Virus record (IMG/VR): IMGVR_UViG_3300030419_008158
Coordinates: 62,001-126,000 of that record
DNA: 64,000 nt
Reading direction: 5' to 3' (one strand)
Shown here: piece by piece, positions 1 to 64,000 of the stretch
Position numbering within the stretch: the first letter of the stretch is position 1
How the letters are laid out: the number at the start of each line of letters is the position of its first letter
The notes under the pieces: model-generated
The model's input: the letters and a program-made list of their open reading frames with translations, nothing else
Database searches by the model: none
Told to the model about the DNA's origin: nothing
Program-made: the position numbers and the translations under genes

Positions 1-1349
1 TGGGACATTTGCTTCTTTTCAGCATCTTCAGCTTCAGCAGCTATTTGTGAGTAGCTAATTCCTTGTTTATCCAGCGCAAAGGCAGCATCGAGACTTTTTG
101 CCGGCATTCTTGTAATCTGAGCCAAGTACATTCTCTGCTGGTAGTTAAAGTCTTTCAAGTTGTGTCCAGCTCTAAAGAATGATTTTCTAATAATGTCTAT
201 TTTTTCAGCCGGATTTTGGGCTGACATTAGCTCGACAGCATCAACATTCATTTGGAATTGCTGAGCCATCTGAGAGGCTGCCTCTACTGTGTCTGAGAAA
301 CCCGCAAAAGACTGCATGATGTTTGCCATGTCTTTTATCTCGAGTCCCAATTTCCTTGCATAAGCTGTAATAGGCGCAAATGCTTTTGGTCCCAAATGAC
401 CGAAGTTCTCAACGTCTTGCGTGAGCTCTTTCATTCCTTTGGCCATGTCCTTGACACCCATGCCAAATCGCTTAGCGGTTCTTACTGCAGTCTTGCTAAA
501 GCGAGTTAGAAATTTCTCAGGATCTTCGCCACGGGCCTCAGCAATTCCCATAAGTTCAGAAAATTCTTCTTTAGAAACCCCCAAACCTCTCTGAAAAATG
601 ATAGCCTTATCACCCATTGTCTCGAAATGTTTTTGCAGTCGATAAAAATTGTCTCCTGCAGCTGCTGCAAGCTCTGTGAGATCTTTAAGAAGAGCAGCAA
701 TACCATCACGACCATACCCATAAACATTTCTAATTGTAAGTCCGGTACCGGCTAAACTTTTACCGCTATGTCTTATTTTGTTAAAGGTGTCACGAACGGA
801 CTTTCCTGGTCCTGATGCTAAATCGCCCATAACATCTCTAAGCTCTTCCATCGCTTCAGCTATGGGACGTCCAGCAGAGCCCTCTTGAGACATTTCAACT
901 AGACTGCCAAAAAGTTTAAAAGGAAACGTAAAGAGAGCAAATGCTGTTTTAGCCAAAGAAGCCGCGATGCTCAAAACCGCACTAGCAACATTTTTAATGA
1001 TGCTGATTCCACCACTAAAAATACTCCCCAAAGAGCCGAATACTTCTCCCAGTACACTAAATCCGCTGCTAGCTTCTTCTGCAGCATCAGCTGCTTCGTT
1101 GAGAGAATCTTCCAGCTCTTTGGCAGCATCGTTGCTGTCTTTTAGCGCATCTGAGCTGTTTCGAAGTGCACTCGTCATGCTGCGAACATTTCTTGTGGAT
1201 CTACTCGAGCCAAGACTAGACGCTAAATTAGATGCTAAGTTACTTTGCGTGGAAAGAGTCTTATTTTGCTCTGCTAATAGCTTGTTTCGTTCAACTAAAG
1301 CAGCATTGATATCTCTTTCAAGCTGTAGCTGTTGTGTTAGATCCGCCAT
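1..1349 (-). CDS. Tail tape measure protein, N-terminal part (runs off the left edge)
   Basis: Absent from the ORF track because truncated. Manual translation from ATG 1349 gives MADLTQQLQLERDINAALVERNKLL... and stays open to position 1. Helical, Ala/Ser/Leu/Lys-rich with a hydrophobic segment (FSVLGEVFGSLGSIFSGGISII). Lies directly downstream of tail tube and chaperones. Confidence 0.85.
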   Translation of the reverse strand, partial: MADLTQQLQLERDINAALVERNKLLAEQNKTLSTQSNLASNLASSLGSSRSTRNVRSMTSALRNSSDALKDSNDAAKELEDSLNEAADAAEEASSGFSVLGEVFGSLGSIFSGGISIIKNVASAVLSIAASLAKTAFALFTFPFKLFGSLVEMSQEGSAGRPIAEAMEELRDVMGDLASGPGKSVRDTFNKIRHSGKSLAGTGLTIRNVYGYGRDGIAALLKDLTELAAAAGDNFYRLQKHFETMGDKAIIFQRGLGVSKEEFSELMGIAEARGEDPEKFLTRFSKTAVRTAKRFGMGVKDMAKGMKELTQDVENFGHLGPKAFAPITAYARKLGLEIKDMANIMQSFAGFSDTVEAASQMAQQFQMNVDAVELMSAQNPAEKIDIIRKSFFRAGHNLKDFNYQQRMYLAQITRMPAKSLDAAFALDKQGISYSQIAAEAEDAEKKQMS

Positions 1350-1354
1350 GTTCA

Positions 1355-1363
1355 CTAAATATC
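1355..1363 (-). promoter_or_regulatory. Putative late promoter motif GATATTTAG upstream of tape measure gene
   Basis: Recurring intergenic ATAnTTA motif, 5 nt upstream of ATG 1349. Confidence 0.6.
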
Positions 1364-1374
1364 TTAAAGTGAAA

Positions 1375-1644
1375 CTAGGTGAAACGTCTTAGTTTGGCAG
1401 GTACCTGGTCTCTTTGGAACCCGGACATGGCTCTTGAAGCTGAATCGTTGGAGTGGGCTGCTCTAGACTGTCCCCTAGCTGAGTCCATTTCTTTTACGAG
1501 GCGCTCTATAAACCACTCTCTTTGCCAGACTGGTAAATTCATGCACTCTGAGTATGTAAAGCCCATATAGTACATGAGTGTAAAAGTGGGCTCAAGAATA
1601 AATTGTTTGTCGTTAGGCGTCAGGCCAAAAAAAGCTAGCGCCAA
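1375..1644 (-). CDS. Tail assembly chaperone, T4 gp51-like / lambda gpT-like; possibly made as a frameshift fusion
   Basis: FTLMYYMGFTYSECMNLPVWQREWFIERL resembles the gp51-type motif (F.LM...K.S..E..NM.PWER). Overlaps the upstream gene by 32 nt across a T7 run; TTG start. Confidence 0.7.
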   Translation of the reverse strand: MALAFFGLTPNDKQFILEPTFTLMYYMGFTYSECMNLPVWQREWFIERLVKEMDSARGQSRAAHSNDSASRAMSGFQRDQVPAKLRRFT

Positions 1645-2467
1645 TAGGCAAACTCACCTCCGATTGCTCGTAACAGTGATCACATGTCATCCATGCCTTC
1701 ATTTCAATGCCTGGCTCGTTATCATCCATAAACTTTCTAAGAGAACGGCTATCTTTAGCAGGCATATTTCTAACAAACAAAGAAATTTTATTTTTATCTT
1801 CGATTCCATCGATTGAAATGATTGAATGCAAGAGACGACTAGTAACAATATTGTCCACATCTCCACCGAGCTTCTTTTTCTTTCGTCGGTCTGACTCAGT
1901 GCTCATATTGGTCTCGTCTTTGCCTGTTAAGAATCTAAAAACAACTTTCTTTTTTGAAATTGGAAGTTCATACTCGAAAGCATTTTCTCCCGGACTTATT
2001 GGGTCTATAGCAAGCCTTTTTATAGGTAGTTCTGAAAGTTGAAATTCAGGACTATTCTTCTCATCGCATTCAGGACAGTTAACTTCTACTTTATATTCTG
2101 ATCCATAGCCCGTAATTCTAATTGCAGTCATAAGAGCATTTCTGTCTCCAGAAATCAGCTTTTCGACGTCTATTGATTTATCCACTATGCAAGACCTTAG
2201 AAGTTCGCTAATTACTGTTCCCTTCTTGATCAAAGCCCGAGAAGTCAAAATATCCTCTTCACGAGCTGTCATTGCTCTAATTTCAATAGTTTCTTTGTTG
2301 TAAGATGAACTATCAGATGAATATATTTTTCCCTCTGATGGAAGAGGGACAGACTCGACAGGGACTTCCATGCCAAAATCATCTTTCATCACATTTCGTG
2401 TTGAAAATCCTTGTGCACTGGCCTGTTGTGCTGTAAATACTGAATTTCCGTCTCTATTGTCGCTCAC
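1613..2467 (-). CDS. T4 gp26-like baseplate hub / tail assembly chaperone
   Basis: VPLPSEGK, RAMTAREEDIL, GDRNALMTAIRITGYG, CPEC and CDHC zinc motifs and C-terminal FFWP. AGGAG RBS before the GTG start. Confidence 0.8.
   Translation of the reverse strand: MSDNRDGNSVFTAQQASAQGFSTRNVMKDDFGMEVPVESVPLPSEGKIYSSDSSSYNKETIEIRAMTAREEDILTSRALIKKGTVISELLRSCIVDKSIDVEKLISGDRNALMTAIRITGYGSEYKVEVNCPECDEKNSPEFQLSELPIKRLAIDPISPGENAFEYELPISKKKVVFRFLTGKDETNMSTESDRRKKKKLGGDVDNIVTSRLLHSIISIDGIEDKNKISLFVRNMPAKDSRSLRKFMDDNEPGIEMKAWMTCDHCYEQSEVSLPIGASFFWPDA
1627..1633 (-). other. Candidate programmed ribosomal frameshift site (U7)
   Basis: Minus strand reads AGC TTT TTT TGG in the upstream frame and GCT TTT TTT GGC in the downstream frame, at the classic chaperone position between tail tube and tape measure genes. 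Confidence 0.55.
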
Positions 2468-2489
2468 GTTATCTCCTGTTAGTTACTAA

Positions 2490-2496
2490 TAGGTAT
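2490..2496 (-). promoter_or_regulatory. Variant late promoter motif (ATACCTA)
   Basis: One mismatch to ATAnTTA, between the tube terminator and the chaperone RBS. Confidence 0.35.
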
Positions 2497-2530
2497 AGCA
2501 GTCCTATTGTTTGATTGTCGGCAAAAGTGT

Positions 2531-2566
2531 AAAAAAAAAGGGCTTCGAAAAATTCGAAGCCCTTTT
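2531..2566 (-). terminator. Rho-independent terminator after tail tube gene
   Basis: Perfect stem AAAAGGGCTTCGAA/TTCGAAGCCCTTTT with a 3-nt loop, running into T9 on the minus strand. Confidence 0.9.
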
Positions 2567-2584
2567 GCACAGCAATGTTTGCTT

Positions 2585-3073
2585 TTAGTATTGCAGTACG
2601 CAGTTGTCAAAACGAATTGTAAGAGAAATCTCTGTGGGCTCAGATGTTCCGTAATCAAGCGAACCAAAGTCGGCAGCTGTCAAGAATCCACCCTTAATGT
2701 CCCAGAGCTCTACAACCGTTCCAATTGGATCAAGCATCTTGAGCTGAATGTCTCTTTTATAAAAATCCGCGTAGCCGGCGCGGCCCGAGACTGATTCGAA
2801 ATGTGTTCTTATCCATTCCATGACCTGCTGCGCACCAGACGGAGCGATAGGGTCGTGAAGTGTAACGGACAACGTTTCAAAAGATGCCTTACCAGCGACA
2901 AAGCGCTTGTGGTTAATATACGGAATCTCAATTTCTTCAATTGAAACATTGGGACGAGATGCCGTCTTTACGATAAAAGCGTCAATACCCTCGATAGCAA
3001 GAACCCACCTAAACTGTCTTTTGGGCTCAAACTTGTTGGGTAGCATATCTGTAACTGCGAGTGTTTCTGCCAT
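2585..3073 (-). CDS. gp19: Tail tube protein (T4 gp19-like)
   Basis: FEPKRQFRW, RPNVSIEEIEIPYIN, VMEW and YKRDIQLKMLDP..VVELW motifs; 162 aa; follows the sheath genes. Confidence 0.92.
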   Translation of the reverse strand: MAETLAVTDMLPNKFEPKRQFRWVLAIEGIDAFIVKTASRPNVSIEEIEIPYINHKRFVAGKASFETLSVTLHDPIAPSGAQQVMEWIRTHFESVSGRAGYADFYKRDIQLKMLDPIGTVVELWDIKGGFLTAADFGSLDYGTSEPTEISLTIRFDNCVLQY

Positions 3074-3095
3074 TTTAATCTCCTAGCTGTGCATA

Positions 3096-3103
3096 TAAGT
3101 ATG
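3096..3103 (-). promoter_or_regulatory. Putative late promoter motif CATACTTA upstream of tail tube
   Basis: ATAnTTA motif in the 42-nt gap, followed by AGGAG RBS. Confidence 0.55.
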
Positions 3104-3115
3104 CAGTAATCAAAT

Positions 3116-6100
3116 TTAGATGCTGTTACTAACAACAAAATCAAGCGACACAAATTCAACCGATCTCGTGGGCTGCAAGAAGATGCGGCCACGAATGGTA
3201 TTGTTCTCGATATCCGCCTGTGTCGTGGTGGTAGTATCGATTATTACTCTAAATCTATCCAATCCGCCTTGTGACTGCACATCGGCGAGAATTGGCTGAA
3301 CTCTTGCTTGAAAAGCCGCAATTGTTGCTGCCTGGTTGGGCTCAAACAAGAATGTTCTAGCAACGTCTCTAACACGGCGTCTGACGTCGATGAGCAGCCT
3401 TCTAACATTAACTCTATCAAGAGCACTTTGTGCTGCCAGTAGAGTCTTCTGTCCAAAGACCGTTACACCGCCCGAAGATGTTACATCACCAATAATTGGG
3501 TTGATGTCTGCTGTGTAGAGATCGTCTCTGTTTTGCTGTAAAAGCTCAACTCCGGGATAAATTGCTGATGGGAGCACGCCTCTGGTAAAGCCAGCGGGTG
3601 CAAACCAAGGATGTGCCAAGGAATCGTTGAGAGAGAATGCTCCCAAAACGACCGCCGTAGCAGGTGCTTTTACATTTGTTCTTGTTGCGGGATCTGCTAC
3701 AACAACATCAGGATAATAAGCAGCTGCAAATGAAGAGTCAAGTGCACGTCCCGAAAATCTATTTATTGTATTTGCAACGCTTGGAATCTGCAAAGAGGAA
3801 GTTACAAAAGTATCAACTTCATCCTTTTCTTCTACATCCATCAGGAAGAGAGCGTCGAATCTTCGCTCTGTGGCTTCCATCGCGTAGTCTGTAACTGCTG
3901 GGTGTCTAATTCCCGGTATTGCCAGGAGCTGTACATCTACATCTTGCTTTGCTTCCATCAAGTCCATGGCTTTTCTATAAGCTGCAACCGTTGGACCAGA
4001 TTTTCCTCCCTGGTTTGTGTCTGTCATTTCTCTTCTAACAGCTGCATCGCTCAGCTTAGCTTTGTCGCTATTGAAGACATTGACTCCGTCCCATCCTCCA
4101 ATCATCGGAAGTGTAAACTTGAGATATTTTTGTGTGGGAACATGCGAGAAATCTTTTGAAGGATCCAAGAATCGAGATCCGATGCCGGCGGTGCCGTCTC
4201 TGTTTGTAAGAGTAGTTGCCGCAACTCCGTTTCTCTGGTACTTGGCAGCTGCCCATTGTTGTGGGTCTGGCCTATCATTTGATCCAGTAATAACCTCGAC
4301 TCTCTCTAGAGAAAAGAAGTTGTTATTGAATTTGTCAGCGTCAAGAACGGATCCAGCAACATCAGCTGTCCCCTCGTTAGACCCTACCCACGGATTCTCG
4401 TTGACCGTGTGGAAATTTGGGAACCACTTAGCAAACGATAGGAGCGAAGTATCGATCTTTTCGTTGGCGTTGGGGCGAGCGATGCTGGTCTTGTTTTCAA
4501 ACTGGACACCCCACGTAAAGTCTACCTTTACATTTTTCCGTGGAGACACACCCACTGCGATGTTTTCTCTCATTGGAATTGGAGGCTGTACGACTCTTGC
4601 CAGCTCATCACCTGAAATGCCTACATCATCTGTAATTGCTTGAGTTGAGTAAAGTCCTGTCAAAATGGAAGTCTTGTCAGACGTTCCAGATGTCACTAGG
4701 TGGTGTACTCCTCTAAATCCTGTTGGGAGAGCAGACGCATCAACTGCACCATTCTTTAACTCAGAGCTTATTTCAACTCTAACAAAGTTTGAAACATTAG
4801 CATAGTCGCCCTCTACAACGACTTTTTGAGCTCCGCTGGACGCATCAAAGTCAAAGAATGTATTTCTATCTCCGATTCGCTTAGCAATATAGTTGTCACT
4901 TGTAAGATCAAGTGAGCACCCTCTGAAGGATTCTACTACTTGAGGATTCAAATCATTGTCGAGGAAACGTCTCACTAGAACATCAAATGTTCCATATTTG
5001 TTGTTAGCTTTGCTTGATGCTTTGACATTTTCAATTGTGATCTTAAATTCACCAGAACCAATTGATCCGTCAGACAGCGTGTGGAATCTAAACAGATTTG
5101 TATTTCGTGCACCAAACTTTTGAGAAACAATAAAGGGAGAAAATGCTGCACTAAATCTATCTTCCCAGTTTTCAAAGTTTGGAGTTCCAACTTTTGATGC
5201 TGTTGTAGTAGTGCCTGTGTTTCTCGCCTGTGAACCTGTAAGGAGCATGACTGCCTCTTCCAGATTGGAACGCGCTCCACCCGATACACCGCCTGTTCTT
5301 GCATCTCCGCATAAGTCAGTGATAACATTAGTTCCTGTTACAACTGCCAAGTTTGTGCTAACATCGTAATGTGCATACAAGTAGTGACCAGCATCCTGAA
5401 TTTTCTTAGGATCTGTGTTGAAGACATTGACGAAGTAGTTCGGTGCAGCCGGGTCCATAGAAGCGGTCAGAACATTGTTGTATTGGTCGTTCTTCTTAAG
5501 ACCGTTGACAAGCATCACGAACTGATTTGTGCTTGTGTTGATCGATCCTATCGGTGCACCGGCGTTCTCGGAAGCAGTAAACACCAAGCTTGCTGCCCTA
5601 TCGTCTGCGACAGCATTGTTGGGCTCAAGCGTTGAACTTAGCCCCAAAACCACTCCGGAAGGCGCCATAAGCACACCTCGAAGAATTGGGTGAGCTATGT
5701 TCTGTCCAGATGTCTGTATGCCTGCTTCACTAAAGATCGTAGATCCGGCTGATTCTGACATAAGAGTGACAAGCATGTGTGTTCTACCAAGGATGCTGTT
5801 TCCATCGTCACCTCCGGAAAAGTTTGATTCCGTGATACCGCCGTTTATCGTCAGGCGATCAGCATCTCCATTTGTGACTGCTGATATTGTTGTGTTGCCA
5901 AGTCGACCTGACGTTACTTGAGCTACCGTAATAGTGTCATCAGTTGCCGTAGTTGTAGACAAAGTTGCAGTCATTCGTCCGCTGTGACCAAGCGAGGACT
6001 CGATAGCAGCTTTGATTTGTGCTGCAATTGTGCCTTCGGAGCTTAATCCCTTGATGTCTGCAAGAATTGAAACCCCGTCTGAGCTCGTATCGCCTGTCTC

Positions 6101-6643
6101 ATAGGAATCAGCTAGCGCGTCGTGAGTCTGAAATTGCCTGCTTGTACCATCTGAGGAGACCAGGGTGAATTTCATGTCTCGTAGCTGTGCTGGGTTGGAT
6201 GTCTTTACAATTATTGTTGCCGTAGCAGCTGTACCAGCTGCTGTGATTGCACCAGCTTTTTCGTTGTTCCCTAGAAGACCGTTGGCTTGCGGGAGTCTAT
6301 CACCGACAACAAAGCCTGCGTTGTTTACACGACCCGCATTGTCACCTGTTGATTTTCTGGCTGTTCCGTCTCCGGCGCCTAGAACACGAACGTAAGTACC
6401 TGCCCCTGCGTTTCTAAGCCACTCTCGCATAGCGATTGGGCCAAATTTTTCCCCATCAGAGTTTCCAAAGACAGAGATGAAGTCTTGGAAGGTTGCAACA
6501 GTAACTGGAACGAATGCAGGACCTCTAACAGCGGTTCCTACCACACCAGCCGGTATGCCTGTTGGGGATATCTGTGTTGGACCCGAAAGATCAATCTCCC
6601 GGGTTACCACGCCTGGGCTAACTGGAAATGTTAACTCTGCCAT
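3116..6643 (-). CDS. gp18: Tail sheath protein, paralog 2 (gp18-like)
   Basis: N-terminal SPGVVTREIDLS and GPAFVP; C-terminal PWFAPAGFTRG, INPI, FGQKTL, ALDRVNVRRLL and FEPN. Confidence 0.95.
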   Translation of the reverse strand: MAELTFPVSPGVVTREIDLSGPTQISPTGIPAGVVGTAVRGPAFVPVTVATFQDFISVFGNSDGEKFGPIAMREWLRNAGAGTYVRVLGAGDGTARKSTGDNAGRVNNAGFVVGDRLPQANGLLGNNEKAGAITAAGTAATATIIVKTSNPAQLRDMKFTLVSSDGTSRQFQTHDALADSYETGDTSSDGVSILADIKGLSSEGTIAAQIKAAIESSLGHSGRMTATLSTTTATDDTITVAQVTSGRLGNTTISAVTNGDADRLTINGGITESNFSGGDDGNSILGRTHMLVTLMSESAGSTIFSEAGIQTSGQNIAHPILRGVLMAPSGVVLGLSSTLEPNNAVADDRAASLVFTASENAGAPIGSINTSTNQFVMLVNGLKKNDQYNNVLTASMDPAAPNYFVNVFNTDPKKIQDAGHYLYAHYDVSTNLAVVTGTNVITDLCGDARTGGVSGGARSNLEEAVMLLTGSQARNTGTTTTASKVGTPNFENWEDRFSAAFSPFIVSQKFGARNTNLFRFHTLSDGSIGSGEFKITIENVKASSKANNKYGTFDVLVRRFLDNDLNPQVVESFRGCSLDLTSDNYIAKRIGDRNTFFDFDASSGAQKVVVEGDYANVSNFVRVEISSELKNGAVDASALPTGFRGVHHLVTSGTSDKTSILTGLYSTQAITDDVGISGDELARVVQPPIPMRENIAVGVSPRKNVKVDFTWGVQFENKTSIARPNANEKIDTSLLSFAKWFPNFHTVNENPWVGSNEGTADVAGSVLDADKFNNNFFSLERVEVITGSNDRPDPQQWAAAKYQRNGVAATTLTNRDGTAGIGSRFLDPSKDFSHVPTQKYLKFTLPMIGGWDGVNVFNSDKAKLSDAAVRREMTDTNQGGKSGPTVAAYRKAMDLMEAKQDVDVQLLAIPGIRHPAVTDYAMEATERRFDALFLMDVEEKDEVDTFVTSSLQIPSVANTINRFSGRALDSSFAAAYYPDVVVADPATRTNVKAPATAVVLGAFSLNDSLAHPWFAPAGFTRGVLPSAIYPGVELLQQNRDDLYTADINPIIGDVTSSGGVTVFGQKTLLAAQSALDRVNVRRLLIDVRRRVRDVARTFLFEPNQAATIAAFQARVQPILADVQSQGGLDRFRVIIDTTTTTQADIENNTIRGRIFLQPTRSVEFVSLDFVVSNSI

Positions 6644-6672
6644 TTTTTCTCCTGCTTGTATCTACTTATCAT

Positions 6673-9600
6673 TTACTCAAAGCTCACGCCACTGTTTGTG
6701 ATGATAAAGTCAATTGCTATAAACTCAACAGCACGGGTTGGAACAACCTGAATTGACGCCCTTAGTCTATTTTGTTCGACGTCAGCTGCTGTATTATTAG
6801 TATCGTCGCAAATGACCTTGAAGGCCTCGATTCCTTGTCCTGCCTGAACTGCTGTTAGCTGTTGAACTGTTTTGGCGACAAAATCAGCTCTTGTAGCTGC
6901 ATTATTCTGCTCAAACACGATGTTGTTTGCGATTCCTGTGACTCGTCGTTTGACGTCCAGAAGCATTCTTCTAACATTGATTCTGTCAAGTGCAGATTGT
7001 GCAACTTGAAGCGTCTTTTGACCAAAAATTACGAAGCCTGCGCGTGGGAACGTGGCAATTGGGTTGATTCTTGCATCGTATAGATCGTCTCGATCATTAG
7101 ATGAAAGTCTATTTTCAACATTTGACACGAAGGACAGCGCGCCTCGACTGAATCCGGCCGGGGCGAACCACACCTGCTTGTCTCTATCATTGAATCCAAG
7201 TGCTCCAACTGCGGCAATTGAAGGTGGTACTTCCACAACTCGATTATTAACATCATCATTGATATTGACATTCGGGAAGTATGTAGCAACGTAATTGTTG
7301 TCAATTGCTCTACTTTCAAACTGTGACACTGTTTTTGTCACATCAGATCTATTGCCTGAGTCATCGTATAGTCTGGTCGTATCTTTGTCGTACTCGGGTA
7401 TGTCCATGAGATACATAGCAAGCCCATACTTTTTGACCGCATCAGACGCGTGATCTGTGACGTAAGAATCTCTAGCTCCGGGCACTGCAAGAAGGTTAAT
7501 TCTTGTTGTGACTGGGTTTGTTATTATGTCAATTCCTTTTTGCAGTGAGTAGACCTGGTTGTTTCTTCGGCCAGCTCCTGCTGGGTTTTTCGGTGCCGTT
7601 CCATCACCACCCAAACCGATGACGGGATCAGTAACATTTTTTCCGCCAACGTCAGCAGACAATGCCCTGTCGCGGAAATAGAATTGATCCTCGTCAAGAA
7701 TATTAACTCCGTCGAACCCACCGTAGAAGATGTTTGTATACTTGGCAAACCCTGTAAAACGATTGAACAGAGCTGAAGACGTTGCAAGAAGCGACGCCAT
7801 TGTAATTCTATTGCTTCTAGTACCGTCATTGACTGTATACGTCGTTGAATTTGGTATTCCGTTTCTTACGTAAGCTGCTTCAAGTATATGTTCTGATGCT
7901 GTTCCTGTTACGCGAGTCGTTACTTCTGAAAGAGTGTCTGCATGATTGTACAGAGCGACTCGTGCTAAAGAAAACTTATTGCAGTTGAACACATCTTTTC
8001 CGGAGCCTGTAACCAGTGCATCCAGCTTCTCAATTCCCACGAATTTTGTGTATGCTCTAACAAGTGGGTTGATGCCTGCACCTTTGTTCGCATCTAAAGC
8101 AGCATTTGTCATTCCTAACACTGAGTCTGTGGAGGAAGACATCGGCGTGGGATTTGTTTTAACACCCCAATACAGACGACCGTCAACTCTTTCATCATCT
8201 CCAGGTTTACCTAAAAAGTCCGGGCTAGAGTTGACTGGCCCTTTTGTTACCTTGACTCTGTAAGGCATGGGAGGAACAATTGAAGCAGATGCGGGTATTC
8301 CGTCCACACCGTTTGTCAATCTTCTAGTAACTGCATCACCATATGTTGTTCCGTCAACTGTAAGAGCAGAAGTAGGCCCATCTGTAAGCGTGTCTGTCGT
8401 CTTGAGAGTGGGTATTCCACGATAGCCAAAGGGAAGTGCATCCTTGGGTGTAATTCCCTTGTCCGCTTGCTCGTTCATGACTATTCTAATTCTGGCAGAA
8501 ACATTTGGATATTTTCCTGTCACAACTAAGCGTCTTTCGTCCGGATCTTCCTGATCGAAATCGAATCTTACTTTTTTGTCTCCGATGAGACGTGCAACAT
8601 AACGATCTGATTTTGGATCGAGAGAGCAGTTTGGATATCTTTCAAGAATTGAAGAATTTCCGTCACTATCTTCAAAAGATCGAACTTGAACTTCAAATGA
8701 TCCAAAGGGCTGCTTTTCATTTGTCGAAGCTTTAAGACCCGCAATTGAAATTTTGAATTTTTCATTTGCATATGCACCATCATCTATACACTCAAAATGG
8801 AAAAGATCAAATTCTGCCTTGCCATAAGGTTGAGAAATGAATGATGTAGTTCTTGGTGTTGTATATCGAGTATCAAATCTACCGAACAGCACTTCAAACT
8901 GATTAGTCAAAGGATCATCACCGGAAGTGTTTTGTGTTCCGCTCAAAATTCTAACTGAAACATTGCCAGAATCTGATATCACTGGGGCTAAGTCGTGCTC
9001 GACAGCAAAATCTGCATAAAGCAAATGCTGCTCTTCTTGGAATCTCAGGGGATCTGTATTGAGAATTTTACCAATGTATGCTCCGTCGCTTGGATCTAGA
9101 GAGGCAGACAAAATACGAAGCCCTGCAAATGTCTCATCGGATCCGTATGTCTTGCCCTCAGAAGAGCTTAGAATTAGCTTGAAATATTTTGACTGCGTTA
9201 GAGAAGATCCACCAATTGCTCCAACTTTTGCTTCGTTTGTAGCCGCTGAAACATTAAAAAATGCATCGTTATCAAGCGTAAGAAGTCTTGTTCCTGAAGA
9301 TAGCAAAACCATCCCTCTGATCAAGCTCATATCATTTGCGCTTACGATGCTGTCGTTGTCTGTAAAGACTGGAAAACCGTTGGCTTCTTCTGCAGCTGCA
9401 TTGTGTCTAGCAGTAATAAACTGAACTGAGCCTTTTGAGGCCATTAGACCGTTTGCACCCGCTGCTGTATCAAGCGTCCCGGACACTATAAACCCTGCAT
9501 TCGAAACGACGCCTGCAGTTCGTGTATTCCCTATATGTGTTGCTGTTTCGTTTGCGCCAGCACCCAAAACTCTAACGTACGTGCAAGCTGTTCGCTGATC

Positions 9601-9822
9601 CAGCCATTTTTGCACTGCATACGGTCCAAATCTTTTGGGATCAAGTGATCCGAACTTTGTTTCAAAGTCTTCAAACGATCCAACTGTAACCGGTACGAAA
9701 GCGGGTCCCTTCTGCGCGGTGCCTACAATTCCCGCTGGAATTCCTGTTACCGACGTGGTTCGACCCGATAAATCGATTTCTTGATCGAAAAATCCTGGCG
9801 ATCTAAAAGTCTGCTCTGCCAT
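6673..9822 (-). CDS. gp18: Tail sheath protein, paralog 1 (gp18-like)
   Basis: SPGFFDQEIDLS, KGPAFVP, WFAPAGFSRG, RINPIATFP, FGQKTLQ and LDRINVRRML. Confidence 0.95.
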   Translation of the reverse strand: MAEQTFRSPGFFDQEIDLSGRTTSVTGIPAGIVGTAQKGPAFVPVTVGSFEDFETKFGSLDPKRFGPYAVQKWLDQRTACTYVRVLGAGANETATHIGNTRTAGVVSNAGFIVSGTLDTAAGANGLMASKGSVQFITARHNAAAEEANGFPVFTDNDSIVSANDMSLIRGMVLLSSGTRLLTLDNDAFFNVSAATNEAKVGAIGGSSLTQSKYFKLILSSSEGKTYGSDETFAGLRILSASLDPSDGAYIGKILNTDPLRFQEEQHLLYADFAVEHDLAPVISDSGNVSVRILSGTQNTSGDDPLTNQFEVLFGRFDTRYTTPRTTSFISQPYGKAEFDLFHFECIDDGAYANEKFKISIAGLKASTNEKQPFGSFEVQVRSFEDSDGNSSILERYPNCSLDPKSDRYVARLIGDKKVRFDFDQEDPDERRLVVTGKYPNVSARIRIVMNEQADKGITPKDALPFGYRGIPTLKTTDTLTDGPTSALTVDGTTYGDAVTRRLTNGVDGIPASASIVPPMPYRVKVTKGPVNSSPDFLGKPGDDERVDGRLYWGVKTNPTPMSSSTDSVLGMTNAALDANKGAGINPLVRAYTKFVGIEKLDALVTGSGKDVFNCNKFSLARVALYNHADTLSEVTTRVTGTASEHILEAAYVRNGIPNSTTYTVNDGTRSNRITMASLLATSSALFNRFTGFAKYTNIFYGGFDGVNILDEDQFYFRDRALSADVGGKNVTDPVIGLGGDGTAPKNPAGAGRRNNQVYSLQKGIDIITNPVTTRINLLAVPGARDSYVTDHASDAVKKYGLAMYLMDIPEYDKDTTRLYDDSGNRSDVTKTVSQFESRAIDNNYVATYFPNVNINDDVNNRVVEVPPSIAAVGALGFNDRDKQVWFAPAGFSRGALSFVSNVENRLSSNDRDDLYDARINPIATFPRAGFVIFGQKTLQVAQSALDRINVRRMLLDVKRRVTGIANNIVFEQNNAATRADFVAKTVQQLTAVQAGQGIEAFKVICDDTNNTAADVEQNRLRASIQVVPTRAVEFIAIDFIITNSGVSFE

Positions 9823-9857
9823 GTCTTCTCCTGTTCGTTACTTACGAAGCTCTGTTG

Positions 9858-9865
9858 TAAGTATC
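9858..9865 (-). promoter_or_regulatory. Putative late promoter motif GATACTTA upstream of the sheath genes
   Basis: ATAnTTA motif in the 104-nt intergenic gap. Confidence 0.55.
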
Positions 9866-9926
9866 TGTTTCAAAGTAAAATTGCACCAATTCGTGACTGT
9901 ATATTTTTTTTATCCACCACATTATC

Positions 9927-11261
9927 TTAAATAACTTCCCTGTAAACGACTTCACCTTTTCTACTGGTACGTGTCTTTACATAGGACCTAACGTCCTCAT
10001 TGTCACCCGTAAAAGGATTAACTTCATTTTCTAGAACTGTAGTTCTTACAGGTGTTCCACTCCCTCCCTTTTCTTGCGAACCCGTCACAAAAGCTGGGTA
10101 AGAGACGATATCATTTGATGCACCGCCAATCAGGGCAGTATCTTCCTGGTCAAAATTGGTCACTCCTGGGTGTCGAGGATCAGTGGAAGACCTACTTCTT
10201 GCACCTGCTATCGATTGACCTGGAAGTGGCGCATTAATATTTCTATCGTCTAAAATATAATCATTCGGATCGCCACTTGGAATGTTAGAATTTTTTACCT
10301 GATTTTCTATCTCACCATTGACAAAATTCATCCCAAATGTAAGTTGAGGTGCTGATGTTGTTGAGCGAAGTCTGTTTGGAGCACCCGGATATGTTTCTCC
10401 CAACAAATAACCAGGAACCTTTAGGGTAAATGATGTTCTGATTATTCTCTCGTCATCTGTAAAATCATCAAAATTATTGCCTGGATCAAAATTTGATTCC
10501 AAATAAGCTACAAATGTATATCCTTTTTTTGTTTCTAGACGAAAAGTTCGACCACCATAACTTTGCATGTTAGACATTATTGCCATTTCGATATCATTCA
10601 TTTGCTGGATGTACTGTGCCCATATCGTTACTTCATATGTTGCTGTTATGAACTGTACGGGAGGCATTTCGATAACTTCGAATATATTGTTCTTGTTGTC
10701 TAAATCCAACAAGTTTCCTCTTCTAACACCCAAAGGAACAAGCGAGCCTGCCCTTCTAGAAGCTATTCGACCGGGTTGTGCATTCTGGTATGCTTTTGAT
10801 CCTGTTGTAATAAATGCAGCCTGGGTCGGAAGGTCATCAGAGCTCACCAAGCCGAGCTTATTTACAATTCTTTGATATCTTGCATCCTTTTTTGAAAGCT
10901 TCTTTTTTATAATATGTGGTACCGACTGGTTAGATGCAAGACCCATCTCGTTTTGCGACACCACACCCTGTCTCATCATTGACACTACAGGTAAAATTAG
11001 GGCATTATTTTTATCTCTTAGTGGTTTTTTTCTCGCAATAAGCGCAAATCTTTCACCTGCAGCAAAAACCACAGGAACCCTTTTTGTTTTCTTTTTGTAT
11101 GTGTAGTGAATTGGTAGATCACGATCAAATAAATCAAACACAGCACGATCTATATCTTCTATGGTGCAGCTAGGAATCTCTAGAATTGCATCTGATGCAT
11201 TTTCTTTGTCAATTGGTACCGTACCTTGGAGGTGAGCCTCTGTTGTCTCTCTAATACTCAT
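9927..11261 (-). CDS. Tail completion / sheath stabiliser (gp15-like)
   Basis: VPVVFAAGERF, LILPVVSM, P....TYEVTIW..YIQQMNDI and ERIIRTSFTL match gp15-like proteins; located between neck and sheath genes. Confidence 0.7.
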   Translation of the reverse strand: MSIRETTEAHLQGTVPIDKENASDAILEIPSCTIEDIDRAVFDLFDRDLPIHYTYKKKTKRVPVVFAAGERFALIARKKPLRDKNNALILPVVSMMRQGVVSQNEMGLASNQSVPHIIKKKLSKKDARYQRIVNKLGLVSSDDLPTQAAFITTGSKAYQNAQPGRIASRRAGSLVPLGVRRGNLLDLDNKNNIFEVIEMPPVQFITATYEVTIWAQYIQQMNDIEMAIMSNMQSYGGRTFRLETKKGYTFVAYLESNFDPGNNFDDFTDDERIIRTSFTLKVPGYLLGETYPGAPNRLRSTTSAPQLTFGMNFVNGEIENQVKNSNIPSGDPNDYILDDRNINAPLPGQSIAGARSRSSTDPRHPGVTNFDQEDTALIGGASNDIVSYPAFVTGSQEKGGSGTPVRTTVLENEVNPFTGDNEDVRSYVKTRTSRKGEVVYREVI

Positions 11262-11264
11262 AAA

Positions 11265-11930
11265 CTAGCTCTCATCATAAAAAGAAGACGATATTCCCGA
11301 ATCATCTCCTTGAGGTGATACTTCAGCTGGGCCTGAAATTGGTTTTGTGAGTGTGCCGTTTTTCTGCAACTCTCTTACATCCCCTGTTTTGCCTAAACGA
11401 TTCTCATCAAATCCTCGTTGTTGCACAAATGTTTCCTGTACTGACCCAGGATCTGTATAACTTTCGTCTGTAGGGCCATGTGGAACAAGATCAATCTGTC
11501 CTTGACGTGCCTGCTTCCCAAGCAACTGAACGCCCATTGCATGTTCAATTTGCCCATAAATGTTTGACTCTACTTGTTGTTGAATTATTTCAAAAAAAGT
11601 TGCATCATAAGAAAAGTAATCTCCAATTCGAACGTCTATGTTTCTATCAAGCAAGTCTCGATTGTGAAGATAGACATTAATATCATAAACTCCTTCGGCG
11701 CCGTATCTATTAGTTCTTATAGACTCGGGTTGATATTCTACCCTGGCTTCAATTTCTATAGGCACGTCGAAAACCTTATTGAGTGACTCTTCGTACACAT
11801 CATGTATTTTTGTTACATCGTGTCTGACGGCGTAATAGTATATTTTTTGACCTACAACGTCTTTGATAAGCTCTTTATTGACGTCGTTTATGAAATCAAT
11901 TTCTCTGGGTGATAAAAATAGACGAGACAT
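11265..11930 (-). CDS. Neck / head closure protein (gp14-like)
   Basis: ELIKDVVGQKIYYY, VYEE and IGDYFSY...FFEI motifs; synteny. Confidence 0.7.
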   Translation of the reverse strand: MSRLFLSPREIDFINDVNKELIKDVVGQKIYYYAVRHDVTKIHDVYEESLNKVFDVPIEIEARVEYQPESIRTNRYGAEGVYDINVYLHNRDLLDRNIDVRIGDYFSYDATFFEIIQQQVESNIYGQIEHAMGVQLLGKQARQGQIDLVPHGPTDESYTDPGSVQETFVQQRGFDENRLGKTGDVRELQKNGTLTKPISGPAEVSPQGDDSGISSSFYDES

Positions 11931-11935
11931 TTACT

Positions 11936-13105
11936 TCACCCTATAAAAATTGCGCGGCCGTTAGGTATCGGTATTTTCTTGAGAATGTTTGTCAAGCTGT
12001 CAGAAGCCGCGGCTTCGTCCTCAAGCATCTTACTGTAAGTTAGCTCTTCCAGCATTTCAGACAACTTGGTTCTTAAGCTTTCTTTTTCTTCTCTTCCCTG
12101 AGAAATCAGATCTGCGCCGTTTAACTGCAAGTCTCCTCCCGGAATTGGCACAGAAGAAAACTTACTCCTTACAAGCCCTAAAAGCTCCTTTGACAAAGCT
12201 ATTGTATACTGCCTGACCCACTGTCGGCCGACAGAGTTCACCTTAGAGAAAGAAAGATTTCCAAAAGGTACATTTGACATGTTTGAAACCCCATAAATTC
12301 CGGGATCATCAATAGATGGATTCATGGGGTCTGGAGCAAACTGGACTCTCATCCATAATTTTTTTGGATCAGACTTTGTTGGAACGGGAAAAATTCTAAT
12401 ATTTTGCCCGATCACCTTGTAAGAATAATTTGATCGCCTCACCCTGCTCGACATGTCCAGCTGTCCGCCGCGCAGTACGTCCTCGAATACAGGTAAAACA
12501 TAAAAAACAGTTTCAGGCGTAAAGGACTCAAAAGAAAACTCATTGTTCAGGTAGTTTATTGCGCTTGTGCTGTCAAAAAATCTATAAGCTGCCTGGCCTG
12601 AAAAATGAAACACTTCCATGATTTTCATTTTCGAAGAAGATGTGTTTAGACTGCTTGAAAAAATTAAGTTACCAGAATCGTCTTTTAGTGTGTCATAAAT
12701 GTTATAATCTTGCTGATCCTTTACTAGAGTAATAGAGCCTGAGATTGCATTATAAGAGCCCCCGAGGCCCGCTTCCATAGCATACGGCTCAGCTCTTCTA
12801 AGCATAAACTCCAAATTTTCTCTTGGGAATCTTTGCTCGAACCCTTCTAGCGTACCTGTAGCAAATCCCAATAAGTTTGCTAACTGTGATTTAATCTGGT
12901 ATTGGTTTATGAGTGAGCCATATTCACAAAAAGACTCTTCAAAGCATGCCCATATCTGCTTTTTTGTCAATTCCACGCTAAGAACATCATCACCCAGCTT
13001 TCTCTTGACAAACGTGACCATTGCGTCAGCTTCTGTTTGAAACTGCGTGTCGCTGTCAAATAAACCGAACGGGGTGGGATTTAGCGTGTTTAGAAAACTT
13101 GTCAT
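11936..13105 (-). CDS. Neck protein (gp13-like head-tail adaptor)
   Basis: RKLGDDVLSVEL, WVRQYTIALSKELLGLVRSKF and PGGDLQLNG are gp13 hallmarks. Start moved to ATG 13105 behind GGAG. Confidence 0.85.
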   Translation of the reverse strand: MTSFLNTLNPTPFGLFDSDTQFQTEADAMVTFVKRKLGDDVLSVELTKKQIWACFEESFCEYGSLINQYQIKSQLANLLGFATGTLEGFEQRFPRENLEFMLRRAEPYAMEAGLGGSYNAISGSITLVKDQQDYNIYDTLKDDSGNLIFSSSLNTSSSKMKIMEVFHFSGQAAYRFFDSTSAINYLNNEFSFESFTPETVFYVLPVFEDVLRGGQLDMSSRVRRSNYSYKVIGQNIRIFPVPTKSDPKKLWMRVQFAPDPMNPSIDDPGIYGVSNMSNVPFGNLSFSKVNSVGRQWVRQYTIALSKELLGLVRSKFSSVPIPGGDLQLNGADLISQGREEKESLRTKLSEMLEELTYSKMLEDEAAASDSLTNILKKIPIPNGRAIFIG

Positions 13106-13120
13106 TGGCAACTCCAATGA

Positions 13121-13129
13121 CTAAATATC
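13121..13129 (-). promoter_or_regulatory. Putative late promoter motif GATATTTAG upstream of neck genes
   Basis: Exact consensus copy in the intergenic gap. Confidence 0.6.
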
Positions 13130-13148
13130 TTTTAGAATGATTTTTGTA

Positions 13149-13478
13149 CTAAACGAATTTTTCTACGAAAAGAACTGCTGCCATTAAAAATTGAATCACT
13201 GCAAAGACTGTAATAGCCTTTGTTTTGAATTTTTCAAGATCAGCAACTTGATCACGAAGATCTCTCATTTGACTGGGTGAATATATTTCATCCACTTTTT
13301 CCTTCCATGATCTAAGCTCATCAACCTTATCTTCTCTAACTTGCATTTTAGCAATTTCTTGCTTTACAGTTTGCAATTCATCTTTGAGATTATCAATGCC
13401 GTCAGAAAGTGTCTCTAGCTCTTTGAGAACTAGCCTTGAATACTCGTTCCAGCCATTTTGTTGATCATTAGCCATCAC
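13149..13478 (-). CDS. Coiled-coil protein with C-terminal transmembrane helix (holin-like / membrane anchor, function unknown)
   Basis: Heptad-rich body followed by AITVFAVIQFLMAAVLFV; ATGA overlap with the PAS gene. Confidence 0.6.
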   Translation of the reverse strand: MMANDQQNGWNEYSRLVLKELETLSDGIDNLKDELQTVKQEIAKMQVREDKVDELRSWKEKVDEIYSPSQMRDLRDQVADLEKFKTKAITVFAVIQFLMAAVLFVEKFV

Positions 13479-14029
13479 TCTTCCTCACTTTCTAATAATA
13501 AATGACGCAGCCTACTAGAACTTAGTGCTCTTTCTGCCTTTTGATGAATTATTTTATATGCACCTCTTCTTCCTTGTGTCTCTTTAAAGATATCTTCTAG
13601 ACAAGAAAGTATTATTGCATTCGATGTAACGTCCCAAGATACACCGGTGACTCCGCAAACCTTTCCATTGTCGTCTTTGCGAGGAAGAAGCTTAACATAA
13701 AAAACACTGTCTTTCGACTTGGCAAAATAGTCAACTTTTTCCCCACAAAGAGCTTTTTCATGTTTTTCAATGGACAAGCTCTTAACCTCTGGGCAAAGAA
13801 AAAGATTTTCTAAGCAGTTTGCTTCATGCGCAACAAACCCATTACCTCTTTTTGAAAGTATTGTTCTTTCTAAAGATATAGACCACATAGTCACAGGAAT
13901 AGGAAATGTTTCAAAAAACTCCTCAAAAAGGCGCATGTCTTTTTTTAGCTGATCGTCTCGATCGCTCAATTCGTTAACTAGATCATGCAATCTAGTCATA
14001 CTTTTTCTTCTTGAGGATTTGCTTTTCAT
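13475..14029 (-). CDS. Stand-alone PAS (PAS_4-like) domain protein
   Basis: N-terminal coiled coil, FFETFPIPVTMW, HEKALCGEKV and the PAC-like VKLLPRKDDNGKVCGVTGVSWDVT, followed by a short helix; no output domain. Confidence 0.75.
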   Translation of the reverse strand: MKSKSSRRKSMTRLHDLVNELSDRDDQLKKDMRLFEEFFETFPIPVTMWSISLERTILSKRGNGFVAHEANCLENLFLCPEVKSLSIEKHEKALCGEKVDYFAKSKDSVFYVKLLPRKDDNGKVCGVTGVSWDVTSNAIILSCLEDIFKETQGRRGAYKIIHQKAERALSSSRLRHLLLESEEE

Positions 14030-14308
14030 TTAAAGCAAGCTCTTTACTCGATCCCATACCCAGTGCCAACGTGAGGCGCCGAGTGCTTGCTCCCCTTCTT
14101 TAACGATCAGAAGTATGTCTTCAATATCTTTGGGTGAAAGAGTTCTATCAGCATCTCTAATTGCGCCTCTAACTAGATCCCAATCTGGACCCGCATCTTT
14201 TTTCGGAGCAGAAGCCCTTTCAGCTCCAGCAGCTTTCTTTGGTGCAGACTTCTTTGGTGCAGCCTTCTTGGGCGCTGCGGTCTTTTTTGTCTCTTTTTTC
14301 AATGCCAT
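14030..14308 (-). CDS. Small basic protein with histone H1-like Lys/Ala/Pro repeats
   Basis: KKTAAPKKAAPKKSAPKKAAG; GGAGG RBS before ATG 14308. Confidence 0.7.
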   Translation of the reverse strand: MALKKETKKTAAPKKAAPKKSAPKKAAGAERASAPKKDAGPDWDLVRGAIRDADRTLSPKDIEDILLIVKEGEQALGASRWHWVWDRVKSLL

Positions 14309-14340
14309 GATTTCCTCCAAGCACATTTATTTGACAAATT

Positions 14341-14349
14341 CTAAATATG
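14341..14349 (-). promoter_or_regulatory. Putative late promoter motif CATATTTAG for the three-gene PAS cassette
   Basis: Motif lies just downstream of the MCP terminator. Confidence 0.6.
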
Positions 14350-14385
14350 CCTTCTAACAAAACAGACATACGAATTGTTTGAATT

Positions 14386-14418
14386 AAAAAAAAGGGCCCG
14401 GCCAAAATGACCGGGCCC
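14386..14418 (-). terminator. Rho-independent terminator after major capsid gene
   Basis: Minus strand GGGCCCGGTCA-TTT-TGGCCGGGCCC followed by T8. Confidence 0.9.
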
Positions 14419-14442
14419 AACGAACCAACTTATCTAATCAGA

Positions 14443-16323
14443 TTAGATAATGTTCATATCGAGGCACGTAACTGTACCGTAGAAGTCGGAACGAACCATC
14501 TTCTTACCGTATCGAGTCATGACACCCTTTCTCGGGGTGAAGTCCTCAGGAGCGAAGATAGTAGGCGTTACGATCAGCGGTACGTACGGAGCATAGACGT
14601 AGCCAGTCTCGAGGTAGCTTCCACCCTTGTAGCCGACGAGGACCTTGTTCCGTGGGAAGTAAGGATCCTTGTAGACTGTGAAGCGGTTGCTAAGAGTACC
14701 AACCTTGTCAGCACCGATGACCATTCCGCTTACCTGTCCGTCTCCATCCAGTGAGAACGAAGGCTTGAAGTAAACCGAAGCCTCGAGGATGGTGGCAACG
14801 TCAGGACCGACAACAACAAAGTTTGCCGAGCCGCGGAGCGTCTTACGGTGAATCTCATTTGCAACATCGATGATGGTTTCGATGAGAGTCTCGTACCACT
14901 CACGAACGGTACCAGTGAAGTTCGGACCAGGAGCATTGGAGCCAGTTCTAAGAACTTCTGCACCAGTTTTCTTGTTGACGAACTTACCGGGCGAACGTGA
15001 CCAGTAGTAAGTAGCCGCACCTGCCTGGGTGAGAAGATCATTGAGGATCTCTCGATCAAGCTCTAGAGCGATCTGCTCGGACAGAATCTGAGTAAGCTCA
15101 ACCTCAGCGTCGAGGCTGTGGTAAGCATTCAAGTCCTGTGCCAGTTCTGGAGACCAACGAGCGCGAAGCTTGCGAGTCTCAGCAACAACAGCAATACTCT
15201 CCACCTTGATATCAATCTCTGGGATTGCAGGTGAAGGTGTCGACCCAAAGTCAGATTCAAACGCCGGGATGACGAGAGTGTCTGCAGCATTGGAATCGCT
15301 ATCTAGACCAGCTGAAAGGACCTTACCTAAGTTCATGGTTCCGGCAGCAGTTCCGGCAGCATTTGCACCTGAGCAAATCATCAGCAGCGCAGCATTTGTC
15401 GTGCTAGCTGTTACGAGAGGATCGGGTGTAAATGTAGAACCATCCCAAGTACCAAGCTGGTTGAGACGACGAACGTTAGCTGATGTTCCTCGCTGAATGG
15501 CCTTTCCGTCGGTGTCGTTTCCAACTGCCTTGTACGGACCAACTGCTGGGATTGTGAACTCCTTCACAAGTGAAAGATCAGCATTGTTGAAGTCAGAGCT
15601 ATTATCAAGATCAACGAGGACCGCTGTGTAAACAGCATCACCGCTACCTTCACCGGCACCAACTGAGTTGTTCTCAATAGCATTGGTAATCTGCGGATCA
15701 AACTGCAAGAGCTTTCCGTCTGTACCGGTTGCGACAAGAACGTTTCCAACTGCGAATGTACCCGTTCCAGCATCAGCACCTGATGCTAGCAGTGTTACGT
15801 CAATATTTCCGTAAACACGGGAGAATCCGGATCCAGCAAGGTCATATTGACCGCCAACTGCCAACGATCCAGAGCGAACGCCCTTACCAGCAGGATCATT
15901 GTAAATTGAAGAACCTGTGGGGTAAGGATCGGAATCTCCGACTGATCCAGCCAATGCACCACCGTATGTGTAGTCCAAGTAAAAGAGCAGACCGGAAGGA
16001 AGGCTCATGGGCTGGATGGAAACGAGATCGTTAGCGATGAGTCCGCCAAAAACGCGTCGAACGATCGGAAAAGCGATGTTTGTGAAACCACGAAGATCGC
16101 CTGAAGAAGAAAGGTTGCCGCCACCGGTTGAAACCGAGGAAGCCTCCTTAAGAACCTGACTCGCCTGATTTTCAAGCATGCGAGCCATATTTTCACGGTG
16201 TGTACCGTCGAGGCCTCGAAGCAAACCGGTTCGGTTCCACTTCTCGACCAACTGCTTATTCTGAGAGCCCAAGTGGCGAGCTCGGATCCCCTCAGTCAGC
16301 ATTTCAAGATTAAAACTAGACAT
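14443..16323 (-). CDS. gp23: Major capsid protein (T4 gp23-like)
   Basis: LLRGL..ENMARMLENQ, FPIVRRVF, VSIQPMSLPSGLLF, TRKLRARWSPELAQDLNAYH, YAPYVPL and PRKGVMTRY. Confidence 0.97.
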   Translation of the reverse strand: MSSFNLEMLTEGIRARHLGSQNKQLVEKWNRTGLLRGLDGTHRENMARMLENQASQVLKEASSVSTGGGNLSSSGDLRGFTNIAFPIVRRVFGGLIANDLVSIQPMSLPSGLLFYLDYTYGGALAGSVGDSDPYPTGSSIYNDPAGKGVRSGSLAVGGQYDLAGSGFSRVYGNIDVTLLASGADAGTGTFAVGNVLVATGTDGKLLQFDPQITNAIENNSVGAGEGSGDAVYTAVLVDLDNSSDFNNADLSLVKEFTIPAVGPYKAVGNDTDGKAIQRGTSANVRRLNQLGTWDGSTFTPDPLVTASTTNAALLMICSGANAAGTAAGTMNLGKVLSAGLDSDSNAADTLVIPAFESDFGSTPSPAIPEIDIKVESIAVVAETRKLRARWSPELAQDLNAYHSLDAEVELTQILSEQIALELDREILNDLLTQAGAATYYWSRSPGKFVNKKTGAEVLRTGSNAPGPNFTGTVREWYETLIETIIDVANEIHRKTLRGSANFVVVGPDVATILEASVYFKPSFSLDGDGQVSGMVIGADKVGTLSNRFTVYKDPYFPRNKVLVGYKGGSYLETGYVYAPYVPLIVTPTIFAPEDFTPRKGVMTRYGKKMVRSDFYGTVTCLDMNII

Positions 16324-16370
16324 TTTTATTTCTCCTAATGAATTTGTCTAAACGAATAAATGAATTGGCC

Positions 16371-17987
16371 TTATTTGCCAATTCCAGCCAAGACTGCCCA
16401 TCTATCCGTCTCAACGCCATTCTTGGAAGGCTGTGCCGACCGGGTTGATCTGGAGGACGATCCGAGAGTCCTTCTAACAGACTCGCTAAGGGTCTTACCA
16501 CTACGGCCTCTCCGCGCGAGTGACTCGGAGAGAGACTTATAAAGCAGCTTTGCTTCACGGAGCGTCTTGGCATTATCTAAAGCCTCAACAATTGCTCTTT
16601 GCTGTTTTACAGTCAAGTTTTTATTTTGCAGAAGCTTATTTGCATAAAGCAGCTTCGCATTGAATAGATTCATTTCAACAAGCTGTCTCTTAAGTTGAGA
16701 AGCAGCCTTCTTGTACTCAGCAGCCTCACGAAGTGCTTTTCTAACTGCTGTATTTCTTCGGGCAGGACGTCTTGATCGGGGTCGTCGACTCTCTGTCACT
16801 GTTCCGAGTTCATCTGCAAGAACATTGAGAAGAGTATCTTCGTCGACTTCAATTACGTCACCAACTGACTCTCCGTCACCAAAGTTATCAAGAACGGCAT
16901 CATCGACACCCTCTTCTTGCTCTCTAAGACGACGTGCTTTTCTTAGGCGACTAAGCTCTCGTCGAAGAACTGATTCATCGATCTCATAAATCTCCTCCAG
17001 CTCGACGTCCTCTTCTTCAGCTTCCGCGTCATCTCCGAGCTCTAGATCGTCATCGTCCTCGAGCTCGTCATCAACAACTTCAACATCCAAACCGAGAGCA
17101 TCTCCAAGATCCTCTAGCGCAGTAGTAGCTGCATCAACATCTACATCTTCTCCGCCGGCCTCTTCAACCTCTACATCGTCGACTTCGACCTCTTCGGCCT
17201 CCATCTCATCCTGTTCGTACATTCCTTCTTTCTTCATCTCAGCATCCTCCGCTTCGAAGAGAAAGTCGAAAATGTTCTTCTTGTGCTTCACTGACATTTC
17301 TCTCATCTCCTTTATGGTAGAATTCAGCCTTTTGACGAGGCGCTGAGAACCTCTTCCACTTTGCCGCAAATCGATTTGAAGAGAGACCGCCTCTCTTACT
17401 AGCGATGTGAAGCTTAGTTCGAGTCGATGCTGCTGGTCAGAGCTAATTCGGCTCTCCCTAACAACACCCATTACATCCCGGAGCTTTTTTACTCTTTCTT
17501 CGAGACGTGTAATTCTATGTTCGAGATTTTTATCTTGTACAAAATCTCTTTTGATTAGTTTAGCAAATGCTTCTGCCATTGTGAGATCCGTCATCAACTC
17601 TCCGTCCTCATCGCCCTCTTCTTCGGAAGGCTCGACTTCAATATTGACGTCTCCTGCAGCGAAAACAGAAACTGCAGCATCTGATGCTGCATCCATCACT
17701 TCTTCGCCAAAATCTACATCAGGCATATTATCTACTATGGAATCCAGGTTCAGATCAGCAGTATCCTCAACGGGTTGCATATCTAGGGAATCTTCAGCGG
17801 GCTCTAAAGAAAAATCTTCTTCATCTTCCTCAGCGTCAAACTCTTCCTGTTCGAATAGAATTCTGTTATTGATCATTTTTCTAATTTGAGGAGTTATCGT
17901 TTCCATAATACGATCTTTTGCAGATTGCTCTGCAACCTCTCTTATCTTTTTTGCATCAAGTAATGCTTCGTCATACAATCTAGACAT
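16371..17987 (-). CDS. Prohead core / scaffolding protein (gp22-like position)
   Basis: Highly acidic with coiled coils, EMNLFNAKLLYANK and C-terminal RWAVLAGI; immediately upstream of MCP. Start set at ATG 17987 behind GAGGTG. Confidence 0.8.
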   Translation of the reverse strand: MSRLYDEALLDAKKIREVAEQSAKDRIMETITPQIRKMINNRILFEQEEFDAEEDEEDFSLEPAEDSLDMQPVEDTADLNLDSIVDNMPDVDFGEEVMDAASDAAVSVFAAGDVNIEVEPSEEEGDEDGELMTDLTMAEAFAKLIKRDFVQDKNLEHRITRLEERVKKLRDVMGVVRESRISSDQQHRLELSFTSLVREAVSLQIDLRQSGRGSQRLVKRLNSTIKEMREMSVKHKKNIFDFLFEAEDAEMKKEGMYEQDEMEAEEVEVDDVEVEEAGGEDVDVDAATTALEDLGDALGLDVEVVDDELEDDDDLELGDDAEAEEEDVELEEIYEIDESVLRRELSRLRKARRLREQEEGVDDAVLDNFGDGESVGDVIEVDEDTLLNVLADELGTVTESRRPRSRRPARRNTAVRKALREAAEYKKAASQLKRQLVEMNLFNAKLLYANKLLQNKNLTVKQQRAIVEALDNAKTLREAKLLYKSLSESLARRGRSGKTLSESVRRTLGSSSRSTRSAQPSKNGVETDRWAVLAGIGK

Positions 17988-18001
17988 GCTCACCTCTGTC
18001 A

Positions 18002-18010
18002 CTAACTATC
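18002..18010 (-). promoter_or_regulatory. Putative late promoter motif GATAGTTAG for scaffold-MCP
   Basis: ATAnTTA copy overlapping the stop codon of the upstream gene. Confidence 0.45.
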
Positions 18011-18631
18011 TACTAAGTTTGGAAAACCATCTTCAATTGACTTCTTTTTTGCCAAATCTTCTAGCGTGTAAGTATCACCCTCGTCTTCAAATTCATCTTT
18101 AGACACCTCATCTTCGTAATTTAGGGGCGGTGGAGACTTAGACCAGCCCTGCAAAGTTCCTGTTCTTTTAAAGCTAGAACCTCCGGATCCGGGGGCAGAA
18201 AATGCTGCACTATTACCAGAGAGTGATGGTCCTTTTCCCTTGTAAGCTTGAGGAACAGACGACATAGAATCAGAAAATACAGCAATTTCTTGTAAAACTT
18301 TTTCTTGTCGCCAAAAACAATCAGAAAGCTTTGTGTTACCACCAACAAAATAAAATGGGTCTGAACTATTTCCTGCTAAAGAGTCTGTCGCAGAGTAATC
18401 TAGACTTTTTTTCGAAACTGCCTCTAAAGAGTCATCTGACATTTCTATGTCCAGGACATCTTCATATTCATCTGGTTCTCTGTAGGGAAAAGATCCGTTT
18501 AGACTTCTGGGAGACTGGAACTTTGTTTTAGTGGTTCCATAACCCAAATCAATTCTCGCATCATTATGACTAACAGCAGCTACATGTGAAGCCGGGCTGG
18601 ATGTTCCTTGTCTTCTAGAGGGTTCGGCCAT
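18002..18631 (-). CDS. Hypothetical protein in head module
   Basis: 209-aa ORF packed between head genes. Confidence 0.6.
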   Translation of the reverse strand: MAEPSRRQGTSSPASHVAAVSHNDARIDLGYGTTKTKFQSPRSLNGSFPYREPDEYEDVLDIEMSDDSLEAVSKKSLDYSATDSLAGNSSDPFYFVGGNTKLSDCFWRQEKVLQEIAVFSDSMSSVPQAYKGKGPSLSGNSAAFSAPGSGGSSFKRTGTLQGWSKSPPPLNYEDEVSKDEFEDEGDTYTLEDLAKKKSIEDGFPNLVDS

Positions 18632-18658
18632 GTTCGTAAGACCTTATCTGCTTTATTC

Positions 18659-19231
18659 CTAGCTTCCCTGACGATCGACGATCGACTTGGCTTGGTCTTT
18701 TAGGTTAGCACGAGTCGTGATATTGTCGCCCACAAATGCAGATCCGTTTGGAGATAACTTATCAACAAATGCATCAGGTGCATCAGGCTTAGTATCTGGC
18801 GTTATGCTTCCTTCACCCGGTGACGTTGGATTAGGAACAAAACCAGTAGCCGGCTTATGCTTTACATTGGCGTCACTAAGTGCTTGTTCTGCTAAGTTAG
18901 GTGGAGACGGATTGCCGTCAACATCATTGTTCCCAAAGTCCAAGTCATATGTACCTAGGCCGAACGACGAATCTGTTACAGTTCCCTTAACGACGTTTGA
19001 AATATACCACTGACGAAGTTTCTCGGGATCAGAATAGTCCAGTTTGTCTGCTTCACCAGGAGCTTCAATTGAAGACTCTGAATATCCCACTAAGGGAGAG
19101 CCTCTAAATATGTTGAGCAAGGACGAGTTATTGCGTGTCCCTTTAGCGCCCTCGACGCCGGCGCCGCCAGCACCCGCTGTATCTGGCTCTATTGAGTTTT
19201 GTCTATGATTTGTCTTTACTTCAATGGCCAC
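18659..19231 (-). CDS. Hypothetical Gly/Pro/Ser-rich virion protein (head module)
   Basis: 190-aa ORF with GGGAGG RBS and a PNPTSPGEGS motif. Confidence 0.65.
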   Translation of the reverse strand: MAIEVKTNHRQNSIEPDTAGAGGAGVEGAKGTRNNSSLLNIFRGSPLVGYSESSIEAPGEADKLDYSDPEKLRQWYISNVVKGTVTDSSFGLGTYDLDFGNNDVDGNPSPPNLAEQALSDANVKHKPATGFVPNPTSPGEGSITPDTKPDAPDAFVDKLSPNGSAFVGDNITTRANLKDQAKSIVDRQGS

Positions 19232-19251
19232 TTTTCGACCCTCCCCTTATT

Positions 19252-19533
19252 TTAAACGCGCTTGGCAATCCTATTGGCAAGACGCTGTTTTGTTTCACGA
19301 ATTTTCTTTATTCGCTTGACAAGCTTCTTTTCTTGTATCTTTAGAACTTTGATATGATCTATGTCTTTTTCAAGCGAGTCAGCATACTCATCTGCATCAA
19401 CTTCTTCTGCATCGACCTTTTCAGTCGGCTCGAGATCACCACCAGTGATAGCTTCTGCCTGTAGCTTTCTTGCTTCTTCTACAACAATCCTTTTCAGGAA
19501 ATTAGGTGTAATTTTTCTAACTCTTTTTGCCAT
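19252..19533 (-). CDS. Putative internal head protein with KIT...LKRIV.EE leader
   Basis: RKITPNFLKRIVVEE leader, acidic middle and basic coiled-coil end; GGAG RBS. Confidence 0.6.
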   Translation of the reverse strand: MAKRVRKITPNFLKRIVVEEARKLQAEAITGGDLEPTEKVDAEEVDADEYADSLEKDIDHIKVLKIQEKKLVKRIKKIRETKQRLANRIAKRV

Positions 19534-19564
19534 TTTTATCTCCATTCGCTTATGCGATCATTAG

Positions 19565-19572
19565 TAAATATG
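19565..19572 (-). promoter_or_regulatory. Putative late promoter motif CATATTTA
   Basis: Consensus copy in the short intergenic gap. Confidence 0.55.
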
Positions 19573-19573
19573 C

Positions 19574-20035
19574 TTAAAGTGGACCAGGTGTCGTTCTTTC
19601 TAGAACTTCGCTCCAATTTTTTGTCGCCTCACCAAAAAGTGTGCTAATATCAATTCCTGCAGAACCTCCTCCTACTGCTGGTGACAAAGGAGATTCAAGA
19701 TTTTGTGATGTTGTGGGCATTTGACGCTCATGTCCCATCTGCTCTTGAAGTGTTGTTCTTGCTGTGTCTGCCAAGATGCTTTGCAAAACAGGATCTGAAG
19801 TTGCTGCTGAAGCGGCTTGATTGACTTTTGTATCAAACGTAATGTGATCAGATGCACTTGGTTTTCTTTCAAACGCTTCGTCCATTTGATCAAACAAGCT
19901 TTTCTTTTTTGATGGCTGCTTTGTACGATTTCTCTTTTCAGATATTACATCTGTTTCTCCAAGCCCTTCAGATAAAATTTCAACAAGGCACTCTTTGACT
20001 ATTCCTTTTAGCATTCTTTTTGTAATTTTAGCCAT
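19574..20035 (-). CDS. Putative internal head protein with KITKRMLKGIVKE leader
   Basis: Leader similar to that of the 19252 ORF; ILSE and VISE candidate protease sites. Confidence 0.6.
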   Translation of the reverse strand: MAKITKRMLKGIVKECLVEILSEGLGETDVISEKRNRTKQPSKKKSLFDQMDEAFERKPSASDHITFDTKVNQAASAATSDPVLQSILADTARTTLQEQMGHERQMPTTSQNLESPLSPAVGGGSAGIDISTLFGEATKNWSEVLERTTPGPL

Positions 20036-20430
20036 TAGCCCACTCCTTCAAACCCATTAGATCCCGTCATTGCAGGAAATTCTCTGACGTTTGTAAGACC
20101 TGCAACTATTGTAAAACTGGTTGTATTTTCTGCTGCCAGTATAAAGACTTCAGTGCATTTAACAGGTATCACAGGGCCGGCTGTTGAGGCGGGAACATAA
20201 TATCTATTCTTAGTTTCTGTACCTTTTATGCCGTTCTCAGTAAATCCCACATACAAGCCGTTGGCATCTGGATTTGAAACTTGTAAGAACTGCGTCACAT
20301 ATGGAAAAGCTACTCTAATTGGCGTCGAAGCTCCTGCTTCTCCCGAAGCTGAACCTGTCACGAATGGAAATCCACTTACTTGAAATTCCGATGTAGATCC
20401 ATGGTGTGCTTTTGCGTAATGTATGCTCAT
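20035..20430 (-). CDS. Hypothetical beta-rich virion protein (possible head decoration)
   Basis: FQVSGFPFVTGS, beta-strand pattern and C-terminal GFEGVG; TAATG coupling with the protease gene. Confidence 0.55.
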   Translation of the reverse strand: MSIHYAKAHHGSTSEFQVSGFPFVTGSASGEAGASTPIRVAFPYVTQFLQVSNPDANGLYVGFTENGIKGTETKNRYYVPASTAGPVIPVKCTEVFILAAENTTSFTIVAGLTNVREFPAMTGSNGFEGVG

Positions 20431-21035
20431 TATTTCCACTCCTTGATATCGTTGAATAGTCTAAACAAGCGATCCGATTTTGTGAAATGTCGATCTAAAT
20501 CTGCTCGGGAAAAGTCTTTTCCCTCCTTCATCATAAAGGCACCTGGTGTGGAAGGTTCAGAGACGTAGTCCCAACAAATAAGTTGAAAATCATCTTGGAC
20601 CACATCGTAGTCGCCGTCTCTTCGTGTAGACCCCACCCCTCTAGAAGAGATACCCAAAGTCACTCCAGATTCAACAAGACTTTGAAGAATTTTTCCGCTG
20701 GGGGTATCAAGAAGCTCTACAGTACCATAACACACATCACCATCCATATGAGCCTCACGTATTATATGCGAAGCATTTTTTAGCTCCACAACTGAGGAGT
20801 CTGGGTGGTCGCACTCGCCGAGCGCTCTGTTTTCCTGGATAAATTTTTGATAGTTTCTAACTTCTCTTTCCAGAATTGCCTGGGGATAAATTCTGCCGTT
20901 TTGATTCAGGGTGTCTGCTTTCTGCAGAATGCCTTTCATAATAATTTTACCACCATTTAGCTCTTTACTTTCTTTAATTTGCTCAGGGGTATAATTGAAT
21001 GCCAGCCATTCTGTCAATAGTTTTCTATCACTCAT
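20430..21035 (-). CDS. gp21: Prohead core protease (T4 gp21, peptidase S77)
   Basis: NQNGRIYP, RALGECDHP, ASH, TPSGKI, GISSRGVGS and DYVSEPSTPGA. Confidence 0.95.
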   Translation of the reverse strand: MSDRKLLTEWLAFNYTPEQIKESKELNGGKIIMKGILQKADTLNQNGRIYPQAILEREVRNYQKFIQENRALGECDHPDSSVVELKNASHIIREAHMDGDVCYGTVELLDTPSGKILQSLVESGVTLGISSRGVGSTRRDGDYDVVQDDFQLICWDYVSEPSTPGAFMMKEGKDFSRADLDRHFTKSDRLFRLFNDIKEWK

Positions 21036-21852
21036 TTGAACTCATCTCCTCGAGCAAGTGTATAAGATGTAATGTCTTGCTGACAACGTTGTCAGATTTT
21101 TCTTCCGGTAATGATTCGACATTTTTTCTAACATCATCTATGCTCTCACTAAGTAACTTATTTTCGCACGATCTCTTAAATTTTATCAATGCAGCCTCTG
21201 CTCTGACTTTTGTCTCCTTGACTAGCTCGATAAATTCTTCTTCACTACCTAAAATAGACGTCTCGAGAATCTTTTTCTGCTCTTTGCTGATCTGGTTTTT
21301 ATATTTGCTTTCAAATTTTTCAAACATAATTTTTCGGACCAGAGGATCAAAATTGTCACTCTCTGTTGATTGTGTGTTCTCGCTTCTAGACAACCACTCA
21401 ACTATCACTTCTTCATATTTTGCCTTTTCTGTATAATCTAAGTGAGACGATCCTCGCCACTCATTTAGCAAAGATTGAACAGTTGCAAATAAACGATAAT
21501 TTGAAATCTTGAGATCATAAAATCTCATAGATTCACTCATTGTTGTGTTGATATCCTTGATTAGTAGAGATTTTTCTTGTCGAAGTCTCTGTCTATCATG
21601 ATTTTTTGCTGCTCTTTTGCTTTCTTTTAGAATTCTTTCCGCGATAGAGCGTGAGCCTACTGGAACATTCACCATTGCATTAAAGAGACGAAATTCTCTG
21701 TAAAGCTCCGTTCCAGGTCTAAAATGTTTTGCTATAATTTGAACTGCCGTCTCCGCAGATTTCTTGTCTTCGGCGATCAGAGAACTAGCGACGTATCTAA
21801 CTAATTGCTCATGAATCAAACCGACGTTGCGTTTTTTGTTATGCTTCGCCAT
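21028..21852 (-). CDS. Hypothetical protein between portal and protease
   Basis: 274-aa helical ORF beginning KHNKKRNVGLIHEQL; overlaps both neighbours. Confidence 0.7.
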   Translation of the reverse strand: MAKHNKKRNVGLIHEQLVRYVASSLIAEDKKSAETAVQIIAKHFRPGTELYREFRLFNAMVNVPVGSRSIAERILKESKRAAKNHDRQRLRQEKSLLIKDINTTMSESMRFYDLKISNYRLFATVQSLLNEWRGSSHLDYTEKAKYEEVIVEWLSRSENTQSTESDNFDPLVRKIMFEKFESKYKNQISKEQKKILETSILGSEEEFIELVKETKVRAEAALIKFKRSCENKLLSESIDDVRKNVESLPEEKSDNVVSKTLHLIHLLEEMSSNE

Positions 21853-23758
21853 TTCGGTCTTCTCCGTTGTTGTCGACCTCTTCTGATAAGAGAGATTTTC
21901 TATTAATATTTATAATGCTGTCCATAGATAACATCATTCTTTGTAGATCATTGGTAAGTCTAGGGCGCCCAAGTTCACTATTGTGCTCTGGCATGGGGTT
22001 TCCTAAAAAGTCGGAATCAAAAGGTTTGTTAAGAGAATCTTGGCCGCGACCAGATTTTCCAACAGAGACCATTTTGGCAAAATCGGGCATGTGAGTAGAT
22101 CCCGGGCCATTTCTTACTTTTGTACTAGCTTTTATAGGACCGCCAAATGCATTTAGGCGACGCTCAGCCTTTTCAGGGGCATTTTCATCGTCCATAGATA
22201 AGTCTAAAAAGTAATCATCATTATCTTCAATTTCTTCTTTTTCATCATCGGGTGTGCTTCCTGGAAGTGCTGTCAAAAGATCACCCTCGGGTCTATCTCC
22301 CGAAAATAAATCTCCAGCTTCATCTCCGCCTTCATCTCCCCCACCTTCATCAGCAGCTGCATCAGTTGCCCCGGCTTCGACTTCCGCGTCTTCGATCTTA
22401 TCAGCAATTCTTCCGTCTTTAATGTCAGATATTTCTTCAGATGTAAGGCCTAATATGTTTCTTCTAAGCCATGCCCTATCGACAACACCTTCTGGTGCAG
22501 TCCCTGCTATCTCAAACTGTGATCTTATAAGTTCTAATTTTTGTTGTTGTGCAACTGAAGATGGGTTTGTCAAGAGAAGACTAAAATCTGACAACTGCTC
22601 ACCTTCAAATCCATGACAATATAAGTGAATCATGGCCAACTTATTTAGTTCCGCGATCATTGTCTTTTGAATTCTCTGAATTGTTCTAGAAAATCTAATG
22701 TCTTCTTGTGCTAAAGTTGCTTTAGCACCTACATCTTCATCGTAACCCAAATAAGCTCGAGGAATCTTTAGCGCCGCGAAAAGTTTTTTCTGTATGTACT
22801 GAACGTCTTCTATTGCTGCTGTATTTTGGCCGCCGGCGAGCGTATCAATTTTTGTCCCTGTTTCACCGCCTCGAACAGGCATAAAATAATCTTCATCTAC
22901 TGAGTATGGATTATAACGATAGTCTACCTGACCATTTCCTTTGTCTATTACAGGCTGTCGCTTTAGGCTGGTCTGTGCTTGTTGCATATAGTTTTCAATT
23001 TCATCGGGTGCAATATTACCCACGTCAATATAGAATACTCTGCGCTCGGGAGCTCTAATCACTCGATAGACAAGCATGGCGTCCTCCATAAGAATTAGCT
23101 GGCGCCAAATTCTTCTCGCTGATTCTAAGACCGAGGCGCCGTACGGAAGAAACGCATCGTTTCCTAACAACCTAAAGTGACTTATTTGCCAATTTTCTAA
23201 AACTTGGTTTCCCTGCGTTATCCATCGAAATCTAACTGCCATTGGGTCTTCTGCATCAAACCCTTCTTCTCTTTCAATTTCACTAATTGATATTGGATAT
23301 GCGTTGATGACGCCATATTCCGGAGATATATCATTAAAGAGAAAAAAGTCACCATACTTGCATAGATTTCTTGCCCACATCACCAAATTAAAGTCAACAT
23401 TGAGAACATCATAAAAAAGCTCCTCAAGAATCTCTTGAACTCTGTTGTTTTCCGAGTATATGTGAAGAACTCTTCCCTTGTCATCACCGCTCACTGTCTC
23501 TTCTGCGTATATGTCTAATGCAGCTCCAATTTCAGGAGTTGCCTCCATTTCGCTAAAGTCGCTATACCGAGACATTCTATCAAATGCCCCATACGCGCTT
23601 AATGTACTGTTATATACGTCACTGTGTGCTTTTCTAAAAACTTCTAATGCTGAAGATGCGCCGGTCTGGCTAAAGTCGCGCACTTTTCGGCGAACAACCG
23701 GTCCAGAGCGGAACAGCTTTGTAAGCCTGGTAAAAAGTGATCCCTTGTTATCTGCCAC
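21839..23758 (-). CDS. gp20: Portal protein (T4 gp20-like)
   Basis: LMEDAMLVYRVIRAPERRVFYIDVGN, EDYFMPVRGG, TLAGG and LFAALKIP; acidic C-terminal extension. Confidence 0.95.
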   Translation of the reverse strand: MADNKGSLFTRLTKLFRSGPVVRRKVRDFSQTGASSALEVFRKAHSDVYNSTLSAYGAFDRMSRYSDFSEMEATPEIGAALDIYAEETVSGDDKGRVLHIYSENNRVQEILEELFYDVLNVDFNLVMWARNLCKYGDFFLFNDISPEYGVINAYPISISEIEREEGFDAEDPMAVRFRWITQGNQVLENWQISHFRLLGNDAFLPYGASVLESARRIWRQLILMEDAMLVYRVIRAPERRVFYIDVGNIAPDEIENYMQQAQTSLKRQPVIDKGNGQVDYRYNPYSVDEDYFMPVRGGETGTKIDTLAGGQNTAAIEDVQYIQKKLFAALKIPRAYLGYDEDVGAKATLAQEDIRFSRTIQRIQKTMIAELNKLAMIHLYCHGFEGEQLSDFSLLLTNPSSVAQQQKLELIRSQFEIAGTAPEGVVDRAWLRRNILGLTSEEISDIKDGRIADKIEDAEVEAGATDAAADEGGGDEGGDEAGDLFSGDRPEGDLLTALPGSTPDDEKEEIEDNDDYFLDLSMDDENAPEKAERRLNAFGGPIKASTKVRNGPGSTHMPDFAKMVSVGKSGRGQDSLNKPFDSDFLGNPMPEHNSELGRPRLTNDLQRMMLSMDSIININRKSLLSEEVDNNGEDRNGEA

Positions 23759-23773
23759 AATGTCTCCTTGTCA

Positions 23774-23782
23774 CTAAATATC
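23774..23782 (-). promoter_or_regulatory. Putative late promoter motif GATATTTAG upstream of portal
   Basis: Exact consensus followed by AAGGAG RBS. Confidence 0.6.
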
Positions 23783-23817
23783 TAATTCCAGAAATTATAG
23801 ACAAGAAGAGAAAAACG

Positions 23818-25416
23818 TTACTTTACAAGCCAATCAAATTCATCAATATCTTCTTCAGCTCTCCTCTTAGCAGAGTATGCATCAGCTGGCATTGGAATAA
23901 ACGGGTTCATGTTGTTGAAGTGACGAACAGGCTGTGGTGCTTTTTTATCTTTTGCATTTACTGCAAATCCGCTAAGCATTGCTTTTGAAACATCGACATT
24001 TTTTACGAAATGAGTAGTTCCTGCCTCAACAAGAGAATTTCCTATCGCAAGAGACATTACTAAGTCGTCATGTGAGCCTTTTTTAGCTTGTGCTTTATTG
24101 CCCTTCCACACGAATGTCTTTAGTTCTTCTATAAGCCTTCCTGACCTTACACGCAGTGTTTTATTTCTCAGCCTTTCTTCCAAGAGCGTCAATATTGGCC
24201 CGCGAGTTGCTACATTTGTATGAAAGCCAATTTTGCCTACTGAAGCTGTTGGATCATTCCCATAAAGAGTATTGAACTTGTCTTTGGCTGACTTGAAATA
24301 AAGATTATTGTAACCCAGTTCCACTAGCTTTAATATTGTAGTGTAACCAAATGTATTGTTTTCAGGACAGACTAGTGCATCGTTAAATCTTTTACCCGCT
24401 TCTGCCAAAAGAATTCCAAACTGATCGGGTGGTATTTTTCCTCGAAACTCGGCAATTTGTTCACAAGTTTTAGAATCAATAACTTGAAAAGCAGAGTAGT
24501 CACCTCCGTCTCCTCTGGCAACGTCAGCAGAAATTACATATTGACCGTCTTTTTCTGGGTATTTCCACTGCCAGACATTCCCTTCTGGGCCCCACTTTTC
24601 AATTGGAGTCTCGACTTGCATTCTTAGCATTTCAACAATTTCACCAGAAACAAATGTGTCGCCTGAAGCGGAAAAGTCACAAAGCAACTCTTGAGCGATT
24701 TGCTTCTTTGACATATTTCTTGATTCTGCCTCTAACCAAGCTTCGTCTCTTTCTGGATGCACCCACCACGGAAGTTCAATGTGATTAAATTGGTTTTTTC
24801 CAAGTTTTGCTTCTTCAGCCAGCTTGTGATACATCCCGCCAATACCATTGGGTGTGCTTATTATTACAGCTCGTCCACCTGTGGAAAGAGTAGAGTATAG
24901 CCCCATCCAAAGCTCATCAAAATTTCTAATAAAGGCAGCCTCGTCAACTATCAAAAGTGAGAGTGCTTCTGATCTACCGGCGTCTTCGGAGGTCGGAATT
25001 GCCTTTATTTGTGAACCATTTGTAAACGCCACATGTGTTTTTGTCCTTTCTTTGACGGCAGGTAAAACAAGCCATGGAGGAAGTGCGTCGAGGGCAATTT
25101 TTACTTTTTTTATAAAGTTTTGTGCGACAGCTAATTTGGTTGCAATAACGAGAACATTTTTATCTCTATAAAATATAGCTAGCCAGACTGCATATATTGC
25201 CGATACTGTGGATAAGCCTAGCTGTCTAGATTTGACAATTACATTGAATCTATGCTCATTATAAGCTCTAACACAGTCATCCTGAAACGGGTATGTGTCA
25301 AACTTAATTCTTCCTCGTTGTGGGTGTTGGATTTTGGCATACTTGTTAATGAAGTAGACAGGATCCTTTCCGCACTTCACAATTTCTTTTGCTTGCGAAG
25401 CTGTTGGCCCAGCCAT
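23818..25416 (-). CDS. terL: Terminase large subunit (T4 gp17-like)
   Basis: KCGKDPVYF, KSRQLGLS (Walker A), LIVDEAAF (Walker B), ISTPNG, SADVARG and HDDLVM nuclease motifs. Confidence 0.96.
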   Translation of the reverse strand: MAGPTASQAKEIVKCGKDPVYFINKYAKIQHPQRGRIKFDTYPFQDDCVRAYNEHRFNVIVKSRQLGLSTVSAIYAVWLAIFYRDKNVLVIATKLAVAQNFIKKVKIALDALPPWLVLPAVKERTKTHVAFTNGSQIKAIPTSEDAGRSEALSLLIVDEAAFIRNFDELWMGLYSTLSTGGRAVIISTPNGIGGMYHKLAEEAKLGKNQFNHIELPWWVHPERDEAWLEAESRNMSKKQIAQELLCDFSASGDTFVSGEIVEMLRMQVETPIEKWGPEGNVWQWKYPEKDGQYVISADVARGDGGDYSAFQVIDSKTCEQIAEFRGKIPPDQFGILLAEAGKRFNDALVCPENNTFGYTTILKLVELGYNNLYFKSAKDKFNTLYGNDPTASVGKIGFHTNVATRGPILTLLEERLRNKTLRVRSGRLIEELKTFVWKGNKAQAKKGSHDDLVMSLAIGNSLVEAGTTHFVKNVDVSKAMLSGFAVNAKDKKAPQPVRHFNNMNPFIPMPADAYSAKRRAEEDIDEFDWLVK

Positions 25417-25421
25417 AATGT

Positions 25422-25802
25422 CTATTCCATTTCGAGAGTATGATTCATTCGATAATAAGCAACTTTTCTCGGAGAATTAGATGTTGATTGAATCAGCTCT
25501 ACATTATCAGACATTGAAACATCTGTCAATTTAAGCGCATTTCCAGATGCCTCTTTGAAATCTTTCTTCAATTTTGTAACATAATCTAAGAGGCGAGAGT
25601 GCGACTCTTCTTTGCAGCGATTTACCTGCTCTGTAAGGCCGGTCTCAGATACAAAATGAACTAATGTTGTATATTTGAGAGTCATCGTATTACCCGCAAG
25701 ATCACACTTTATAGAATAATCACCTGCAGGTGATGACATCTTTCCGTAAGTTGTGTTGACTAAGTTTCCTAATACGTTCACATCATTGAATGTCATAATC
25801 AT
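25422..25802 (-). CDS. Hypothetical protein upstream of TerL
   Basis: ORF likely starts at ATG 25802 (ATGA overlap) or 25796. Confidence 0.65.
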   Translation of the reverse strand: MIMTFNDVNVLGNLVNTTYGKMSSPAGDYSIKCDLAGNTMTLKYTTLVHFVSETGLTEQVNRCKEESHSRLLDYVTKLKKDFKEASGNALKLTDVSMSDNVELIQSTSNSPRKVAYYRMNHTLEME

Positions 25803-25978
25803 TTCCTTGCAATTTTTGGTCGCCAACCACTGTTCCATTTATCAGCATTCGGGTAGTAGTAAGTATCTACACAATCAGAACATGCACCGTGTTCCAAGAA
25901 CGTATTCATGTCAACATCATCTTTAAGGACAATTTTGCACACTTGGCAAACGTGTGCCTTCTCATAGCGGTCTACCAC
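25799..25978 (-). CDS. Small zinc-finger protein (CxxC...CxxC, GWRP)
   Basis: CQVC...CSDC...WNSGWRP; probable GTG start at 25978 behind GAGGAAG. Confidence 0.65.
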   Translation of the reverse strand: MVDRYEKAHVCQVCKIVLKDDVDMNTFLEHGACSDCVDTYYYPNADKWNSGWRPKIARK

Positions 25979-25994
25979 AAGACGATAACTTCCT

Positions 25995-28900
25995 CTAAAG
26001 GAATGTGACTTTTGAGTCATGACCTTTGCTTGCTGAGATTTCAATGACATTGTCGACCACGTCCTTTACTGTATCTACATGTGATATGATTAATATTGTT
26101 TTGAAAGTTTTTGTTAAACTTCTTAGAAGAGCAGTACAGGACTCAATATTTGATGAATCAAGTGCGCCAAATCCCTCGTCAATAATCAACATATCAGACT
26201 TTGGAAGGGAAGAAACTCTTATAAGTGCTGTTCTAATAGCTAGAGATGCCATCATCTTTTCCATCCCGCTGCAACACTCAATAATTCTTCTAGAATCACC
26301 GTAGTCAAGTATGATGTCCATTCCTTTGTTATCAGATTCTAACTCTACTGTAAACCCTGTTACACCAGTAAGAATATTTGCAATCTCTCTATTGATTACA
26401 GGAAGCTTTCTCTTGACGATCTGTAGAGGAATTCCATCTCGGCTCAAAGACTTATTGAGCAAGCTCAAAACTGTATATTGTAAATTATTTTCTTCGTAGC
26501 ATATACGATCTTTTCTTAGCTGTTTAATCTCTGCGGTCAGCAATCCGATTCGCTCTGAAAGGCTTTGAATTTTTCTTTTTGCTTCATCTCGTTTATCTTG
26601 AGCAATTTTTCTTTTCTTTACAAGAACATCTCTCTGCTTTGCTGTTTCTTCATCACACTGATTTACTCTCATTTTATCCAAAATAGAAGATGCCTTTATT
26701 TTTTCCTGTTCTGTGCTTCTAATTCTGGATTCTAATCTGACAGATTCTAGATTGATAGTTGAAATTCTCTGGCGAATGTGGGATATTTTTTGATCATGAT
26801 CTTCTTTTTCTCGTAGCTTTTCATCGACATTCTCCTTCAATAGCTTCTTCATCTCTGACTTAAGTGCCCTTACATATTTTCTGGACTTGTTCAAGCCTTC
26901 TTGCTTTTCAAGCATTGATTTTTCTGCTTTTTTTGCACTGATTATGTACTTGCACGACGGAAAAGAGTCTCCGCACGGAACATTAGAAAGCTTTTTTACT
27001 TCTCGCTTGTCAGATTTTAGTTGTGCAGCTTTTGTCTCAACCTCTCCAATTGATGTAAGCAACACCTTCTCTGTCTCTGTTATTTGTGTCTTTACTTCTC
27101 TCAATCGATCATGGTCAATTTCTGAAGCTTGACTTGTAAGGCTCTCCATAGACTCCCGGAGTGTTTCTTTTTCGATCTTTTTGGAGTCTAAATCAGCTGT
27201 CATCGCGACAAACTCAGACTCAAGCTGTTTTGCCTTTTCTTCTTGATCTTTTACTTCGGAAGCTGTATATTTCTCATCTCCTGGTTGACTCTCTAAGGAT
27301 AAATTTAGTCCACTCAAAATTTCGTTTATCTTTTCAAGCGCTTGTACTTCATCTTCTCTTTCTTTTTTTCTCGCTTCTATTTTTGTCTTTTTGTCATAAA
27401 TTTGAGCATCAAACTCTTTTTCAGGAAGCTTTGCAAGCGCAGATTTTGCAGCTGTAACTTCGATCTTCAACACATTTTGAAGTTGGTCTAGTATGTCAAG
27501 TCTTAAAAATTTTGCCAAAATTGTTTTTCTTTCAGCTGATCCGTGCTTTACAAACCTATTGATGTCTCCTTGTGATGCCAGCGATGTTAAGAGAAAATCA
27601 TCCAGTGTCCCTATTTTTTGTCTCAATATTTTTTCAGTTTGTCGACGCTGCTCATCGGAAAGATCTTTTACTGGTGTTCCTGTGTCGTCACACTCAAACA
27701 GATTTAAATGAGTTGTAGCGCTAACTTGCCCTTTTCTGTTTGTCTTTTTTACTGTCTGTCTATCAATAAGGATATTTTTTCCTTTTTTACTCACAACTGC
27801 TTTGACACGACAGTGATTTTTTCTAGCATTGACAACATGCATGCTTTTCATGGGCCCTCTATCTGTACCATTAAAGAGCGCATATGTTAGCGCGCCGCAG
27901 ATAGATGATTTACCACTCCTGTTTTTTCCAAAAATTCCCGTAATTCCAGTGGAAGAATCAAAATTTACAATATTGTCGTCGCCATACCCAAAAATATTTT
28001 CAAACTCTATCTTTCTAACCGACCATCTACCAGATGCAACATCATCAGAAATTTTTGCCTTATTCCAAGCATCTGCAAGAGATTTTGACATCAAATCTAG
28101 AGTTCTGTCGCTTAAATCTGTGTTCGAATAGTAATCTTTCACCAAAGACCAGACTGACTCATAGCTGTCCAGGGCTTCATTGTCTTCAATCATTTCGTCT
28201 GAAATTTGTCTAGCATCTTCAGTTTCTTCTGTTTTAAAGACTACTTCTTCTGGCGAGGAAACACCTTTTATTGCTGCCCTTATCTGTGTTCTTTCTGCCT
28301 GTGTTACATTCTCGCTCACCCTAATTCTAAATCTGGATCTTTCAGGGTTTTCTTCTACCAGTGTCTGTAAATCATCAATATCCCCTGTGTACTTTAGTGT
28401 GACAAAAGGGGAGTTGTGATAAACTTGAATATGCTTTGCTCGAAACTCTTTTTTATCAATTACCCAAAACAAGAATCCTTTGTCGGGAGTTTCGCCATAA
28501 TTTTGCTGTATTGTAGAGCCGCAATACGCCACTCTGTCTGTCAAGAATTGTTGTTTATGAATATCACCCAAAAGCGTGTAGTCAAAATCTTTGAAAAAGT
28601 CGACACTAGTAGAGCTTTCTAGAGACCAGTTTTCATCTGTTTTTGATCCGTGCACTGGTCCGTGAAATGTAGCTATGTTGATCTTGTTGGGATCGGGCAC
28701 AACAAACTCCCACCCCTTTTCATCAAAACAACTAAAGACACATAAATTATATTCGTTCGTAATAGGGTAGACTCCGGATTTTTTATAGAGTTTGATTCGG
28801 CAATCATCAATGGCATTTATTATCGGTGTGATTGCATCCTCTCTATCCGGATTTAAAATAAGACCGTCATGATTTCCTAAGGTGACATGGACCTCAGAAA

Positions 28901-29114
28901 TTTCTACCAGACTTCTAAACCACCATGTTAAATGACTTATAAGCTCCGGAGAGATACCCTGTGTCTTAGAGTGGACAATATCGCCCGCAATAAGAATAAT
29001 GTCTGGCTGTAATATCCTAAGTTTTTTATATGCATCTTCAAAGCTCTTCCTGTACTCATCATGTCGAGTCAAACTTCTCCAATGAACATCTCCAAAGTGA
29101 GCAATTTTAATCAT
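25995..29114 (-). CDS. Fused Mre11/SbcD nuclease - Rad50/SbcC ATPase (T4 gp47-gp46 fusion)
   Basis: Metallophosphoesterase motifs GDVH, GDIVH, GNHD, FHG and GDIH; then Walker A GKNRSGKS, Q-loop SLASQG, long coiled coil, CSGME signature, IIDEGFGALD and ISH. Confidence 0.92.
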   Translation of the reverse strand: MIKIAHFGDVHWRSLTRHDEYRKSFEDAYKKLRILQPDIILIAGDIVHSKTQGISPELISHLTWWFRSLVEISEVHVTLGNHDGLILNPDREDAITPIINAIDDCRIKLYKKSGVYPITNEYNLCVFSCFDEKGWEFVVPDPNKINIATFHGPVHGSKTDENWSLESSTSVDFFKDFDYTLLGDIHKQQFLTDRVAYCGSTIQQNYGETPDKGFLFWVIDKKEFRAKHIQVYHNSPFVTLKYTGDIDDLQTLVEENPERSRFRIRVSENVTQAERTQIRAAIKGVSSPEEVVFKTEETEDARQISDEMIEDNEALDSYESVWSLVKDYYSNTDLSDRTLDLMSKSLADAWNKAKISDDVASGRWSVRKIEFENIFGYGDDNIVNFDSSTGITGIFGKNRSGKSSICGALTYALFNGTDRGPMKSMHVVNARKNHCRVKAVVSKKGKNILIDRQTVKKTNRKGQVSATTHLNLFECDDTGTPVKDLSDEQRRQTEKILRQKIGTLDDFLLTSLASQGDINRFVKHGSAERKTILAKFLRLDILDQLQNVLKIEVTAAKSALAKLPEKEFDAQIYDKKTKIEARKKEREDEVQALEKINEILSGLNLSLESQPGDEKYTASEVKDQEEKAKQLESEFVAMTADLDSKKIEKETLRESMESLTSQASEIDHDRLREVKTQITETEKVLLTSIGEVETKAAQLKSDKREVKKLSNVPCGDSFPSCKYIISAKKAEKSMLEKQEGLNKSRKYVRALKSEMKKLLKENVDEKLREKEDHDQKISHIRQRISTINLESVRLESRIRSTEQEKIKASSILDKMRVNQCDEETAKQRDVLVKKRKIAQDKRDEAKRKIQSLSERIGLLTAEIKQLRKDRICYEENNLQYTVLSLLNKSLSRDGIPLQIVKRKLPVINREIANILTGVTGFTVELESDNKGMDIILDYGDSRRIIECCSGMEKMMASLAIRTALIRVSSLPKSDMLIIDEGFGALDSSNIESCTALLRSLTKTFKTILIISHVDTVKDVVDNVIEISASKGHDSKVTFL

Positions 29115-30067
29115 AACAAAGACCCACTCTTAATACTCGAAATTTTATGACTAATTAGCTCTTCATTTGTCCAAATTTTTGCTTTTGAAATTACACTCAT
29201 TACGCTTTTTTTCGTCCTGTCTCCCAAATCTTTTCCTGCAACTGAAACTCTATAGACTTCGCACCCTGCCATGTCAAGGCGTTTACAAACTTGATGTGAT
29301 TTTTCATCTGCATCTTCATCAAAACATACAATGACAGTCGACCGATTTTTTACAAGATTTTTGTAAAGCAAAGAAGATTTCGACAATGTTGATCCTAGCG
29401 CCACTGCTGTGTTATCCGGGCACTTTACAGCATCGAAAACCCCTTCAACTAAAATTATAGGCTGTTTCCAGTCCAAATCTATCTCATTAAAAATGATAGT
29501 ACTTTTTGGAACCTTTGCATTATTATACTTGAACTTTGTCTCATCTATACATCTTGCAACATAATAATTCAGCTTGCCTGTATTGTCAAATGACGGAAAA
29601 ATTGCTTTTCTTCGAAAGTAAAAGTTGTTTGAAACACAAATTCGCCAGCGATACATGTCCAATCTAGAGAGACCACGAGACAACAAATAGCTGTAAACTG
29701 CCCGAAAATCCGGATCAACAATATTGTCTGTTATCAACATTATATCATCTGGAAGATCAACCGGATCTATTTCAACTTCTTTTTTATCTATCGTGTGACC
29801 AACGTCACAAGAAAATATTTCACGACAGTTTTTGTAGTATTTTTTTGCATACTTTCTAAAAAGAAAACCTATGTTCTTTCCTGAAGTGTTGCACACCCAA
29901 CAGTTATACCACCCAGTATCTAGCGCAATATACAGCTTTTTTTTATCTTTTCTAGCGTCGTTACATTCCGGACATGAAACATGAACATTTTTACCATCAG
30001 TCTCTAGAAAACCTTTTCCAAACGCGCTCTCTATTAACTTTAATTTTTTCGACTTCTCTAGATTCAC
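29111..30067 (-). CDS. DNA primase-like protein (zinc ribbon + TOPRIM)
   Basis: CPEC...CWVC zinc finger, LVEGVFDA, FDEDA and KDLGD. Confidence 0.85.
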   Translation of the reverse strand: MNLEKSKKLKLIESAFGKGFLETDGKNVHVSCPECNDARKDKKKLYIALDTGWYNCWVCNTSGKNIGFLFRKYAKKYYKNCREIFSCDVGHTIDKKEVEIDPVDLPDDIMLITDNIVDPDFRAVYSYLLSRGLSRLDMYRWRICVSNNFYFRRKAIFPSFDNTGKLNYYVARCIDETKFKYNNAKVPKSTIIFNEIDLDWKQPIILVEGVFDAVKCPDNTAVALGSTLSKSSLLYKNLVKNRSTVIVCFDEDADEKSHQVCKRLDMAGCEVYRVSVAGKDLGDRTKKSVMSVISKAKIWTNEELISHKISSIKSGSLL

Positions 30068-30657
30068 TAAATAATTGTAGGATCTAGATCCTCAATGTTC
30101 AAATAATCACAGCCCCACAATGCCATGACAAATGAGTCAGCTATGTCATAGCAAAAATCTTCTTTTCTTTCTTTTCCCTTGTTCGGACCTGATTTTAGTA
30201 TTTTAGTGGGCCAGGAAAAATTTACCATGTCAGGATGCAAAGAAACCCAGTTCAAAACCTGCTCTTTTGTGCTCACATCAGATTTTCTATCAATCTTGAG
30301 ACCCACTTTGTTTCTGACGGAAATTACATTGCCTAAAACAACTGGCGCATTTAACGTGCTTCGAGCAATCCAGCTAATGGCGCCGTTGAATCGATTTAGC
30401 GTACATATTGTTCTAGCAGACGACATATTCCTTCTAAATGCCTGCAAAGATTCTTCAATTACAATGACGTCTATCTTGTGATCTAGAGAAAGGACTTTAA
30501 GTACATCACGAACCTCGCAGGATTTCACGTAAAGACCTTTTTTCTTACTTAGGGGTATTGCCATGGTCACAAGGACTCGATGTCTCTGCGGGCCCTCTGT
30601 GTCCATTATGCAAATACCCACATTCGATGTTGATACATCTAAACCTAATACTTTCAA
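30067..30657 (-). CDS. ruvC: RuvC-like Holliday junction resolvase
   Basis: VLGLDVSTSNVG, VIVIEE and DIADS catalytic acidic residues. Confidence 0.85.
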   Translation of the reverse strand: MKVLGLDVSTSNVGICIMDTEGPQRHRVLVTMAIPLSKKKGLYVKSCEVRDVLKVLSLDHKIDVIVIEESLQAFRRNMSSARTICTLNRFNGAISWIARSTLNAPVVLGNVISVRNKVGLKIDRKSDVSTKEQVLNWVSLHPDMVNFSWPTKILKSGPNKGKERKEDFCYDIADSFVMALWGCDYLNIEDLDPTII

Positions 30658-33143
30658 AAATCCATCCGAAGCCTTACAGTAAACCTATCCCCGTCTCTTT
30701 TTACTACAGGTTGAGAAAAATTAGCTCTTCCAACAACATTTAAATTGCTGTCATGAAGCTGCACACCTGTCAAATATACGAATTCTTCTGCTATTTCATT
30801 TGGGCTGTCAGTCGGTACTAACTTTCTATAAGCAGGATTTGACGAAGAATTAATGAGGCCCTTATCTGCTAAAACATTTATTTCTAAAACGTGAATATTT
30901 CTTTGTCCTTCAAAAGACAATTCCCAAGCATCTGATCCGAACAAAGGAAGGTTTGGTGACTTTATGACAATGATTCCCTCTTCGTATATGACATTGCCGA
31001 CTGATGCCCAATGAGCATGCGGAGTAACAGAGTCCGCTCGATACAAGTTTCCAAATCCGTCATCTCTTAGAGTTATTTGCATTCTTCCGGCGCTTCCAGT
31101 CACTGCTAAATCTTTTATAGTGACAGATTCTGGTTTTATTTGATCACCATAAAACATATTAGACACATCAAAAAATACAACTTGGTTAGAACTGGGGTCT
31201 TTTGTTCTCTGCAGGATTGTAAGAATGCTTCCCGCAGCTGCCGATGGGTCTTCGGGTGGAGCACTAAGAACAGGAGTTAAAATTGTTCCTAGCGGGCTAC
31301 TTGACAAAACATCTCTTGGATCATTTGCATTTGGCAGACTAGCCGTAGACACCATGTCATTCAAGTCAATTCTAGAAAGGTCAAATACACCAAAATCATC
31401 CTTAAATTTATCTAAATCAGAGCCAGCAACTGCACTTTTATGTGTTCCTGTGAGTAGCATTTGAAAATTTGGAGTAAATTTTCCATTGTCGCACGGCAAA
31501 ACTGTGATATTTCTTTTTCTATTGCTTCCTGCTTCATAAATAAAATAGTTGGCTGTTTTCGCGACTGGTGTGGTCTCTTCAACCCTTTGGGCTTCTAAAC
31601 CTATTGGTCTAGGATATAATCCTCTCACAAACTCTCTTGTAAAGTTAGGAAGATTTATTTCATGGCCTCCGACTCCGAAGGACATCGCGACATTGAACGG
31701 ATCATCAGAAGAGCCCTCTGAATAAAAGAAGGGTGTTTGATTGATGTAACGTGTGGGCGACACTTTGGTGAAAAACGGAGGCAAATAGAAAAGCAAGCCT
31801 CCAAAAGAACTTCCTGACAAGTAATGATTTGACCCTGTTACACCTATTCTCTTTTCATAAGGATCATATTCAAAGCCCTGAAGGGATGAAGTAAAAATTT
31901 GATCATTGTCTCTGTACGAATCAAAAATTTTCAAATCATGAATTTCAGCGTTTAGTGGGTGGCGCAGCTGGTACCCGGAAGGCTCTTGATCAGCAATTGA
32001 AGGAATATAAGCAGTTCCAAACTCTTGTGATGAATCTGAGTTGAAAAACCCTGCAATTTGATTGTCGCCTGTATTTTGTCCTTCATAAAAATTTCCAACA
32101 AACAGTGCGTCTGAATCGAACTGTGTGTTACTTCCCGTGTAAATCGGTGCCATAACAGAAGCAGATGTTATTACAAATTCTGACACTGTATGACTATCAA
32201 TTACAAAAGATCCCGTTCCGTTTTGAACTTCAGATCCGCCCCACCTAATCGAAACATGGTGCCAATTGTTCTTAGAAAGAGAATTATCAGGTGAAACAAA
32301 GAGAAATCCAGGGTCAGCAGAAGTGCCTGGTGCAGTTACACTATCGCCTGAAATTGTTATGTTTCTCGGTGAGATCTCAGCACTTTGACTTAACTGCAAA
32401 AGAAGTCTAAACCCATCTTTTTTTCCATCCAAGCCATATGATGTTCCGGTTACAAGACTTACAGCATACGATGAAGACATGTGAAGTATTGTGCCGGCAC
32501 CAAATTCGTCTCCAACATTTTCTTCACTGTATCTTGGGTTGATATAAAAGTCAAATGTGAAACTTGAGCTAGGGGCGTAAAAATTTGTATCTTCTAATGC
32601 AACTGTTCCTGTTCCTGCCGGGTAAATAAGTGCCGATCCTGTTGGCAGGTAAGAGCATGTAACAAAATTTAAGGAATGATAGTTTGTATATGAGTATTGT
32701 AGTGTTGGGTAAAGATTTCGATAGTATGGAAAAAGTGACTCTTTGACCACACGCTTTCTTTGAAAATCCGGATTTAGTCGAGCACCCGGCTCGAATCTTG
32801 TAACACTTTGCCTCTTGTCAAAAACTGAAGAAGATGGGATGGTGTTAACTTCTCCCATGTAGCTTTCAACTGATGCGTAAAAGTTTGAATTACTGGACAT
32901 AGCAAGAGCGTGTGCCCTGGTATTTTCAATCCCGGAATCATTGGCGGGATTTTTATCCAGACCTACGTCAGAAAAAACATCTTTTAATGTCGAAGATCCA
33001 TCAGAAAATAAAGGAAGTGTACCGCTAATCCCTTGGTTCACAGAGCTCGGAGCAGTCGAAGAGGCTGACGAGAATGTTCTTCTCGGATTTGCAAGTAGTG
33101 TATACCTCTCAATATTTTCCGGACTGATCCTTATGATTGACAT
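30654..33143 (-). CDS. Baseplate/tail fibre-associated protein with LamG-like domain
   Basis: FTFDFYINP, NNWHHVSIRW and EIHDLKIF (LamG); C-terminal GVQLHDSNLNVVGRA...RMDF tail-collar-like motif. Confidence 0.65.
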   Translation of the reverse strand: MSIIRISPENIERYTLLANPRRTFSSASSTAPSSVNQGISGTLPLFSDGSSTLKDVFSDVGLDKNPANDSGIENTRAHALAMSSNSNFYASVESYMGEVNTIPSSSVFDKRQSVTRFEPGARLNPDFQRKRVVKESLFPYYRNLYPTLQYSYTNYHSLNFVTCSYLPTGSALIYPAGTGTVALEDTNFYAPSSSFTFDFYINPRYSEENVGDEFGAGTILHMSSSYAVSLVTGTSYGLDGKKDGFRLLLQLSQSAEISPRNITISGDSVTAPGTSADPGFLFVSPDNSLSKNNWHHVSIRWGGSEVQNGTGSFVIDSHTVSEFVITSASVMAPIYTGSNTQFDSDALFVGNFYEGQNTGDNQIAGFFNSDSSQEFGTAYIPSIADQEPSGYQLRHPLNAEIHDLKIFDSYRDNDQIFTSSLQGFEYDPYEKRIGVTGSNHYLSGSSFGGLLFYLPPFFTKVSPTRYINQTPFFYSEGSSDDPFNVAMSFGVGGHEINLPNFTREFVRGLYPRPIGLEAQRVEETTPVAKTANYFIYEAGSNRKRNITVLPCDNGKFTPNFQMLLTGTHKSAVAGSDLDKFKDDFGVFDLSRIDLNDMVSTASLPNANDPRDVLSSSPLGTILTPVLSAPPEDPSAAAGSILTILQRTKDPSSNQVVFFDVSNMFYGDQIKPESVTIKDLAVTGSAGRMQITLRDDGFGNLYRADSVTPHAHWASVGNVIYEEGIIVIKSPNLPLFGSDAWELSFEGQRNIHVLEINVLADKGLINSSSNPAYRKLVPTDSPNEIAEEFVYLTGVQLHDSNLNVVGRANFSQPVVKRDGDRFTVRLRMDF

Positions 33144-33171
33144 ATGACCTCACGTTTTTCTCGCAAAACGA

Positions 33172-34428
33172 CTAGAAATCCAAGCGAATTCTAAACGTGA
33201 TATCCTTCTCGTCATTCTTTTCAATCGGCCTAGAAACTTTTGCCACTGCAAGAAGATTTCCAAACTCATCATGTAAACCAACTGTTGTAGGCATAGTAAA
33301 TGTTCTTTGTGTATCTTCTTGACCAGAATCGATTACGCGAATTCTACCTGCAGAATTCACAAATGTTGGATTTGTTGAATAGTTGAATTCGTCAGCAGTT
33401 GCCCTACAGAAAACTAAAGTTGAATTAATGTTTGTATTGTTTTGGAAAGTAGCTGCTGTTAAAGTTCCGGATTGGAACCGAGTGGATGCTATATGATCCA
33501 CAATGTTATCAATAGAAGCAGATGTAAAAAAGTCAGGAATTAATTTTGCAAACTGATTTTCTGTCGAACCAGGTTTCATATCACCCATTATCACTGTGCT
33601 ACCGGCGACAACAGAATCAATTGTTCCTGACATTTTCTGACTTCCGGAGAAAATTTTCGCGGCGTCTAAAACTACTGCTCCTATGTCATAGAATATAAGC
33701 CCTACAGATTCGTCTGTATTTGCAGCATTTCTAATATTTCCTACTGCGCCGCCAAACGTACGTTTTTGATTTGTTGAAGCACCAATATCGGTAAAAATTG
33801 CTGAGCCTGACGTCGAAGTTAGCTTGAGATTTTTAACGCCTCCAACATCAAGTGCCTCATCGTCGCTCTTGGTGGCTGCAGATGCGCTTTGATACATTCG
33901 AACAGCAAATGTCTCTCTTTTAATGCCGTCTCGAGCAAAAAGACGCTTAAAAGACATGAATACCGCGTTGTCAATTCTATCTGTAGAAACATCAGCAGGA
34001 GATGTGTTTATGGCAAAAGGAGAGTAGAATGCTTGATTTGCATCTCCTAGGAGTGTGCTAGCGTACTGTCGATAGATATCAACCTTTTCTCTCATCATCA
34101 GGCTAGAAGAGGGAAATAACATTTTTCCCGAACTATCTTCACCCGTCTTTGTGTCTTGAACAGTGTCACTTCCTGAAAAAAGCCCGACTGTCATATCTAA
34201 TATTGGGTTCGCTGTCTGGAGTGTGAAATCCTGATCGTAAATTGTCTGGAAAAGTGAAGAAGTTACACTTCCAGCTGCACCCGTAACAAATACTTGATAC
34301 GCGCGTCTCGTACTCGATCCAGAAACATCTTCCTGAACTACGTCGACCAGCTGATTTAGAACTGATCTTGTTACCTTTATATCTTCCGGTGAAATTCTTT
34401 TAAAACTACCACCAACTACTCTTGCCAT
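33172..34428 (-). CDS. Baseplate / tail fibre attachment protein
   Basis: EFNYSTNPTF and C-terminal VGLHDEFGNLLAVAKVSRPIEK...IRLDF; C-terminus paralogous to the 30654 ORF. Confidence 0.65.
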   Translation of the reverse strand: MARVVGGSFKRISPEDIKVTRSVLNQLVDVVQEDVSGSSTRRAYQVFVTGAAGSVTSSLFQTIYDQDFTLQTANPILDMTVGLFSGSDTVQDTKTGEDSSGKMLFPSSSLMMREKVDIYRQYASTLLGDANQAFYSPFAINTSPADVSTDRIDNAVFMSFKRLFARDGIKRETFAVRMYQSASAATKSDDEALDVGGVKNLKLTSTSGSAIFTDIGASTNQKRTFGGAVGNIRNAANTDESVGLIFYDIGAVVLDAAKIFSGSQKMSGTIDSVVAGSTVIMGDMKPGSTENQFAKLIPDFFTSASIDNIVDHIASTRFQSGTLTAATFQNNTNINSTLVFCRATADEFNYSTNPTFVNSAGRIRVIDSGQEDTQRTFTMPTTVGLHDEFGNLLAVAKVSRPIEKNDEKDITFRIRLDF

Positions 34429-34440
34429 CTTATATCACCC

Positions 34441-35136
34441 TTACTTTGAAATTGACACCTGGAACTCTTTTCTAAGCCCAGATTGGTCTCCGACTATTGC
34501 GACGACGGATGTGATAGTCGTTCCGTCCCCATAAACACTAAATGTAGTATCGTCTAATCCTGGCTGGAGCTTTAGATCGAAGGAGACCTTCGATCCATTT
34601 GCACTTGTTGTTGACTGTCGAACGACATTGTAGCTAGCAACTCGAGAATTTGGTTCTATTTGTAATGCAGCTTTTCCACTAATTGTAAGAAATCTATCGG
34701 GAACCAAAACTGTAAATGTCACATCACTGGTGCCATCTGGAATTCTGGTATCAGCATCTATTTTCTGCTCTGCATTTACTGTTCGAGATGTAGTAGTGTT
34801 TCTTGTAAAAGTTACAGCACCGTTTGTCATCTCTGTTCCCTCAATTGAAAGAGTCGGTAATCTAACAATTGTGGGATCGGGCAGTGTTAGCATTCTATGC
34901 TTAAGCGCCAAGTCTCCCTTGGTTTGTGCTTCAAATATAGGTGTATTCTTTGTGATTTTTTCTTTTCCCACAGTCCTTCCAAACTTTTCGATAACTGTGT
35001 AATCTACTTCATCATCTGCTAAAGAAAAGAATGCAATTCTAAAACTACCATTATTATCTGCTAATTTCCTTCTACCAATATCAGTAAGTACAGCATCAAT
35101 TATTATGTTATTTGTGCTGTGATCTAAGAATCCCAT
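34441..35136 (-). CDS. Baseplate / tail-collar-like structural protein
   Basis: DAVLTDIGRRKLA...FFSLADDEVDY...TPIFEA. Confidence 0.65.
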   Translation of the reverse strand: MGFLDHSTNNIIIDAVLTDIGRRKLADNNGSFRIAFFSLADDEVDYTVIEKFGRTVGKEKITKNTPIFEAQTKGDLALKHRMLTLPDPTIVRLPTLSIEGTEMTNGAVTFTRNTTTSRTVNAEQKIDADTRIPDGTSDVTFTVLVPDRFLTISGKAALQIEPNSRVASYNVVRQSTTSANGSKVSFDLKLQPGLDDTTFSVYGDGTTITSVVAIVGDQSGLRKEFQVSISK

Positions 35137-35166
35137 GTAACTACTCCCATTTGCTCCTGCTGTAGG

Positions 35167-35174
35167 TAAATATC
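35167..35174 (-). promoter_or_regulatory. Putative late promoter motif GATATTTA
   Basis: Consensus copy in the 45-nt intergenic gap. Confidence 0.55.
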
Positions 35175-35181
35175 GTAAAAA

Positions 35182-36957
35182 TTATGTTGTTCGTAAATCA
35201 TCAATTTTGATTTCAACATCTGCTGAGGTTTGAAGGTCTACATTTATTACATGTAGCTTGTACTTCCCAGACTTCTCGCTAGTTGTAAAAACATTAGACA
35301 CGTTTCCATCTCTGTCTGCTGTAAGTTTTGCGTCAGGGGTAAAATATACCCTGGCTGTTCTTCTACCGCTGTCAAACAATGCATCTTGTGAAAAACTGTC
35401 GACAGCGATATTCTCATCAAGCCTAGGATCAACAAAGAAATTAGGATATTGCTTTGGAGCGCCGGGCCTGGAAATATTTCTTAAAATAATTTTATTTCTA
35501 GGGTTGTCAAATGATACCAATGTTTGAGAAGAATATGTCGATGTGTAACCGTGAGCATCAACAGCACTGACTGCATAAATCGCATCTGGTGACTCTCTGT
35601 TGAACGTTTTATCTTCGAAATACGTTTGCATTCCTCTCGCATTTGTTATTTTGTCGTCTCTAACTTTTTCTGGCTTTAGAGTTTTTACCTTTGAATCGTC
35701 AAAGTCAATCTCGCCAATACACATAAAGGGTTCATAAATGGAAGAACGTTTGAAAATTTGAAAATATTTTACGTCTCTAGATCTTCCGATTGGTGGCTGC
35801 CACGTCATTATCAAACCCTTTCCGTCGTCATAATTAAATTGATAAAATACACCGTCAGGAGGGTCAGGTGCCATAAATTCCTCTGTTATGACTGTCACTT
35901 CCTTACTAGGTTTGGATTTGATAAAAAATGTAACTCTTCCCTTTCCTTTATACCATGCACTGTTAAATGATGTTATTGCTGTTATCATGTACACGTTCTT
36001 TACGTTATACGTGTATTTAGAGCCGTATACTATTCTAGTGTCGATATAGTTTGTATTTTCTGTACCCCTCAAGAGTATTTCTGTAGTTCCTCTCTTCTTT
36101 CCAGAGGGTGTCATTTGTGACTTTGCCAACACATATCCCACATGTGATACAGACAACAATCCAGACTCAGCCCCTTCGGGAACAGCCTCCCACGCATAGG
36201 GTGCTATGTTAATCTCGAGATCATCGCTAGTAAGATCAGACGACCTCGAACTCTTGAATTTTCTAGAAATCTCAGAAATTTTTGATCTTTCTATAGTAGC
36301 TGACAGGGGTGAAGCATCGTCGGTTCCTGAAAATGATGCATGGGCCACACGCATATTGAGCTGTGTATTGATTTTGATATTTGATGCAACGTCGTATAAA
36401 TCTAGATTTTTTCCTTCTTCAATAAAGTTTACTAAAAGTTTTCGCTTGTCAGGTTCAACAAGAGATTGTAAGTGTTTTTTGGCCAAGCCGGTCTTTAAAG
36501 AAAGCTTAGTTGTTTGATCGCTATCTTCAAACGGTATCTCCAAGAGATCACTTAGCGCTTCTAGTTTTTGAGATGCCCTAAGACGAACATCAGGATCAGA
36601 CTCAGAAAGAAACATAAAAGAATCAGTTGTAACAGAAGCTTCGTCTTGTATGTGCTCTAATCCAAACGATTGATAAGCTCCTGCATTCTTCTGGTCGTTG
36701 ATATTTCCAAATTCTATGATTGTTCCGGGTGAAAAATTTATATCAATAAGCCTGGGTATTTCTGACCTGAGTGTTCGCGATTTTATCAATCTTTGCGTGC
36801 TTTTTGCTAGAGAACTTCCGGGAACCCTGGGATCTCCACTTGAATTGATTCTTTCATCAGAAGAGAAAAAATTATAAACAAATTTTGCCTTTATGTCTGA
36901 TGGGTCTGGTACGTCTAGAATTGAAAATTGACGACTAGGCTTTGATTGTGATGTCAT
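35182..36957 (-). CDS. Structural protein with FN3/Ig-like domains
   Basis: YIDTRIVYGSKYTY, LIMTWQPP, YFQIFKR and YAVSAVDAHG FN3-like patterns. Confidence 0.6.
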   Translation of the reverse strand: MTSQSKPSRQFSILDVPDPSDIKAKFVYNFFSSDERINSSGDPRVPGSSLAKSTQRLIKSRTLRSEIPRLIDINFSPGTIIEFGNINDQKNAGAYQSFGLEHIQDEASVTTDSFMFLSESDPDVRLRASQKLEALSDLLEIPFEDSDQTTKLSLKTGLAKKHLQSLVEPDKRKLLVNFIEEGKNLDLYDVASNIKINTQLNMRVAHASFSGTDDASPLSATIERSKISEISRKFKSSRSSDLTSDDLEINIAPYAWEAVPEGAESGLLSVSHVGYVLAKSQMTPSGKKRGTTEILLRGTENTNYIDTRIVYGSKYTYNVKNVYMITAITSFNSAWYKGKGRVTFFIKSKPSKEVTVITEEFMAPDPPDGVFYQFNYDDGKGLIMTWQPPIGRSRDVKYFQIFKRSSIYEPFMCIGEIDFDDSKVKTLKPEKVRDDKITNARGMQTYFEDKTFNRESPDAIYAVSAVDAHGYTSTYSSQTLVSFDNPRNKIILRNISRPGAPKQYPNFFVDPRLDENIAVDSFSQDALFDSGRRTARVYFTPDAKLTADRDGNVSNVFTTSEKSGKYKLHVINVDLQTSADVEIKIDDLRTT

Positions 36958-39900
36958 TTTTTCACCATAGATTGCCCGCTAGTAACTAGCACCTCATAAT
37001 TGTATATTCCAAACGTTCCTTGTGTAACGTCACTTTTTGCCAAATCAGACGCATACTGATTGTCTGACGTTGTGGGTTTTCCCGACACTATTTCTGTTGT
37101 ACTACTATCCCCAAATGTACTAAACATGCTGTTGTCACAAATAACTGCTACAATTCTGTCAAAATAAGTCGGACTAAATATTTGCCTTTCTATAGAGCCT
37201 GCTGTGAACAGTGTGCTAGAAAATATGTCATAAAAAATCTCTGCCTTTCCAAAATTCAGTTTTTTCATATTTGAGACATGTTTGTTGGACATTTTAGTAG
37301 TCTCTACTGCTGTCAACTTTAGCATCTTATCATAATTCAAAAACGAAGAATTATCAGTCTGTATAAAGACACCTGAAAATGTTCCGTCTTCTAAACCTGC
37401 AGCAATGCCTAGATTGTTGGCTAAAATTTCTGATCCTGTATCTCTTAAAGATTTTTTAAAGTCTGTAAGACTCTCGACAAAAAAATCGTTCGGCGATAAA
37501 ATAGAAATTATTTTCTTAATTAGGTGTGATTTTACTTCATTTTTTACTAAGTTTCGAGCATCAACTTTAGATGCCGCACTGTTTATGAATGTCAAACCAA
37601 GCTGCCCATTTTCTAACAACACTTCGTTGACAACAGCATCGATGTTATTGGGCGGTTTAGTTGCAAATGAATCAAAACTTTTTGAAGAAACTGTTGGTGA
37701 CGTTGAAAAAAGAAAACTTATTCCAGTTGATTTTTCCCCAGTAATTGAATCCACTCTAGAAACGTTTGCAGACATTGTCGACTCAGCAATAGGAGACAAA
37801 AATCCTTCTGCTATCTTAAACTGAGGATATATTGTGTTATCTAGATACTCTGTTGGTAAGCCTACAAAGAATATGTTTACTGATTCTGAAGGTGTTGCAG
37901 ATAATTCCTCACACAAAACCTTTATTGCTGCTAATTCACCTACTGTAATTTTTGGGTTTCTTTTTGCAGGAGAATTTTTTGCCCTTACTATTTCCTTTAG
38001 CCTTTTTTTACTAGCCGCCAAAGATGCATCTGTTAAAGAAAGCAAATAGTTCTTTCCGATATCTGTGCTTGCAAATGATGAAAACGCATCTGACACTTCA
38101 TCAGACTCAGAAGTTCCTGCTAGCTTTGATGATAAGTCAATAAGCGACTGAGTTTGCTGCCTGACATAATCAAATTTTGCTGCATAAGATGCCAATGCAA
38201 GATAAGGCAAGTCTCTTTCAGCGGCCAACTCTTCAAGTAGCTCAACAAAAGATGAAAAAGATTGTGAACTACCACTAAAAACTTTTCCACTAATATCAAC
38301 TGAAGGGCTTTCTAGATCCAAGTTTGGAATTAGACCCTCATCATTAAATGCATTTTGAAAAGTTCCGGTTTCAAGACCTTCTATAAGAAGCTCTAGTGCC
38401 CTAGACGTAAAGTGATTAGATGATCCTTCACCAAACTGTCCCCTTACACGAATCACAACGTGCTCTGCACCAATAATAGCAGACGCTTTTGGCCAAAATT
38501 CATTTTTGAGTGCTTTGGTGAAGTTTGCTGACACTTGGGTGTCGCTCATCAGAACCTCGGAATTAGTTGGTCCCAAAATCTTATACATTAAAGTGGTTGT
38601 TGATAACACACTACAAAGATCTACAACAGACTCAAAAAGTAAGCAAAGAAGAGAGCTGCCATCGATTTTTGACAATCTAGTCACTCTGTTAGAATTTATG
38701 AAATTGGCTTCTTTGTTTTCAGACTGTGCTAATGATGCTGCTTCAATAGTTGCATCCACAAATAAGGATGCCAGTTGGTACATCATAGAATCTTCATTTT
38801 CTGCAATTTCATCCACAAGAGAAAGAAGATTCATATCAAAAATCTCTGGATTTTCTATGTTGTCTGTCTTAGATAACGATGACATCCCGTACACTAGCAT
38901 TCTTGCATTGCCTGTCATTGGCTCAACATCAAAGATATTTTTTTCTTTTGCTGCCATACGAATGGCAGAAGTGTCTAACCCTATGCTCTCATCTTCTGTA
39001 TTCTTTGTGACATCTTCTGTCTCTATAGTGAATGTGTCTTTTGATGATGAACCTTCTTTTTGTATGCTTACTTTGGTTTTTTTCTTTCCAGTGCTATCAG
39101 TCCAGCTAATAGAGTCAGTACCTGGATGAACTATCAATTCGTCTCTTTTTTGCAAAAGCTTATAAGCTATTTTTGCGCACATCGAAAACATTATAGTTCT
39201 CGCCACCTGTGGACGCGTCCATCTAGATTTCTTAATTTTTGTTCTACCTATTGTTGATAAAATTGCCAATTCAGCAATTTTATTTTTATCAGCGTATGTC
39301 ACGTCTCCTGATGCTGCCTGTATTCCGACGTTTACTATTTTTAGAATTTTTGCATAAAGGCCGTGAGGTGTTATGATTTGCGGATCTGCATCTCGAAATG
39401 TTAGCATCTTATAAAACTCTAGAGCATCATCACAACTTTTTTGGGCAGACATTAGTGCGCTATCAAAAAAACCCATTTTATTATTTGTAGGTGTTCTAAT
39501 AGTTGTTTTTGCAAACTCAGAAGTTGAAGTTGTGACTGTGCCAGCAGAGTGGTCGCTCTTATCAAAATTCATGCCGTCAAAAAGAAGAACCTTCTTGCTT
39601 CCCGGAGATGTCTCAATTCTTGCAGAACCCTCTTGTGATACTAGTAAAAAATCAGTCAAACTATTTTCATAAGATGTCTCTGTTGTAGCAGAAGCAGCAG
39701 AGGCACCCGTATAAGTCATAGGAAAATCTAAAGAGTCTGATCCAAATCTTTGCCCTAAGGGAGTTTGAGAAAGTCTACCTAGACCAGCTGAGACTAACAG
39801 CTCATTAGCAACCATGGTTGTCATTATCATCGATCGACGATAAGGATCCTCTTTGTTGATTTGATAAAAAAAGTTTCTGTCACCGTAGTATGCTAATCTG

Positions 39901-40820
39901 GAATTTGTAAGAATCATAGATCCGTTTTCAAAAACTGATCCTAGATCTGCCAAATCTTTTCCAAGAGTTTTTATGCTTGGTACTGTCGGTGTCGGAAAAA
40001 GCGGTTTACCAAGTGCAAATGGATTTGCGTTTAAGAATTGTTGATTGGGGCCGGGCTCTACAAGATTTGTAGTCATTCCGTTTTTTAGAAAATTTTCAAC
40101 AATTCTTAAGCACATCATCAAAACAGTTGTTGCTGATTTTGAAGAAATTATGCTGCTTGCATTTGATTTTACAAACATTCCCGTCACTAGCTGAACCGGA
40201 TCGACAATTGCTGATAGCGGTGTGAATGGTGTAAGTGGACCTATATTTTCTATTTTTTGTAATGCAATTTGTGCAATACTGTCTTTACCAGACTTTAGAG
40301 ACATTATATCATCAAACTTCCTAATCTCGGCTAATATGACATCCGCAAGATCTATATTAGACTTTGCTCTAAGAATGTTTGCCTCTATTTGTTCGTTCTT
40401 CTGATCAAAGAATGTCGCATCATTTTCTAGAATTTTTTCAAACAATGACTTGGCATATACCCTAGAAATTTGATCTTCCATGAAAGCTTGATAAATTGAT
40501 GCATAAACGGTTGAATAGGGCTTTCCTTGAAAGTCAACTGTTCTCTGAGACAATACTGCAATGGGCTCTGCTCTATTAGAAGAAAATCCGGCGTCCTCAG
40601 ATGTCTTTGCCTCTGTTGAAGATTTCGATGTATTCTCTACTGTGTTTTGGTAGCTGTTAGGGTCAATTGCCGCCTGTGCTCTTACAATCTTTGCAGGAGA
40701 CTTTTCTATAATAGGGATCAATTCAGAATTTGTGATCGAAGAAGCTGACTTTGTCTCAACGACTTCGCCATCAACAAAATCAGGTTGGGAAGATATTTTT
40801 ATTTCTAATTCTTCTAACAT
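36954..40820 (-). CDS. Large hypothetical protein (1288 aa), probably virion-associated
   Basis: Long ORF coupled to structural neighbours; no recognisable motif. Confidence 0.65.
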   Translation of the reverse strand: MLEELEIKISSQPDFVDGEVVETKSASSITNSELIPIIEKSPAKIVRAQAAIDPNSYQNTVENTSKSSTEAKTSEDAGFSSNRAEPIAVLSQRTVDFQGKPYSTVYASIYQAFMEDQISRVYAKSLFEKILENDATFFDQKNEQIEANILRAKSNIDLADVILAEIRKFDDIMSLKSGKDSIAQIALQKIENIGPLTPFTPLSAIVDPVQLVTGMFVKSNASSIISSKSATTVLMMCLRIVENFLKNGMTTNLVEPGPNQQFLNANPFALGKPLFPTPTVPSIKTLGKDLADLGSVFENGSMILTNSRLAYYGDRNFFYQINKEDPYRRSMIMTTMVANELLVSAGLGRLSQTPLGQRFGSDSLDFPMTYTGASAASATTETSYENSLTDFLLVSQEGSARIETSPGSKKVLLFDGMNFDKSDHSAGTVTTSTSEFAKTTIRTPTNNKMGFFDSALMSAQKSCDDALEFYKMLTFRDADPQIITPHGLYAKILKIVNVGIQAASGDVTYADKNKIAELAILSTIGRTKIKKSRWTRPQVARTIMFSMCAKIAYKLLQKRDELIVHPGTDSISWTDSTGKKKTKVSIQKEGSSSKDTFTIETEDVTKNTEDESIGLDTSAIRMAAKEKNIFDVEPMTGNARMLVYGMSSLSKTDNIENPEIFDMNLLSLVDEIAENEDSMMYQLASLFVDATIEAASLAQSENKEANFINSNRVTRLSKIDGSSLLCLLFESVVDLCSVLSTTTLMYKILGPTNSEVLMSDTQVSANFTKALKNEFWPKASAIIGAEHVVIRVRGQFGEGSSNHFTSRALELLIEGLETGTFQNAFNDEGLIPNLDLESPSVDISGKVFSGSSQSFSSFVELLEELAAERDLPYLALASYAAKFDYVRQQTQSLIDLSSKLAGTSESDEVSDAFSSFASTDIGKNYLLSLTDASLAASKKRLKEIVRAKNSPAKRNPKITVGELAAIKVLCEELSATPSESVNIFFVGLPTEYLDNTIYPQFKIAEGFLSPIAESTMSANVSRVDSITGEKSTGISFLFSTSPTVSSKSFDSFATKPPNNIDAVVNEVLLENGQLGLTFINSAASKVDARNLVKNEVKSHLIKKIISILSPNDFFVESLTDFKKSLRDTGSEILANNLGIAAGLEDGTFSGVFIQTDNSSFLNYDKMLKLTAVETTKMSNKHVSNMKKLNFGKAEIFYDIFSSTLFTAGSIERQIFSPTYFDRIVAVICDNSMFSTFGDSSTTEIVSGKPTTSDNQYASDLAKSDVTQGTFGIYNYEVLVTSGQSMVKK

Positions 40821-40827
40821 AAGCTAC

Positions 40828-40836
40828 CTAAATATT
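40828..40836 (-). promoter_or_regulatory. Possible late promoter motif AATATTTAG
   Basis: Overlaps the stop codon of the upstream gene, 7 nt before ATG 40820. Confidence 0.35.
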
Positions 40837-43800
40837 ATAGAAAAACATTGCAGCTTCCTTCTCACTGCTTTTAGAGTCTTCAGCGCTTTCTGATGAGTAA
40901 CTGTCATATGAACCCCCTGCAGAATTAAATCCTTCGCCTGTGTCGTTTGAAAATGACTCCTGGTTGCTTGCATCTGTAAATTGTCCGCCTCCTTCACCCG
41001 TATATGTGCCCGTTGTCTTTTCTATAAACTCACCAAGTGACCATTCTCCTCCTGAATTTTCTTCTGGTGGGCTTCCTTGACCACCCGTACCATACCCAAA
41101 CGGATCTTCGGCAGAATCTTGTTGGAATAGATCATCTGGATCTTGTTGACTCATTTCCTTTTCCTTGCTTGCCATGTCCACAACTTCCTGGTTCTCCCAA
41201 AATTCCCCGTCCCCTAGTTGTTTTACAGTACTTTTTGGTGACTGGCTTGTTGGACCTAGAGGAGAGGATCCAAATGCCGGAGTTTCGAAGGACTCATAAT
41301 CAGGTATGGCCTGGTCCCAATCCGTGCCTTTCCACAGATCGTGTTGAGGATGCTTTGGCTCCTGTGGCATATGACCTTCCCAAACAGTTCCCGCCTGATC
41401 GTTTCCCTCACCTGGAAAGCCGGGTGGTAAAGGCACGGGATCCTCTGGGACTGGTGGGGGTATTGGTGTAAATAGCTTTCTATGACTTCTTGGATTTGCA
41501 CCTATTGGTACTACTTTGTTTTTCTTTCCAAAGCTTCCAAAGATTGCCCCTACAATCATATTTGCAGGCAAAGAAAAGTATTTTGTGCTTTTAGCTACAG
41601 GAGAGCTAATAGTTTCGTCATCATCAAAAGAGACAGCTGTGACTTGATACTTTTTCTCTCCTACAGCATTATGATAACGATCGTCTCTAAAAGTATAAAA
41701 GCCACTTTCAGGTGAGTTAGAAACAGTTCCTAGTAAATTTTGCTCTCCGTTGATTGTACAGTAAACATTGTAATAGCTCACATCTTGTACATTTCCAAAC
41801 ACGTTCCACTCTAAAGTCGTGTGATACGTTCTATCTGTTGCTGTAAGTGTTTCGATTTTGGGTGCGTCTTTCTTAAACTTTACTGTTTTGACAAATTCAA
41901 TTCCAACCTGGGCTTCTGTTATTAGTTTCTCAATTGATACACCCGACTTTACTTCTGCTTCTGGTGGAAGAACGCCTAGACGATCATATATTTTTCTTGA
42001 AAATCTAGAAGCTTTTTTCTGTATCTCTTGATCGATATCTGTGTTGATTCCAACTGTAGAAGACTGTAAAAATACAGTTGGATCTTGCAAGCAAACTTTA
42101 AACACATACCGATACTTCTCTCCAAAAAGAGGCGCCGGTAGTTTCTTTTGTTGTCTAATTGTGTTATCATCAACAAAAACACCGACAGGTATTATTCCAA
42201 AACTAACTCTTTTGCCGGAAGCTACTTCGTACCTTTCGACTATCATCATTACGAAATTTTTAGCTTTTACTTTGTCTGCCTGAAGCTCTGCAATAAATTC
42301 GCTGCTCACACCGGCATCTCGAAGTGCTTCAATTACTGCATTGAACAGCTCAGCCTGCTCAGTTACGTCTATTGTAAATCTAGAAGTCGGAGATCCTGTG
42401 TCATCAATTCCAGTCTCAGGATCACTCACATTAATGTTAAAGGGAATGCTTTCAATAGGGAACCTTCTTATGATAATTTCATCTTCGTCAGAAATAACTT
42501 CTTCATGAAGGCTGGACATTCCCGGAAAGCCCACCCGATACGCGGCAAAATATCGATATTTTCTTCCCAATACTGCTGTTTCGTCTCTGAATCTTACATC
42601 TGCTCTTTTTCCTGCAATTAAAGCTTCATAGCTTCCTTCTTCTGTCGGTATTTCAGTTACTGTGTCACTAAAATTTCCGTATTTTCCGAGCTCCTGTCTC
42701 AGGAGGCGGACCGTATAAACTTCTTTTGTTAAAGTTGTAACATTTACGCTTATAAAGTTTTCATCGTTGATGGCAAATATAGAAAGTGGGACTGCAGCAG
42801 AATTTTTAGGGTCGGTAATTTTTCTAAAATTATGAACTCTAACAGATGTAAATTCACCCAATGTCCCGTTTCCATTGACAACAACAAATCTATACGTCAC
42901 TTTATTGGGCTTGACATTGTCTACTGCATCTTTGAACTCTAAAGTATCGTCCGAACCAAATGTCATGTCAGTTACAGTTTGTACTGTGGGACGTACTAAG
43001 AGAGGATTTTCAATTATTCTTACAACTCTTACCTGTGATAATGTTGGATCTGTTCTCGTCACCCTAAATTGAACAGAAGCATATGATGTATGCGTGATCA
43101 TAACGTCTGGCGGCTCAGGATTTGTCAAAAATTCCATCAGTTGCTTTCTGTGTAAGATTACAGAATGCATAGGAATAAAAAATCTAGCTTTGTTGCCCTT
43201 TTTTTCAGAAATAATGGGAGTAACTCTTACATAAATTTTTCCAGAACCTTTAATTTTCTCCTTCTGTATTAGAACATTTCTATCAATCAGACGTCTAATT
43301 GGAAGCAAATCAAAAACTGTTGTGTTTGTCTTGGTATTTTCGGTGGTCTTTGTATCTTTTGAGCGTGCTAGATCACTATTTTGTTTTCCTGTACGAGATT
43401 TTTTAGTTATTTTTCTTATATTCCGAAGGCTTTTGCCTGTACGAAGTGTTCGAAGCGCATGTGTTCTAGATTTTTGAAAATGAATACTGGATGAATCATT
43501 ACTTGATGCCAAAGAAATAGCACTTGCAATATCTACTGTAGAAAAGTTTCCTGAAGCTGCTACTGCTGCTGGGTCGTTTCCATTTACCTTTGCAATCTTG
43601 GACTGCATCTTATAGCTAGTAGAAGTTTTTGTTTGTGTGGGCGGTGTGGACACCGCGTCCGGATAACCCGGCTGCGCTATTGAAACTACTCGATGCATTG
43701 AAGCGTTGCTTTTTTTTGCCTTGACTATGTTGTTAGAATTTTGGCCTGCAACTGTGGTGATAACTTCATCCTGTTTTTCAAATTCTATCTGAAATTTTCC

Positions 43801-44067
43801 CACACTATATGCATCATTTATCGCATATTTTTGAGGATTAGCTGTAAACATTTCAAATTGCAAGCCCTCAACACCCAATAACGATGCCTTTCGATCATTG
43901 ACAATAATCTGCGATTTATACACAAAGAAACCTTCATCAGAAATGAACTGATTTTTTTCTGTATATTCAACCTCATTTACAATGTCAATCAAATCAAACT
44001 CGGGCACATCAGAAGCGTACTGAAAAAGATCAGATGTCAAAAATGTTCTAACTTTTAAATTTGCCAT
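40828..44067 (-). CDS. Large structural protein with FN3/Ig-like repeats and disordered acidic C-terminus
   Basis: FKD...VTYRF, FRD...KYRY and LEW...YYNVY...YQVTAV repeats; Pro/Gly/Glu/Ser-rich last ~220 aa. Confidence 0.6.
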   Translation of the reverse strand: MANLKVRTFLTSDLFQYASDVPEFDLIDIVNEVEYTEKNQFISDEGFFVYKSQIIVNDRKASLLGVEGLQFEMFTANPQKYAINDAYSVGKFQIEFEKQDEVITTVAGQNSNNIVKAKKSNASMHRVVSIAQPGYPDAVSTPPTQTKTSTSYKMQSKIAKVNGNDPAAVAASGNFSTVDIASAISLASSNDSSSIHFQKSRTHALRTLRTGKSLRNIRKITKKSRTGKQNSDLARSKDTKTTENTKTNTTVFDLLPIRRLIDRNVLIQKEKIKGSGKIYVRVTPIISEKKGNKARFFIPMHSVILHRKQLMEFLTNPEPPDVMITHTSYASVQFRVTRTDPTLSQVRVVRIIENPLLVRPTVQTVTDMTFGSDDTLEFKDAVDNVKPNKVTYRFVVVNGNGTLGEFTSVRVHNFRKITDPKNSAAVPLSIFAINDENFISVNVTTLTKEVYTVRLLRQELGKYGNFSDTVTEIPTEEGSYEALIAGKRADVRFRDETAVLGRKYRYFAAYRVGFPGMSSLHEEVISDEDEIIIRRFPIESIPFNINVSDPETGIDDTGSPTSRFTIDVTEQAELFNAVIEALRDAGVSSEFIAELQADKVKAKNFVMMIVERYEVASGKRVSFGIIPVGVFVDDNTIRQQKKLPAPLFGEKYRYVFKVCLQDPTVFLQSSTVGINTDIDQEIQKKASRFSRKIYDRLGVLPPEAEVKSGVSIEKLITEAQVGIEFVKTVKFKKDAPKIETLTATDRTYHTTLEWNVFGNVQDVSYYNVYCTINGEQNLLGTVSNSPESGFYTFRDDRYHNAVGEKKYQVTAVSFDDDETISSPVAKSTKYFSLPANMIVGAIFGSFGKKNKVVPIGANPRSHRKLFTPIPPPVPEDPVPLPPGFPGEGNDQAGTVWEGHMPQEPKHPQHDLWKGTDWDQAIPDYESFETPAFGSSPLGPTSQSPKSTVKQLGDGEFWENQEVVDMASKEKEMSQQDPDDLFQQDSAEDPFGYGTGGQGSPPEENSGGEWSLGEFIEKTTGTYTGEGGGQFTDASNQESFSNDTGEGFNSAGGSYDSYSSESAEDSKSSEKEAAMFFYNI

Positions 44068-44070
44068 ATC

Positions 44071-45030
44071 TTAGTCCAGCACCACGGTAAAAATGCACAA
44101 AAAAGTTTCAGAGCCAAAGCCGTCTCTCATAATTTTTCCAACATAAAAAACTCTCTTTCCAGGGCTTGTTGGATCATCATCAGTAAATTCTCCAAAGTCA
44201 ACTACAGAAAGCTTCTGAATACCTCCCAAGTCTTGCTCAAAAAACTGAACTATTATGTTATTTGCTCTGGAAGATTCTGTGAACTCGAAGTCAATGTTGG
44301 GCTTTCCTTTTAGAGACTTTAGTAAATCATCAATTGATATTATTTCTCTTTCGTTAAGTTTTGGATAATTTGCTAACGGCACCCCTTCTGTGGCACCCGG
44401 GAGAGGCACATTAACAGGAGGCAAATACTTGAAATTTGGAAAATCTGCAAACCTTCTATCAGAGAAAATGCTAGGTATTTGCTCTAAGTGGCAGCTACCG
44501 ATACCTTTTTCAGCTCGAAAATAGTTTGTTGAGTCTTTGATATTGAAAGTGCCAGTCAGGGGTGCAATTTTTACTTGTTGATAAAAAGAAAATTCGTCAA
44601 TGGTTTTTATTATTCTTTGATCTGTCAAGTTTTTGGTAATGCCATCTAGTACTCTTGGAAGTGCTACAGACAAATCACTGCCGCTTATAATATTTGGATG
44701 TGTCATAATCCCAGTATTTACTGACCCTGAGACTAGCGCTCCTCCTGCTATGTCAAAATCTTGTGTTCTAAATGGACGCAAGGAGAAGCCAGCTTCGAGC
44801 TCGGGTATGATGACGTCTTGGAATCTATCGTGTGCTTCAAAGAACACTCTATCAGATGCATCTTCCGCAAGATCAGGATTTTTTTGACTTCCCGAGGACT
44901 CATAAAATGTATGCATGTCTGTGAAGGTGGCAAAATGAATTTGCATTTCACCAGTGCCAGCTTGTCGCTTGCCCTCATGAGTTATTACAAAGTCTATCGA
45001 CCTTTCTTTGTTGTTTAGAATTCCTGCCAT
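44071..45030 (-). CDS. Baseplate-associated structural protein (N-terminus paralogous to the 34441 ORF)
   Basis: DFVITHEGKRQ...FATFTD...FFEA parallels DAVLTDIGRRK...FSLADD...IFEA. Confidence 0.55.
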   Translation of the reverse strand: MAGILNNKERSIDFVITHEGKRQAGTGEMQIHFATFTDMHTFYESSGSQKNPDLAEDASDRVFFEAHDRFQDVIIPELEAGFSLRPFRTQDFDIAGGALVSGSVNTGIMTHPNIISGSDLSVALPRVLDGITKNLTDQRIIKTIDEFSFYQQVKIAPLTGTFNIKDSTNYFRAEKGIGSCHLEQIPSIFSDRRFADFPNFKYLPPVNVPLPGATEGVPLANYPKLNEREIISIDDLLKSLKGKPNIDFEFTESSRANNIIVQFFEQDLGGIQKLSVVDFGEFTDDDPTSPGKRVFYVGKIMRDGFGSETFLCIFTVVLD

Positions 45031-45038
45031 TACACTAT

Positions 45039-45047
45039 CTAATTATC
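45039..45047 (-). promoter_or_regulatory. Putative late promoter motif GATAATTAG
   Basis: ATAnTTA copy 8 nt upstream of ATG 45030. Confidence 0.5.
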
Positions 45048-45083
45048 AGAATATTTTAGTTAAAAATGACCATTGAGAGAATG

Positions 45084-46193
45084 CTATGAAGCACTTGCAC
45101 TCAAAACATTGTGTATTATAGAAGTATTAACTCCAGTCACTGTTGTATAATTTAGCTCATATGCACCCATATCATTTGGTTTGGCACTGCTACTAACATT
45201 CATTACTTTATGTGGGTAAACCCAGGTTAAAGATCCGCTTGTAAAATCCACAGTTCTTGTAGACCCAACTGCTGCGCCCAGACAAGGTGAGTCTTCACTT
45301 AGCTTCAAAGATCCGACGACAAGAAGAGGATCGGCTTCAAGGTCGCCAGTTCCAGGTCCTCCGGAATAGTTTGTTGGTGAATTTTCACCTTTGTGATCAT
45401 AAGTTCCTGTCACGCAATTATAAGAATGTGTGCCATTCGTAGAAATGGCGGCAATAGTGCAAGAAGCAGAAACTACTATATTGTATTCTGCTGTTCTTGA
45501 TCTAATTGCATATTGTCGAGACCCGTGGTCCGATCCGCTTCTAGGACAATTACTAACTGTGTTGTGTTGTATTGTTGGAGAGTCTCTTACACCGTACCCT
45601 CCGTGAATTGCTGAGCTGGCACAATTATAAATCAGGTTATTTTTGATGATACATTCTTCAAAACCTCGATATCCATATCCCGTACAGTCAAATATCTCGC
45701 ATCTTTCTACTGTCGTTCCTTCGTCTGTTGTGTATATCCCTGTTCCGGTTACTTGGTGAATCTTACAATCCCTTATAAAAGCTGTCTGTCTAGATGTGAC
45801 CTCTTGTATTGCTGCATGATTGGCTGTGTTGGATCCGAATCTTTTAAAAGTTATGCCCTGTATGACCCAATCAGTATAGTGCTTTATAGCAAAGTCAGCA
45901 TTGTAACCGCCATCTAGTGTAGGACTACATCCGGAACCTGCCTTAATTACAAACTCTCTAGGGAGCCATCCTGTTGTGGCTTCAACTTGATTGCTTGTAT
46001 TGTCAACTCCAGCAGTGCCGTTTGTCACGTCATATGTAGCACTATCATTGATGATTATGGTGTTGCCGTATGTTATTCCCGACCCTGTATTTCCTGCTAT
46101 GTGAAAAGCATGTGACAGAGTTCTGAATGGTGACGCTTCACTTCCAGCGTTCGAATCATTGCCCGAATCTTGCGACACGTAATAAGTAGACAT
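45084..46193 (-). CDS. Right-handed parallel beta-helix (pectin lyase-like) tail/adhesin protein
   Basis: YYVSQDSGNDSNAGSEASPFRTL N-cap, repeated IRDCKI/VERCEI/IKNNLI/IQHNTV coils, SPCLGA and DMGAYE. Confidence 0.8.
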   Translation of the reverse strand: MSTYYVSQDSGNDSNAGSEASPFRTLSHAFHIAGNTGSGITYGNTIIINDSATYDVTNGTAGVDNTSNQVEATTGWLPREFVIKAGSGCSPTLDGGYNADFAIKHYTDWVIQGITFKRFGSNTANHAAIQEVTSRQTAFIRDCKIHQVTGTGIYTTDEGTTVERCEIFDCTGYGYRGFEECIIKNNLIYNCASSAIHGGYGVRDSPTIQHNTVSNCPRSGSDHGSRQYAIRSRTAEYNIVVSASCTIAAISTNGTHSYNCVTGTYDHKGENSPTNYSGGPGTGDLEADPLLVVGSLKLSEDSPCLGAAVGSTRTVDFTSGSLTWVYPHKVMNVSSSAKPNDMGAYELNYTTVTGVNTSIIHNVLSASAS

Positions 46194-47048
46194 CTAGGAA
46201 ATCTCCACCCACGTTGGATCCGGATTAAAATAAAGCAAAATATCACCAGAATGTATGTCTAAGCAGTATCCCACAATTCTAACGATATCATTAGTCCCGC
46301 TTGGGGCGGTAAAAGTAAACTCGGCAGCTGTCGTTGACACGTAAACTGGATAACCAATCACAGCTGTTCCACCCACAGCAGAAGAATCCAGCCTGACGTA
46401 TCCCTTTACTAACATTCCATTCGTTGTTGGAGTTGATCCCAGGGCGATAGCTAACATTTGGTAAGCTCCTGAGTCTCGTGCATTTGCATTAGACTGTGTC
46501 CACGTTCCGTCTGTGTGCAAGTAATATAGATACCCAGCAGCTGTCGACCCTGTGCCATATTTCAGTATTTCTCCACCACCTTGTCCTGCTGTTAGACTTA
46601 CTTCAAATGTTGGACTGGAAAAATTGTCAGTAACAGTCATTGCTGTGTTTCCGTCAGTTCCTCCCACATTCATAACTGTAAAGGATCCAGATGTGCCATT
46701 CAGCCGATCTGCGCCGCTATCATATGATAAATTGCCGCCCGAAAATCCGCCCGAGCCGTCATTAGTTTGAACTGCATTTCGGCCGCCGCCCGGTGAAGCA
46801 CCGCCCCCAGCCCCAGTACCAACTCGAGTTCCATCATAAAATAAAGCTCCAGTAACTGCATATAGACGAGCGCTTGTATCAGAGGGTGGCTCTGCACTTG
46901 GCATTTTTATTCCTTTGTTGAAATTCTGAGCGCCCACGCCCACTTGAATCCCATTAGGAAATACAACTGATTCTATTTCACCCGAAAGTGAATTCTTAAG
47001 AACTATAAAGTCTTTTCTGTGCAGCTCTGTTTGAGAAAAATTTGCCAT
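46194..47048 (-). CDS. Tail fibre-like protein
   Basis: Gly-rich segments (SPGGGRNAVQTNDGSGGFSG) and a C-terminal beta domain (APSGTNDIVRIVGY...FNPDPTWVE). Confidence 0.6.
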   Translation of the reverse strand: MANFSQTELHRKDFIVLKNSLSGEIESVVFPNGIQVGVGAQNFNKGIKMPSAEPPSDTSARLYAVTGALFYDGTRVGTGAGGGASPGGGRNAVQTNDGSGGFSGGNLSYDSGADRLNGTSGSFTVMNVGGTDGNTAMTVTDNFSSPTFEVSLTAGQGGGEILKYGTGSTAAGYLYYLHTDGTWTQSNANARDSGAYQMLAIALGSTPTTNGMLVKGYVRLDSSAVGGTAVIGYPVYVSTTAAEFTFTAPSGTNDIVRIVGYCLDIHSGDILLYFNPDPTWVEIS

Positions 47049-50000
47049 TACGGCACCGAAACTGGAGCTAATACTATGTCCGGATTGTCTGCTCGTTCTT
47101 TTGTTTGACCGTCATAATAGGGCAAGGAAGAAGTCGCAAATCGACTTAGATTTTGAGAATGTGTCTTTTCCGGAGAGGACTGCCCACCTGTTGTCGTATC
47201 TTGCGGCACAAAATTAATGCTGACTGGGTATTGTACAGATCCACCCTCTATTGTTGCTGGAAACTTTCTCTGCTCCAGCATATCTCTAAACTGGCCGTAT
47301 TTGTCTCTTCTAAATCTAGCATCTACAGACGATCCAAAAATTCCGGCCAAGCCGTACTTATACCCTCTAATAACAGGGCGCCATCTCTTTGGTGATACGT
47401 GAGTGCGTTCAAAAATAGGTGCGCGATTTACGCTATCGCCGAAACCCCACAGGGCCTTTTTTTGGTTTCGCAGCGCTTTTCTTCCTTTGACCACATCGCC
47501 GCGATCGTTAGACACATAACCACTTGCAGGCACAAGATCTGTATCGGAGAGCAGATAGACATCATCAATTACATACTGCGCAGAACCTAGATCCGTATCT
47601 GATGCGTTATAGGTTTGTATGGGTGGATTTCCAAAACCTGCAGCAAAGAATCGCTTTTCATTTTTTTCATAAGCAGGTATAAACCACCAAAACGGTATCA
47701 CTCCTCGAGAAGAAAATCCCATTCCCGGAACACCCGGCATAATTGTAGCACTCCCCACATCTGATATGGATCCGGCGCCGTAACCCAGAATATCTAAAGT
47801 GGCCAAAACGTCCGGAGGATAGCTGTCGTAAAGAGTTCCTCTTTGGTCAGTCAACCTTACAAATCTCTGTATAGATCCCGATGGGCCTGCTTGACCTGCA
47901 GCAACTGAGTATTCTACTTGTCTTACGTCAGGAGCTTCCGGCACTAAATTATTTAGAGAATCTAGTGCTAGCATAGAACCTGTAATTACTAGATCAACGT
48001 AAGAGCCCGACAACGCAGATCTTGGACCCACGTCCCACTGGTCATAAACTGGATTATCAAAATGCAGCGCCTCATGAATAGCATCAGAAGTAAGAGGCTG
48101 TCCTGCTTCCATTTCTACAGGAAGATTGTCACGAATTAGAGACCCGTAAAAAGTAATCTTTCCTGCGCCCGGACTAAGTGTTGTTATAGACTCAGCAACA
48201 TATCCTTCTGTCAGCTTTCCTGGGTTGCTAGTGAGGGACTCTTTGCCGTTGCTAATAAAATTAGGTGTATTTGAATAACCAATTACAATTTTAGACGACG
48301 GGTCTAGAATGTAAGGTGATTCTCTTCTAAGATCTTCTTCGACAACTCTCATAGGATTGACACGCGTACCACCGCCGGCTGGGACTGCACCGGGTCCGAC
48401 GAGACCCGCGTTGTGAAAGGTCCCGTTTATTCGAACACCAGGGGTTCCTCTGATGAATGAGTGTCCACTGGAAGCACCTGTTAGCTGTCGGCCGCCGTAA
48501 TAAGATCCGAGGAGCTCCATATAAGCACTCCAGCACGCAGAGGTATTGGTCTGGTAGAATATTCCACGAGAGGCGCTCTTGGCGAGCGGAAGAGGACCTA
48601 GGGCGGGGGACAATGGGTAAGTTCGAGGTGCAAATTCCAACCTATAAGAACCTGTTATAGGTGTTGCCCTGACATTAGATGCCGGTTGGGTCTGCACGAC
48701 GGGCCTAATAATATTTAGATCTCTGCGCCATGATCCTGTCAGAGGGGTTGTCCCTACCTCCGCAAGATGAGCAATTTCCCCAACGCCGATCAGATCTTTT
48801 GTCTTACCTAGACTTTGTGTAACCGGAGATGAGTCCGCAGCGGGGAGCGTCGGTTGTGTCCCTCCAAAAAGTGGGGAAAAAGTTTTTATTGTAGTGCTGT
48901 TGTCAGTATTATCAAACTGATTTAGCAAGAAAAATTGTTTAACACAGGGCCCGCGAAGGAGGTCTCCCGAAATGTTCTCGGGTCCAAATGATGCAGAAAA
49001 ATCTATCACAATTTTTTCTACCAAGAAAGGGTGTGAAATTGAGGAACTCATGCAGTATGTTTGACTTCCTGTCGCGTCGTATTTTTCCGAAAATGGAAAA
49101 CCATAACTAGAAACAGGTAGACCGACATAAGAGCACATTTGATCATCACCGTTGTAATTGTTGATCATTCCGGAGGGCGCAAAAGCCACTAAACCTCTGC
49201 TTCGTATACTCTGATCAAAGTTGAGAATATCGACATTTGAACCTGTAGATAAATCACCGAGAACTTCCCACTTCTCATCGGCAAAATTATAATACGCAAT
49301 TCCGGAATTGACCCCCTCACTATAACCCTCTGCATTTGGTAAGGTGCCGGTGGAAAATGCAACATTTGTGGGAATTCTGGGATTTATATCAATTGTAAAT
49401 GATGTTTTCGACCCTAAGCGCTGGCTAAATCCAGGCAAAACTCCAGAAGTAGTTCCTGTGGCATAAAATTGTGAATCATTGTCGATATACAGCCTAGACT
49501 CATTAAACGGGCTGATATTTTCTCCGGGTGTAAAGACAACGTGTGCGTCTGCCACGCCCGCAGTGGAATTGCCCTGTGCTGTTATTCCCCCAAGCTTGTT
49601 CGGTGTAGCAACGCCCCCAGAAACAAATTTATGTCTTGCAAACAAATTTGTGGGATAAAGCTTTTCACCGGTATCAAAAATTATAGTGCTTGTGTCGTCG
49701 AATGTTGACGCAAACTTTCCGGAAAAGTCAGGATCACCGGTTCTCATTATTGTGGGATAGGACCCAGTACGCACATCTTGATCATGCAGCATTACTCTGG
49801 GTGGGTTACTGATCACACCGGACTTGTAAACACCTTGGGTTACCTCATACAACGCCTTGACGTCTGTTACAGACAATACTGCATTCCAAATTCCCATTTC
49901 GGAAACTTTCCCGGAGAGTTTATTGCCTGCGCCTCTGTAAAGTGTGCCCCAATAAAGATCATTTGATCCTGCGGTCATTCCCGAATATGTGCCCTGCACG

Positions 50001-50632
50001 GAACCTTCCCCGCTGCTGTCTAGGACACCGTCAACATATATTGAAATTTCTCTATCGTCGTATATGCCGTTGTAAGTTACCACAAGATGATGCCACTCAT
50101 TGCTGCCCAAAAGGCCAGCTGTGGCTGTGTGCAAATAACTATAGTTGTTACTGTCTGTATGAAATGAGACCCTCAGGACCCCCCCTTTGGAGGTCTCACG
50201 AATGGCGTACTCATTTTGCTTACCCATGATCCAGGCCCAGGTGGTGGCATTTGGGTTTCCTTTTACCCACATCGAAATTGAAAACGGTGAAGGTCCGGTG
50301 TTATCATCAAAACTAAGATCATCGCTATCTGCAGTCTTTATAAAAGATAAATCAGCTGTAGAGTGACAGTTAAAAGAGTCGGGATTAAAGCTGACCGGTC
50401 TTAGAGAGAAGGGTGTGTCAATGTCATTTTGAACCGGAAGATGGTCAGTGTTCCACCTGTCGTATGTAACAGTGTGAGAATTTTTAGAAGCATCAACAGC
50501 AGAATCGCCGGGTTTGTCAGTGGGTCCCGGGCGGATCAATAACACTAGATTATCTTGCTTGTCATACAGGCCGTTTTGAGTTACAAACGATTTTTTGTAG
50601 TCAACCAGTATATTTCTTTTTAAGTGTCCCAT
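47048..50632 (-). CDS. LamG (concanavalin A-like) domain baseplate/tail protein
   Basis: FSISMWVK, EWHHLVVTY, IYVDG and GKVSEMGIWNAVLS..VKALY; C-terminal FRRDKYGQFRDMLEQR. Confidence 0.75.
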   Translation of the reverse strand: MGHLKRNILVDYKKSFVTQNGLYDKQDNLVLLIRPGPTDKPGDSAVDASKNSHTVTYDRWNTDHLPVQNDIDTPFSLRPVSFNPDSFNCHSTADLSFIKTADSDDLSFDDNTGPSPFSISMWVKGNPNATTWAWIMGKQNEYAIRETSKGGVLRVSFHTDSNNYSYLHTATAGLLGSNEWHHLVVTYNGIYDDREISIYVDGVLDSSGEGSVQGTYSGMTAGSNDLYWGTLYRGAGNKLSGKVSEMGIWNAVLSVTDVKALYEVTQGVYKSGVISNPPRVMLHDQDVRTGSYPTIMRTGDPDFSGKFASTFDDTSTIIFDTGEKLYPTNLFARHKFVSGGVATPNKLGGITAQGNSTAGVADAHVVFTPGENISPFNESRLYIDNDSQFYATGTTSGVLPGFSQRLGSKTSFTIDINPRIPTNVAFSTGTLPNAEGYSEGVNSGIAYYNFADEKWEVLGDLSTGSNVDILNFDQSIRSRGLVAFAPSGMINNYNGDDQMCSYVGLPVSSYGFPFSEKYDATGSQTYCMSSSISHPFLVEKIVIDFSASFGPENISGDLLRGPCVKQFFLLNQFDNTDNSTTIKTFSPLFGGTQPTLPAADSSPVTQSLGKTKDLIGVGEIAHLAEVGTTPLTGSWRRDLNIIRPVVQTQPASNVRATPITGSYRLEFAPRTYPLSPALGPLPLAKSASRGIFYQTNTSACWSAYMELLGSYYGGRQLTGASSGHSFIRGTPGVRINGTFHNAGLVGPGAVPAGGGTRVNPMRVVEEDLRRESPYILDPSSKIVIGYSNTPNFISNGKESLTSNPGKLTEGYVAESITTLSPGAGKITFYGSLIRDNLPVEMEAGQPLTSDAIHEALHFDNPVYDQWDVGPRSALSGSYVDLVITGSMLALDSLNNLVPEAPDVRQVEYSVAAGQAGPSGSIQRFVRLTDQRGTLYDSYPPDVLATLDILGYGAGSISDVGSATIMPGVPGMGFSSRGVIPFWWFIPAYEKNEKRFFAAGFGNPPIQTYNASDTDLGSAQYVIDDVYLLSDTDLVPASGYVSNDRGDVVKGRKALRNQKKALWGFGDSVNRAPIFERTHVSPKRWRPVIRGYKYGLAGIFGSSVDARFRRDKYGQFRDMLEQRKFPATIEGGSVQYPVSINFVPQDTTTGGQSSPEKTHSQNLSRFATSSLPYYDGQTKERADNPDIVLAPVSVP

Positions 50633-50633
50633 A

Positions 50634-51617
50634 CTACTTCTTCAATCCCCCGTACACAATCGAATCATATCCATAATTGTCATTTTGTGAATAGACAAAG
50701 CCGTGACGAGCGATGACTACAGAGGATCTTACATTATTTGTTCTATTAGACCGGTATGTAATAGAAGCGCTAACAATACCTTGAATCATTACATTTCTAA
50801 TGTCGTTATCTAGAATGTCGCTTTTATAAAAAAGCTCTCTTTGAGACGTATCAGTGTACGGACCTATATTGCGTTCAGCGTCTGAAAATACACCTGGTAG
50901 ATCAATTAGCCCCGCAAAAGATTCTTGAGAATCGTAAAACGGCCTAGTTGAATCATCTCTTAGATCGATCTTGTCATCGACTACTAAAGACTCTCTTTTC
51001 ACATTTGTCATGGAGTTGTCCCCTTTGACGCTGTGTGAAATGTACGGCATCTCGATAGATGTTCTATCTGCAATTTTTCTAATGTCAAAAGGCTCGATGA
51101 CACCATCAAATGAACTCGGTTGTGATCCAGCATTAACCAAGCTAATTGGTTGTACGAAAGTGATTGCATGGCTTTTTATAATACCCACCGGGTCGAATTT
51201 ATCGCACTCTTCGTACGGCTCGCTGCCTTCATATCCCGGTGTTTGTCCTAGATCTCTCTTTTCAATTACATGATCCAGGACTTCTGTGACTCTTCCGGCT
51301 GTGTCTAGAGAGACCATCGAGCCAGATCCGGCTATTCCTATGCTTTCATACTCAAGCAAAGAATTGAAAAAGTTTTGATTTTGCACTACACCGTCAAGTG
51401 CAGTAACAAAACTAATGTTGCCCCTAGTCTTTAGCTGTGTGTATCCCACAAGCTGGGAAAGATCTTTTATTTCTGCACCCTGTACGAATGGTGATAGAGA
51501 GGCTGTATATACTAACCCTACAAAAGTCACCGTCGTCCCAGTGGACACCAGTTTTATTTCTGTGGGATCTGTAGGAGTAGGAGGCGGTACGGGCCTCAGT
51601 GATTCAGGTAATGCCAT
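50634..51617 (-). CDS. Hypothetical baseplate-region structural protein
   Basis: 327-aa ORF with DGVIEPF and C-terminal DSIVYGGLKK; coupled to neighbours. Confidence 0.6.
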   Translation of the reverse strand: MALPESLRPVPPPTPTDPTEIKLVSTGTTVTFVGLVYTASLSPFVQGAEIKDLSQLVGYTQLKTRGNISFVTALDGVVQNQNFFNSLLEYESIGIAGSGSMVSLDTAGRVTEVLDHVIEKRDLGQTPGYEGSEPYEECDKFDPVGIIKSHAITFVQPISLVNAGSQPSSFDGVIEPFDIRKIADRTSIEMPYISHSVKGDNSMTNVKRESLVVDDKIDLRDDSTRPFYDSQESFAGLIDLPGVFSDAERNIGPYTDTSQRELFYKSDILDNDIRNVMIQGIVSASITYRSNRTNNVRSSVVIARHGFVYSQNDNYGYDSIVYGGLKK

Positions 51618-54600
51618 TAGAACTTCCTCAGTGAACCAACAATTTGCTGGAGTCTAATTACTTCTTTTCCGCCCCTGTCTTCCTCTCCCAAGTACAAATC
51701 GTAATATTTGTAAGAAAACTTTGCTCTTTCTAGCGCGTGACTTTCTATGACGTAAGAAGATCCTAAAAATCTAGTATCGCCAGGGATCATTTGTTCAAGT
51801 ATATCACCAATAGTATCATCAAAAAACTTAAAAAACTCAAAAAACGACAAAAAATTAACTTTCTTTGTCAGACGATTGAAATAAATTCTTCTAAGATTTC
51901 TCAAGCTAGGGTAGTCCTGCGAAAATACAAGCTCAGGACTTCCAATCAGATTGTCCAGAGCATTAAGGGTTGAAAATATGTTCATAATATCTTCGTTTAA
52001 CCCTTGCGTAACAGAAATTTCTACAGCAACTCGATTGTCATCTTGAGGCTGCTCATTTTGAGGTATGTCATGTAAAGGTGCAAAGGAAGCACCTGACTCT
52101 CTTACGTTTTCTAGACTTTTGTAACTTCTTACCCTTATCTTGTTAGGATTTTCGCCTGATTGGAAATTACTTGAAAGCACATCAAAATCAAACCTTTCCG
52201 GTAAAATTACTCTTTTTGAAGATTCAAACCCTGTTCCGGCAAATGTATTACTATTTTGACTAAAGTCAAATCCAGTAATTTCACCGCTAGAATCGGACTC
52301 AGTGATAGGCTGGTCAAGGGATACATCCAATCTTAGCTTTTGAAAAGATCCGCTTGTATTTGTTACAAAACTAAAATTTGCTTCTGGGTCTTTGACGCCA
52401 ACTGACTTGAAGTTTTTTGAATGTGTCTTGGTCTCTTCCTCCGAAAGCCCCTTAGAATAAAATCTAAGCGAGGAAAGCATTCCTGTGAATGTAGTGTATC
52501 TGCTTTCTGGGTAATCATTGTTCACGGTATCATTGAGGAAAGCGTTTGATGATGTGTTGATGCTCTGGCTTCCAATTACAAGAAATGTTCCGCTCGAATT
52601 ATAATTCTCGCTAAATTTTTGAGCATAGTTTGTACCATTTCTGGCACCATCGTCAAAATAGCTTGATGTTGTATAGAATTGCTCTAAGCCTGCAGGGCTA
52701 AATTTTGAAGCTCGAAGGAAGTATGAAGAAGATGTATATGTGTCTATTAGATCGTTTCGATTTCTTCCAAAGCTAATTTGCCATTTTCCGCCATCAAAAA
52801 TATCGACGCCCGTAAGTGTAAGATTCAGACCCTCAGAGTCTGTGACACTATTAGGGCGACCAAATAAAGTAACTGATCCTGTAATAGATGATAGGGGCAC
52901 GGGTTTTCTTGCGACGCAATTATACATGACATTGTGTTCATTGCCCAATGATCCTGTTGTGTGAATACGAACAAGGCTCTGTTTTGTTGTGTGACTTATT
53001 TTGTTAGTGAATTTATAGCGACCTTCAAAAGTCCACGACCCAGATGTAAAATATCCATCGGATACTTGGCTAGTACCTAACTCACCTTGTGTCCCCCAAG
53101 CTTCAGGTTTTCCAGGTTCAGTTCTCGATCCTGATAAAAATGAACTCTGGAGGAATGGACGTCCGGGGTCAATTCCTTGCGGGTTTACAGTTCCTGCATC
53201 TGCCAGCGTTCCTGACATGTTGAGCATGGCTGCTATTTCGTGTCTTCTTATAAAAGAATCACCTAAGTTTCTAATGGAAGATCCGCCGTATTCTCTAATT
53301 CTAATCGGGCCATTTGGTGATATTCCTAAATTAGACAAAAGAGAGCGAACGCTTGCCATCGTCCCTCTGGACGATAATAGGTAGGGCAAGTCTGAAAATA
53401 TTCTTCTCCAAAGCATGTTTTGTACAGTTTGGATTGCTGTTGTAGTTGTTCTATCCTGTCTTACATTTTTACCGTCAAGAAACTGCTCTGCGCTTAAAGC
53501 ACCAAACATTTCAGGAAGATCTACTCCATAATATCGAGACAGCCACGGTAAAAGCTGATTGCTAACTGTTTCATTTGTAAGCACGTCTACTTTCAACAAA
53601 CGCTTGAATTCGTCGATAAACATTTTTAGTTCATCAAATGATTCTGCAAATGTAAATAAAATTGCTGCTATAATTTGAGGCTGCCCTACAGTAGCACCAC
53701 CCGGCTGGTCTATTGCAGTACCAATATCATCAGAAAGACCAGCATTTTCTGATTCGAATCCTTCAAATGATGATGCATCTCTAAGATAGTGTGGAGGTAT
53801 TAGTCGTGTGACTATATTGGGATTAGATGCATCATACTGCTTTGCTTCTGTTAAAAAAGAAGAATTTAGACTTGTCAAAGAAGAAAATGAAGGAAACAAA
53901 GAGATTGTTGAGGCGCGGGATTCTCCGGACATAGGTGAAGAACCAAACGTGTCTGTGCTTCTTTGGTTCATCGAAAAGTTAGATATCGAAGAATGCAAAC
54001 TATTTCCTGAATAATCTAGGACTAAATTTGATCCATTTCCGGAAAATGTTCCTGAAGGTTCGTTAAGACGAAAAAGAAGCTTTAAATCTTTTTGTGCAAA
54101 AACTTCCTGGTATTGCTGCTTTCTTATTTCTTTTTGTGTTTTTCTTTTGTGCCAAAACCTGATGTCGTCAAGGGCGCCCGACAACGTTTCAGCTGGAGTC
54201 ATTACTGTTCCCGCAATAGTTTGAGATGAACCACTTCCAATATAAAGCGGTGATGTAGTAAAGTCAATACTTCCAATAGCAGCAAAAGAAGAACTAGACT
54301 CAAGAGCTGCATCTCTATAAAGAAATAGCTGGCCCGGGCCGGCGGATTTATCAAAAACAGCAGCTACGTGCTGAAAGTTACCCTTTGTAATCTCCATGGA
54401 AGTTTTGAGACTTTGTGACCCAGATATGACTGCCATCACCAAATTTGCTGTCTCTGTACTTGAAGATTCTTCAAGATATACAGTAATGCCATTGTTAGAT
54501 GATTTTTTCTGAAAAACTATTTGATTGTCATTAGCAATTCCCGGAACAGAAAAGTGAAACTCTAGAGTAAAAGGACTATTTTTAGGATCCAAGACGCCTT

Positions 54601-55084
54601 CGCCTGTTGGATTTTTTGAAAGTGTCGGTGTGGTTGATCCTTTAAAGTCTTTTACTTCAATAAATGTTCCGGGAGAACTAGGGGAAGCAGATCCGCTAAA
54701 AGCAAGATAACCTGACCTTGAAGGGAACTGATTGTACACATACTTTTCAAATCCTGTCAAGCTATCAACAAATGCAACAATTTCGCTAAAAGTTCCGTCA
54801 AAAGGCATCTTGTTGATAATTTTATCGAAAGCTTTTTGAACTTTAGCTTCGGCACTATTAAAAAATGTATGATTTGAAAAATTAGAAAAATCTACATTGA
54901 GCTGCTGCGTACTTTTTAGTGCTGATCCTGGAGAGTCGTAACGAAATGTTCCTGTCAAAGGAGATGCTTTTTCATCAACACCCTCTAGAGTAACAGACCT
55001 GACGGGTGCGGAATTTTTTCGATTTCGACGAATGCCTGATTTAAAGAGCAGACTCTCTACACCCGTATTACTAGATCTGGCCAT
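51617..55084 (-). CDS. Baseplate wedge protein (gp7-like position) with two LamG-like domains
   Basis: LIPPHYL, FDELKMFID, WRRIFSDLPYLLSSRGT..SVRSLL...IREYG wedge motif, two LamG-like inserts and IESHALER. Confidence 0.7.
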   Translation of the reverse strand: MARSSNTGVESLLFKSGIRRNRKNSAPVRSVTLEGVDEKASPLTGTFRYDSPGSALKSTQQLNVDFSNFSNHTFFNSAEAKVQKAFDKIINKMPFDGTFSEIVAFVDSLTGFEKYVYNQFPSRSGYLAFSGSASPSSPGTFIEVKDFKGSTTPTLSKNPTGEGVLDPKNSPFTLEFHFSVPGIANDNQIVFQKKSSNNGITVYLEESSSTETANLVMAVISGSQSLKTSMEITKGNFQHVAAVFDKSAGPGQLFLYRDAALESSSSFAAIGSIDFTTSPLYIGSGSSQTIAGTVMTPAETLSGALDDIRFWHKRKTQKEIRKQQYQEVFAQKDLKLLFRLNEPSGTFSGNGSNLVLDYSGNSLHSSISNFSMNQRSTDTFGSSPMSGESRASTISLFPSFSSLTSLNSSFLTEAKQYDASNPNIVTRLIPPHYLRDASSFEGFESENAGLSDDIGTAIDQPGGATVGQPQIIAAILFTFAESFDELKMFIDEFKRLLKVDVLTNETVSNQLLPWLSRYYGVDLPEMFGALSAEQFLDGKNVRQDRTTTTAIQTVQNMLWRRIFSDLPYLLSSRGTMASVRSLLSNLGISPNGPIRIREYGGSSIRNLGDSFIRRHEIAAMLNMSGTLADAGTVNPQGIDPGRPFLQSSFLSGSRTEPGKPEAWGTQGELGTSQVSDGYFTSGSWTFEGRYKFTNKISHTTKQSLVRIHTTGSLGNEHNVMYNCVARKPVPLSSITGSVTLFGRPNSVTDSEGLNLTLTGVDIFDGGKWQISFGRNRNDLIDTYTSSSYFLRASKFSPAGLEQFYTTSSYFDDGARNGTNYAQKFSENYNSSGTFLVIGSQSINTSSNAFLNDTVNNDYPESRYTTFTGMLSSLRFYSKGLSEEETKTHSKNFKSVGVKDPEANFSFVTNTSGSFQKLRLDVSLDQPITESDSSGEITGFDFSQNSNTFAGTGFESSKRVILPERFDFDVLSSNFQSGENPNKIRVRSYKSLENVRESGASFAPLHDIPQNEQPQDDNRVAVEISVTQGLNEDIMNIFSTLNALDNLIGSPELVFSQDYPSLRNLRRIYFNRLTKKVNFLSFFEFFKFFDDTIGDILEQMIPGDTRFLGSSYVIESHALERAKFSYKYYDLYLGEEDRGGKEVIRLQQIVGSLRKF

Positions 55085-56643
55085 TATCCCTTAACCTCAA
55101 AAATAGAATCTCTATTTTGCACCAAATAGCTAGTTCCACGATCTATAACATAGAAATCAAATGCGTAAGACCTTCCGGGAACTAGAGCTTGCATCTTGAA
55201 ATCAAAAAACATCCCTTCAGAGTCAGTGGATACTTTTGTCGAATTAGTCTTGTTATCGTAGGGAAGAATGATTTTTCCCGTAACTCGGTCGACGACCTGG
55301 TAGTAAATTTTTTCATATATTATGCTTTTTAGTGAGTAAGGCGTCTTTACAGGCGCGGAATTTTCGTTTATCAAATCGCGCCCGAATAGTTTGAATCTGA
55401 CTGTATCATCCTTGTTGTAAGATTTTTCCGCATTTGTTATGATCAATTGAGGCTCTCTAGACCCAAACTGTCCGGACTTTCTAGTCGGCTGCTTCATTAC
55501 AAATGTTCCAGTATGAAATGCCACAGTCCCATCAATTGACTTCCAATATGTTGTAAATTCAACTTCTCCTTTTTCTCTAAGGAGCTTGGAAATGCTGTCA
55601 CGCTTATTATAAAGACTGGAGTCAACAGACGATAAACCAAATGATGCTGAATATACTCCCGTCATATAATTTGTGCTTCCATCTGCCTTTATTGTTCCCT
55701 GGGAGTGCTGACTTCCCGTTACGTAATAATTGAACAAACCTTTTTTGAGATGCAGCACAAAACAATTTTGTCCTGATATTTCTGATAAAGAAGACCCACT
55801 TACCAAATTTGCCCTAGATGATCTAAGATAAGAATTTAAGAATAAAGTTCCGCTTGCATCAAAATAAAAATCCTGATGATTGTCTTGAATTGAGTCGTCA
55901 AATTTTACAAGAAGTCTGGGTCTGAGAAGTGGATTTGCAACATGTCTAGAAGCAAATCTTTTTACAAATCTTGTCTTAGTATCTGTCTCTTCTGATCCTG
56001 TATAGGATAGCCGAAAGCCAACATCTGGAATTTGTCCTGCAATAGTAGCTGAGACTAGATTGGTCACGTCTATCTGCAAGTCCTCTGTCCCTTTTTGGAA
56101 TAACTGCTTCTTCTCGAACGATACAACACCATTGCCGTCACTTAAGTTTCCGCTGGTGATATAATCAATATTAGTAGATGCTAAAAGTCCACCTGCATTT
56201 GCACCAGATGTATACCACAAATTGTTCTGGGTCGTATATGACGCAGTGACAAAATTTGAAACATGAACATCAGAAAATTTTCCCGTGTCTATTCCTTCAC
56301 CCTCATCAAATGTCTGTGAAAGCGGATAAACAGAAAGTGTAAAATTTCTCGGTATTGCATGACCGGTCATTATGTCTTTCATTTCAAGCGTTGCTCTAAA
56401 GGTGCTACTATTCAAGTCAATAATAGATCCCGTTAGATCGCTTATGGGAGATAGATCAAATCTTACCAGTGCTCTAGATATTTCTGTCTGTGACGATGTC
56501 CCGTTTAGTGTTGTTTCATTGTAAAGTTTGAAAAGATCTAGTGTTGCCGCTTGTCCTACATTAGCATCTTTAGCCCTGAAATCACCGTCAATTATCTTGT
56601 CTGTGATATATGTGTCTGAGCTGGCCGTACATATAATAATCAT
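55084..56643 (-). CDS. Baseplate protein with DNRLRE-like N-terminal domain
   Basis: DTYI, SRALVRFDLS and DVTNLV...GF...FASR...RPRL pattern; start at ATG 56643 behind GAGGAAG. Confidence 0.6.
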   Translation of the reverse strand: MIIICTASSDTYITDKIIDGDFRAKDANVGQAATLDLFKLYNETTLNGTSSQTEISRALVRFDLSPISDLTGSIIDLNSSTFRATLEMKDIMTGHAIPRNFTLSVYPLSQTFDEGEGIDTGKFSDVHVSNFVTASYTTQNNLWYTSGANAGGLLASTNIDYITSGNLSDGNGVVSFEKKQLFQKGTEDLQIDVTNLVSATIAGQIPDVGFRLSYTGSEETDTKTRFVKRFASRHVANPLLRPRLLVKFDDSIQDNHQDFYFDASGTLFLNSYLRSSRANLVSGSSLSEISGQNCFVLHLKKGLFNYYVTGSQHSQGTIKADGSTNYMTGVYSASFGLSSVDSSLYNKRDSISKLLREKGEVEFTTYWKSIDGTVAFHTGTFVMKQPTRKSGQFGSREPQLIITNAEKSYNKDDTVRFKLFGRDLINENSAPVKTPYSLKSIIYEKIYYQVVDRVTGKIILPYDNKTNSTKVSTDSEGMFFDFKMQALVPGRSYAFDFYVIDRGTSYLVQNRDSIFEVKG

Positions 56644-56650
56644 TTCTTCC

Positions 56651-58495
56651 TCACACAGCTGTTCCAATTACATCAAACGAAGGAAACTTTAGCTCGAATA
56701 TTGATCCTCGATCAGGTATTATCATACCTTTTGTTTGACTTTGTTTAAAATCAAATGTATTGGTGTTATAAACCCTATCTTCAACTTGCCCAAATCGAGG
56801 AAATACTTGAAGATCGACAAGTGAGATAACAAAATTAGAATTGATAATAATGTTTGTAATGTCATCAATAATAATTGGCTGATCTATGTTGAAGTATTCC
56901 TTTTCAAAAGCCAGACTAATTGCTGAATTTATCGATGTAAGCACTTGATTTTTGTTGGCATTTTCTGCTACAAAAACGCTGTACTTAATTCCAAAGTTTA
57001 TTACCTTTGCATCCAAAATATCTACGGCATCACCTACCAAGCGAAGCTCATTTAAATAAGTGCTTACATTTTTTTTCAAAGAGTCAGGGGCCACGCCTAG
57101 GCTTCCGTCTTCATTTTTTGAAAGCACATAAACAAGTGCAGAACCGGGATTTATAGGATTGGGTGCTATAGATGCCCTATAGATTCTTCCAAACTCACTA
57201 GGTAGCGTATATAGACGCGCCAGTAAATCTTCTTTTGACACCACTCTTCTTTGAGATTTTCTTGCTGAAGTGATGCGGGCTTTTAAGTCAGTTAGTGTTG
57301 GAGCTTCATCGCCTCCCCTAGCAGATTCTGGATTTGTCACTAAAACTGATTGTCTTACAGTGAGCGCATCGGTTGCACTAGGATTTCTTCTAAATGTTAG
57401 CGAAAGAACATCTACTGACTCGATTGCGTTGGACGAGACATTGTGAGACAATCCTCCCCCATGTCTATATCTGACTGTTAAGTTTGTTCCGCGAGGACTT
57501 ATACCTAAAGTTTGCGTCTCTAAAAGTGATGCTGGATCTATGCTAAACCTAGGTACAACAGTCTTTCCATACAAATTGAGAGAAAGCTCGCTGGGATCGG
57601 GTATAATGTCATCGTCAAGTGTTCCTGCATTGCCGCTTCCAAACCTTACAGTAGTCAATTGAGTTGTTGGGTCATAGCGTCGAGTAAATCGATAGGGTGC
57701 TGCTATGACTCTCATAAAATAGGGGACCTGTGATGCATCTGCTGTTTGATTTTTTGTCTTTAGAAATACAGTATCTTCGCTCAAAGATGACACTTCATAA
57801 TATGTGTTAGAATCAGTATCTTTGATAGACAGAATAGCAGTGATAAATTTTTGTGATAAAGTAAACTCTCTAAATGGTACAAATGTATCTGACACTGTTA
57901 TAGTTTCTGTCGTTTCCTCTCCTGAGACTGCTATTACGTCCCTGGAGACTTTAAATGATTTTGGTTGGCCATTGGCCTCTGTAGCAGATATTATGTAGCT
58001 GGCTAAAAAATTACCGTCTTCGTCTTGCTCAGAAAAATCTATGTCTTCTGTCGTGGTAAATGTTACACCTGTAAAAGAAGATGTTTGTGTTCCTGCCAAT
58101 ATTACGGGCATTGCGCTTCTTTTAGGCAAATACAGACCATTGACCTGCTCAGCAGGAACTGTTATTGTAAATTTTAAACTTACAACAGACGGAGATGCCC
58201 CAACTATGTCGACTCCCGCATTTCTTAGGTGTGTGATAATGCTGTCAGACTCAACTGCCCGCAGAGGGTCAAGTTCTCTGAAGGCGTGGTCTAAATAAAA
58301 ACTTAGTGAATCACCAACTGTTGCTGCAAAATCCAAAAACATTCCGCCAACTGATGGTTCAGAAAAGTCCTGGATTTTATCCGGAAAGTATGTTCTAGCT
58401 GTATCTAAAAGCTGCGCTCGTATTGTCTCAAAATCTCGAGCAATATACGTTCTATTTTGCTCTTTTTTTATCTTTTTCTTTACTTGAAATGCCAT
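56651..58495 (-). CDS. gp6: Baseplate wedge protein (T4 gp6 / baseplate J-like)
   Basis: RDFETIR, DFSEPSVG, GDSLSFYLD, FGSG, YRHGGG..NV, GGDEA and QRRVVSKED. Confidence 0.88.
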   Translation of the reverse strand: MAFQVKKKIKKEQNRTYIARDFETIRAQLLDTARTYFPDKIQDFSEPSVGGMFLDFAATVGDSLSFYLDHAFRELDPLRAVESDSIITHLRNAGVDIVGASPSVVSLKFTITVPAEQVNGLYLPKRSAMPVILAGTQTSSFTGVTFTTTEDIDFSEQDEDGNFLASYIISATEANGQPKSFKVSRDVIAVSGEETTETITVSDTFVPFREFTLSQKFITAILSIKDTDSNTYYEVSSLSEDTVFLKTKNQTADASQVPYFMRVIAAPYRFTRRYDPTTQLTTVRFGSGNAGTLDDDIIPDPSELSLNLYGKTVVPRFSIDPASLLETQTLGISPRGTNLTVRYRHGGGLSHNVSSNAIESVDVLSLTFRRNPSATDALTVRQSVLVTNPESARGGDEAPTLTDLKARITSARKSQRRVVSKEDLLARLYTLPSEFGRIYRASIAPNPINPGSALVYVLSKNEDGSLGVAPDSLKKNVSTYLNELRLVGDAVDILDAKVINFGIKYSVFVAENANKNQVLTSINSAISLAFEKEYFNIDQPIIIDDITNIIINSNFVISLVDLQVFPRFGQVEDRVYNTNTFDFKQSQTKGMIIPDRGSIFELKFPSFDVIGTAV

Positions 58496-58974
58496 TAGTT
58501 TGCCACCACGATTGAAACCTCTACTATCTGATTAGTTGCATTAATTGACGGGATCGAATACCCCACCTTTATTGTATTTACTATTACGTCTCCCTCCGGA
58601 GTTGCCGACGTTTCAAATGTTTCTAGCGAAACATAGGGCAAATATTTTGTAACAGCAGCAGAAATTCTTGCAAGTGCTTCTTCGATAACATCATTAGAAG
58701 TCATATCATAAGACAGCTCTTTTAAGTTCGCACCGTAGTCTGTAAGCATCAATCTCTCTCCGTGATTGGTGCTCAATAAATTTTTCATGTTATCCCGAAC
58801 TTGATCGACAAGTCTTTTTGACATCTTAAACATCGACTCTTCATCTTGCTCAAAAGAAATAGGCGTCAATATCCCTATGGGAAGACTTACAGCTGTGTCT
58901 TCCTTCATTGTCTGGACCTTACTTTGCAAGTTCCCAACAGATTTGAAATCGTATATTTTTTTAGCCTGTGCCAT
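58495..58974 (-). CDS. gp25: Baseplate wedge / sheath initiator (gp25-like)
   Basis: QVRDNMKNLLSTNHGERLMLTDYGANL and KYLPYV. Confidence 0.88.
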   Translation of the reverse strand: MAQAKKIYDFKSVGNLQSKVQTMKEDTAVSLPIGILTPISFEQDEESMFKMSKRLVDQVRDNMKNLLSTNHGERLMLTDYGANLKELSYDMTSNDVIEEALARISAAVTKYLPYVSLETFETSATPEGDVIVNTIKVGYSIPSINATNQIVEVSIVVAN

Positions 58975-58990
58975 TTTTCCTGCTCTTGGA

Positions 58991-58999
58991 CTAAATATC
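58991..58999 (-). promoter_or_regulatory. Putative late promoter motif GATATTTAG upstream of wedge genes
   Basis: Exact consensus followed by AGGA RBS. Confidence 0.6.
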
Positions 59000-59061
59000 C
59001 ATAAGTTCGACCTTCTTAATTGAACCGGGAATCTTTACATTGCAAGAAAGCAACAAGCTCA

Positions 59062-59628
59062 CTATGTAAGCATACCTTGTGCATCCCCAGTTGCAGGAGA
59101 AGTAAATGCAGGAACAGGAGCACTCCCTGGTGGCGGACCCATAAATCCTGCAACCGTTACGTTTCCATCAATGTTGTACGTAGTAGTTACCTCTCCTGTT
59201 GCAGCAAATGCATGCACTCCATTTCCAATACCTTCTGCTAAGGTTCTTATGATGCCATCAGAGTCTGCGCCGTCTTTTTTGCCTTCTTCTCTTGAGTCAA
59301 TATGAGCACTTTCAATATCAGCAGCTAAATCTACGTCTGTTGAAAATTTCAAATCACCATTCGGGCCTTTTGCTGTTCCCGGTGAAACAGTGGCTCCGGC
59401 GCCAACAAGAGGAGGCAGTGCTGTAGCAACATGACCAGGCGGAATTATGTGATCAGTGACGACCTTGGCAGTCTCCATGTATTTTTTAATTGCTGCGGCT
59501 AACTCTTCAGAAAGAGTTTTGATAATTGCATCTGAGTCTGCACCTGTATTTTTTCCTTCATCTCTTGCAGTCTTATAGGCATTTTCAATATCAGTCAAAA
59601 GTGTTGATTTATCTAGTCCTTGACCCAT
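59062..59628 (-). CDS. Spike-associated protein with two tandem copies of an ~90-aa repeat
   Basis: Two copies: DIENAYKTARDEGKNTGADSDAIIKTL and DIESAHIDSREEGKKDGADSDGIIRTL. Confidence 0.7.
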   Translation of the reverse strand: MGQGLDKSTLLTDIENAYKTARDEGKNTGADSDAIIKTLSEELAAAIKKYMETAKVVTDHIIPPGHVATALPPLVGAGATVSPGTAKGPNGDLKFSTDVDLAADIESAHIDSREEGKKDGADSDGIIRTLAEGIGNGVHAFAATGEVTTTYNIDGNVTVAGFMGPPPGSAPVPAFTSPATGDAQGMLT

Positions 59629-59849
59629 TATGTAAGCTCTCCTGTGCCCGTTGTCGGCTGTGGAACCATGTTTCCACCTGGTGCAGTCTGCTGTGTTCCA
59701 GTTTGCCCTGTTGTGACCACCAAAGCAGACTTTGTGTATTTATCAATAGCCTCAGAAAGCTCAGTTGCAAGTGTTGTAATAATTCCATCAGAGTCGGCCC
59801 CCGTTTTCGCGCCTTCATCTCTTGCAGTCTTATAGGCATTTTCAATATC
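59555..59849. repeat. 38-bp exact direct repeat (59555-59592 and 59812-59849) shared by two adjacent genes
   Basis: ccttcatctcttgcagtcttataggcattttcaatatc occurs twice, with a degenerate third copy near 59282-59319. Confidence 0.9.
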
Positions 59850-59885
59850 TGCAATTAGAGGTTCTATTGCTGCTGATAGTGGCAT
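59628..59885 (-). CDS. Spike-associated protein with one copy of the same repeat
   Basis: DIENAYKTARDEGAKTGADSDGIITTL...TTGTGELT. Confidence 0.7.
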   Translation of the reverse strand: MPLSAAIEPLIADIENAYKTARDEGAKTGADSDGIITTLATELSEAIDKYTKSALVVTTGQTGTQQTAPGGNMVPQPTTGTGELT

Positions 59886-59887
59886 TT

Positions 59888-61516
59888 TTATTCTCCAAAG
59901 ATTCTTTCAGACTTAACTTCTGTTATTCTGGGCTTGAGAGTTCCAATTCCAGCTTTAAGATCTGTGGCTGCCTGAACTATCTGAGGAGATGGGGCGCCAA
60001 AGCCGGGTGTTGTATTTTTCAAAGCTGTGGCTGCGAACTTATCAATCTCTTTCATTAGATCGTTCCAAAGGTCTTCCAGCTCTTTGTATTTTATGTAAGG
60101 CTGGGCCTCGCCGTCTCCCGGACCTTTGCCTGCGCCTCCATCTTTTTTCTGTCGACCTAAAAATATTTTGCTTCCACTTATCTGTACAGTTCCATCTGAC
60201 TCGATATAGATGCATGCAAGATCTTTGTCCGGATCTCCTTCTTTGACAATTCTAATAGTCCCCTGGACCTTTTCTAGCTTGGTCGGCAACTTATTTTCAT
60301 ATGCTTTGGTAGGTAAATTTCGAGCAACTATTCTGATGTGATCCGACTTTACAGCGATACATGGTCCCGGGTCCACGGGCTTATAGTCAGTTGCAAATCC
60401 CTTTGCCACTATTTGATCTAGACCCAATTTTTTATCAATATCTGATTTTTCGGATGCATAAATTCTTGCTGCATCAACTACAAAGTCAGGGTCGCCTTCG
60501 CTAGGGTTGGTTTTTGGATTTCCTTGATCGGGCGGAGCGAAACCCTCGTTGGCATTTTCTTCGTCCCTATCTTGTGTTTCGCCTGGATTTTTATCAGTTT
60601 CAAATTTTTCCAGTGAATTCTTGACAACAAAGGGTTTTGTACTATTCTTTTCTCCGCCGGCTTGAGCTTTTTTTCTCTCTTTTTTTGCTTCGTCTGCATC
60701 TGGTTCAAAGTATCGCCCTCGCCCGACAACAACATCAATGGCACCAGATTTTTCAACCACCTTATCGCTAGAATTCGATTTTTCCCGGGCGTCAGGTCGA
60801 ACAACTGCATCGAACCCTCTGTCTGTCCCTAAAGAAATTGCTGTATTATTAGAACCCTGTATTACGAGATCACCCGGGCGATTTGTGAATCTGGGTACAG
60901 GCTCGATAGACATCTGGGCGTACTCTACTGCGTCAGAAATAACTTTTACAATAGCATCATTGAACCCACCGATTACATAGTCTTCCTTATCAGTAGGATC
61001 ATTTGGAAAGCCAGCAATTCTTTTATCGTCTACAGGTATCGAGGCAGATAGTTCACTTTTTGCTACTCTGGAAAAAGATGTCATGTTGACATCTTCATTT
61101 TCTAAATCTTCAGGCACCCTAGAAAGCCAGTAATATGTTCCTGCTCCTTTTGGTGCGATCGGAAGCTCTCTAAAAACCCATACTAGCTCACCTGGCTTTA
61201 TTGGCATTGAAAGATGGCTAGAAAAGAATGGATAGCAAATTAAATCTTGATCCACATCTTCAGATGAGCCGTCAGTTATAAGCCGACAGATAACTGAGTT
61301 TCTGGGAGCTTTGTAATAAAGTTTTTCCTGCCCTTTCAAAAGACCTTCAGGCGTTTCATCAAGTCTCAAAGAAGGATCACACAATGTCTGAATTACAACG
61401 CCTCTGTGAATTATCGGAGTCGAGGATAATTTCGTTATTGCATTTTCTGTTTCATTGAGCCCGCCGCCGCTCTTGGAAGACTTTCCGTAAACAGCTCTTG
61501 AAGCACCATCACTCAT
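59888..61516 (-). CDS. Baseplate hub/spike protein (gp5/gpV-like)
   Basis: YPFFSSHLSMPIKPGELVWV..YYWL (OB-fold-like), PGDLVIQGSNNTAISLG, KSDHIRIVAR and IFLG...S..IF.E; upstream of gp25. Confidence 0.7.
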   Translation of the reverse strand: MSDGASRAVYGKSSKSGGGLNETENAITKLSSTPIIHRGVVIQTLCDPSLRLDETPEGLLKGQEKLYYKAPRNSVICRLITDGSSEDVDQDLICYPFFSSHLSMPIKPGELVWVFRELPIAPKGAGTYYWLSRVPEDLENEDVNMTSFSRVAKSELSASIPVDDKRIAGFPNDPTDKEDYVIGGFNDAIVKVISDAVEYAQMSIEPVPRFTNRPGDLVIQGSNNTAISLGTDRGFDAVVRPDAREKSNSSDKVVEKSGAIDVVVGRGRYFEPDADEAKKERKKAQAGGEKNSTKPFVVKNSLEKFETDKNPGETQDRDEENANEGFAPPDQGNPKTNPSEGDPDFVVDAARIYASEKSDIDKKLGLDQIVAKGFATDYKPVDPGPCIAVKSDHIRIVARNLPTKAYENKLPTKLEKVQGTIRIVKEGDPDKDLACIYIESDGTVQISGSKIFLGRQKKDGGAGKGPGDGEAQPYIKYKELEDLWNDLMKEIDKFAATALKNTTPGFGAPSPQIVQAATDLKAGIGTLKPRITEVKSERIFGE

Positions 61517-61517
61517 T

Positions 61518-61895
61518 TTACCCCTCTATTTTCTCAAAAATATCGTCTGCATTGACCATTTTTTGAGCTTCTATTTCTTTTGTCACCAATCCGGCAAGAG
61601 CAAGGAGCTGATCGTTGGCTTTTGTCATTCTTTCTAGATACTTTACAATAATCGGCCCTAAAGTCGAATGTTCAGCAGCAGTTCCGCCCAGCTCCTTAAA
61701 TGCCTGCGTAAAAAGTGCGCTAGCGCAAACTCTGTCATTTTTTGCATTATTATAAATTTCTAGCCACAAAAACATTTTTCTCTGGTCTAGATTTTCTACA
61801 TTGTCTAAAATCTCTTCAAACTCTGTTATTTTTTTATTTGCATCTTTGTCTGATTCCAGAAGTTTTTCGATTTTTTTTACATCTTGTGCTTTCAT
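61518..61895 (-). CDS. Hypothetical helical protein
   Basis: EIYNNAKNDR, GPIIVKYLE and KANDQLLALA. Confidence 0.65.
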   Translation of the reverse strand: MKAQDVKKIEKLLESDKDANKKITEFEEILDNVENLDQRKMFLWLEIYNNAKNDRVCASALFTQAFKELGGTAAEHSTLGPIIVKYLERMTKANDQLLALAGLVTKEIEAQKMVNADDIFEKIEG

Positions 61896-61903
61896 TTTCA
61901 AAC

Positions 61904-62278
61904 CTATCTATAGTTGCGCCAATTCCACAAAGGGCGCTTTGACAAATAAGTTGTTTTTCTCTGATTGTCGTATGCTTCCTTTTCAAAGGGATTTTGATTG
62001 TACCCTTCTACAAAACTTCTGTGCTTTAGAGAACCCCACAGAAAATAAAAAGTGTAGACAAGCCAGTGAAAAAGAAACAACATCTCAATTTGCTGAATGT
62101 AATGAATCGTCTCATGGCGCTTTGATGTCTTTGACAAAGACCCTCTAGAAAAAACAAAGCACAAAATATTAACTGCTCCAATTTCAATCGGTGACACCTT
62201 TGAAAGCCAAATCGGCACCTTGCTGTTCTCAAAAATCCACGGCGTTCTTCTTGAAAGCCACTTTCTTATGACGGACAT
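61904..62278 (-). CDS. Small zincin-like HExxH protein with hydrophobic segment
   Basis: RHETIHYIQQ.E, a hydrophobic helix and NPFEKEAY (third ligand candidate). Confidence 0.65.
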   Translation of the reverse strand: MSVIRKWLSRRTPWIFENSKVPIWLSKVSPIEIGAVNILCFVFSRGSLSKTSKRHETIHYIQQIEMLFLFHWLVYTFYFLWGSLKHRSFVEGYNQNPFEKEAYDNQRKTTYLSKRPLWNWRNYR

Positions 62279-63021
62279 TATAGACCTCCTTTTTCTTTTT
62301 CTTCCACCACTAATCTAGAATAAATCTTTCTTATTTTGCTCATTGATTTTGTCAAGTGCTTTTTTTCCAAACCGGAAATCTCGCACAAGTAAATGTAAAT
62401 CGACTGTTTATTGATAAAATCAAGCTCTTGAGCATTATCAAACAATTTTTCAACTGCACTAATTGTAATCAGGTCTCTATCGTCAGATAGATGCTCTCTT
62501 ACTTTCTTAACTCTAGCTATGTTTTCAGCTCTATTTTCACTGTTAATGATTAGCTCTTCTGTTGACGGAAGCTCAACATATCTATCAATTTGCTGCTTTA
62601 TCAGAGAATCGCCCTTGCGTGACGTTACTTCGTCCAAATAAACGTGCTTGAAATACTTTTTTCTATGACTATTTGTCGTATTTATTAGAAAGTTTTTAGC
62701 AACTACATTGAAATAGCTGAATGCTTTGGACCCTTTGGCTGGGTCCCACTTATGAAGTGACTTATAAAGAAAAAAGCAACCCTCCTCTATGAGTTCTTGT
62801 GTGTTCATAAGCGGAGACTTAAATCCGTAGACGTAGATCAGACTTTCGACCAATTTTTTCATTGCTGGAAGAATTTCCTGACCGTATACTTGTTCTCTCT
62901 CTTTTTTCTCTTCAGATGTCAGAAACTTTACAATTGAAACTTCTGTATCTTTGGTAAAATACATCACACTTTTTTGACCAGGGCGCCTCTTTATTCTTTT
63001 TCTGCCTTTTTTTGCCGCCAT
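62278..63021 (-). CDS. Phage sigma factor (T4 gp55-like, probably late transcription)
   Basis: N-terminal YF, ELIEEG..FL...KWDPAKGSKAFSYFNVVAKN (sigma region 2-like) and a C-terminal HTH-like segment. Confidence 0.65.
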   Translation of the reverse strand: MAAKKGRKRIKRRPGQKSVMYFTKDTEVSIVKFLTSEEKKEREQVYGQEILPAMKKLVESLIYVYGFKSPLMNTQELIEEGCFFLYKSLHKWDPAKGSKAFSYFNVVAKNFLINTTNSHRKKYFKHVYLDEVTSRKGDSLIKQQIDRYVELPSTEELIINSENRAENIARVKKVREHLSDDRDLITISAVEKLFDNAQELDFINKQSIYIYLCEISGLEKKHLTKSMSKIRKIYSRLVVEEKEKGGL

Positions 63022-63309
63022 TTATTCTGTCTCCTGTTCTATGTTTTCTATATTTTTTGTAAGCGCTAAAGCAACTGAGTGCAGAGAATCTCTTACAGCA
63101 CTTATGTCGTTAACGACAGACTTTACTTCGGCACTGTCATAAAACAGGGGGCGCTTTAGTACATCTGACATCGTATCATACTTTTCATCAATTACATCCA
63201 GGCATTCTTCGATGGTGTCTTCAAGGCGAATAATTGTGATTCCCAACTTTATATTCTTGTAGACTGAAATGCTCAAAAGAATTCCTAGTATTGTAGCTAA
63301 GTAAATCAT
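63022..63309 (-). CDS. Small membrane-anchored hypothetical protein
   Basis: N-terminal hydrophobic helix, then coiled coil and LFYDSAEV. Confidence 0.65.
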   Translation of the reverse strand: MIYLATILGILLSISVYKNIKLGITIIRLEDTIEECLDVIDEKYDTMSDVLKRPLFYDSAEVKSVVNDISAVRDSLHSVALALTKNIENIEQETE

Positions 63310-64000
63310 CTATAGGTGTTTTCTCACGATACTCTCAAACTTTTCTTGTAATGCTTCCAAAGAGTGAGATTTGATTAGTTTTTCAGAAAGATTTTTCGCA
63401 TGAGCGCTAAACTGATTGGGTTTTTCATACACAGCTTTCATTTTTCTGCAAAAGTTTCCCTCTCTTGGATTTGCCCAAGCTGATCCGGCTACAAATATTT
63501 TTCCGTCAATTCTAGCAGGAGGTACAGGGCACATATCAAACTTTACTTTCTGAAAACTGGCGCCTTCCAAAAACTCTGTATGGGCAGACCAGTCTGTTGC
63601 AACAACTGGAAGTCCAGAAACTGCTGCCTCAAGCAGGGGCAAACCAAACCCTTCCCCACGAGTTGCAGACATATATCCTATAAGTTTCTGACTCTTGTAA
63701 ACATTTTTCATTTCCTCTCGAGTCATTGTGCCGTGCATCATATAGAGTTTTGGTGCTCTGTCTAAATTCACACTTGAAGAAGCCCTCACCTGTCTTAAAG
63801 TTTTTCTGACCAACTCTCTGTCTATTGTAGTGTCTCTTCCTCTAGATGTCTTTACAATCAACCCTACATCTTTTTTCCCTTCAAACGCCTTCAAAAACCA
63901 AAGAATACTCGATAATAAATTTTTTCTATCTGCATCAGGATTATCGCTAGTTAGAGTGCCTACTGTTAGAAAGTTTTTGTCTGTCGGTATGTCTTCTAAA
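63310..64000 (-). CDS. Glycosyltransferase family 4 (GT-B), C-terminal part
   Basis: Frame open to the window end (...DRKNLL...), with RGEGFGLPLLEAAVSGLPVVATDWS signature. Confidence 0.9.
   Translation of the reverse strand, partial: LEDIPTDKNFLTVGTLTSDNPDADRKNLLSSILWFLKAFEGKKDVGLIVKTSRGRDTTIDRELVRKTLRQVRASSSVNLDRAPKLYMMHGTMTREEMKNVYKSQKLIGYMSATRGEGFGLPLLEAAVSGLPVVATDWSAHTEFLEGASFQKVKFDMCPVPPARIDGKIFVAGSAWANPREGNFCRKMKAVYEKPNQFSAHAKNLSEKLIKSHSLEALQEKFESIVRKHL

What the first reader, a model, noticed from the sequence alone, without database searches (positions are those of the whole stretch)
1355..63021. Recurring ATAnTTA late-promoter motif, the reverse complement of the T4 late core, with a candidate cognate sigma factor
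Seen: most of the larger intergenic gaps carry (G/C)ATA(T/C/A/G)TTA on the coding strand about 5-40 nt upstream of a start codon: 1355, 3096, 9858, 13121, 14341, 18002, 19565, 23774, 35167, 45039 and 58991, with variants at 2490, 6662 and 40828. No common -35 element is visible. Known: T4 late promoters are a -10-only TATAAATA read by gp55. Here the coding strand shows ATATTTA, the inverse of TAAATAT. Inference: the gp55-like ORF 62278-63021 reads a distinct -10-only promoter. Copies very close to the ATG (1355, 45039) with no obvious SD suggest leaderless or near-leaderless transcripts.
Basis: partly seen in the sequence, partly recalled or inferred. Interest (0 to 1): 0.65.

Follow-up and report, generated by a model that had tools for sequence, protein, structure and literature searches.

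The report
Variant T4-type late promoter motif
A short DNA word, ATAnTTA, sits just upstream of the virion and lysis genes of this 284-kb marine T4-related phage and its relatives; it is very probably their late promoter, a one-to-two-base variant of T4's TATAAATA, most likely read by a distant gp55-like sigma factor that the phage encodes.

Summary
All 11 listed sites carry (G/C)ATAnTTA on the coding (minus) strand. The total count is not above chance (15 found, 17.5 expected). The placement is: 12 of 17 coding-strand cores lie within 45 nt upstream of a start codon (P about 8e-14). ATATTTA is the top non-trivial intergenic 7-mer in the 284-kb genome and in 80 related marine loci (P about 5e-91). 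ATATTTAT tops the intergenic 8-mers in Microcystis phage Mel-JY01 and ranks among the top four in Flavobacterium phage immuto. Inside genes the word is about 4.5-fold depleted on both strands. No -35 element is conserved. Downstream genes encode tape measure, tube, sheath, neck, portal, baseplate and endolysins. This fits a -10-only late promoter.

In the same orientation it matches T4's ATAAATA at 5 of 7 positions, so the "reverse complement" reading is unnecessary. The sigma candidate has a sigma region-2 fold and a weak but consistent gp55-profile match. It also carries an extra C-terminal domain and lacks T4's clamp-binding tail. No transcription start data could be obtained. Verdict: a new variant of a known kind.

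The parts
1356..1362 (-). ATATTTA core (context AGATATTTAGTG). It lies 6 nt before the ATG at 1349 of a tape-measure-like gene of about 1843 aa. No Shine-Dalgarno sequence fits in between, so this is a leaderless candidate.
2490..2496 (-). Weak variant ATACCTA with one core mismatch, upstream of the baseplate-hub gene 1613-2467. It follows the strong terminator at 2536-2566. Its status as a promoter is uncertain.
   Evidence: ATAnCTA is not enriched in intergenic DNA
3096..3102 (-). ATACTTA core, 22 nt before the start of the tail-tube gene 2585-3073. An AGGAGA Shine-Dalgarno sequence lies in between.
6663..6669 (-). Variant ATAAGTA (G at core position 5) upstream of the tail-sheath gene 3116-6643. 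In the clade, ATATGTA is also enriched in intergenic DNA.
9858..9864 (-). ATACTTA core, 35 nt before the start of the second tail-sheath paralog 6673-9822.
13122..13128 (-). ATATTTA core, 16 nt before the start of the head-tail adaptor/neck gene 11936-13105.
14394..14418 (-). Intrinsic terminator (11-bp GC-rich stem followed by T8) directly after the major capsid gene 14443-16323 and about 45 nt upstream of the motif at 14342.
   Evidence: the same order of terminator, motif and gene is seen in 27 of 65 related loci
14342..14348 (-). ATATTTA core, 33 nt before the start of a small gene (about 14030-14308) downstream of the capsid gene.
18003..18009 (-). ATAGTTA core, 15 nt before the ATG at 17987 of a 538-aa gene that lies directly upstream of the capsid gene.
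19565..19571 (-). ATATTTA core, 31 nt before the start at 19533 of a small gene.
23775..23781 (-). ATATTTA core, 16 nt before the GTG start of the portal gene 21839-23758.
25860..25866 (-). Status uncertain.
35167..35173 (-). ATATTTA core, 30 nt before the start of gene 34441-35136 (unknown function).
40829..40835 (-). ATATTTA core preceded by A, 8 nt before the ATG of a 1288-aa gene 36954-40820. There is no room for a Shine-Dalgarno sequence.
45040..45046 (-). ATAATTA core, 9 nt before the ATG of gene 44071-45030. No Shine-Dalgarno sequence.
58992..58998 (-). ATATTTA core, 17 nt before the start of the gp25-like baseplate wedge gene 58495-58974.
62278..63021 (-). Candidate cognate sigma factor, 247 aa. 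Residues about 24-125 fold as a sigma region-2 domain. Residues about 148-247 form a helical C-terminal domain with only weak resemblance to sigma region 4. Remote member of the gp55 profile family.

Best explanation
ATAnTTA, in this genome usually (G/C)ATA(T/C)TTA(G/C), is the -10-like and only sequence element of the late promoters of this phage. The phage is a 284-kb marine relative of T4. In T4 numbering the motif would occupy about -12 to -6, and transcription would start 5-7 nt downstream of its last A. Most resulting mRNAs would have short leaders that carry the AGGAG ribosome-binding site; a few may be leaderless. The most likely reader is host RNA polymerase core carrying the phage sigma encoded at 62278-63021, a remote gp55-like protein whose region-2 domain would bind the motif.

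Shown here: the motif's strand-specific placement, its conservation across the clade, its avoidance inside genes, the late-gene identity of the downstream genes, the sigma region-2 fold, and the co-occurrence of the sigma family with the motif.

Inferred: promoter activity itself, the start-site position, and which sigma reads the motif.
For: Placement:
- 12 of 17 coding-strand cores in the window lie within 45 nt upstream of a start codon (P = 8e-14).
- ATATTTA is the top non-trivial intergenic 7-mer in the genome.
- The same holds in 80 related loci totalling 1.06 Mb: 106 intergenic against 93 in genes, with intergenic DNA 4.1% (P = 5e-91). All four ATAnTTA variants are enriched, while most of the one-base variants tested are not (ATATGTA and, with few copies, TATAAATA are exceptions).
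- ATATTTAT is the top intergenic 8-mer in the virion module of Microcystis phage Mel-JY01 and among the top four (P = 1.4e-10) in that of Flavobacterium phage immuto. These hosts belong to different phyla, which argues against recognition by a host-specific sigma.

Selection:
- Inside genes the word is depleted about 4.5-fold on both strands compared with synonymous-codon shuffles: 16 against 73 +/- 8 on the sense strand, 17 against 76 +/- 8 on the antisense strand. This is expected for a short, self-sufficient DNA signal. It is not expected for an RNA-level signal, because the antisense strand is hardly transcribed.

Promoter-like layout:
- No -35 information is present.
- The order terminator, motif, gene is recurrent.
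- The first Shine-Dalgarno-like tetramer begins abruptly 5-6 nt after the motif end, and start codons peak at +15/16. This fits a start site about 6 nt downstream, as for T4's TATAAATA at -13 to -6 (PMC1524935).

Genes served:
- Downstream genes encode tape measure, baseplate hub, tube, two sheath paralogs, neck, portal and gp25. Outside the window they include two endolysins and a third sheath paralog.
- Sigma-70-type promoters are not enriched in window 1-20000. A separate class, CGTGTAA-N17-TGnTATAAT, occupies other parts of the genome.

Sigma:
- 27 of 30 family members match PHROG_234, the family that T4 and S-RSM4 gp55 hit at 1e-69.
- Residues 24-125 superpose on sigma-E region 2 bound to -10 DNA (Z 9.5, rmsd 2.4 A over 91 residues).
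- Full-length homologs exist in immuto, Mel-JY01 and LR756508 (E 4e-34 to 3e-25). Immuto and Mel-JY01 have the motif but lack the second, sigma-70-like factor.
Against: - No transcription start data. The only RNA run held contigs of relatives within the capsid gene.
- The link to gp55 is remote: PHROG_234 E-values are about 1e-5, hhalign against T4 gp55 gives E 0.013, and the family profile does not find T4 or S-RSM4 gp55 at E <= 10.
- The protein has an extra C-terminal domain that might be sigma-4-like, yet no -35 element is conserved.
- No gp33 or gp45 homolog was detected.
- The window protein lacks the acidic/hydrophobic C-terminal tail that T4 gp55 uses to bind the sliding clamp.
- Some relatives with 35% identical sigma show little ATAnTTA enrichment (L024). 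LR756508 has a different top motif.
- A second phage sigma exists in the genome.
Confidence: 0.6

Rival explanations
1. The motif is a late promoter, but it is read by the other phage-encoded sigma: the 230-aa sigma-70-like protein with regions 1.2, 2 and 3 and a truncated region 4, at genome position about 3.1-3.8 kb. The gp55-like protein would then do something else.
For: A sigma without a functional region 4 would also be expected to read -10-only or extended -10 promoters. It is present in the window's genome and in three large marine relatives.
Against: Flavobacterium phage immuto and Microcystis phage Mel-JY01 have no Sigma70_r2 match at E <= 1. They still have strongly enriched intergenic ATATTTAT and a full-length homolog of the gp55-like protein. 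The sigma-70-like factor fits the other promoter class, TGnTATAAT, better: region 3 reads an extended -10 (the last point is general knowledge).
Confidence: 0.12
2. The motif is a promoter element read by the host's own sigma, possibly redirected by a phage appropriator as with T4 AsiA/MotA, and not by a phage sigma.
For: The motif is AT-rich like a -10 element. No biochemical link to any phage sigma has been made.
Against: The same core is used by phages of a Bacteroidota host, a cyanobacterial host and unknown marine hosts, whose primary-sigma promoters differ (general knowledge). The motif lacks the final T of TATAAT-type elements. Sigma-70-type promoters are not enriched in the virion module. 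A clear TGnTATAAT class exists elsewhere in the same genome.
Confidence: 0.1
3. The motif is not a promoter but another signal placed upstream of genes: an RNA processing or translational-operator site, or a DNA site for nicking, modification or restriction avoidance.
For: No start-site data exist. Depletion on both strands could also reflect avoidance of a nuclease target.
Against: An RNA signal would not be selected against on the untranscribed antisense strand. A nuclease or modification site would not be oriented or placed 13-37 nt before start codons and after terminators. The spacing to the start codon is variable, which does not suit a translational operator.
Confidence: 0.06
4. The pattern is a chance product of AT-rich intergenic sequence.
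For: The total count in the window is no higher than in shuffles (15 against 17.5).
Against: Placement P-values run from 1e-13 to 1e-91. Same-composition control words are 2-8 times commoner in genes. Most of the one-base variants tested lose the intergenic enrichment. The motif is not enriched in the cyanophage S-RSM4 control.
Confidence: 0.01

Closest known systems
T4-type late promoters read by gp55 (TATAAATA at -13 to -6; -13 often variable; Aeh1 variant CTAAATA)
   Same: A single short AT-rich -10-like element with no -35. It lies upstream of virion and lysis genes of a T4-related myovirus. It shares the same orientation and 5 of 7 core positions (ATAAATA against ATAnTTA). The inferred distance to the start site is similar. 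There is a precedent that a diverged gp55 goes with a diverged consensus (Aeh1; PMC1524935).
   Different: Position -8 is T, not A, and -9 is free. In the marine clade the canonical ATAAATA is only weakly enriched in intergenic DNA (19 against 63). Dependence on gp33 and the gp45 sliding clamp is unknown, and neither gene was found.
T4 gp55 late sigma (PHROG_234; 185 aa; sigma-2 mimic plus clamp-binding tail)
   Same: A sigma region-2-like N-terminal domain. A profile match spans most of PHROG_234 (positions 32-161 of 181). The protein is encoded by a T4-related phage with gp23-, gp20-, gp25-, gp46- and gp47-like genes.
   Different: The protein is 247 aa, with an extra helical C-terminal domain of about 100 aa. 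The match is E about 1e-5, against 1e-69 for true gp55. The window's protein has no SLDFLYE-type tail, although the 40-45% identical sister clade ends in ...DKYDLF or ...LIDFGIF.
Two-domain (group 4/ECF-like) sigma-70-family factors
   Same: The whole model aligns with sigma-H, sigma-E and sigma-70 chains across both domains (Z 8-11). Its size is similar to that of ECF sigmas.
   Different: No Pfam region-4 match. The C-terminal domain alone gives only Z 6.5 to a sigma-H structure, which is within the noise for helical domains. The promoters lack the -35 element that ECF sigmas need.
Bacillus phage SPO1 late promoters (gp33/gp34; CGTTAGA, about 18 nt, GATATT; from memory)
   Same: The window's sites often read GATATT at their 5' side.
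   Different: No -35-like element is conserved. The conserved core extends 3' to TTA. The phage is T4-related, not SPO1-related.

Membership tests
T4-type (gp55-dependent) late promoter | Consensus TATAAATA at -13 to -6 | tested here: not met
   The core here is ATAnTTA. It matches ATAAATA at 5 of 7 positions in the same orientation. Canonical ATAAATA is only weakly enriched in the clade (19 intergenic against 63 in genes, compared with 106 against 93 for ATATTTA).
T4-type (gp55-dependent) late promoter | No -35 element; the -10-like element alone carries the specificity | tested here: met
   Information content upstream of the core is at most 0.37 bit per position in 29 own sites and 238 clade sites.
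T4-type (gp55-dependent) late promoter | Located 5' of late (virion and lysis) genes | tested here: met
   Downstream genes: tape measure, hub, tube, sheath (three paralogs), neck, portal, gp25 and two endolysins. The other promoter class occupies separate regions of the genome.
T4-type (gp55-dependent) late promoter | Transcription starts about 6 nt downstream of the element, late in infection | not testable with these tools
   Only indirect evidence: Shine-Dalgarno-like tetramers begin abruptly 5-6 nt after the core. The RNA run gave only contigs of relatives.
T4-type (gp55-dependent) late promoter | Activation through gp33 and the gp45 sliding clamp | tested here: inconclusive
   No match to PF09116 or PF02916, to T4 gp33, or to S-RSM4 gp45 in the genome. 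Divergence could hide them.
gp55 late sigma family (PHROG_234) | Significant match to the family profile | tested here: inconclusive
   The window protein scores E 1.3e-5. 27 of 30 relatives match, best 8.8e-7. T4 and S-RSM4 gp55 score 1e-69. The reverse search with the family profile misses T4 and S-RSM4 gp55. hhalign against T4 gp55 gives E 0.013.
gp55 late sigma family (PHROG_234) | Sigma region-2-like domain that docks on the beta' coiled coil | tested here: met
   The fold is met: the AF2 model (pLDDT 79) at residues 24-125 aligns with sigma-E region 2 (4lup_A) at Z 9.5, rmsd 2.4 A over 91 residues. Docking on the polymerase was not tested.
gp55 late sigma family (PHROG_234) | About 170-185 aa with no further globular domain; region-4 function supplied by a separate gp33 | tested here: not met
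   The protein is 247 aa, with a confidently modelled four-helix C-terminal domain (pLDDT 85). Its best structural match is the C-terminal part of a sigma-H structure at Z 6.5, which is weak.
gp55 late sigma family (PHROG_234) | Acidic/hydrophobic C-terminal epitope that binds the sliding clamp (T4: SLDFLYEAND) | tested here: not met
   The window protein ends ...VVEEKEKGGL. The sister clade at 40-45% identity ends ...DKYDLF...LIDFGIF or ...IIDLL.
Sigma-70 family (Pfam Sigma70_r2) | Pfam region-2 match above the gathering score | tested here: inconclusive
   21.3 bits against a cut-off of 24. In the genome search it scored 23.7 bits. The structural match supports membership in the superfamily.
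SPO1-type late promoter | Bipartite: a -35-like CGTTAGA plus a GATATT -10 | tested here: not met
   No conserved upstream element.

The most novel reading that the evidence does not exclude
This widespread marine phage clade may use an 'unsplit' late sigma: a gp55-like region-2 domain fused to a C-terminal domain that does the job of T4's separate gp33 or of sigma region 4, binding the polymerase flap without reading DNA. In the window's subclade the clamp-binding tail has been lost, so late transcription from ATAnTTA would no longer be coupled to the sliding clamp and to DNA replication. A subset of late mRNAs (tape measure, and the genes at 40820 and 45030) would be leaderless.
Probability: 0.2. 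Interest if true: 0.7.

Novelty: new variant of a known kind. Interest (0 to 1): 0.5.

Why it matters
The late transcription system of T4 (gp55, gp33, sliding clamp, TATAAATA) is a textbook case, and its promoter is used to annotate T4-like phages. Here a large, uncultured marine clade uses a different consensus with a much-diverged sigma: 654 homologs of the sigma were found, on contigs up to 318 kb. At least two cultivated phages, on Flavobacterium and Microcystis, share both features. Late promoters of these phages would therefore be missed by TATAAATA searches. The motif gives a ready annotation rule for late genes in these genomes. The two cultivated relatives make the sigma-promoter pairing directly testable. 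The pairing also offers a natural experiment on how sigma region 2 changes its -10 specificity, and on whether clamp-coupled activation is ancestral or dispensable.

Tried and rejected
- Reads: one RNA metatranscriptome run and three other runs were laid on window 13650-19649 (6000 letters). Only short contigs at 90-95% identity within the capsid gene were found, so there was no information on starts or strand.
- Megablast of the window against the phage collection found no match.
- PDB sequence searches with the protein and with its family profile gave only weak RpoS/SigA region-2 hits (E 0.06 or worse) and did not find T4 gp55.
- Foldseek with the whole model returned only sigma factors at the top, all with E above 1e-3.
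- The C-terminal domain gave no significant Foldseek hit, no Pfam family and no similarity to T4 gp33.
- Searches for the gp45 clamp and for gp33 in the genome by Pfam, HMM and tblastn found nothing credible. A weak gp44-like hit near 168 kb led only to unannotated, PhoH, helicase and protease genes.
- SPO1-like bipartite promoter idea: rejected, because no upstream element is conserved.
- Bacteroidetes-type TAnnTTTG promoter: the motif does not fit it, and the same motif occurs in a cyanophage.
- A leaderless peak in the raw ATG offsets after the motif was not seen. Only individual cases based on open reading frames exist.
- The S-RSM4 control did not return a crisp ATAAATA top word in 41 kb. 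It serves only as a negative control for ATAnTTA.
- Literature searches for ATATTTA or ATATTTAT with promoter terms, and for Mel-JY01, found nothing. Papers that mention immuto deal with DNA modification or polymerases, judging by their titles and abstracts.
- The promoter that drives the sigma gene itself could not be identified, because the gene sits in a long, gap-free array of co-directional genes.
Full report
**Context.** The window is bases 62001-126000 of a single 284,429-bp viral contig with 41.7% G+C. A simple gene call gives about 376 genes, 358 of them on the minus strand. Only 1.9% of the window and 4.8% of the genome is intergenic. The capsid protein (window 14443-16323, minus strand) is gp23-like. 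Its nearest named relatives are an uncultured 484-kb phage (LR756508), Flavobacterium phage vB_FspM_immuto, Microcystis phage Mel-JY01 and Rhodothermus phage RM378, followed by T4-like cyanophages. Run metadata indicate a marine origin. The object is therefore a large, distant relative of T4.

**The observation.** On the coding (minus) strand all 11 listed sites read (G/C)ATAnTTA within 1 nt of the given coordinates.
- The variant at 40828 has a perfect ATATTTA core.
- The variants at 6662 (ATAAGTA) and 2490 (ATACCTA) each have one core mismatch.
- One further intergenic copy lies at 25860.

The total number of SATANTTA matches is not above chance: 15 against 17.5 +/- 4.1 in dinucleotide shuffles. 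What is exceptional is where they lie.
- 14 of 15 are on the coding strand.
- 12 of 17 coding-strand ATAnTTA cores lie 0-45 nt upstream of a start codon, a zone that makes up 4% of positions (P = 8e-14).
- Across the genome, ATATTTA is the most intergenic-enriched 7-mer after T-runs, ranking just ahead of the ribosome-binding-site words: 18 intergenic against 13 in genes (P = 1e-16). Its reverse complement is not enriched.

**Selection against the word inside genes.** Within coding sequence, leaving out the last 60 nt of each gene, ATAnTTA occurs 16 times on the sense strand and 17 times on the antisense strand. Shuffles that permute synonymous codons give 73 +/- 8 and 76 +/- 8. Words of the same composition occur 39-133 times. 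Avoidance on both strands, although essentially only one strand is transcribed, points to a signal that acts on DNA and is harmful when it appears in the wrong place. A short, self-sufficient promoter behaves this way. An RNA-level signal does not.

**Anatomy.**
- An alignment of 29 sites from this genome shows information only at -1 (G), the seven core positions (position 4 is T or C in this seed set) and +7 (G or C). Nothing resembles a -35 element.
- In 238 non-redundant intergenic sites from relatives the core is A-T-A-N-T-T-A, with all four bases accepted at N. The flanks carry at most 0.37 bit, a weak T preference 14-15 nt upstream that may come from terminator tails.
- Most of the single-base variants of the fixed positions that were tested lose the intergenic enrichment. 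The intergenic share is 0.02-0.21, against 0.45-0.53 for the four true variants. The exceptions are ATATGTA (0.40) and, with few copies, TATAAATA (0.43, 6 against 8).
- The distance from the motif end to the start codon is mostly 13-37 nt.
- The first Shine-Dalgarno-like tetramer begins abruptly 5-6 nt after the motif, and start codons peak at +15/16. The ribosome-binding site must lie within the transcript, so this lower bound fits a start about 6 nt after the motif. That is the geometry of T4's TATAAATA at -13 to -6 (PMC1524935).
- A strong intrinsic terminator follows the capsid gene (14394-14418), about 45 nt before the motif at 14342. The same order of terminator, motif and gene occurs behind the capsid gene in 27 of 65 related loci.

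**Genes served.**
- In the window the motif precedes genes for a tape-measure-like protein, the tail tube, two sheath paralogs, a neck/adaptor protein, the gene upstream of the capsid gene, the portal and the gp25-like baseplate wedge. The weak variant at 2490 precedes the baseplate hub.
- Outside the window the annotated targets are two endolysin-like genes, a third sheath paralog, two glycosyltransferases and a small endonuclease. The rest are unknown.
- Sigma-70-type promoters are not enriched in window 1-20000: 27 against 31 +/- 5.6.
- A different promoter-like class, CGTGTAA, about 17 nt, TGnTATAAT, is confined to 4-24 kb and 190-262 kb of the genome, while the ATAnTTA sites lie mostly elsewhere.

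The picture is a T4-like temporal programme with separate early/middle and late promoter classes.

**Conservation.**
- In 80 IMG/VR loci whose capsid proteins are 61-85% identical (1.06 Mb), ATATTTA is the top non-trivial intergenic 7-mer: 106 against 93 with 4.1% intergenic DNA (P = 5e-91). ATACTTA, ATAATTA and ATAGTTA follow.
- In the virion modules of the two cultivated relatives, ATATTTAT is the top intergenic 8-mer in Mel-JY01 (11 against 2) and among the top four in immuto (9 against 3, P = 1.4e-10). Immuto also has three intergenic copies of CTATTTATAAATA.
- The T4-like cyanophage S-RSM4 shows no enrichment of ATAnTTA.
- Enrichment is not uniform. One relative with a 35% identical sigma shows little of it (L024). 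LR756508 has a different top word, TAACTTAA.

**Relation to T4.** Read in the same orientation, ATAnTTA matches T4's ATAAATA (-12 to -6) at 5 of 7 positions. It differs at -8 (T instead of A) and is free at -9. Position -13 is already known to vary among T4-like phages. Phage Aeh1 has a divergent consensus, CTAAATA, together with a divergent gp55 (PMC1524935). The simplest reading is a further variant of the T4-type late promoter. The resemblance to the reverse complement is a by-product of a nearly palindromic AT-rich word.

**The sigma candidate (62278-63021, 247 aa).**
- Pfam Sigma70_r2 scores just below its cut-off (21.3 against 24 bits).
- PHROG_234 ('late sigma transcription factor') matches at E 1.3e-5 over profile positions 32-161 of 181. 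27 of 30 diverse homologs match it independently (best 8.8e-7). T4 and S-RSM4 gp55 hit the same family at 1e-69.
- The reverse search fails: the family profile does not find T4 or S-RSM4 gp55. hhalign against T4 gp55 is weak (E 0.013).
- An AlphaFold2 model (pLDDT 79) places residues 24-125 on sigma region 2. Against sigma-E region 2 bound to its -10 strand (4lup_A) it gives Z 9.5, rmsd 2.4 A over 91 residues. All 50 top-ranked entries listed (Z 8.2-10.8) are sigma factors.
- The C-terminal 100 residues form a confident four-helix domain (pLDDT 85). Its best match is the C-terminal part of a sigma-H structure, at only Z 6.5, with sigma region-4 entries near Z 5.4. This is within the noise for helical domains. 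No Pfam family matches it, and it shows no similarity to gp33.
- T4 gp55 ends in SLDFLYEAND, its clamp-binding epitope (PMC2988020). The window's protein ends ...EEKEKGGL. The 40-45% identical sister clade ends ...DKYDLF...LIDFGIF or ...IIDLL.
- No gp33 or gp45 homolog was detected.

The protein is therefore a sigma-family, remotely gp55-like factor with a different architecture.

**Which factor reads the motif.** The genome holds a second sigma gene outside the window, at about 3.1-3.8 kb. It encodes 230 aa with regions 1.2, 2 and 3 and a region 4 cut short after its first helix. The three large marine relatives have both sigmas. Immuto and Mel-JY01 have no Sigma70_r2 match at all, yet they keep a full-length homolog of the 247-aa protein (E 4e-34 and 3e-25) and the ATATTTAT motif. 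The evidence is correlative.

**Leaderless transcripts.** At 1356 the motif ends 6 nt before the ATG of the tape-measure-like gene, with no room for a ribosome-binding site. At 40829 and 45040 the gaps are 8 and 9 nt. About a dozen sites in the genome and its relatives have 5-6 nt to an ATG that opens a long reading frame. The raw distribution of ATG offsets has no peak there. Leaderless late mRNAs are plausible but unproven.

**What could not be done.** No raw RNA reads of this phage were available. The one RNA run held only contigs of relatives inside the capsid gene. No paper in the library mentions the motif.

**Verdict.** The promoter interpretation is strongly supported by placement, conservation and avoidance. 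The assignment to the gp55-like sigma is the best-supported option but rests on correlation. The 'reverse complement' and 'leaderless' parts are, respectively, unnecessary and unproven. This is a new variant of a known kind, of moderate interest.

Noticed in passing
outside the window: genome G000:C1 about 3131-3823 (L003:1132-1824, minus strand): A second phage sigma gene, 230 aa, with Pfam regions 1.2, 2 and 3. Region 4 is cut off after its first helix. It matches PHROG_351 and lies next to a Cpn60-like gene. Homologs of 239-262 aa exist in three large marine relatives, but none in immuto or Mel-JY01.
   Followed up: partly
outside the window: genome 4-24 kb and 190-262 kb (for example 258713, 262175, 196491, 195427): A second promoter-like class: CGTGTAA, about 17 nt, then TGnTATAAT (an extended -10). 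It is largely separate in location from the ATAnTTA sites. It may be an early/middle class, with the CGTGTAA box playing a MotA-box-like role or being read with the region-4-less sigma.
   Followed up: partly
window 3116-6643 and 6673-9822; genome 262399-265743: Three large tail-sheath paralogs (1175, 1049 and 1114 aa), two of them in tandem. Two are preceded by an exact ATAnTTA site and the third (3116-6643) by the one-mismatch variant ATAAGTA.
   Followed up: no
family of the protein at window 62278-63021 (proteins P0056-P0120): The sister clade at 40-45% identity ends in acidic/hydrophobic tails (...DKYDLF, ...LIDFGIF, ...IIDLL). These resemble the sliding-clamp-binding C-terminus of T4 gp55. 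The window's own subclade has lost this tail.
   Followed up: partly
L093 (LR756508, 151904-193517): This 484-kb uncultured phage has a 28% identical homolog of the sigma, but its top intergenic word is TAACTTAA(A), not ATAnTTA. Sigma and promoter may have changed together.
   Followed up: no
L001 (Flavobacterium phage immuto) 13706, 24405, 38455: Besides ATATTTAT, immuto has three intergenic copies of CTATTTATAAATA, which contains the exact T4 consensus TATAAATA. One lies upstream of the portal gene.
   Followed up: no
outside the window: genome about 186.3-189.5 kb: A cluster of small paralogous reading frames or N-termini with the repeated peptide KI(T/S)KRQLR(R/Q)IIKEE, lying in and between short genes.
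   Followed up: no
window 63310-63894 (and genome 126479-127699, 148121-150016): A GT4-type glycosyltransferase gene lies two genes upstream of the sigma gene, in the same co-directional array. Two more glycosyltransferase genes lie behind ATAnTTA sites. The relative immuto appears in a paper on 7-deazaguanine DNA modification in phages (PMC10516641, found; not read).
   Followed up: no
window 14443-16323: The gp23-like major capsid protein is 626 aa. tblastn matches to relatives come in two pieces covering 58-74% of it, which suggests a lineage-specific insertion.
   Followed up: no

What the first reader, a model, noticed from the sequence alone, without database searches (positions are those of the whole stretch)
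3116..9822. Two tandem, divergent, full-length giant tail sheath paralogs
Seen: 1049-aa and 1175-aa sheath genes, each with complete N- and C-terminal sheath motifs and its own RBS, but only one tube gene. Both are much larger than T4 gp18 (about 660 aa). Inference: a heteropolymeric sheath (alternating or position-specific rings), as in some eCIS with several sheath paralogs, or two alternative tail types.
Basis: partly seen in the sequence, partly recalled or inferred. Interest (0 to 1): 0.6.

Follow-up and report, generated by a model that had tools for sequence, protein, structure and literature searches.

The report
Two-gene tail sheath in jumbo phages
An uncultured 284-kb phage carries two adjacent, very old, equally well-kept copies of the tail sheath gene (and a third copy far away), and every sampled relative keeps the pair, so its contractile tail is probably built from more than one kind of sheath protein, which has been shown in only one other phage group.

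Summary
Window 6673-9822(-) encodes sheath A (1049 aa) and 3116-6643(-) encodes sheath B (1175 aa). They are full-length paralogs, about 31% identical overall and 52% in the N-terminal 145 aa. Both AF2 models match a T4-like sheath structure from end to end (Z about 35). Each gene has its own AGGAGA ribosome-binding site. They lie 29 nt apart and are followed by the genome's only tube gene and a strong terminator.

New findings:
- The pair comes from one ancient duplication. A and B form reciprocally monophyletic clades (support 100/100).
- All 35 related metagenomic loci that span gp15-like to tube keep A then B.
- Both evolve at the same non-synonymous rate, with synonymous sites saturated.
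- The genome holds a third full-length paralog, C (1114 aa), about 195 kb away among non-structural genes. C is a faster-evolving offshoot of B with changed terminal arms, and its own orthologs keep the same gene neighbourhood.

My best reading is one contractile sheath built from both A and B, with C as a low-copy specialised subunit. This parallels phage PaBG's two-component sheath and the Pvc2/3/4 sheath of eCIS (bacterial phage-tail-like injection systems). The arrangement of subunits is not resolved, and no protein-level evidence was available. "Two alternative tails" is not supported. I rate it a new variant of a known kind, of moderate interest.

The parts
6673..9822 (-). Sheath paralog A, 1049 aa (P0002), the first of the tandem pair to be transcribed
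   Evidence: ORF; Pfam PF17482 at 39 bits and PHROG 23 at E 7e-58; AF2 pLDDT 87.5; VIA Z 35.1 to T4-like sheath 9f4a_SA; A clade monophyletic with support 100
3116..6643 (-). Sheath paralog B, 1175 aa (P0001)
   Evidence: ORF; Pfam PF17482 at 28.7 bits and PHROG 23 at E 1e-55; AF2 pLDDT 81.5; VIA Z 35.5 to 9f4a_SA; B clade monophyletic with support 100
5789..6226 (-). Insert of about 145 aa in B (residues about 140-285). A lacks it, and so do most B orthologs
   Evidence: Alignment columns filled in fewer than half of B orthologs; AF2 pLDDT below 50 over 184-281; no Pfam family
9827..9832 (-). AGGAGA ribosome-binding site of A, 4 nt before the ATG at 9822
   Evidence: Read directly from the sequence
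6644..6672 (-). 29-nt A-B spacer holding B's AGGAGA site (6648-6653); no terminator
   Evidence: Sequence; terminator scan; median A-B spacer in 84 related loci is 48 nt
2585..3073 (-). The only tail tube gene, 162 aa (P0003), with an AGGAGA site at 3079-3084
   Evidence: PHROG 4542 'tail tube protein' at E 3.8e-31; single match in the whole genome; sequence
2536..2566 (-). Strong intrinsic terminator (14-bp stem plus T run) closing the A-B-tube unit
   Evidence: Terminator scan
9927..11261 (-). gp15-like (tail sheath stabiliser/terminator) candidate, always directly upstream of A in relatives
   Evidence: Only a sub-threshold Pfam match to T4-gp15_tss (15.9 bits against a cut-off of 25, E 0.007); orthologs conserved upstream of A in related loci

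Best explanation
A and B are both working, abundant sheath subunits that co-polymerise around the single tube into one contractile sheath made of two components. They are co-transcribed with the tube gene from one late unit and translated from matching ribosome-binding sites, so they should be made in similar amounts. Their shared inner core (N-terminal and C-terminal parts, including the strand-exchange 'handshake' arms) would let them sit in one lattice. Their divergent middle domains, each conserved within its own paralog, would give the sheath surface two alternating faces. The most likely arrangement is a regular one, for example alternating hexameric layers as shown for Pvc2/Pvc3. The third paralog C arose later from B, sits far from the tail genes, evolves about three times faster and has altered N- and C-terminal arms. 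It is most likely a low-copy specialised subunit, such as a terminal ring at the baseplate or the neck. Shown here: gene structure, fold, age of the duplication, universal retention, equal constraint and co-transcription signals. Inferred: co-assembly, stoichiometry, arrangement, and the role of C.
For: Both copies have full sheath folds.
There was a single ancient duplication. A and B are reciprocally monophyletic (SH-aLRT 100/100) with matching subclades, and they sit outside the single-sheath phages Mel-JY01 and immuto.
35 of 35 loci spanning gp15-like to tube keep A-B, and complete or near-complete relatives of 305 and 320 kb hold exactly A plus B.
The rate of change is equal: dN is 0.162 (A) against 0.161 (B) versus L008, with synonymous sites saturated (pS 0.72-0.84).
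The Shine-Dalgarno core is identical, the spacer is 29 nt, there is no internal terminator, and a strong terminator follows the tube gene.
Codon usage resembles MCP/tube: B ranks 12th and A 33rd of 194 genes, while C ranks 98th, close to the gp15-like candidate (105th) and near portal (120th).
The A and B consensus sequences agree most at the N-terminus (0.70) and the C-terminus (0.55-0.65) and least in the middle (0.17-0.32), yet the middle is conserved within each paralog (0.5-0.7).
There is only one tube, tape measure, hub and gp15-like gene.
Complex prediction of the A and B C-terminal domains gave weak support: score 0.50, best control 0.00, runs agreeing in at least 90% of contacts, partner pLDDT at least 72. 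The mark was reached by 58 of 80 solved complexes and 2 of 110 mismatched pairs, but at 0.60 or under by only 7 of those 80 and by both mismatches that passed.
Precedents exist. PaBG has two sheath proteins, both listed in its virion proteome (PMC7412058). PlPVC1 has a Pvc4 initiator ring followed by alternating Pvc2/Pvc3 layers (PMC12546770).
For C: its clade is monophyletic (100) and sister (98) to the window's B subclade, with longer branches. Its changed arms and a conserved 25-35 aa C-terminal insert are seen. Its neighbourhood DUF192 - C - small ORF - NUDIX is conserved.
Against: The N-arm motif is conserved even in single-sheath relatives (Mel-JY01, immuto), so the similarity of the A and B arms is not specific evidence for co-assembly.
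The complex prediction is only 'weak support'. It may reflect memory of solved sheath lattices, and it cannot separate hetero- from homo-polymer.
Operon position and the Shine-Dalgarno site do not fix stoichiometry; eCIS initiator-ring paralogs also lie in the same operon.
The codon-bias ranking is a soft proxy, and its reference set includes MCP and tube themselves.
Confidence: 0.6

Rival explanations
1. Division of labour by position. One of A or B forms nearly the whole sheath, and the other forms only one or a few specialised rings next to the baseplate or the neck, like the Pvc4/Afp4 initiator ring.
For: eCIS precedent for an initiator ring made by a sheath paralog encoded in the same operon (PMC12546770). 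The inferred tail is very long (tape measure 1845 aa), so its ends may need special adaptors. The paralog-specific middle domains are conserved.
Against: A and B have the same Shine-Dalgarno core, both have codon usage like abundant virion proteins (ranks 33 and 12 of 194), and their dN is equal. The handshake arms of both are of the standard type, whereas the paralog with altered arms and average codon usage is C, which fits the minor-ring role better.
Confidence: 0.2
2. Alternative or non-lattice use. A and B build two different tail forms in different virions, or one copy is an outer decoration or fibre-docking layer rather than part of the contractile lattice.
For: The divergent outer domains could serve different surfaces.
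Against: There is one tube, one tape measure, one hub and one gp15-like gene, and no regulatory break between A and B. Both keep the complete inner core and arms that make up the lattice. The large neighbouring structural ORFs are not duplicated as a set.
Confidence: 0.07
3. Redundancy. One copy is a dispensable duplicate on its way to being lost.
For: Tandem duplicates are often short-lived. One relative (L069) has an extra recent B copy.
Against: The duplication predates the whole clade, in which A orthologs have diverged to 42% identity. Both copies are intact in all 35 of 35 spanning loci and show the same low dN with saturated dS.
Confidence: 0.03

Closest known systems
Two-component tail sheath of Pseudomonas jumbo phage PaBG (gp76 and gp213; Kurochkina et al. 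2018, cited in PMC7412058)
   Same: A jumbo myophage with two full-length paralogous sheath proteins that arose by gene duplication and are about 30-40% identical. In PaBG both are listed as bands in the virion proteome.
   Different: The PaBG genes are unlinked (orf76 and orf213), about 58 kDa each, and belong to a different lineage; the PaBG sheath is only about 12% identical in the fold match. The pair here is tandem, 1049 and 1175 aa, lies in the T4-like superfamily, and arose separately because the A/B node excludes Mel-JY01, immuto and S-H38. A third paralog exists here. Virion presence is untested here.
eCIS sheaths with three paralogs (PlPVC1 Pvc2/Pvc3/Pvc4; AFP Afp2/3/4)
   Same: There are three sheath-family paralogs. 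In PlPVC1 two alternate as layers in the trunk and one forms the initiator ring, and one trunk paralog carries an extra surface knob (PMC12546770). This offers a direct structural analogy for A/B (trunk) and C (special ring). The core fold is shared, with Z 28-29 to Pvc/Afp chains.
   Different: Those are bacterial tail-like particles without a capsid, with subunits of about 350-400 aa. This is a phage with terminase, portal and capsid genes, its subunits are three times larger, and C is encoded about 195 kb from A/B. The arrangement here is unknown.
T4 gp18-type single-protein sheath
   Same: Best structural matches are T4-like sheaths (Foldseek to T4 9mkb at E 5e-18; VIA Z about 35 to the T4-like KP1 sheath). 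The gene order gp15-like, sheath, tube, hub resembles that of related phages.
   Different: T4 and the nearest cultured relatives (Mel-JY01, immuto) have one sheath gene. Here about 600 extra residues per subunit and two or three paralogs are present.

Membership tests
Phage contractile tail sheath (gp18-like; Pfam Phage_sheath_1C, PHROG 23) | C-terminal sheath domain above the curated threshold | tested here: met
   A scores 39.0 bits and B 28.7 bits against a cut-off of 26.9. C scores 23.1 bits, below the cut-off, because of a C-terminal insert.
Phage contractile tail sheath (gp18-like; Pfam Phage_sheath_1C, PHROG 23) | gp18-like core fold formed by the N- and C-terminal segments together | tested here: met
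   VIA Z 35.1 (A, model 18-1031) and 35.5 (B, model 20-1162) to 9f4a_SA.
Phage contractile tail sheath (gp18-like; Pfam Phage_sheath_1C, PHROG 23) | Encoded next to a tail tube gene within a tail module | tested here: met
   The order gp15-like - A - B - tube - hub - tape measure holds for A and B. It does not hold for C, which lies between DUF192 and NUDIX genes.
Phage contractile tail sheath (gp18-like; Pfam Phage_sheath_1C, PHROG 23) | Polymerises around the tube and contracts | not testable with these tools
   Needs virions or recombinant polysheaths.
Two-component phage sheath (PaBG type) | Two full-length paralogous sheath genes in one phage genome, kept by selection | tested here: met
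Two-component phage sheath (PaBG type) | Both proteins present in the virion sheath | not testable with these tools
Two-component phage sheath (PaBG type) | Descent from the same duplication as PaBG gp76/gp213 | not tested
   PaBG sequences were not placed in the tree. An independent origin is inferred: the A/B node excludes Mel-JY01, immuto and S-H38, and PaBG's duplication is placed within its own group (PMC7412058).
eCIS multi-paralog sheath (Pvc2/3/4, Afp2/3/4) | Part of a capsid-less bacterial tail-like particle locus | tested here: not met
   Terminase, portal and major capsid genes lie in the same window, and the record is a 284-kb virus genome.
eCIS multi-paralog sheath (Pvc2/3/4, Afp2/3/4) | Alternating trunk layers plus an initiator ring made by different paralogs | not testable with these tools
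   Only an analogy is possible. The complex prediction was limited to C-terminal domains and gave weak support.

The most novel reading that the evidence does not exclude
This phage clade has independently evolved a three-paralog sheath that mirrors eCIS architecture. A and B would alternate along a very long tail, doubling the axial repeat and presenting two different outer surfaces. C, with rewired handshake arms, would form a single adaptor ring at the baseplate or neck. A more radical alternative is that C is not a virion protein at all but forms a sheath-like tubular assembly inside the infected cell, given that it sits among non-structural genes (NUDIX and DUF192 here; HSP20, HSP70 and RNA ligase in relatives).
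Probability: 0.2. Interest if true: 0.7.

Novelty: new variant of a known kind. Interest (0 to 1): 0.5.

Why it matters
Contractile sheaths of phages are treated as homopolymers, and the PaBG group was described as 'unique' in having two components. Here an independent and much more widespread case appears: about 100 related metagenomic loci were recovered, and wherever the region is fully covered the pair is present, including complete or near-complete genomes of 284-320 kb, some from Tara Oceans data sets. The pair has been kept under equal constraint since the clade began. Together with LR756508, the triple tandem in L069 and the C lineage, this suggests that sheath gene duplication recurs in large-genome myophages. 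It gives structural biologists a defined target for asking how two or three subunit types are ordered in one helical lattice, and whether this relates to very long tails or to docking of fibres.

Tried and rejected
- The site-heterogeneous (C20) tree of 79 x 991 did not finish in two 300-s calls. LG+G4 quick trees with SH-aLRT support only were used instead.
- Megablast of the region against cultured phages found nothing, and no cultured phage covers 80% or more of A.
- A search for close C orthologs in IMG/VR by peptide patterns returned only B-type genes at 41% identity or less. C orthologs were then found with the word search.
- Pfam on B's insert and on the middle domains of A and B gave no family.
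- The sigma-70 promoter scan was not enriched over shuffles (17 against 17.7), and I saw no shared late-promoter motif upstream of A, C, MCP or portal.
- dN/dS ratios could not be computed properly because synonymous sites are saturated. Only dN and pS are reported.
- I first considered the similarity of the A and B N-arms as evidence for co-assembly. I dropped it after seeing the same motif in single-sheath relatives.
- I tested whether other large tail ORFs are duplicated, which would support 'two tails'. They are not recognisable paralogs.
- The complex prediction gave only weak support and is cited as such.
Full report
**Setting.** The window is bases 62001-126000 of a 284,429-bp IMG/VR virus record that CheckV rates 100% complete. 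Almost all genes lie on the minus strand (308 of 341 crude ORF calls). The window carries a structural module of T4-superfamily type:
- large terminase at 23818-25416, portal at 21839-23758 and major capsid protein at 14443-16323
- a head-tail adaptor-like gene at 11936-13117 and a gp15-like gene at 9927-11261
- the two sheath genes, a tube gene at 2585-3073 and a T4_baseplate/hub gene at 1613-2467
- a tape-measure candidate that runs out of the window, 1845 aa in the genome

By capsid protein and terminase, the nearest cultured phages are only 40-48% identical: Microcystis phage Mel-JY01, Flavobacterium phage immuto and Rhodothermus phage RM378. The uncultured 484-kb phage LR756508 is similarly distant. 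The lineage has no close cultured relative in the collection searched.

- ORFs of 1049 aa (A, 6673-9822) and 1175 aa (B, 3116-6643) lie head to tail on the minus strand, 29 nt apart.
- They are paralogs along their whole length: 31% identity over about 950 aa (E 6e-114) and 52% over the first 145 aa.
- Both pass Pfam Phage_sheath_1C and match PHROG 23 strongly.
- AF2 models built on alignments of 76 and 84 relatives are confident (pLDDT 87.5 and 81.5).
- Foldseek ranks T4 gp18 first for A (E 5e-18).
- VIA-align gives Z 35.1 for A (438 aligned, rmsd 3.0, model 18-1031) and Z 35.5 for B (448 aligned, rmsd 3.4, model 20-1162) against the T4-like KP1 sheath. Each therefore has a complete core.
- About 600 residues per protein are extra outer domains with no Pfam match.
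- B here carries a further insert of about 145 aa (residues about 140-285) that most B orthologs lack and that was modelled with low confidence.
- Each gene has an AGGAGA site 4-6 nt before its ATG, and all three products (A, B and tube) start with Met-Ala-Glu.
- No terminator-like site lies between A, B and tube, and a 14-bp-stem terminator follows the tube gene.
- The genome has a single tube gene.
- Size alone is not unusual: sheaths of 930-1490 aa are known in cyanophages and others, and several PHROG sheath families are 900-1100 long.

**A third paralog.** Searching the whole genome with A found a third full-length sheath-family gene, C (1114 aa, P0005), at genome 262399-265743 on the minus strand, about 195 kb from the pair. 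It sits between a DUF192 gene and a NUDIX gene, with a GNAT acetyltransferase gene a little further upstream.

**Age and retention of the A/B pair.**
- Pattern scans of IMG/VR with A and with C returned about 105 loci from many metagenomes.
- In all 35 loci that span from the gp15-like gene to the tube gene the order is gp15-like, A, B, tube. One of them (L069) has A, B, B'.
- In 84 loci A is followed directly by B, with a median spacer of 48 nt. No locus shows a lone copy where the partner should be visible.
- A complete 305-kb relative with terminal repeats and a 320-kb relative contain exactly A and B.
- A maximum-likelihood tree (79 rows, 991 columns, LG+G4, SH-aLRT) puts all A orthologs in one clade (100) and all B orthologs in another (100). 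The two join at a node (100) that excludes Mel-JY01, LR756508, immuto and S-H38. The same subclades recur in both halves.
- The pair therefore stems from one duplication at the base of this clade, and the copies have diverged in step since then without conversion or loss.
- Against the nearest relative, dN is 0.162 for A and 0.161 for B, with synonymous sites saturated (pS 0.72-0.84). Other pairs give similar values, and the tube gene is more constrained still. Both copies are under strong, equal purifying selection.

**Where A and B agree and differ.** In a joint alignment the A and B consensus residues agree most at the N-terminus (0.70 in the first ~45 residues) and in the C-terminal ~300 residues (0.46-0.65). 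They agree least in the middle (0.17-0.32). Within each paralog those middle regions are nevertheless conserved (0.5-0.7). The shared parts are the ones that form the inner lattice and the strand-exchange arms in solved sheaths; this rests on established knowledge from T4, pyocin and PVC structures, and PMC12546770 describes the handshakes. One caution applies. The N-arm motif (S-P-G..E-x-D-L-S ... G-P-A-F-V-P) is also kept in the single-sheath relatives Mel-JY01 and immuto, so its similarity between A and B does not by itself argue for co-assembly.

**The C lineage.**
- The word search found C-type orthologs at 42-76% identity, clearly separated from B-types at 40% or less. Some come from Tara data sets.
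- Their neighbourhood is conserved: DUF192, C, a 68-aa ORF and NUDIX, then HSP20, HSP70, RNA ligase, adenylosuccinate synthase and IMPDH.
- In a second tree the 17 C sequences form one clade (100), sister (98) to the B subclade that contains the window's B, and their branches are about three times longer. C is thus a later duplicate of B that moved away and sped up.
- Across the C clade the N-arm lacks the E-x-D-L-S motif, the C-terminal region has a conserved 25-35 aa insert, and the last strand is acidic. This explains why C falls below the Pfam threshold.
- Its Shine-Dalgarno site is weaker.
- Its codon usage ranks 98th of 194 genes on a score trained on MCP+tube, close to the gp15-like candidate (105th) and near portal (120th). 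B ranks 12th and A 33rd. This is a soft proxy.

**How it most likely works.** A and B are made together with the tube, in similar amounts, and both look like abundant virion proteins. There is only one tube, tape measure, hub and gp15-like gene. The simplest reading is one sheath built from both. PlPVC1 shows how this can work. A Pvc4 ring starts the sheath, Pvc2 and Pvc3 then alternate layer by layer, and all are linked by the same handshakes. Pvc3 carries an extra knob thought to dock fibres (PMC12546770). PaBG shows that a phage can carry two sheath proteins in its virion (PMC7412058). By analogy, A and B would alternate in the trunk and present two outer faces, and C, with rewired arms and low-copy signatures, would form a terminal ring.

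A complex prediction of the A (740-1049) and B (866-1175) C-terminal domains gave weak support:
- The score was 0.50 and the best control 0.00.
- The runs agreed in at least 90% of contacts, and the partner's pLDDT was at least 72.
- The mark was reached by 58 of 80 solved complexes and 2 of 110 mismatched pairs. At 0.60 or under it was reached by only 7 of those 80 and by both mismatches that passed.
- The result may reflect memory of solved sheaths, and it cannot tell hetero- from homo-contacts.

The arrangement, the stoichiometry and the role of C are inferences. The long tape measure (1845 aa) suggests a very long tail, also by inference.

**Rivals.**
- A minor-ring role for A or B is possible but fits C better.
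- Alternative tails, or a non-lattice decoration, are disfavoured by the single set of other tail genes, the absence of a regulatory break and the complete cores.
- Redundancy is excluded in practice by universal retention under equal constraint.

**Comparison and novelty.** The kind of system, a contractile sheath made from paralogs, is known from PaBG-group phages and from eCIS. This case differs in several ways:
- It arose independently, in the T4-like superfamily.
- The genes are tandem.
- The subunits are about 1000-1200 aa.
- The pair is conserved across a large uncultured clade.
- A sublineage has a third, relocated paralog with altered arms.

LR756508 has its own pair of 824-aa copies, 29% identical to each other, one of which lacks the N-arm motif. 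L069 has a recent extra B. Duplication of the sheath gene therefore seems to recur in large myophages. I rate this a new variant of a known kind with moderate interest. It would rise if virion data showed an ordered three-component sheath.

**Limits.**
- There are no protein or expression data.
- The trees use LG+G4 with SH-aLRT support only.
- C was not folded.
- Host and habitat are not established beyond the presence of Tara-derived relatives.

Noticed in passing
Outside the window: genome G000:C1:262399-265743 (-), = L003:1312-4656 (-): A third full-length sheath-family paralog, C (1114 aa), lies between DUF192 and NUDIX genes. Its own orthologs (42-76% identity) keep the same neighbourhood, and its N- and C-terminal arms are altered.
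   Followed up: yes
L069:1017-10958 (IMGVR_UViG_3300012953_000017); also L054 and L100: A relative carries three tandem sheath genes (A 1075 aa, B 1191 aa, B' 1015 aa) before the tube gene. The two B copies are a recent lineage-specific duplication (support 99-100).
   Followed up: partly
L030:4020-6491 and L030:7509-9980 (LR756508.1, 484-kb uncultured phage): An apparently independent pair of 824-aa sheath paralogs, 29% identical and 1 kb apart, with the tube gene about 7 kb downstream. The first copy lacks the usual N-arm motif and sits on a long branch.
   Followed up: partly
L075:4443-5186, L042:4370-5191, L074:526-1329 (between A and B in relatives): Free-standing GIY-YIG homing endonuclease genes are inserted between the two sheath genes in several relatives (Pfam GIY-YIG E 8e-10 and 9e-8 for L075 and L042; L074 has the motif only). 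Other relatives have unrelated ORFs of 256-356 aa in the same gap.
   Followed up: partly
window 47048-50632 (-) and 51617-55084 (-): Two large ORFs (1194 and 1155 aa), separated by a 327-aa ORF, each have an N-terminal Laminin_G_3 (concanavalin-like) domain but are otherwise not recognisably similar. They are probably fibre or baseplate proteins.
   Followed up: partly
window 30654-44067 (-): A run of large ORFs (829, 418, 231, 591, 1288 and 1079 aa). The five that were scanned (all but the 231-aa one) have no PHROG match, and the three scanned against Pfam (829, 1288, 1079 aa) have no Pfam match. They lie between the SbcC-like nuclease gene and the baseplate region.
   Followed up: no
Outside the window: genome about 186,000-195,400: An island of genes with much higher G+C (0.51-0.60; GC3 up to 0.83) than the genome (mean GC3 0.36), which suggests recently acquired DNA.
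   Followed up: no
Genome 57818-63355 (-); window 3-1355 is its 5' part: The tape-measure candidate is 1845 aa, which would imply an unusually long contractile tail (roughly 270 nm at about 1.5 Å per residue; inference only).
   Followed up: no
L112 and L113 (relatives carrying C): Relatives encode HSP70, HSP20, a ribosomal protein L7/L12-like gene, ThyX, adenylosuccinate synthase, IMPDH and T4-type RNA ligase near the C gene.
   Followed up: no

What the first reader, a model, noticed from the sequence alone, without database searches (positions are those of the whole stretch)
3116..64000. Dense [S/T]-[G/A/S]-[S/T] motifs in virion-surface proteins plus a phage glycosyltransferase: candidate virion glycosylation system
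Seen: motifs such as VTGS, LSGS, ISGS, ITGS, TSAS, FSAS and MSSS recur very often in the sheaths, neck, MCP, the 20035 ORF and especially the baseplate/fibre proteins. Examples: the 30654 ORF has PTGS, NGTGS, ITSAS, YTGS, VTGS, LSGSS, VSTAS; the 51617 ORF has FSGSAS, ISGS, LSGS, TSGS, TTGS, ITGS; the 47048 ORF has RTGS, STGS, ATGS, LTGS, ITGS, LSGS. By eye they are scarce in TerL, primase, Mre11/Rad50, RuvC, sigma and scaffold. A GT4 glycosyltransferase sits at the upstream end of the region. Known: some mycobacteriophages glycosylate capsid and tail proteins with their own glycosyltransferases. Inference: the tripeptide is a sequon for a phage-encoded O-glycosylation system that coats the virion. 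Counts were not computed.
Basis: partly seen in the sequence, partly recalled or inferred. Interest (0 to 1): 0.75.

Follow-up and report, generated by a model that had tools for sequence, protein, structure and literature searches.

The report
Candidate glycan-coating system of a jumbo phage
The exposed tail, baseplate, fibre and capsid proteins of this 284-kb phage carry two to three times more Ser/Thr-Gly-Ser/Thr triplets than their composition predicts. The phage also encodes a large soluble sugar-building gene island led by a conserved pair of glycosyltransferases, so a sugar-coated virion is a reasonable but unproven reading.

Summary
The signal is [ST]-G-[ST], with Ala or Ser sometimes replacing Gly.

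- **Size of the excess.** In 13 unannotated baseplate/fibre ORFs (window 30654-56667) there are 64 motifs against 22.8 expected (2.8x, z 9.5). It survives 12-residue local shuffles and is order-specific ([ST][ST]G is 1.05x).
- **Where it is and is not.** Sheaths, MCP and neck show 2.0x. 212 non-virion ORFs show 1.13x. Hidden virion parts (gp6-like, gp25-like, hub, portal, tube, tape-measure-like) show none.
- **Nature of the signal.** It is not a DNA motif and not due to paralogy. It is conserved in orthologues with S/T swaps and positional turnover.
- **Sugar genes.** The GT4 at the window's end is one of a conserved, predicted-interacting GT4 pair. Upstream lies about 22 kb of soluble genes for sugar-nucleotide synthesis and glycosyl transfer.
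- **Comparison with other phages.** The GT4 pair and a strong motif excess co-occur throughout one large aquatic phage clade. T4, KVP40, crAss001 and phiKZ show no significant excess. Cyanophages without GT1/GT2 hits show a weaker, less order-specific one.

Nothing links the motif to the enzymes directly, and shared ancestry confounds the correlation. Virion O-glycosylation with this motif as sequon is the best single explanation (about 0.4).

The parts
63310..64000 (-). GT4 glycosyltransferase of 390 aa. The ORF runs on to window coordinate 64482, past the window end. It is the downstream member of the conserved GT4 pair.
   Evidence: Pfam PF00534 32.7 bits and PF20706 GT4-conflict 27.3 bits. 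The EX7E motif is conserved in orthologues. Predicted to bind the adjacent 413-aa GT4: ipSAE 0.81 against a best control of 0.00.
62278..63021 (-). Late sigma-factor-like gene lying between the GT4 pair and the baseplate genes (context).
   Evidence: phrog_234 at E 1.3e-5. The order GT4-GT4-sigma-...-gp25-gp6 recurs in IMG/VR relatives.
56651..58974 (-). gp6-like and gp25-like inner baseplate wedge proteins. They serve as an internal negative control: no [ST]G[ST] at all.
   Evidence: phrog_219 and phrog_43. 0 motifs here and in every orthologue, against 0.7-1.4 expected.
44071..56667 (-). Seven ORFs downstream of gp6 (527, 1155, 327, 1194, 284, 369 and 319 aa), taken to be peripheral baseplate or fibre proteins and rich in [ST]G[ST].
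   Evidence: No PHROG hits. Laminin_G_3 domains in two of them. The 527-aa protein models as a chain of beta-sandwich domains. Motif counts are 6, 12, 2, 10, 3, 5 and 4. Orthologues keep 4-9 motifs against 1.35 expected.
30654..44067 (-). Six further large unannotated ORFs (829, 418, 231, 591, 1288 and 1079 aa), presumed fibre or baseplate proteins. The first two are the most motif-rich in the window.
   Evidence: No PHROG or Pfam hits. 30654-33143 has 10 motifs vs 2.1 expected (z 5.8); 33172-34428 has 6 vs 1.2 (z 4.8). The 231, 591, 1288 and 1079 aa ORFs show no excess.
20035..20439 (-).
   Evidence: Translation. No family hit.
14443..16323 (-). Major capsid protein, gp23-like, with a long insertion.
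   Evidence: phrog_138 at E 1e-71. 6 motifs vs 1.6 expected (z 3.7), four of them at residues 136-201, N-terminal to the best conserved stretch (PHROG match 356-608).
9927..13117 (-). Neck region: a 444-aa protein (weak gp15-like match), a 221-aa ORF and an Ad2-type head-tail adaptor.
   Evidence: phrog_211. PF16724 is weak. 3 and 2 motifs.
3116..9822 (-). Two tandem tail-sheath paralogues of 1175 and 1049 aa.
   Evidence: phrog_23 at E 1e-55 and 7e-58. 5 motifs each, all N-terminal to the C-terminal core matched by the narrower sheath PHROGs (from about residue 820/960).
2585..3073 (-). Tail tube protein, hidden under the sheath, with no motif.
   Evidence: phrog_4542 at E 3.8e-31. 0 motifs.

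Best explanation
The window is the structural half of a 284-kb T4-related jumbo phage from an uncultured aquatic clade. Its cultured relatives infect Flavobacterium, Microcystis and Rhodothermus.

I propose the following mechanism:
1. Late in infection, soluble phage enzymes make activated sugars. One route is a GDP-6-deoxyhexose/fucose route built on GDP-mannose 4,6-dehydratase. A second is an HldE-like kinase and nucleotidyltransferase route to a heptose-like or other rare sugar.
2. A clade-specific heterocomplex of two GT4 enzymes attaches the first sugar or sugars to Ser/Thr hydroxyls. The targets are short hydrophobic-hydrophobic-[ST]-[G, sometimes A/S]-[ST] motifs on the exposed parts of virion proteins in the cytoplasm.
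3. A strain-variable set of further transferases (GT2 twice, GT11, GT6, a GT4-like enzyme and an HtrL-like enzyme) extends the glycan.
4. A methyltransferase, a carbamoyltransferase and a radical-SAM enzyme decorate it.

The result would be a virion coated with a lineage-variable O-glycan.

Shown: the motif excess with its distribution and conservation, the gene content, the lack of membrane machinery, and the predicted GT4-GT4 interface. Inferred: that proteins are the acceptors, that the motif is the sequon, and which enzyme primes.
For: **The motif**
- The excess is order-specific and cooperative. ST-G-ST is 2.55x, while ST-G-hydrophobic is 0.84x and hydrophobic-G-ST is 1.06x. TGS and TGT are the top well-populated tripeptides of the virion set.
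- It is a protein-level signal: 61 distinct 9-mers encode the 85 motifs.
- It occurs in at least 10 families with no detectable similarity to one another.
- Exposed proteins carry it and hidden ones do not. gp6-like, gp25-like, hub, portal, tube, tape-measure-like and two other giants together have 7 motifs vs about 12 expected.

**Conservation**
- Motif S/T keep a hydroxyl in 89% of orthologue comparisons, against 65% for other S/T. Motif Gly is kept in 89% against 74%.
- 62 homologues at 26-91% identity keep 4-9 motifs against 1.35 expected, with some invariant sites and others gained or lost.
- At variable sites the alternative residues are 53% charged and 20% hydrophobic, against 33% and 36% in background columns.

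**The enzymes**
- About 27 consecutive soluble genes upstream include at least 8 GT-like proteins, Gmd (E 1e-127), epimerases, a carbamoyltransferase, a methyltransferase and HldE-like modules.
- None of them has a transmembrane segment.
- The module PD-(D/E)XK nuclease, GT4(413), GT4(390) is conserved in 68/76 and 71/78 IMG/VR loci, next to variable sugar genes.
- The complex prediction gives 0.81 against a best control of 0.00. That mark was reached by 51 of 78 solved complexes and 2 of 108 mismatched pairs.

**Other phages**
- GT4(413) homologues occur in only 7 of 50,697 GenBank phage records: immuto (four records), Mel-JY01, LR756508 and RM378. These are the top MCP relatives. The four genomes tested across all S/T-rich ORFs show 2.4-3.5x; LR756508 was examined only around its MCP (4 motifs vs 0.8 expected). 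80 clade loci show 2.1-2.6x.
- T4 0.75x, KVP40 1.23x, crAss001 1.17x.
- There is no ThyA-family hydroxymethylase and no C5 DNA methylase in this complete genome. A TET/JBP search was also negative but uninformative, because its control rang nowhere.
Against: - There is no biochemical evidence of any glycoprotein.
- The GT-motif association is one clade-wide co-occurrence and may simply be shared ancestry. Every sizeable clade record carries the GT4 pair, so there is no independent contrast.
- Phages without GT1/GT2 hits (P-HM1 1.54x, S-PM2 1.53x), and RsoM2USA (1.68x, one weak GT1 hit), also show an excess, though it is less order-specific. Measured genome-wide on S/T-rich ORFs, this phage's own value (2.08x, order index 1.63) is not far above them.
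- In the AF2 model, two of the six motifs lie inside beta-strands and one is a helix N-cap. Some sites may therefore be structural or inaccessible.
- Four of the 13 fibre-region ORFs show no excess.
- Non-virion phage proteins are not depleted of the motif (1.13x).
- In immuto the GT4 pair lies far from the structural genes, and in RM378 it lies next to an ORF annotated as similar to DNA polymerase I.
- Glycosyltransferases of surface-polysaccharide loci are also soluble or peripheral proteins.
Confidence: 0.4

Rival explanations
1. The motif is a lineage-specific structural preference, for example a favoured strand-end or turn element in the beta-sandwich and fibre domains of this clade. It has nothing to do with sugars. 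The GT island acts on something else, most likely host envelope glycans (LPS, capsule or S-layer glycan), using the host's own lipid-carrier machinery. The purpose could be to block superinfection or to stop progeny re-adsorbing to debris.
For: - The flanks are hydrophobic and four of the six modelled motifs sit at strand ends or inside strands.
- Four sites are near-invariant across 62 homologues, as a structural element would be.
- A weaker excess exists in GT-less cyanophages.
- The GT-motif link is phylogenetically confounded.
- The GT families present (GT2, GT4, GT11, an HtrL-like enzyme) together with Gmd are typical of O-antigen and capsule loci.
Against: - The motif appears in at least 10 families with no detectable similarity to one another and in mixed secondary-structure contexts, so it has no single structural role.
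- Its density is held at about five times expectation while positions turn over.
- Variable sites swap with charged residues.
- The beta-rich fibres of T4 and its Ig-domain protein Hoc show none.
- The phage encodes no initiating phosphoglycosyltransferase, flippase, polymerase or ligase-like polytopic protein.
Confidence: 0.3
2. Virions are glycosylated by the phage enzymes, but the acceptor sites are chosen by something other than the tripeptide, such as fold, local exposure or other residues. The [ST]G[ST] excess is then a by-product.
For: Same enzyme evidence as the main explanation. Many bacterial O-glycosylation systems have no strict sequon (established knowledge). Four fibre-region ORFs lack the excess.
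Against: The specific conservation of both hydroxyls and the Gly, and the maintained density, call for a selective reason tied to the triplet itself.
Confidence: 0.13
3. The conserved GT4 pair and the sugar island glycosylate phage DNA, as in T-even phages, and the protein motif is unrelated.
For: - The pair is always next to a PD-(D/E)XK nuclease and often near PhoH.
- GT4(390) passes the Pfam 'GT4 in conflict systems' model.
- In RM378 and LR756508 the gene lies near DNA-metabolism genes.
- Phage DNA glycans are known to be diverse (Pyle et al. 2024, as cited in PMC12619734).
Against: - This CheckV-complete genome has no ThyA-family dCMP/dUMP hydroxymethylase, although the T4 positive control rang.
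- It has no C5 DNA methylase.
- It gave no TET/JBP hit, though that search's control rang nowhere, so it is uninformative.
- No known hydroxymethyl acceptor can therefore be made.
- Known pentosyl or glucosyl DNA systems come with those enzymes (PMC12838424).
Confidence: 0.07
4. The triplet is the target of a different modification or recognition event. One candidate is Ser/Thr phosphorylation by the RIO/TCAD9-like 265-aa protein encoded inside the sugar island. Another is binding by an assembly chaperone.
For: A weak kinase-like hit (RIO1 at E 0.004; TCAD9 at 23.9 bits, under its cut-off of 40) lies in the island. Both hydroxyls are conserved.
Against: The kinase-like hits are below threshold, and that protein has no detectable homologue in the relatives tested or in the 80 loci. 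No other evidence points this way.
Confidence: 0.05

Closest known systems
Mycobacteriophage virion O-glycosylation (Che8, Corndog, Myrna; Freeman et al. 2023, known here only through citations in PMC12619734 and PMC12801897)
   Same: Phage-encoded cytoplasmic glycosyltransferases are proposed to decorate exposed virion proteins. The GT genes sit beside structural genes.
   Different: In mycobacteriophages the glycans are reported at the C-termini of the capsid and tail-tube subunits (PMC12619734). Here the candidate sites are dispersed triplets in sheath, MCP insertion, baseplate periphery and fibres. The tail tube has none and the MCP C-terminus is a conserved non-S/T sequence. This island is also large: at least 8 GT-like genes plus sugar-nucleotide pathways. 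Nothing has been demonstrated here.
Chlorovirus PBCV-1 capsid glycosylation by virus-encoded soluble enzymes (review PMC7019647; details from my own knowledge)
   Same: The virus encodes GDP-mannose 4,6-dehydratase and soluble GTs, and builds an atypical glycan on its capsid protein without the host's membrane pathway. The chlorovirus GT4 B736L is among the weak PDB matches of both GT4s.
   Different: PBCV-1 glycans are N-linked at non-canonical Asn sites, and the host is a eukaryotic alga. There is no sign there of a two-GT4 core or of an [ST]G[ST] motif.
GtfA/GtfB priming of serine-rich-repeat adhesins in Gram-positive bacteria (my own knowledge)
   Same: Two adjacent GT-B proteins form a complex and O-glycosylate Ser in short S-small-S repeats in the cytoplasm, and further GTs extend the glycan. 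GtfA structures (4pqg, 5e9t) are the top, though non-significant, PDB sequence matches of GT4(390). The phage pair is predicted to bind.
   Different: There is no DUF1975-type insertion domain (Pfam). Both phage proteins keep EX7E, so neither looks like an inactive GtfB. The acceptors are folded virion proteins with dispersed motifs, not long Ser-rich repeats. Sequence similarity is negligible (E 0.03-0.04).
T-even phage DNA glucosylation or arabinosylation
   Same: A T4-related phage carrying its own glycosyltransferases and sugar-activating enzymes.
   Different: No hydroxymethylase, C5 DNA methylase or TET was found. The enzymes belong to different GT families.
'Moraphages', large aquatic Bacteroidota phages with four GT orthologous groups in their core genome (PMC12619734)
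   Same: Large aquatic phages with predicted Bacteroidota hosts and several conserved glycosyltransferases of unknown role. The authors list DNA, host serotype and virion as possible targets.
   Different: That paper places its lineage outside the T4 group, whereas this phage has gp23-, gp6- and gp25-like proteins. I did not test whether the two lineages overlap. No motif analysis was reported there.

Membership tests
CAZy GT4 / Pfam Glycos_transf_1 retaining GT-B glycosyltransferases (the two core enzymes) | A match to PF00534 above the gathering score | tested here: met
   32.7 and 43.3 bits against a cut-off of 26.4.
CAZy GT4 / Pfam Glycos_transf_1 retaining GT-B glycosyltransferases (the two core enzymes) | An EX7E motif in the C-terminal domain | tested here: met
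   EGFGLPLLE at residue 277 of GT4(390) and EGFGLATLE at residue 284 of GT4(413). The first Glu and the Gly residues are conserved across orthologues.
Phage virion O-glycosylation of the mycobacteriophage type | Phage-encoded glycosyltransferases next to virion structural genes | tested here: met
   The GT4 pair lies 5-7 kb upstream of the gp25/gp6-like genes, and the island is flanked by fibre-like giants.
Phage virion O-glycosylation of the mycobacteriophage type | Acceptors are S/T-rich C-terminal tails of the capsid and tail-tube subunits | tested here: not met
   The tail tube (window 2585-3073) has no motif. The MCP C-terminus is a conserved non-S/T sequence. Candidate sites are dispersed.
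Phage virion O-glycosylation of the mycobacteriophage type | Glycans demonstrated on virion proteins | not testable with these tools
   This needs glycostaining and mass spectrometry of purified virions.
GtfA/GtfB-type two-component protein O-glycosyltransferase | Two adjacent GT-B proteins that form a complex | tested here: inconclusive
   The genes are adjacent in 71 of 78 loci. Predicted binding scores 0.81 against a best control of 0.00 (51 of 78 solved, 2 of 108 mismatched). This is a model, not a measurement.
GtfA/GtfB-type two-component protein O-glycosylation | A DUF1975-type insertion domain and a catalytically inactive partner | tested here: not met
   No such Pfam hit. Both proteins keep EX7E.
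T-even-type DNA base glycosylation | A means of making hydroxymethyl-pyrimidine: a ThyA-family hydroxymethylase, or a C5 methylase plus TET | tested here: not met
   PF00303 gives no hit in the complete genome while T4 gives three. PF00145 gives none. PF12851 gives none, but its control was silent.
Lipid-carrier-dependent surface polysaccharide locus (Wzx/Wzy or ABC type) | An initiating phosphoglycosyltransferase, flippase, polymerase or ligase, all polytopic membrane proteins | tested here: not met
   None of about 39 ORFs at genome 121-165 kb looks like a membrane protein; the single hydrophobic stretch found is the N-terminal nucleotide-binding strand of an epimerase. The only polytopic ORFs in the genome are 111-224 aa. 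This was a hydropathy scan only, and host enzymes could substitute.
Virus-encoded GDP-6-deoxyhexose supply (chlorovirus-like) | GDP-mannose 4,6-dehydratase plus a downstream reductase or epimerase | tested here: met
   PF16363 at E 1.2e-127, flanked by two SDR epimerase/reductase genes. A GT11 fucosyltransferase-family gene is present. The sugar product itself was not determined.

The most novel reading that the evidence does not exclude
It would do so with a dispersed three-residue sequon, [ST]-G-[ST], read by a clade-specific two-GT4 heterocomplex. A hypervariable island of sugar genes anchored to that pair would supply the diversity. This would be the first sequon-type protein O-glycosylation system described for a phage.
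Probability: 0.35. Interest if true: 0.85.

Novelty: new variant of a known kind. Interest (0 to 1): 0.62.

Why it matters
Virion glycosylation by phage-encoded enzymes is so far documented only for a few mycobacteriophages. If this reading is right, sugar-coated virions would be common among large marine and freshwater phages of Bacteroidota and cyanobacteria. That could affect how long the particles survive, whether they stick to mucus and marine gels, whether grazers or defences recognise them, and how receptor-binding proteins evolve.

A short, predictable sequon together with a two-enzyme primer would also make the system easy to test and possibly usable for glyco-engineering. The hypothesis is directly testable, because three clade members are in culture: Flavobacterium phage immuto, Microcystis phage Mel-JY01 and Rhodothermus phage RM378.

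Tried and rejected
- **Composition alone.** Rejected. The excess survives global, 30-residue and 12-residue block shuffles and same-composition order controls.
Rejected as a bulk signal: [ST]A[ST] is 1.4x (not significant) and [ST]S[ST] is 1.0x. At some orthologous columns, however, TGS, TAS and TSS do alternate.
- **A DNA-level motif.** Rejected: 61 different 9-mers, with codon use close to background.
- **Tandem repeats or one expanded domain.** Rejected. There are no internal repeats, and almost no similarity among the window's fibre ORFs.
- **A general property of phage fibres.** Rejected for T4, KVP40 and crAss001, and not significant for phiKZ. Only partly rejected for the cyanophages and RsoM2USA.
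- **Megablast of the window against GenBank phages.** No match.
- **PHROGs and Pfam on the 12-13 fibre ORFs.** Almost nothing beyond two Laminin_G_3 domains.
- **Solvent accessibility from the AF2 model.** Not possible, because coordinates are not retrievable. I used secondary structure and substitution partners instead.
- **A clade member lacking the GT4 pair.** None found; only small fragments lack it.
- **Reading Freeman et al. 2023.** The paper is not held.
- **Literature on a phage [ST]G[ST] sequon or phage glycoproteomics.** Nothing relevant found.

Full report
**What the window is.** The window is bases 62001-126000 of a 284,429-bp virus record that CheckV rates complete. Almost every gene is on the minus strand. 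PHROG searches place the following, in order of transcription from high to low coordinates:
- a late-sigma-like gene (62278-63021);
- gp25-like and gp6-like baseplate wedge genes (58495-58974 and 56651-58495);
- thirteen large ORFs with no family match (30654-56667);
- RuvC, primase and SbcC;
- TerL, portal, prohead protease and a gp23-like MCP (14443-16323);
- a head-tail adaptor, two tandem sheath genes (6673-9822 and 3116-6643), the tail tube (2585-3073) and a baseplate hub.

The MCP is 36-48% identical to those of an uncultured 484-kb phage (LR756508), Flavobacterium phage immuto, Microcystis phage Mel-JY01 and Rhodothermus phage RM378, and about 33% identical to cyanophage gp23. The phage is therefore a distant T4 relative. 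Its host is unknown; cultured relatives infect Flavobacterium, Microcystis and Rhodothermus.

**Checking the observation.** The quoted examples are all present. I compared counts with shuffles of each protein, done globally and inside 30- and 12-residue blocks.

| Motif | Fibre/baseplate set (13 ORFs, 8,611 aa) | Other virion proteins | 212 other ORFs (57 kaa) |
|---|---|---|---|
| [ST][GAS][ST] | 125 vs 74.5 (1.68x, z 6.7) | 52 vs 31.4 (1.66x, z 4.2) | 203 vs 169.8 (1.20x) |
| [ST]-G-[ST] | 64 vs 22.8 (2.81x, z 9.5; local-12 2.29x, z 7.5) | 21 vs 10.3 (2.0x, z 3.8) | 60 vs 53 (1.13x, z 1.0) |

Splitting the broad motif shows that the signal is essentially [ST]-G-[ST]. Order controls of the same composition are flat or weak: [ST][ST]G 1.05x, G[ST][ST] 1.6x and [ST][ST][ST] 1.0x.

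A class table of a-G-b triplets shows that the effect is cooperative. ST-G-ST is 2.55x, ST-G-hydrophobic is 0.84x and hydrophobic-G-ST is 1.06x. TGS (27 vs 8.1) and TGT (20 vs 6.8) are the most over-represented well-populated tripeptides in the virion set. The context is hydrophobic at positions -1 and -2, and F/L/Q/Y immediately after the triplet.

**What the signal is not.**
- It is not a nucleotide motif: 61 distinct 9-mers encode the 85 occurrences, with near-background codon use.
- It is not tandem repetition or one expanded domain. The fibre ORFs share almost no similarity with one another, and spacings are broad with a median of 54 residues.
- It is not simply a property of all virion proteins. 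The gp6-like, gp25-like, hub, portal, tube, tape-measure-like (1845 aa), 2313-aa and 1042-aa proteins together have 7 motifs against about 12 expected.
- The top z-scores genome-wide belong to a 2356-aa fibre-like giant (46 vs 17.6), several window fibre ORFs and the MCP.
- In the sheaths, all motifs lie N-terminal to the C-terminal core matched by the narrower sheath PHROGs. In the MCP, four of six lie at residues 136-201, ahead of the best conserved stretch.

**Conservation.**
- Eight IMG/VR relatives (72-76% identical at gp6) and one distant one (31%) keep the same gene order after gp6, with equal or stronger excess, for example 18 vs 3.2. Their gp6 orthologues have none.
- Across five orthologue families, motif Ser/Thr keep a hydroxyl in 89% of pairwise comparisons, against 65% for other Ser/Thr. 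Motif Gly is kept in 89% against 74%.
- For the 527-aa protein (55084-56667), 62 homologues of 26-91% identity, mostly from marine metagenomes, carry 4-9 motifs (mean 6.9) against 1.35 expected. Four sites are near-invariant with S/T interchange. Others are gained and lost, and at two columns TGS, TAS and TSS alternate.
- Where a motif is absent from a homologue, the residues replacing its Ser/Thr are 53% charged and 20% hydrophobic, against 33% and 36% at other S/T-variable columns. Those sites are therefore probably exposed.

An AF2 model of this protein (pLDDT 82.6) is a chain of beta-sandwich domains, and Foldseek finds Ig/FN3/CBM-like folds. The six motifs sit in mixed contexts: coil, a helix N-cap, strand ends and strand interiors. 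There is no single structural role, but not all sites are obviously accessible. Coordinates could not be retrieved, so no accessibility was computed.

**The enzymes.** About 24 more soluble genes come next:
- GDP-mannose 4,6-dehydratase (E 1e-127) between two SDR epimerase/reductases;
- a methyltransferase, a radical-SAM protein and a NodU-type carbamoyltransferase;
- a GT-like protein and a HAD-IIIA phosphatase;
- an FSA/transaldolase, a cupin and an AraD-like epimerase;
- a PfkB kinase whose best family match is HldE domain I;
- an RpiB isomerase fused to a nucleotidyltransferase whose best match is HldE domain II;
- another epimerase and an NTP-transferase/HAD fusion;
- an HtrL/YibB-like protein, a GT4 N-terminal-domain protein, and GT6, GT11, GT2 and a 631-aa GT2 protein.

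The NCBIfam matches fall below equivalog cut-offs, apart from the RpiB subfamily models, so the sugars cannot be named. Beyond the island lie three S/T/G-rich giants with shared repeats. The largest has an endosialidase-type C-terminal domain.

None of these proteins has a transmembrane segment, and the genome has no large polytopic protein. The two GT4s are not detectably similar to each other. Both keep EX7E. They are predicted to bind each other: ipSAE 0.81 against a best control of 0.00, a mark reached by 51 of 78 solved complexes and 2 of 108 mismatched pairs.

**Distribution.**
- The nuclease-GT4-GT4 module is syntenic in the distant relative G001, in immuto and in Mel-JY01. RM378 and LR756508 have the 413-aa GT4.
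- In immuto the pair is followed by a different sugar island, with WecE-type aminotransferases, an acetyltransferase, a mannosyltransferase and GT2s.
- Among 50,697 GenBank phage records, the 413-aa GT4 has homologues in only seven. These are the closest MCP relatives.
- In IMG/VR there are at least 593 loci. In the 80 fetched, GT4(390) follows immediately in 71 of 78 and the nuclease precedes in 68 of 76. The neighbouring sugar genes vary widely.
- All sizeable clade contigs that could be checked carry the pair.

**Controls in other phages.** The same statistic was computed on S/T-rich ORFs of at least 300 aa.

| Group | Phage | Observed/expected | Note |
|---|---|---|---|
| Clade | this phage | 2.08x | |
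| Clade | immuto | 2.48x | |
| Clade | Mel-JY01 | 3.48x | partly low-complexity |
| Clade | G001 | 3.17x | |
| Clade | RM378 | 2.41x | |
| Outside | T4 | 0.75x | annotated baseplate and fibres 13 vs 17.2 |
| Outside | KVP40 | 1.23x | |
| Outside | crAss001 | 1.17x | |
| Outside | phiKZ | 1.7x | two ORFs only, not significant |
| Outside | P-HM1 | 1.54x | |
| Outside | S-PM2 | 1.53x | |
| Outside | RsoM2USA | 1.68x | |

Eighty clade loci around the MCP give 2.1-2.6x.

PF00534/PF00535 hits are present in all five clade genomes in the table and, for PF00534, in LR756508. They are absent from T4, KVP40, crAss001, phiKZ, P-HM1 and S-PM2, and RsoM2USA has one weak hit. The strong, order-specific excess therefore goes with the GT4-bearing clade. 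Two cautions apply. A weaker and less order-specific excess occurs without these GT families. And the clade association amounts to a single evolutionary observation.

**Rivals.**
- *DNA glycosylation* is unlikely by known chemistry. The complete genome has no ThyA-family hydroxymethylase, although T4 rang as a positive control. It has no C5 DNA methylase and no TET/JBP hit, though the last search had a silent control. Known pentosylated and glucosylated phage DNAs come with those enzymes (PMC12838424).
- *Remodelling of host envelope glycans* cannot be excluded. The GT families fit, and host lipid-carrier enzymes could be borrowed. But this rival does not explain the motif.
- *A purely structural origin of the motif* remains the main competitor. 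The arguments against it are the motif's spread over unrelated families and contexts, its maintained density with positional turnover, and its absence from T4.

**Comparison with known systems and verdict.** The closest known case is mycobacteriophage virion O-glycosylation. That case differs in its acceptor sites, which are C-terminal tails of the capsid and tube subunits, and its defining acceptor feature is not met here. Functionally the system resembles chlorovirus capsid glycosylation (virus-encoded Gmd and soluble GTs). The two-GT4 core with an S-small-S acceptor resembles the GtfA/GtfB priming of serine-rich adhesins, but membership of that family fails on the insertion domain and the inactive partner.

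I rate virion O-glycosylation with [ST]-G-[ST] as the preferred acceptor at about 0.4. At about 0.5, the island glycosylates virions at all. If true, it would be a new variant of a known kind. The decisive test is glycopeptide mapping of virions of immuto, RM378 or Mel-JY01, and it is feasible.

Noticed in passing
window 3116-9822, and genome 262399-265743 (outside the window): The phage has three tail-sheath paralogues. Two are tandem genes of 1175 and 1049 aa, 31% identical to each other. A third, of 1114 aa, lies about 190 kb away and is 39% identical to the first. All are much longer than T4 gp18.
   Followed up: partly
genome 144188-150016 (L004:1188-7016): A GT11 (alpha-1,2-fucosyltransferase family) gene and a GT6 (blood-group A/B transferase family) gene sit side by side with a GDP-fucose-type supply route (Gmd). 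This enzyme set is reminiscent of histo-blood-group-like glycans and is unusual in a phage.
   Followed up: no
genome 136447-143375 (L003:11447-18375): A run of genes comprising a HAD-IIIA phosphatase, FSA/transaldolase, cupin, an AraD-like epimerase, an HldE-domain-I-like kinase, RpiB fused to an HldE-domain-II-like nucleotidyltransferase, an epimerase and an NTP-transferase/HAD fusion. It looks like a split pathway from pentose-phosphate-cycle intermediates to a nucleotide-activated heptose-like or other rare sugar. Apart from the RpiB subfamily models, the NCBIfam matches are under their cut-offs.
   Followed up: partly
genome 150238-162041 (L004:7238-19041): Three S/T/G-rich giants (481, 1085 and 2356 aa; up to 23% S+T and 39% G+A+S) share internal repeats. 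The largest ends in an endosialidase-type domain (PF12219). They lie directly upstream of the sugar island, and the largest has the strongest motif excess in the genome.
   Followed up: partly
window 25995-30657: Recombination and replication genes (SbcC-like, primase, RuvC-like) are wedged between the head-packaging genes and the fibre genes, so the structural module is not contiguous.
   Followed up: no
genome 143365-144162 (L003:18365-19162): A 265-aa protein inside the sugar island has weak RIO-kinase and TCAD9 similarity. It carries four [ST][GAS][ST] motifs against 0.6 expected. It has no detectable homologue in the relatives tested or in the 80 loci.
   Followed up: no
non-virion ORFs genome-wide: The tripeptides RRI, RQL, IRE, QLR and LRR are strongly over-represented in the non-structural ORF set (for example RRI 34 vs 10). 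This suggests a repeated small-protein family or shared motif elsewhere in the genome.
   Followed up: no
Mel-JY01 record positions 83441-84929 (L037): The Microcystis phage orthologue of the 413-aa GT4 is split into two ORFs of 190 and 302 aa. This is either a frameshift or a genuine split gene.
   Followed up: no
genome 43644-44435 (L005:1644-2435): The SSB-like protein (phrog_1192) has 7 [ST][GAS][ST] against 1.3 expected. It is a non-virion outlier for the broad motif and was not looked into further.
   Followed up: no
genome 256508-256517: A run of 10 N in the record, the only gap in the assembly.
   Followed up: no
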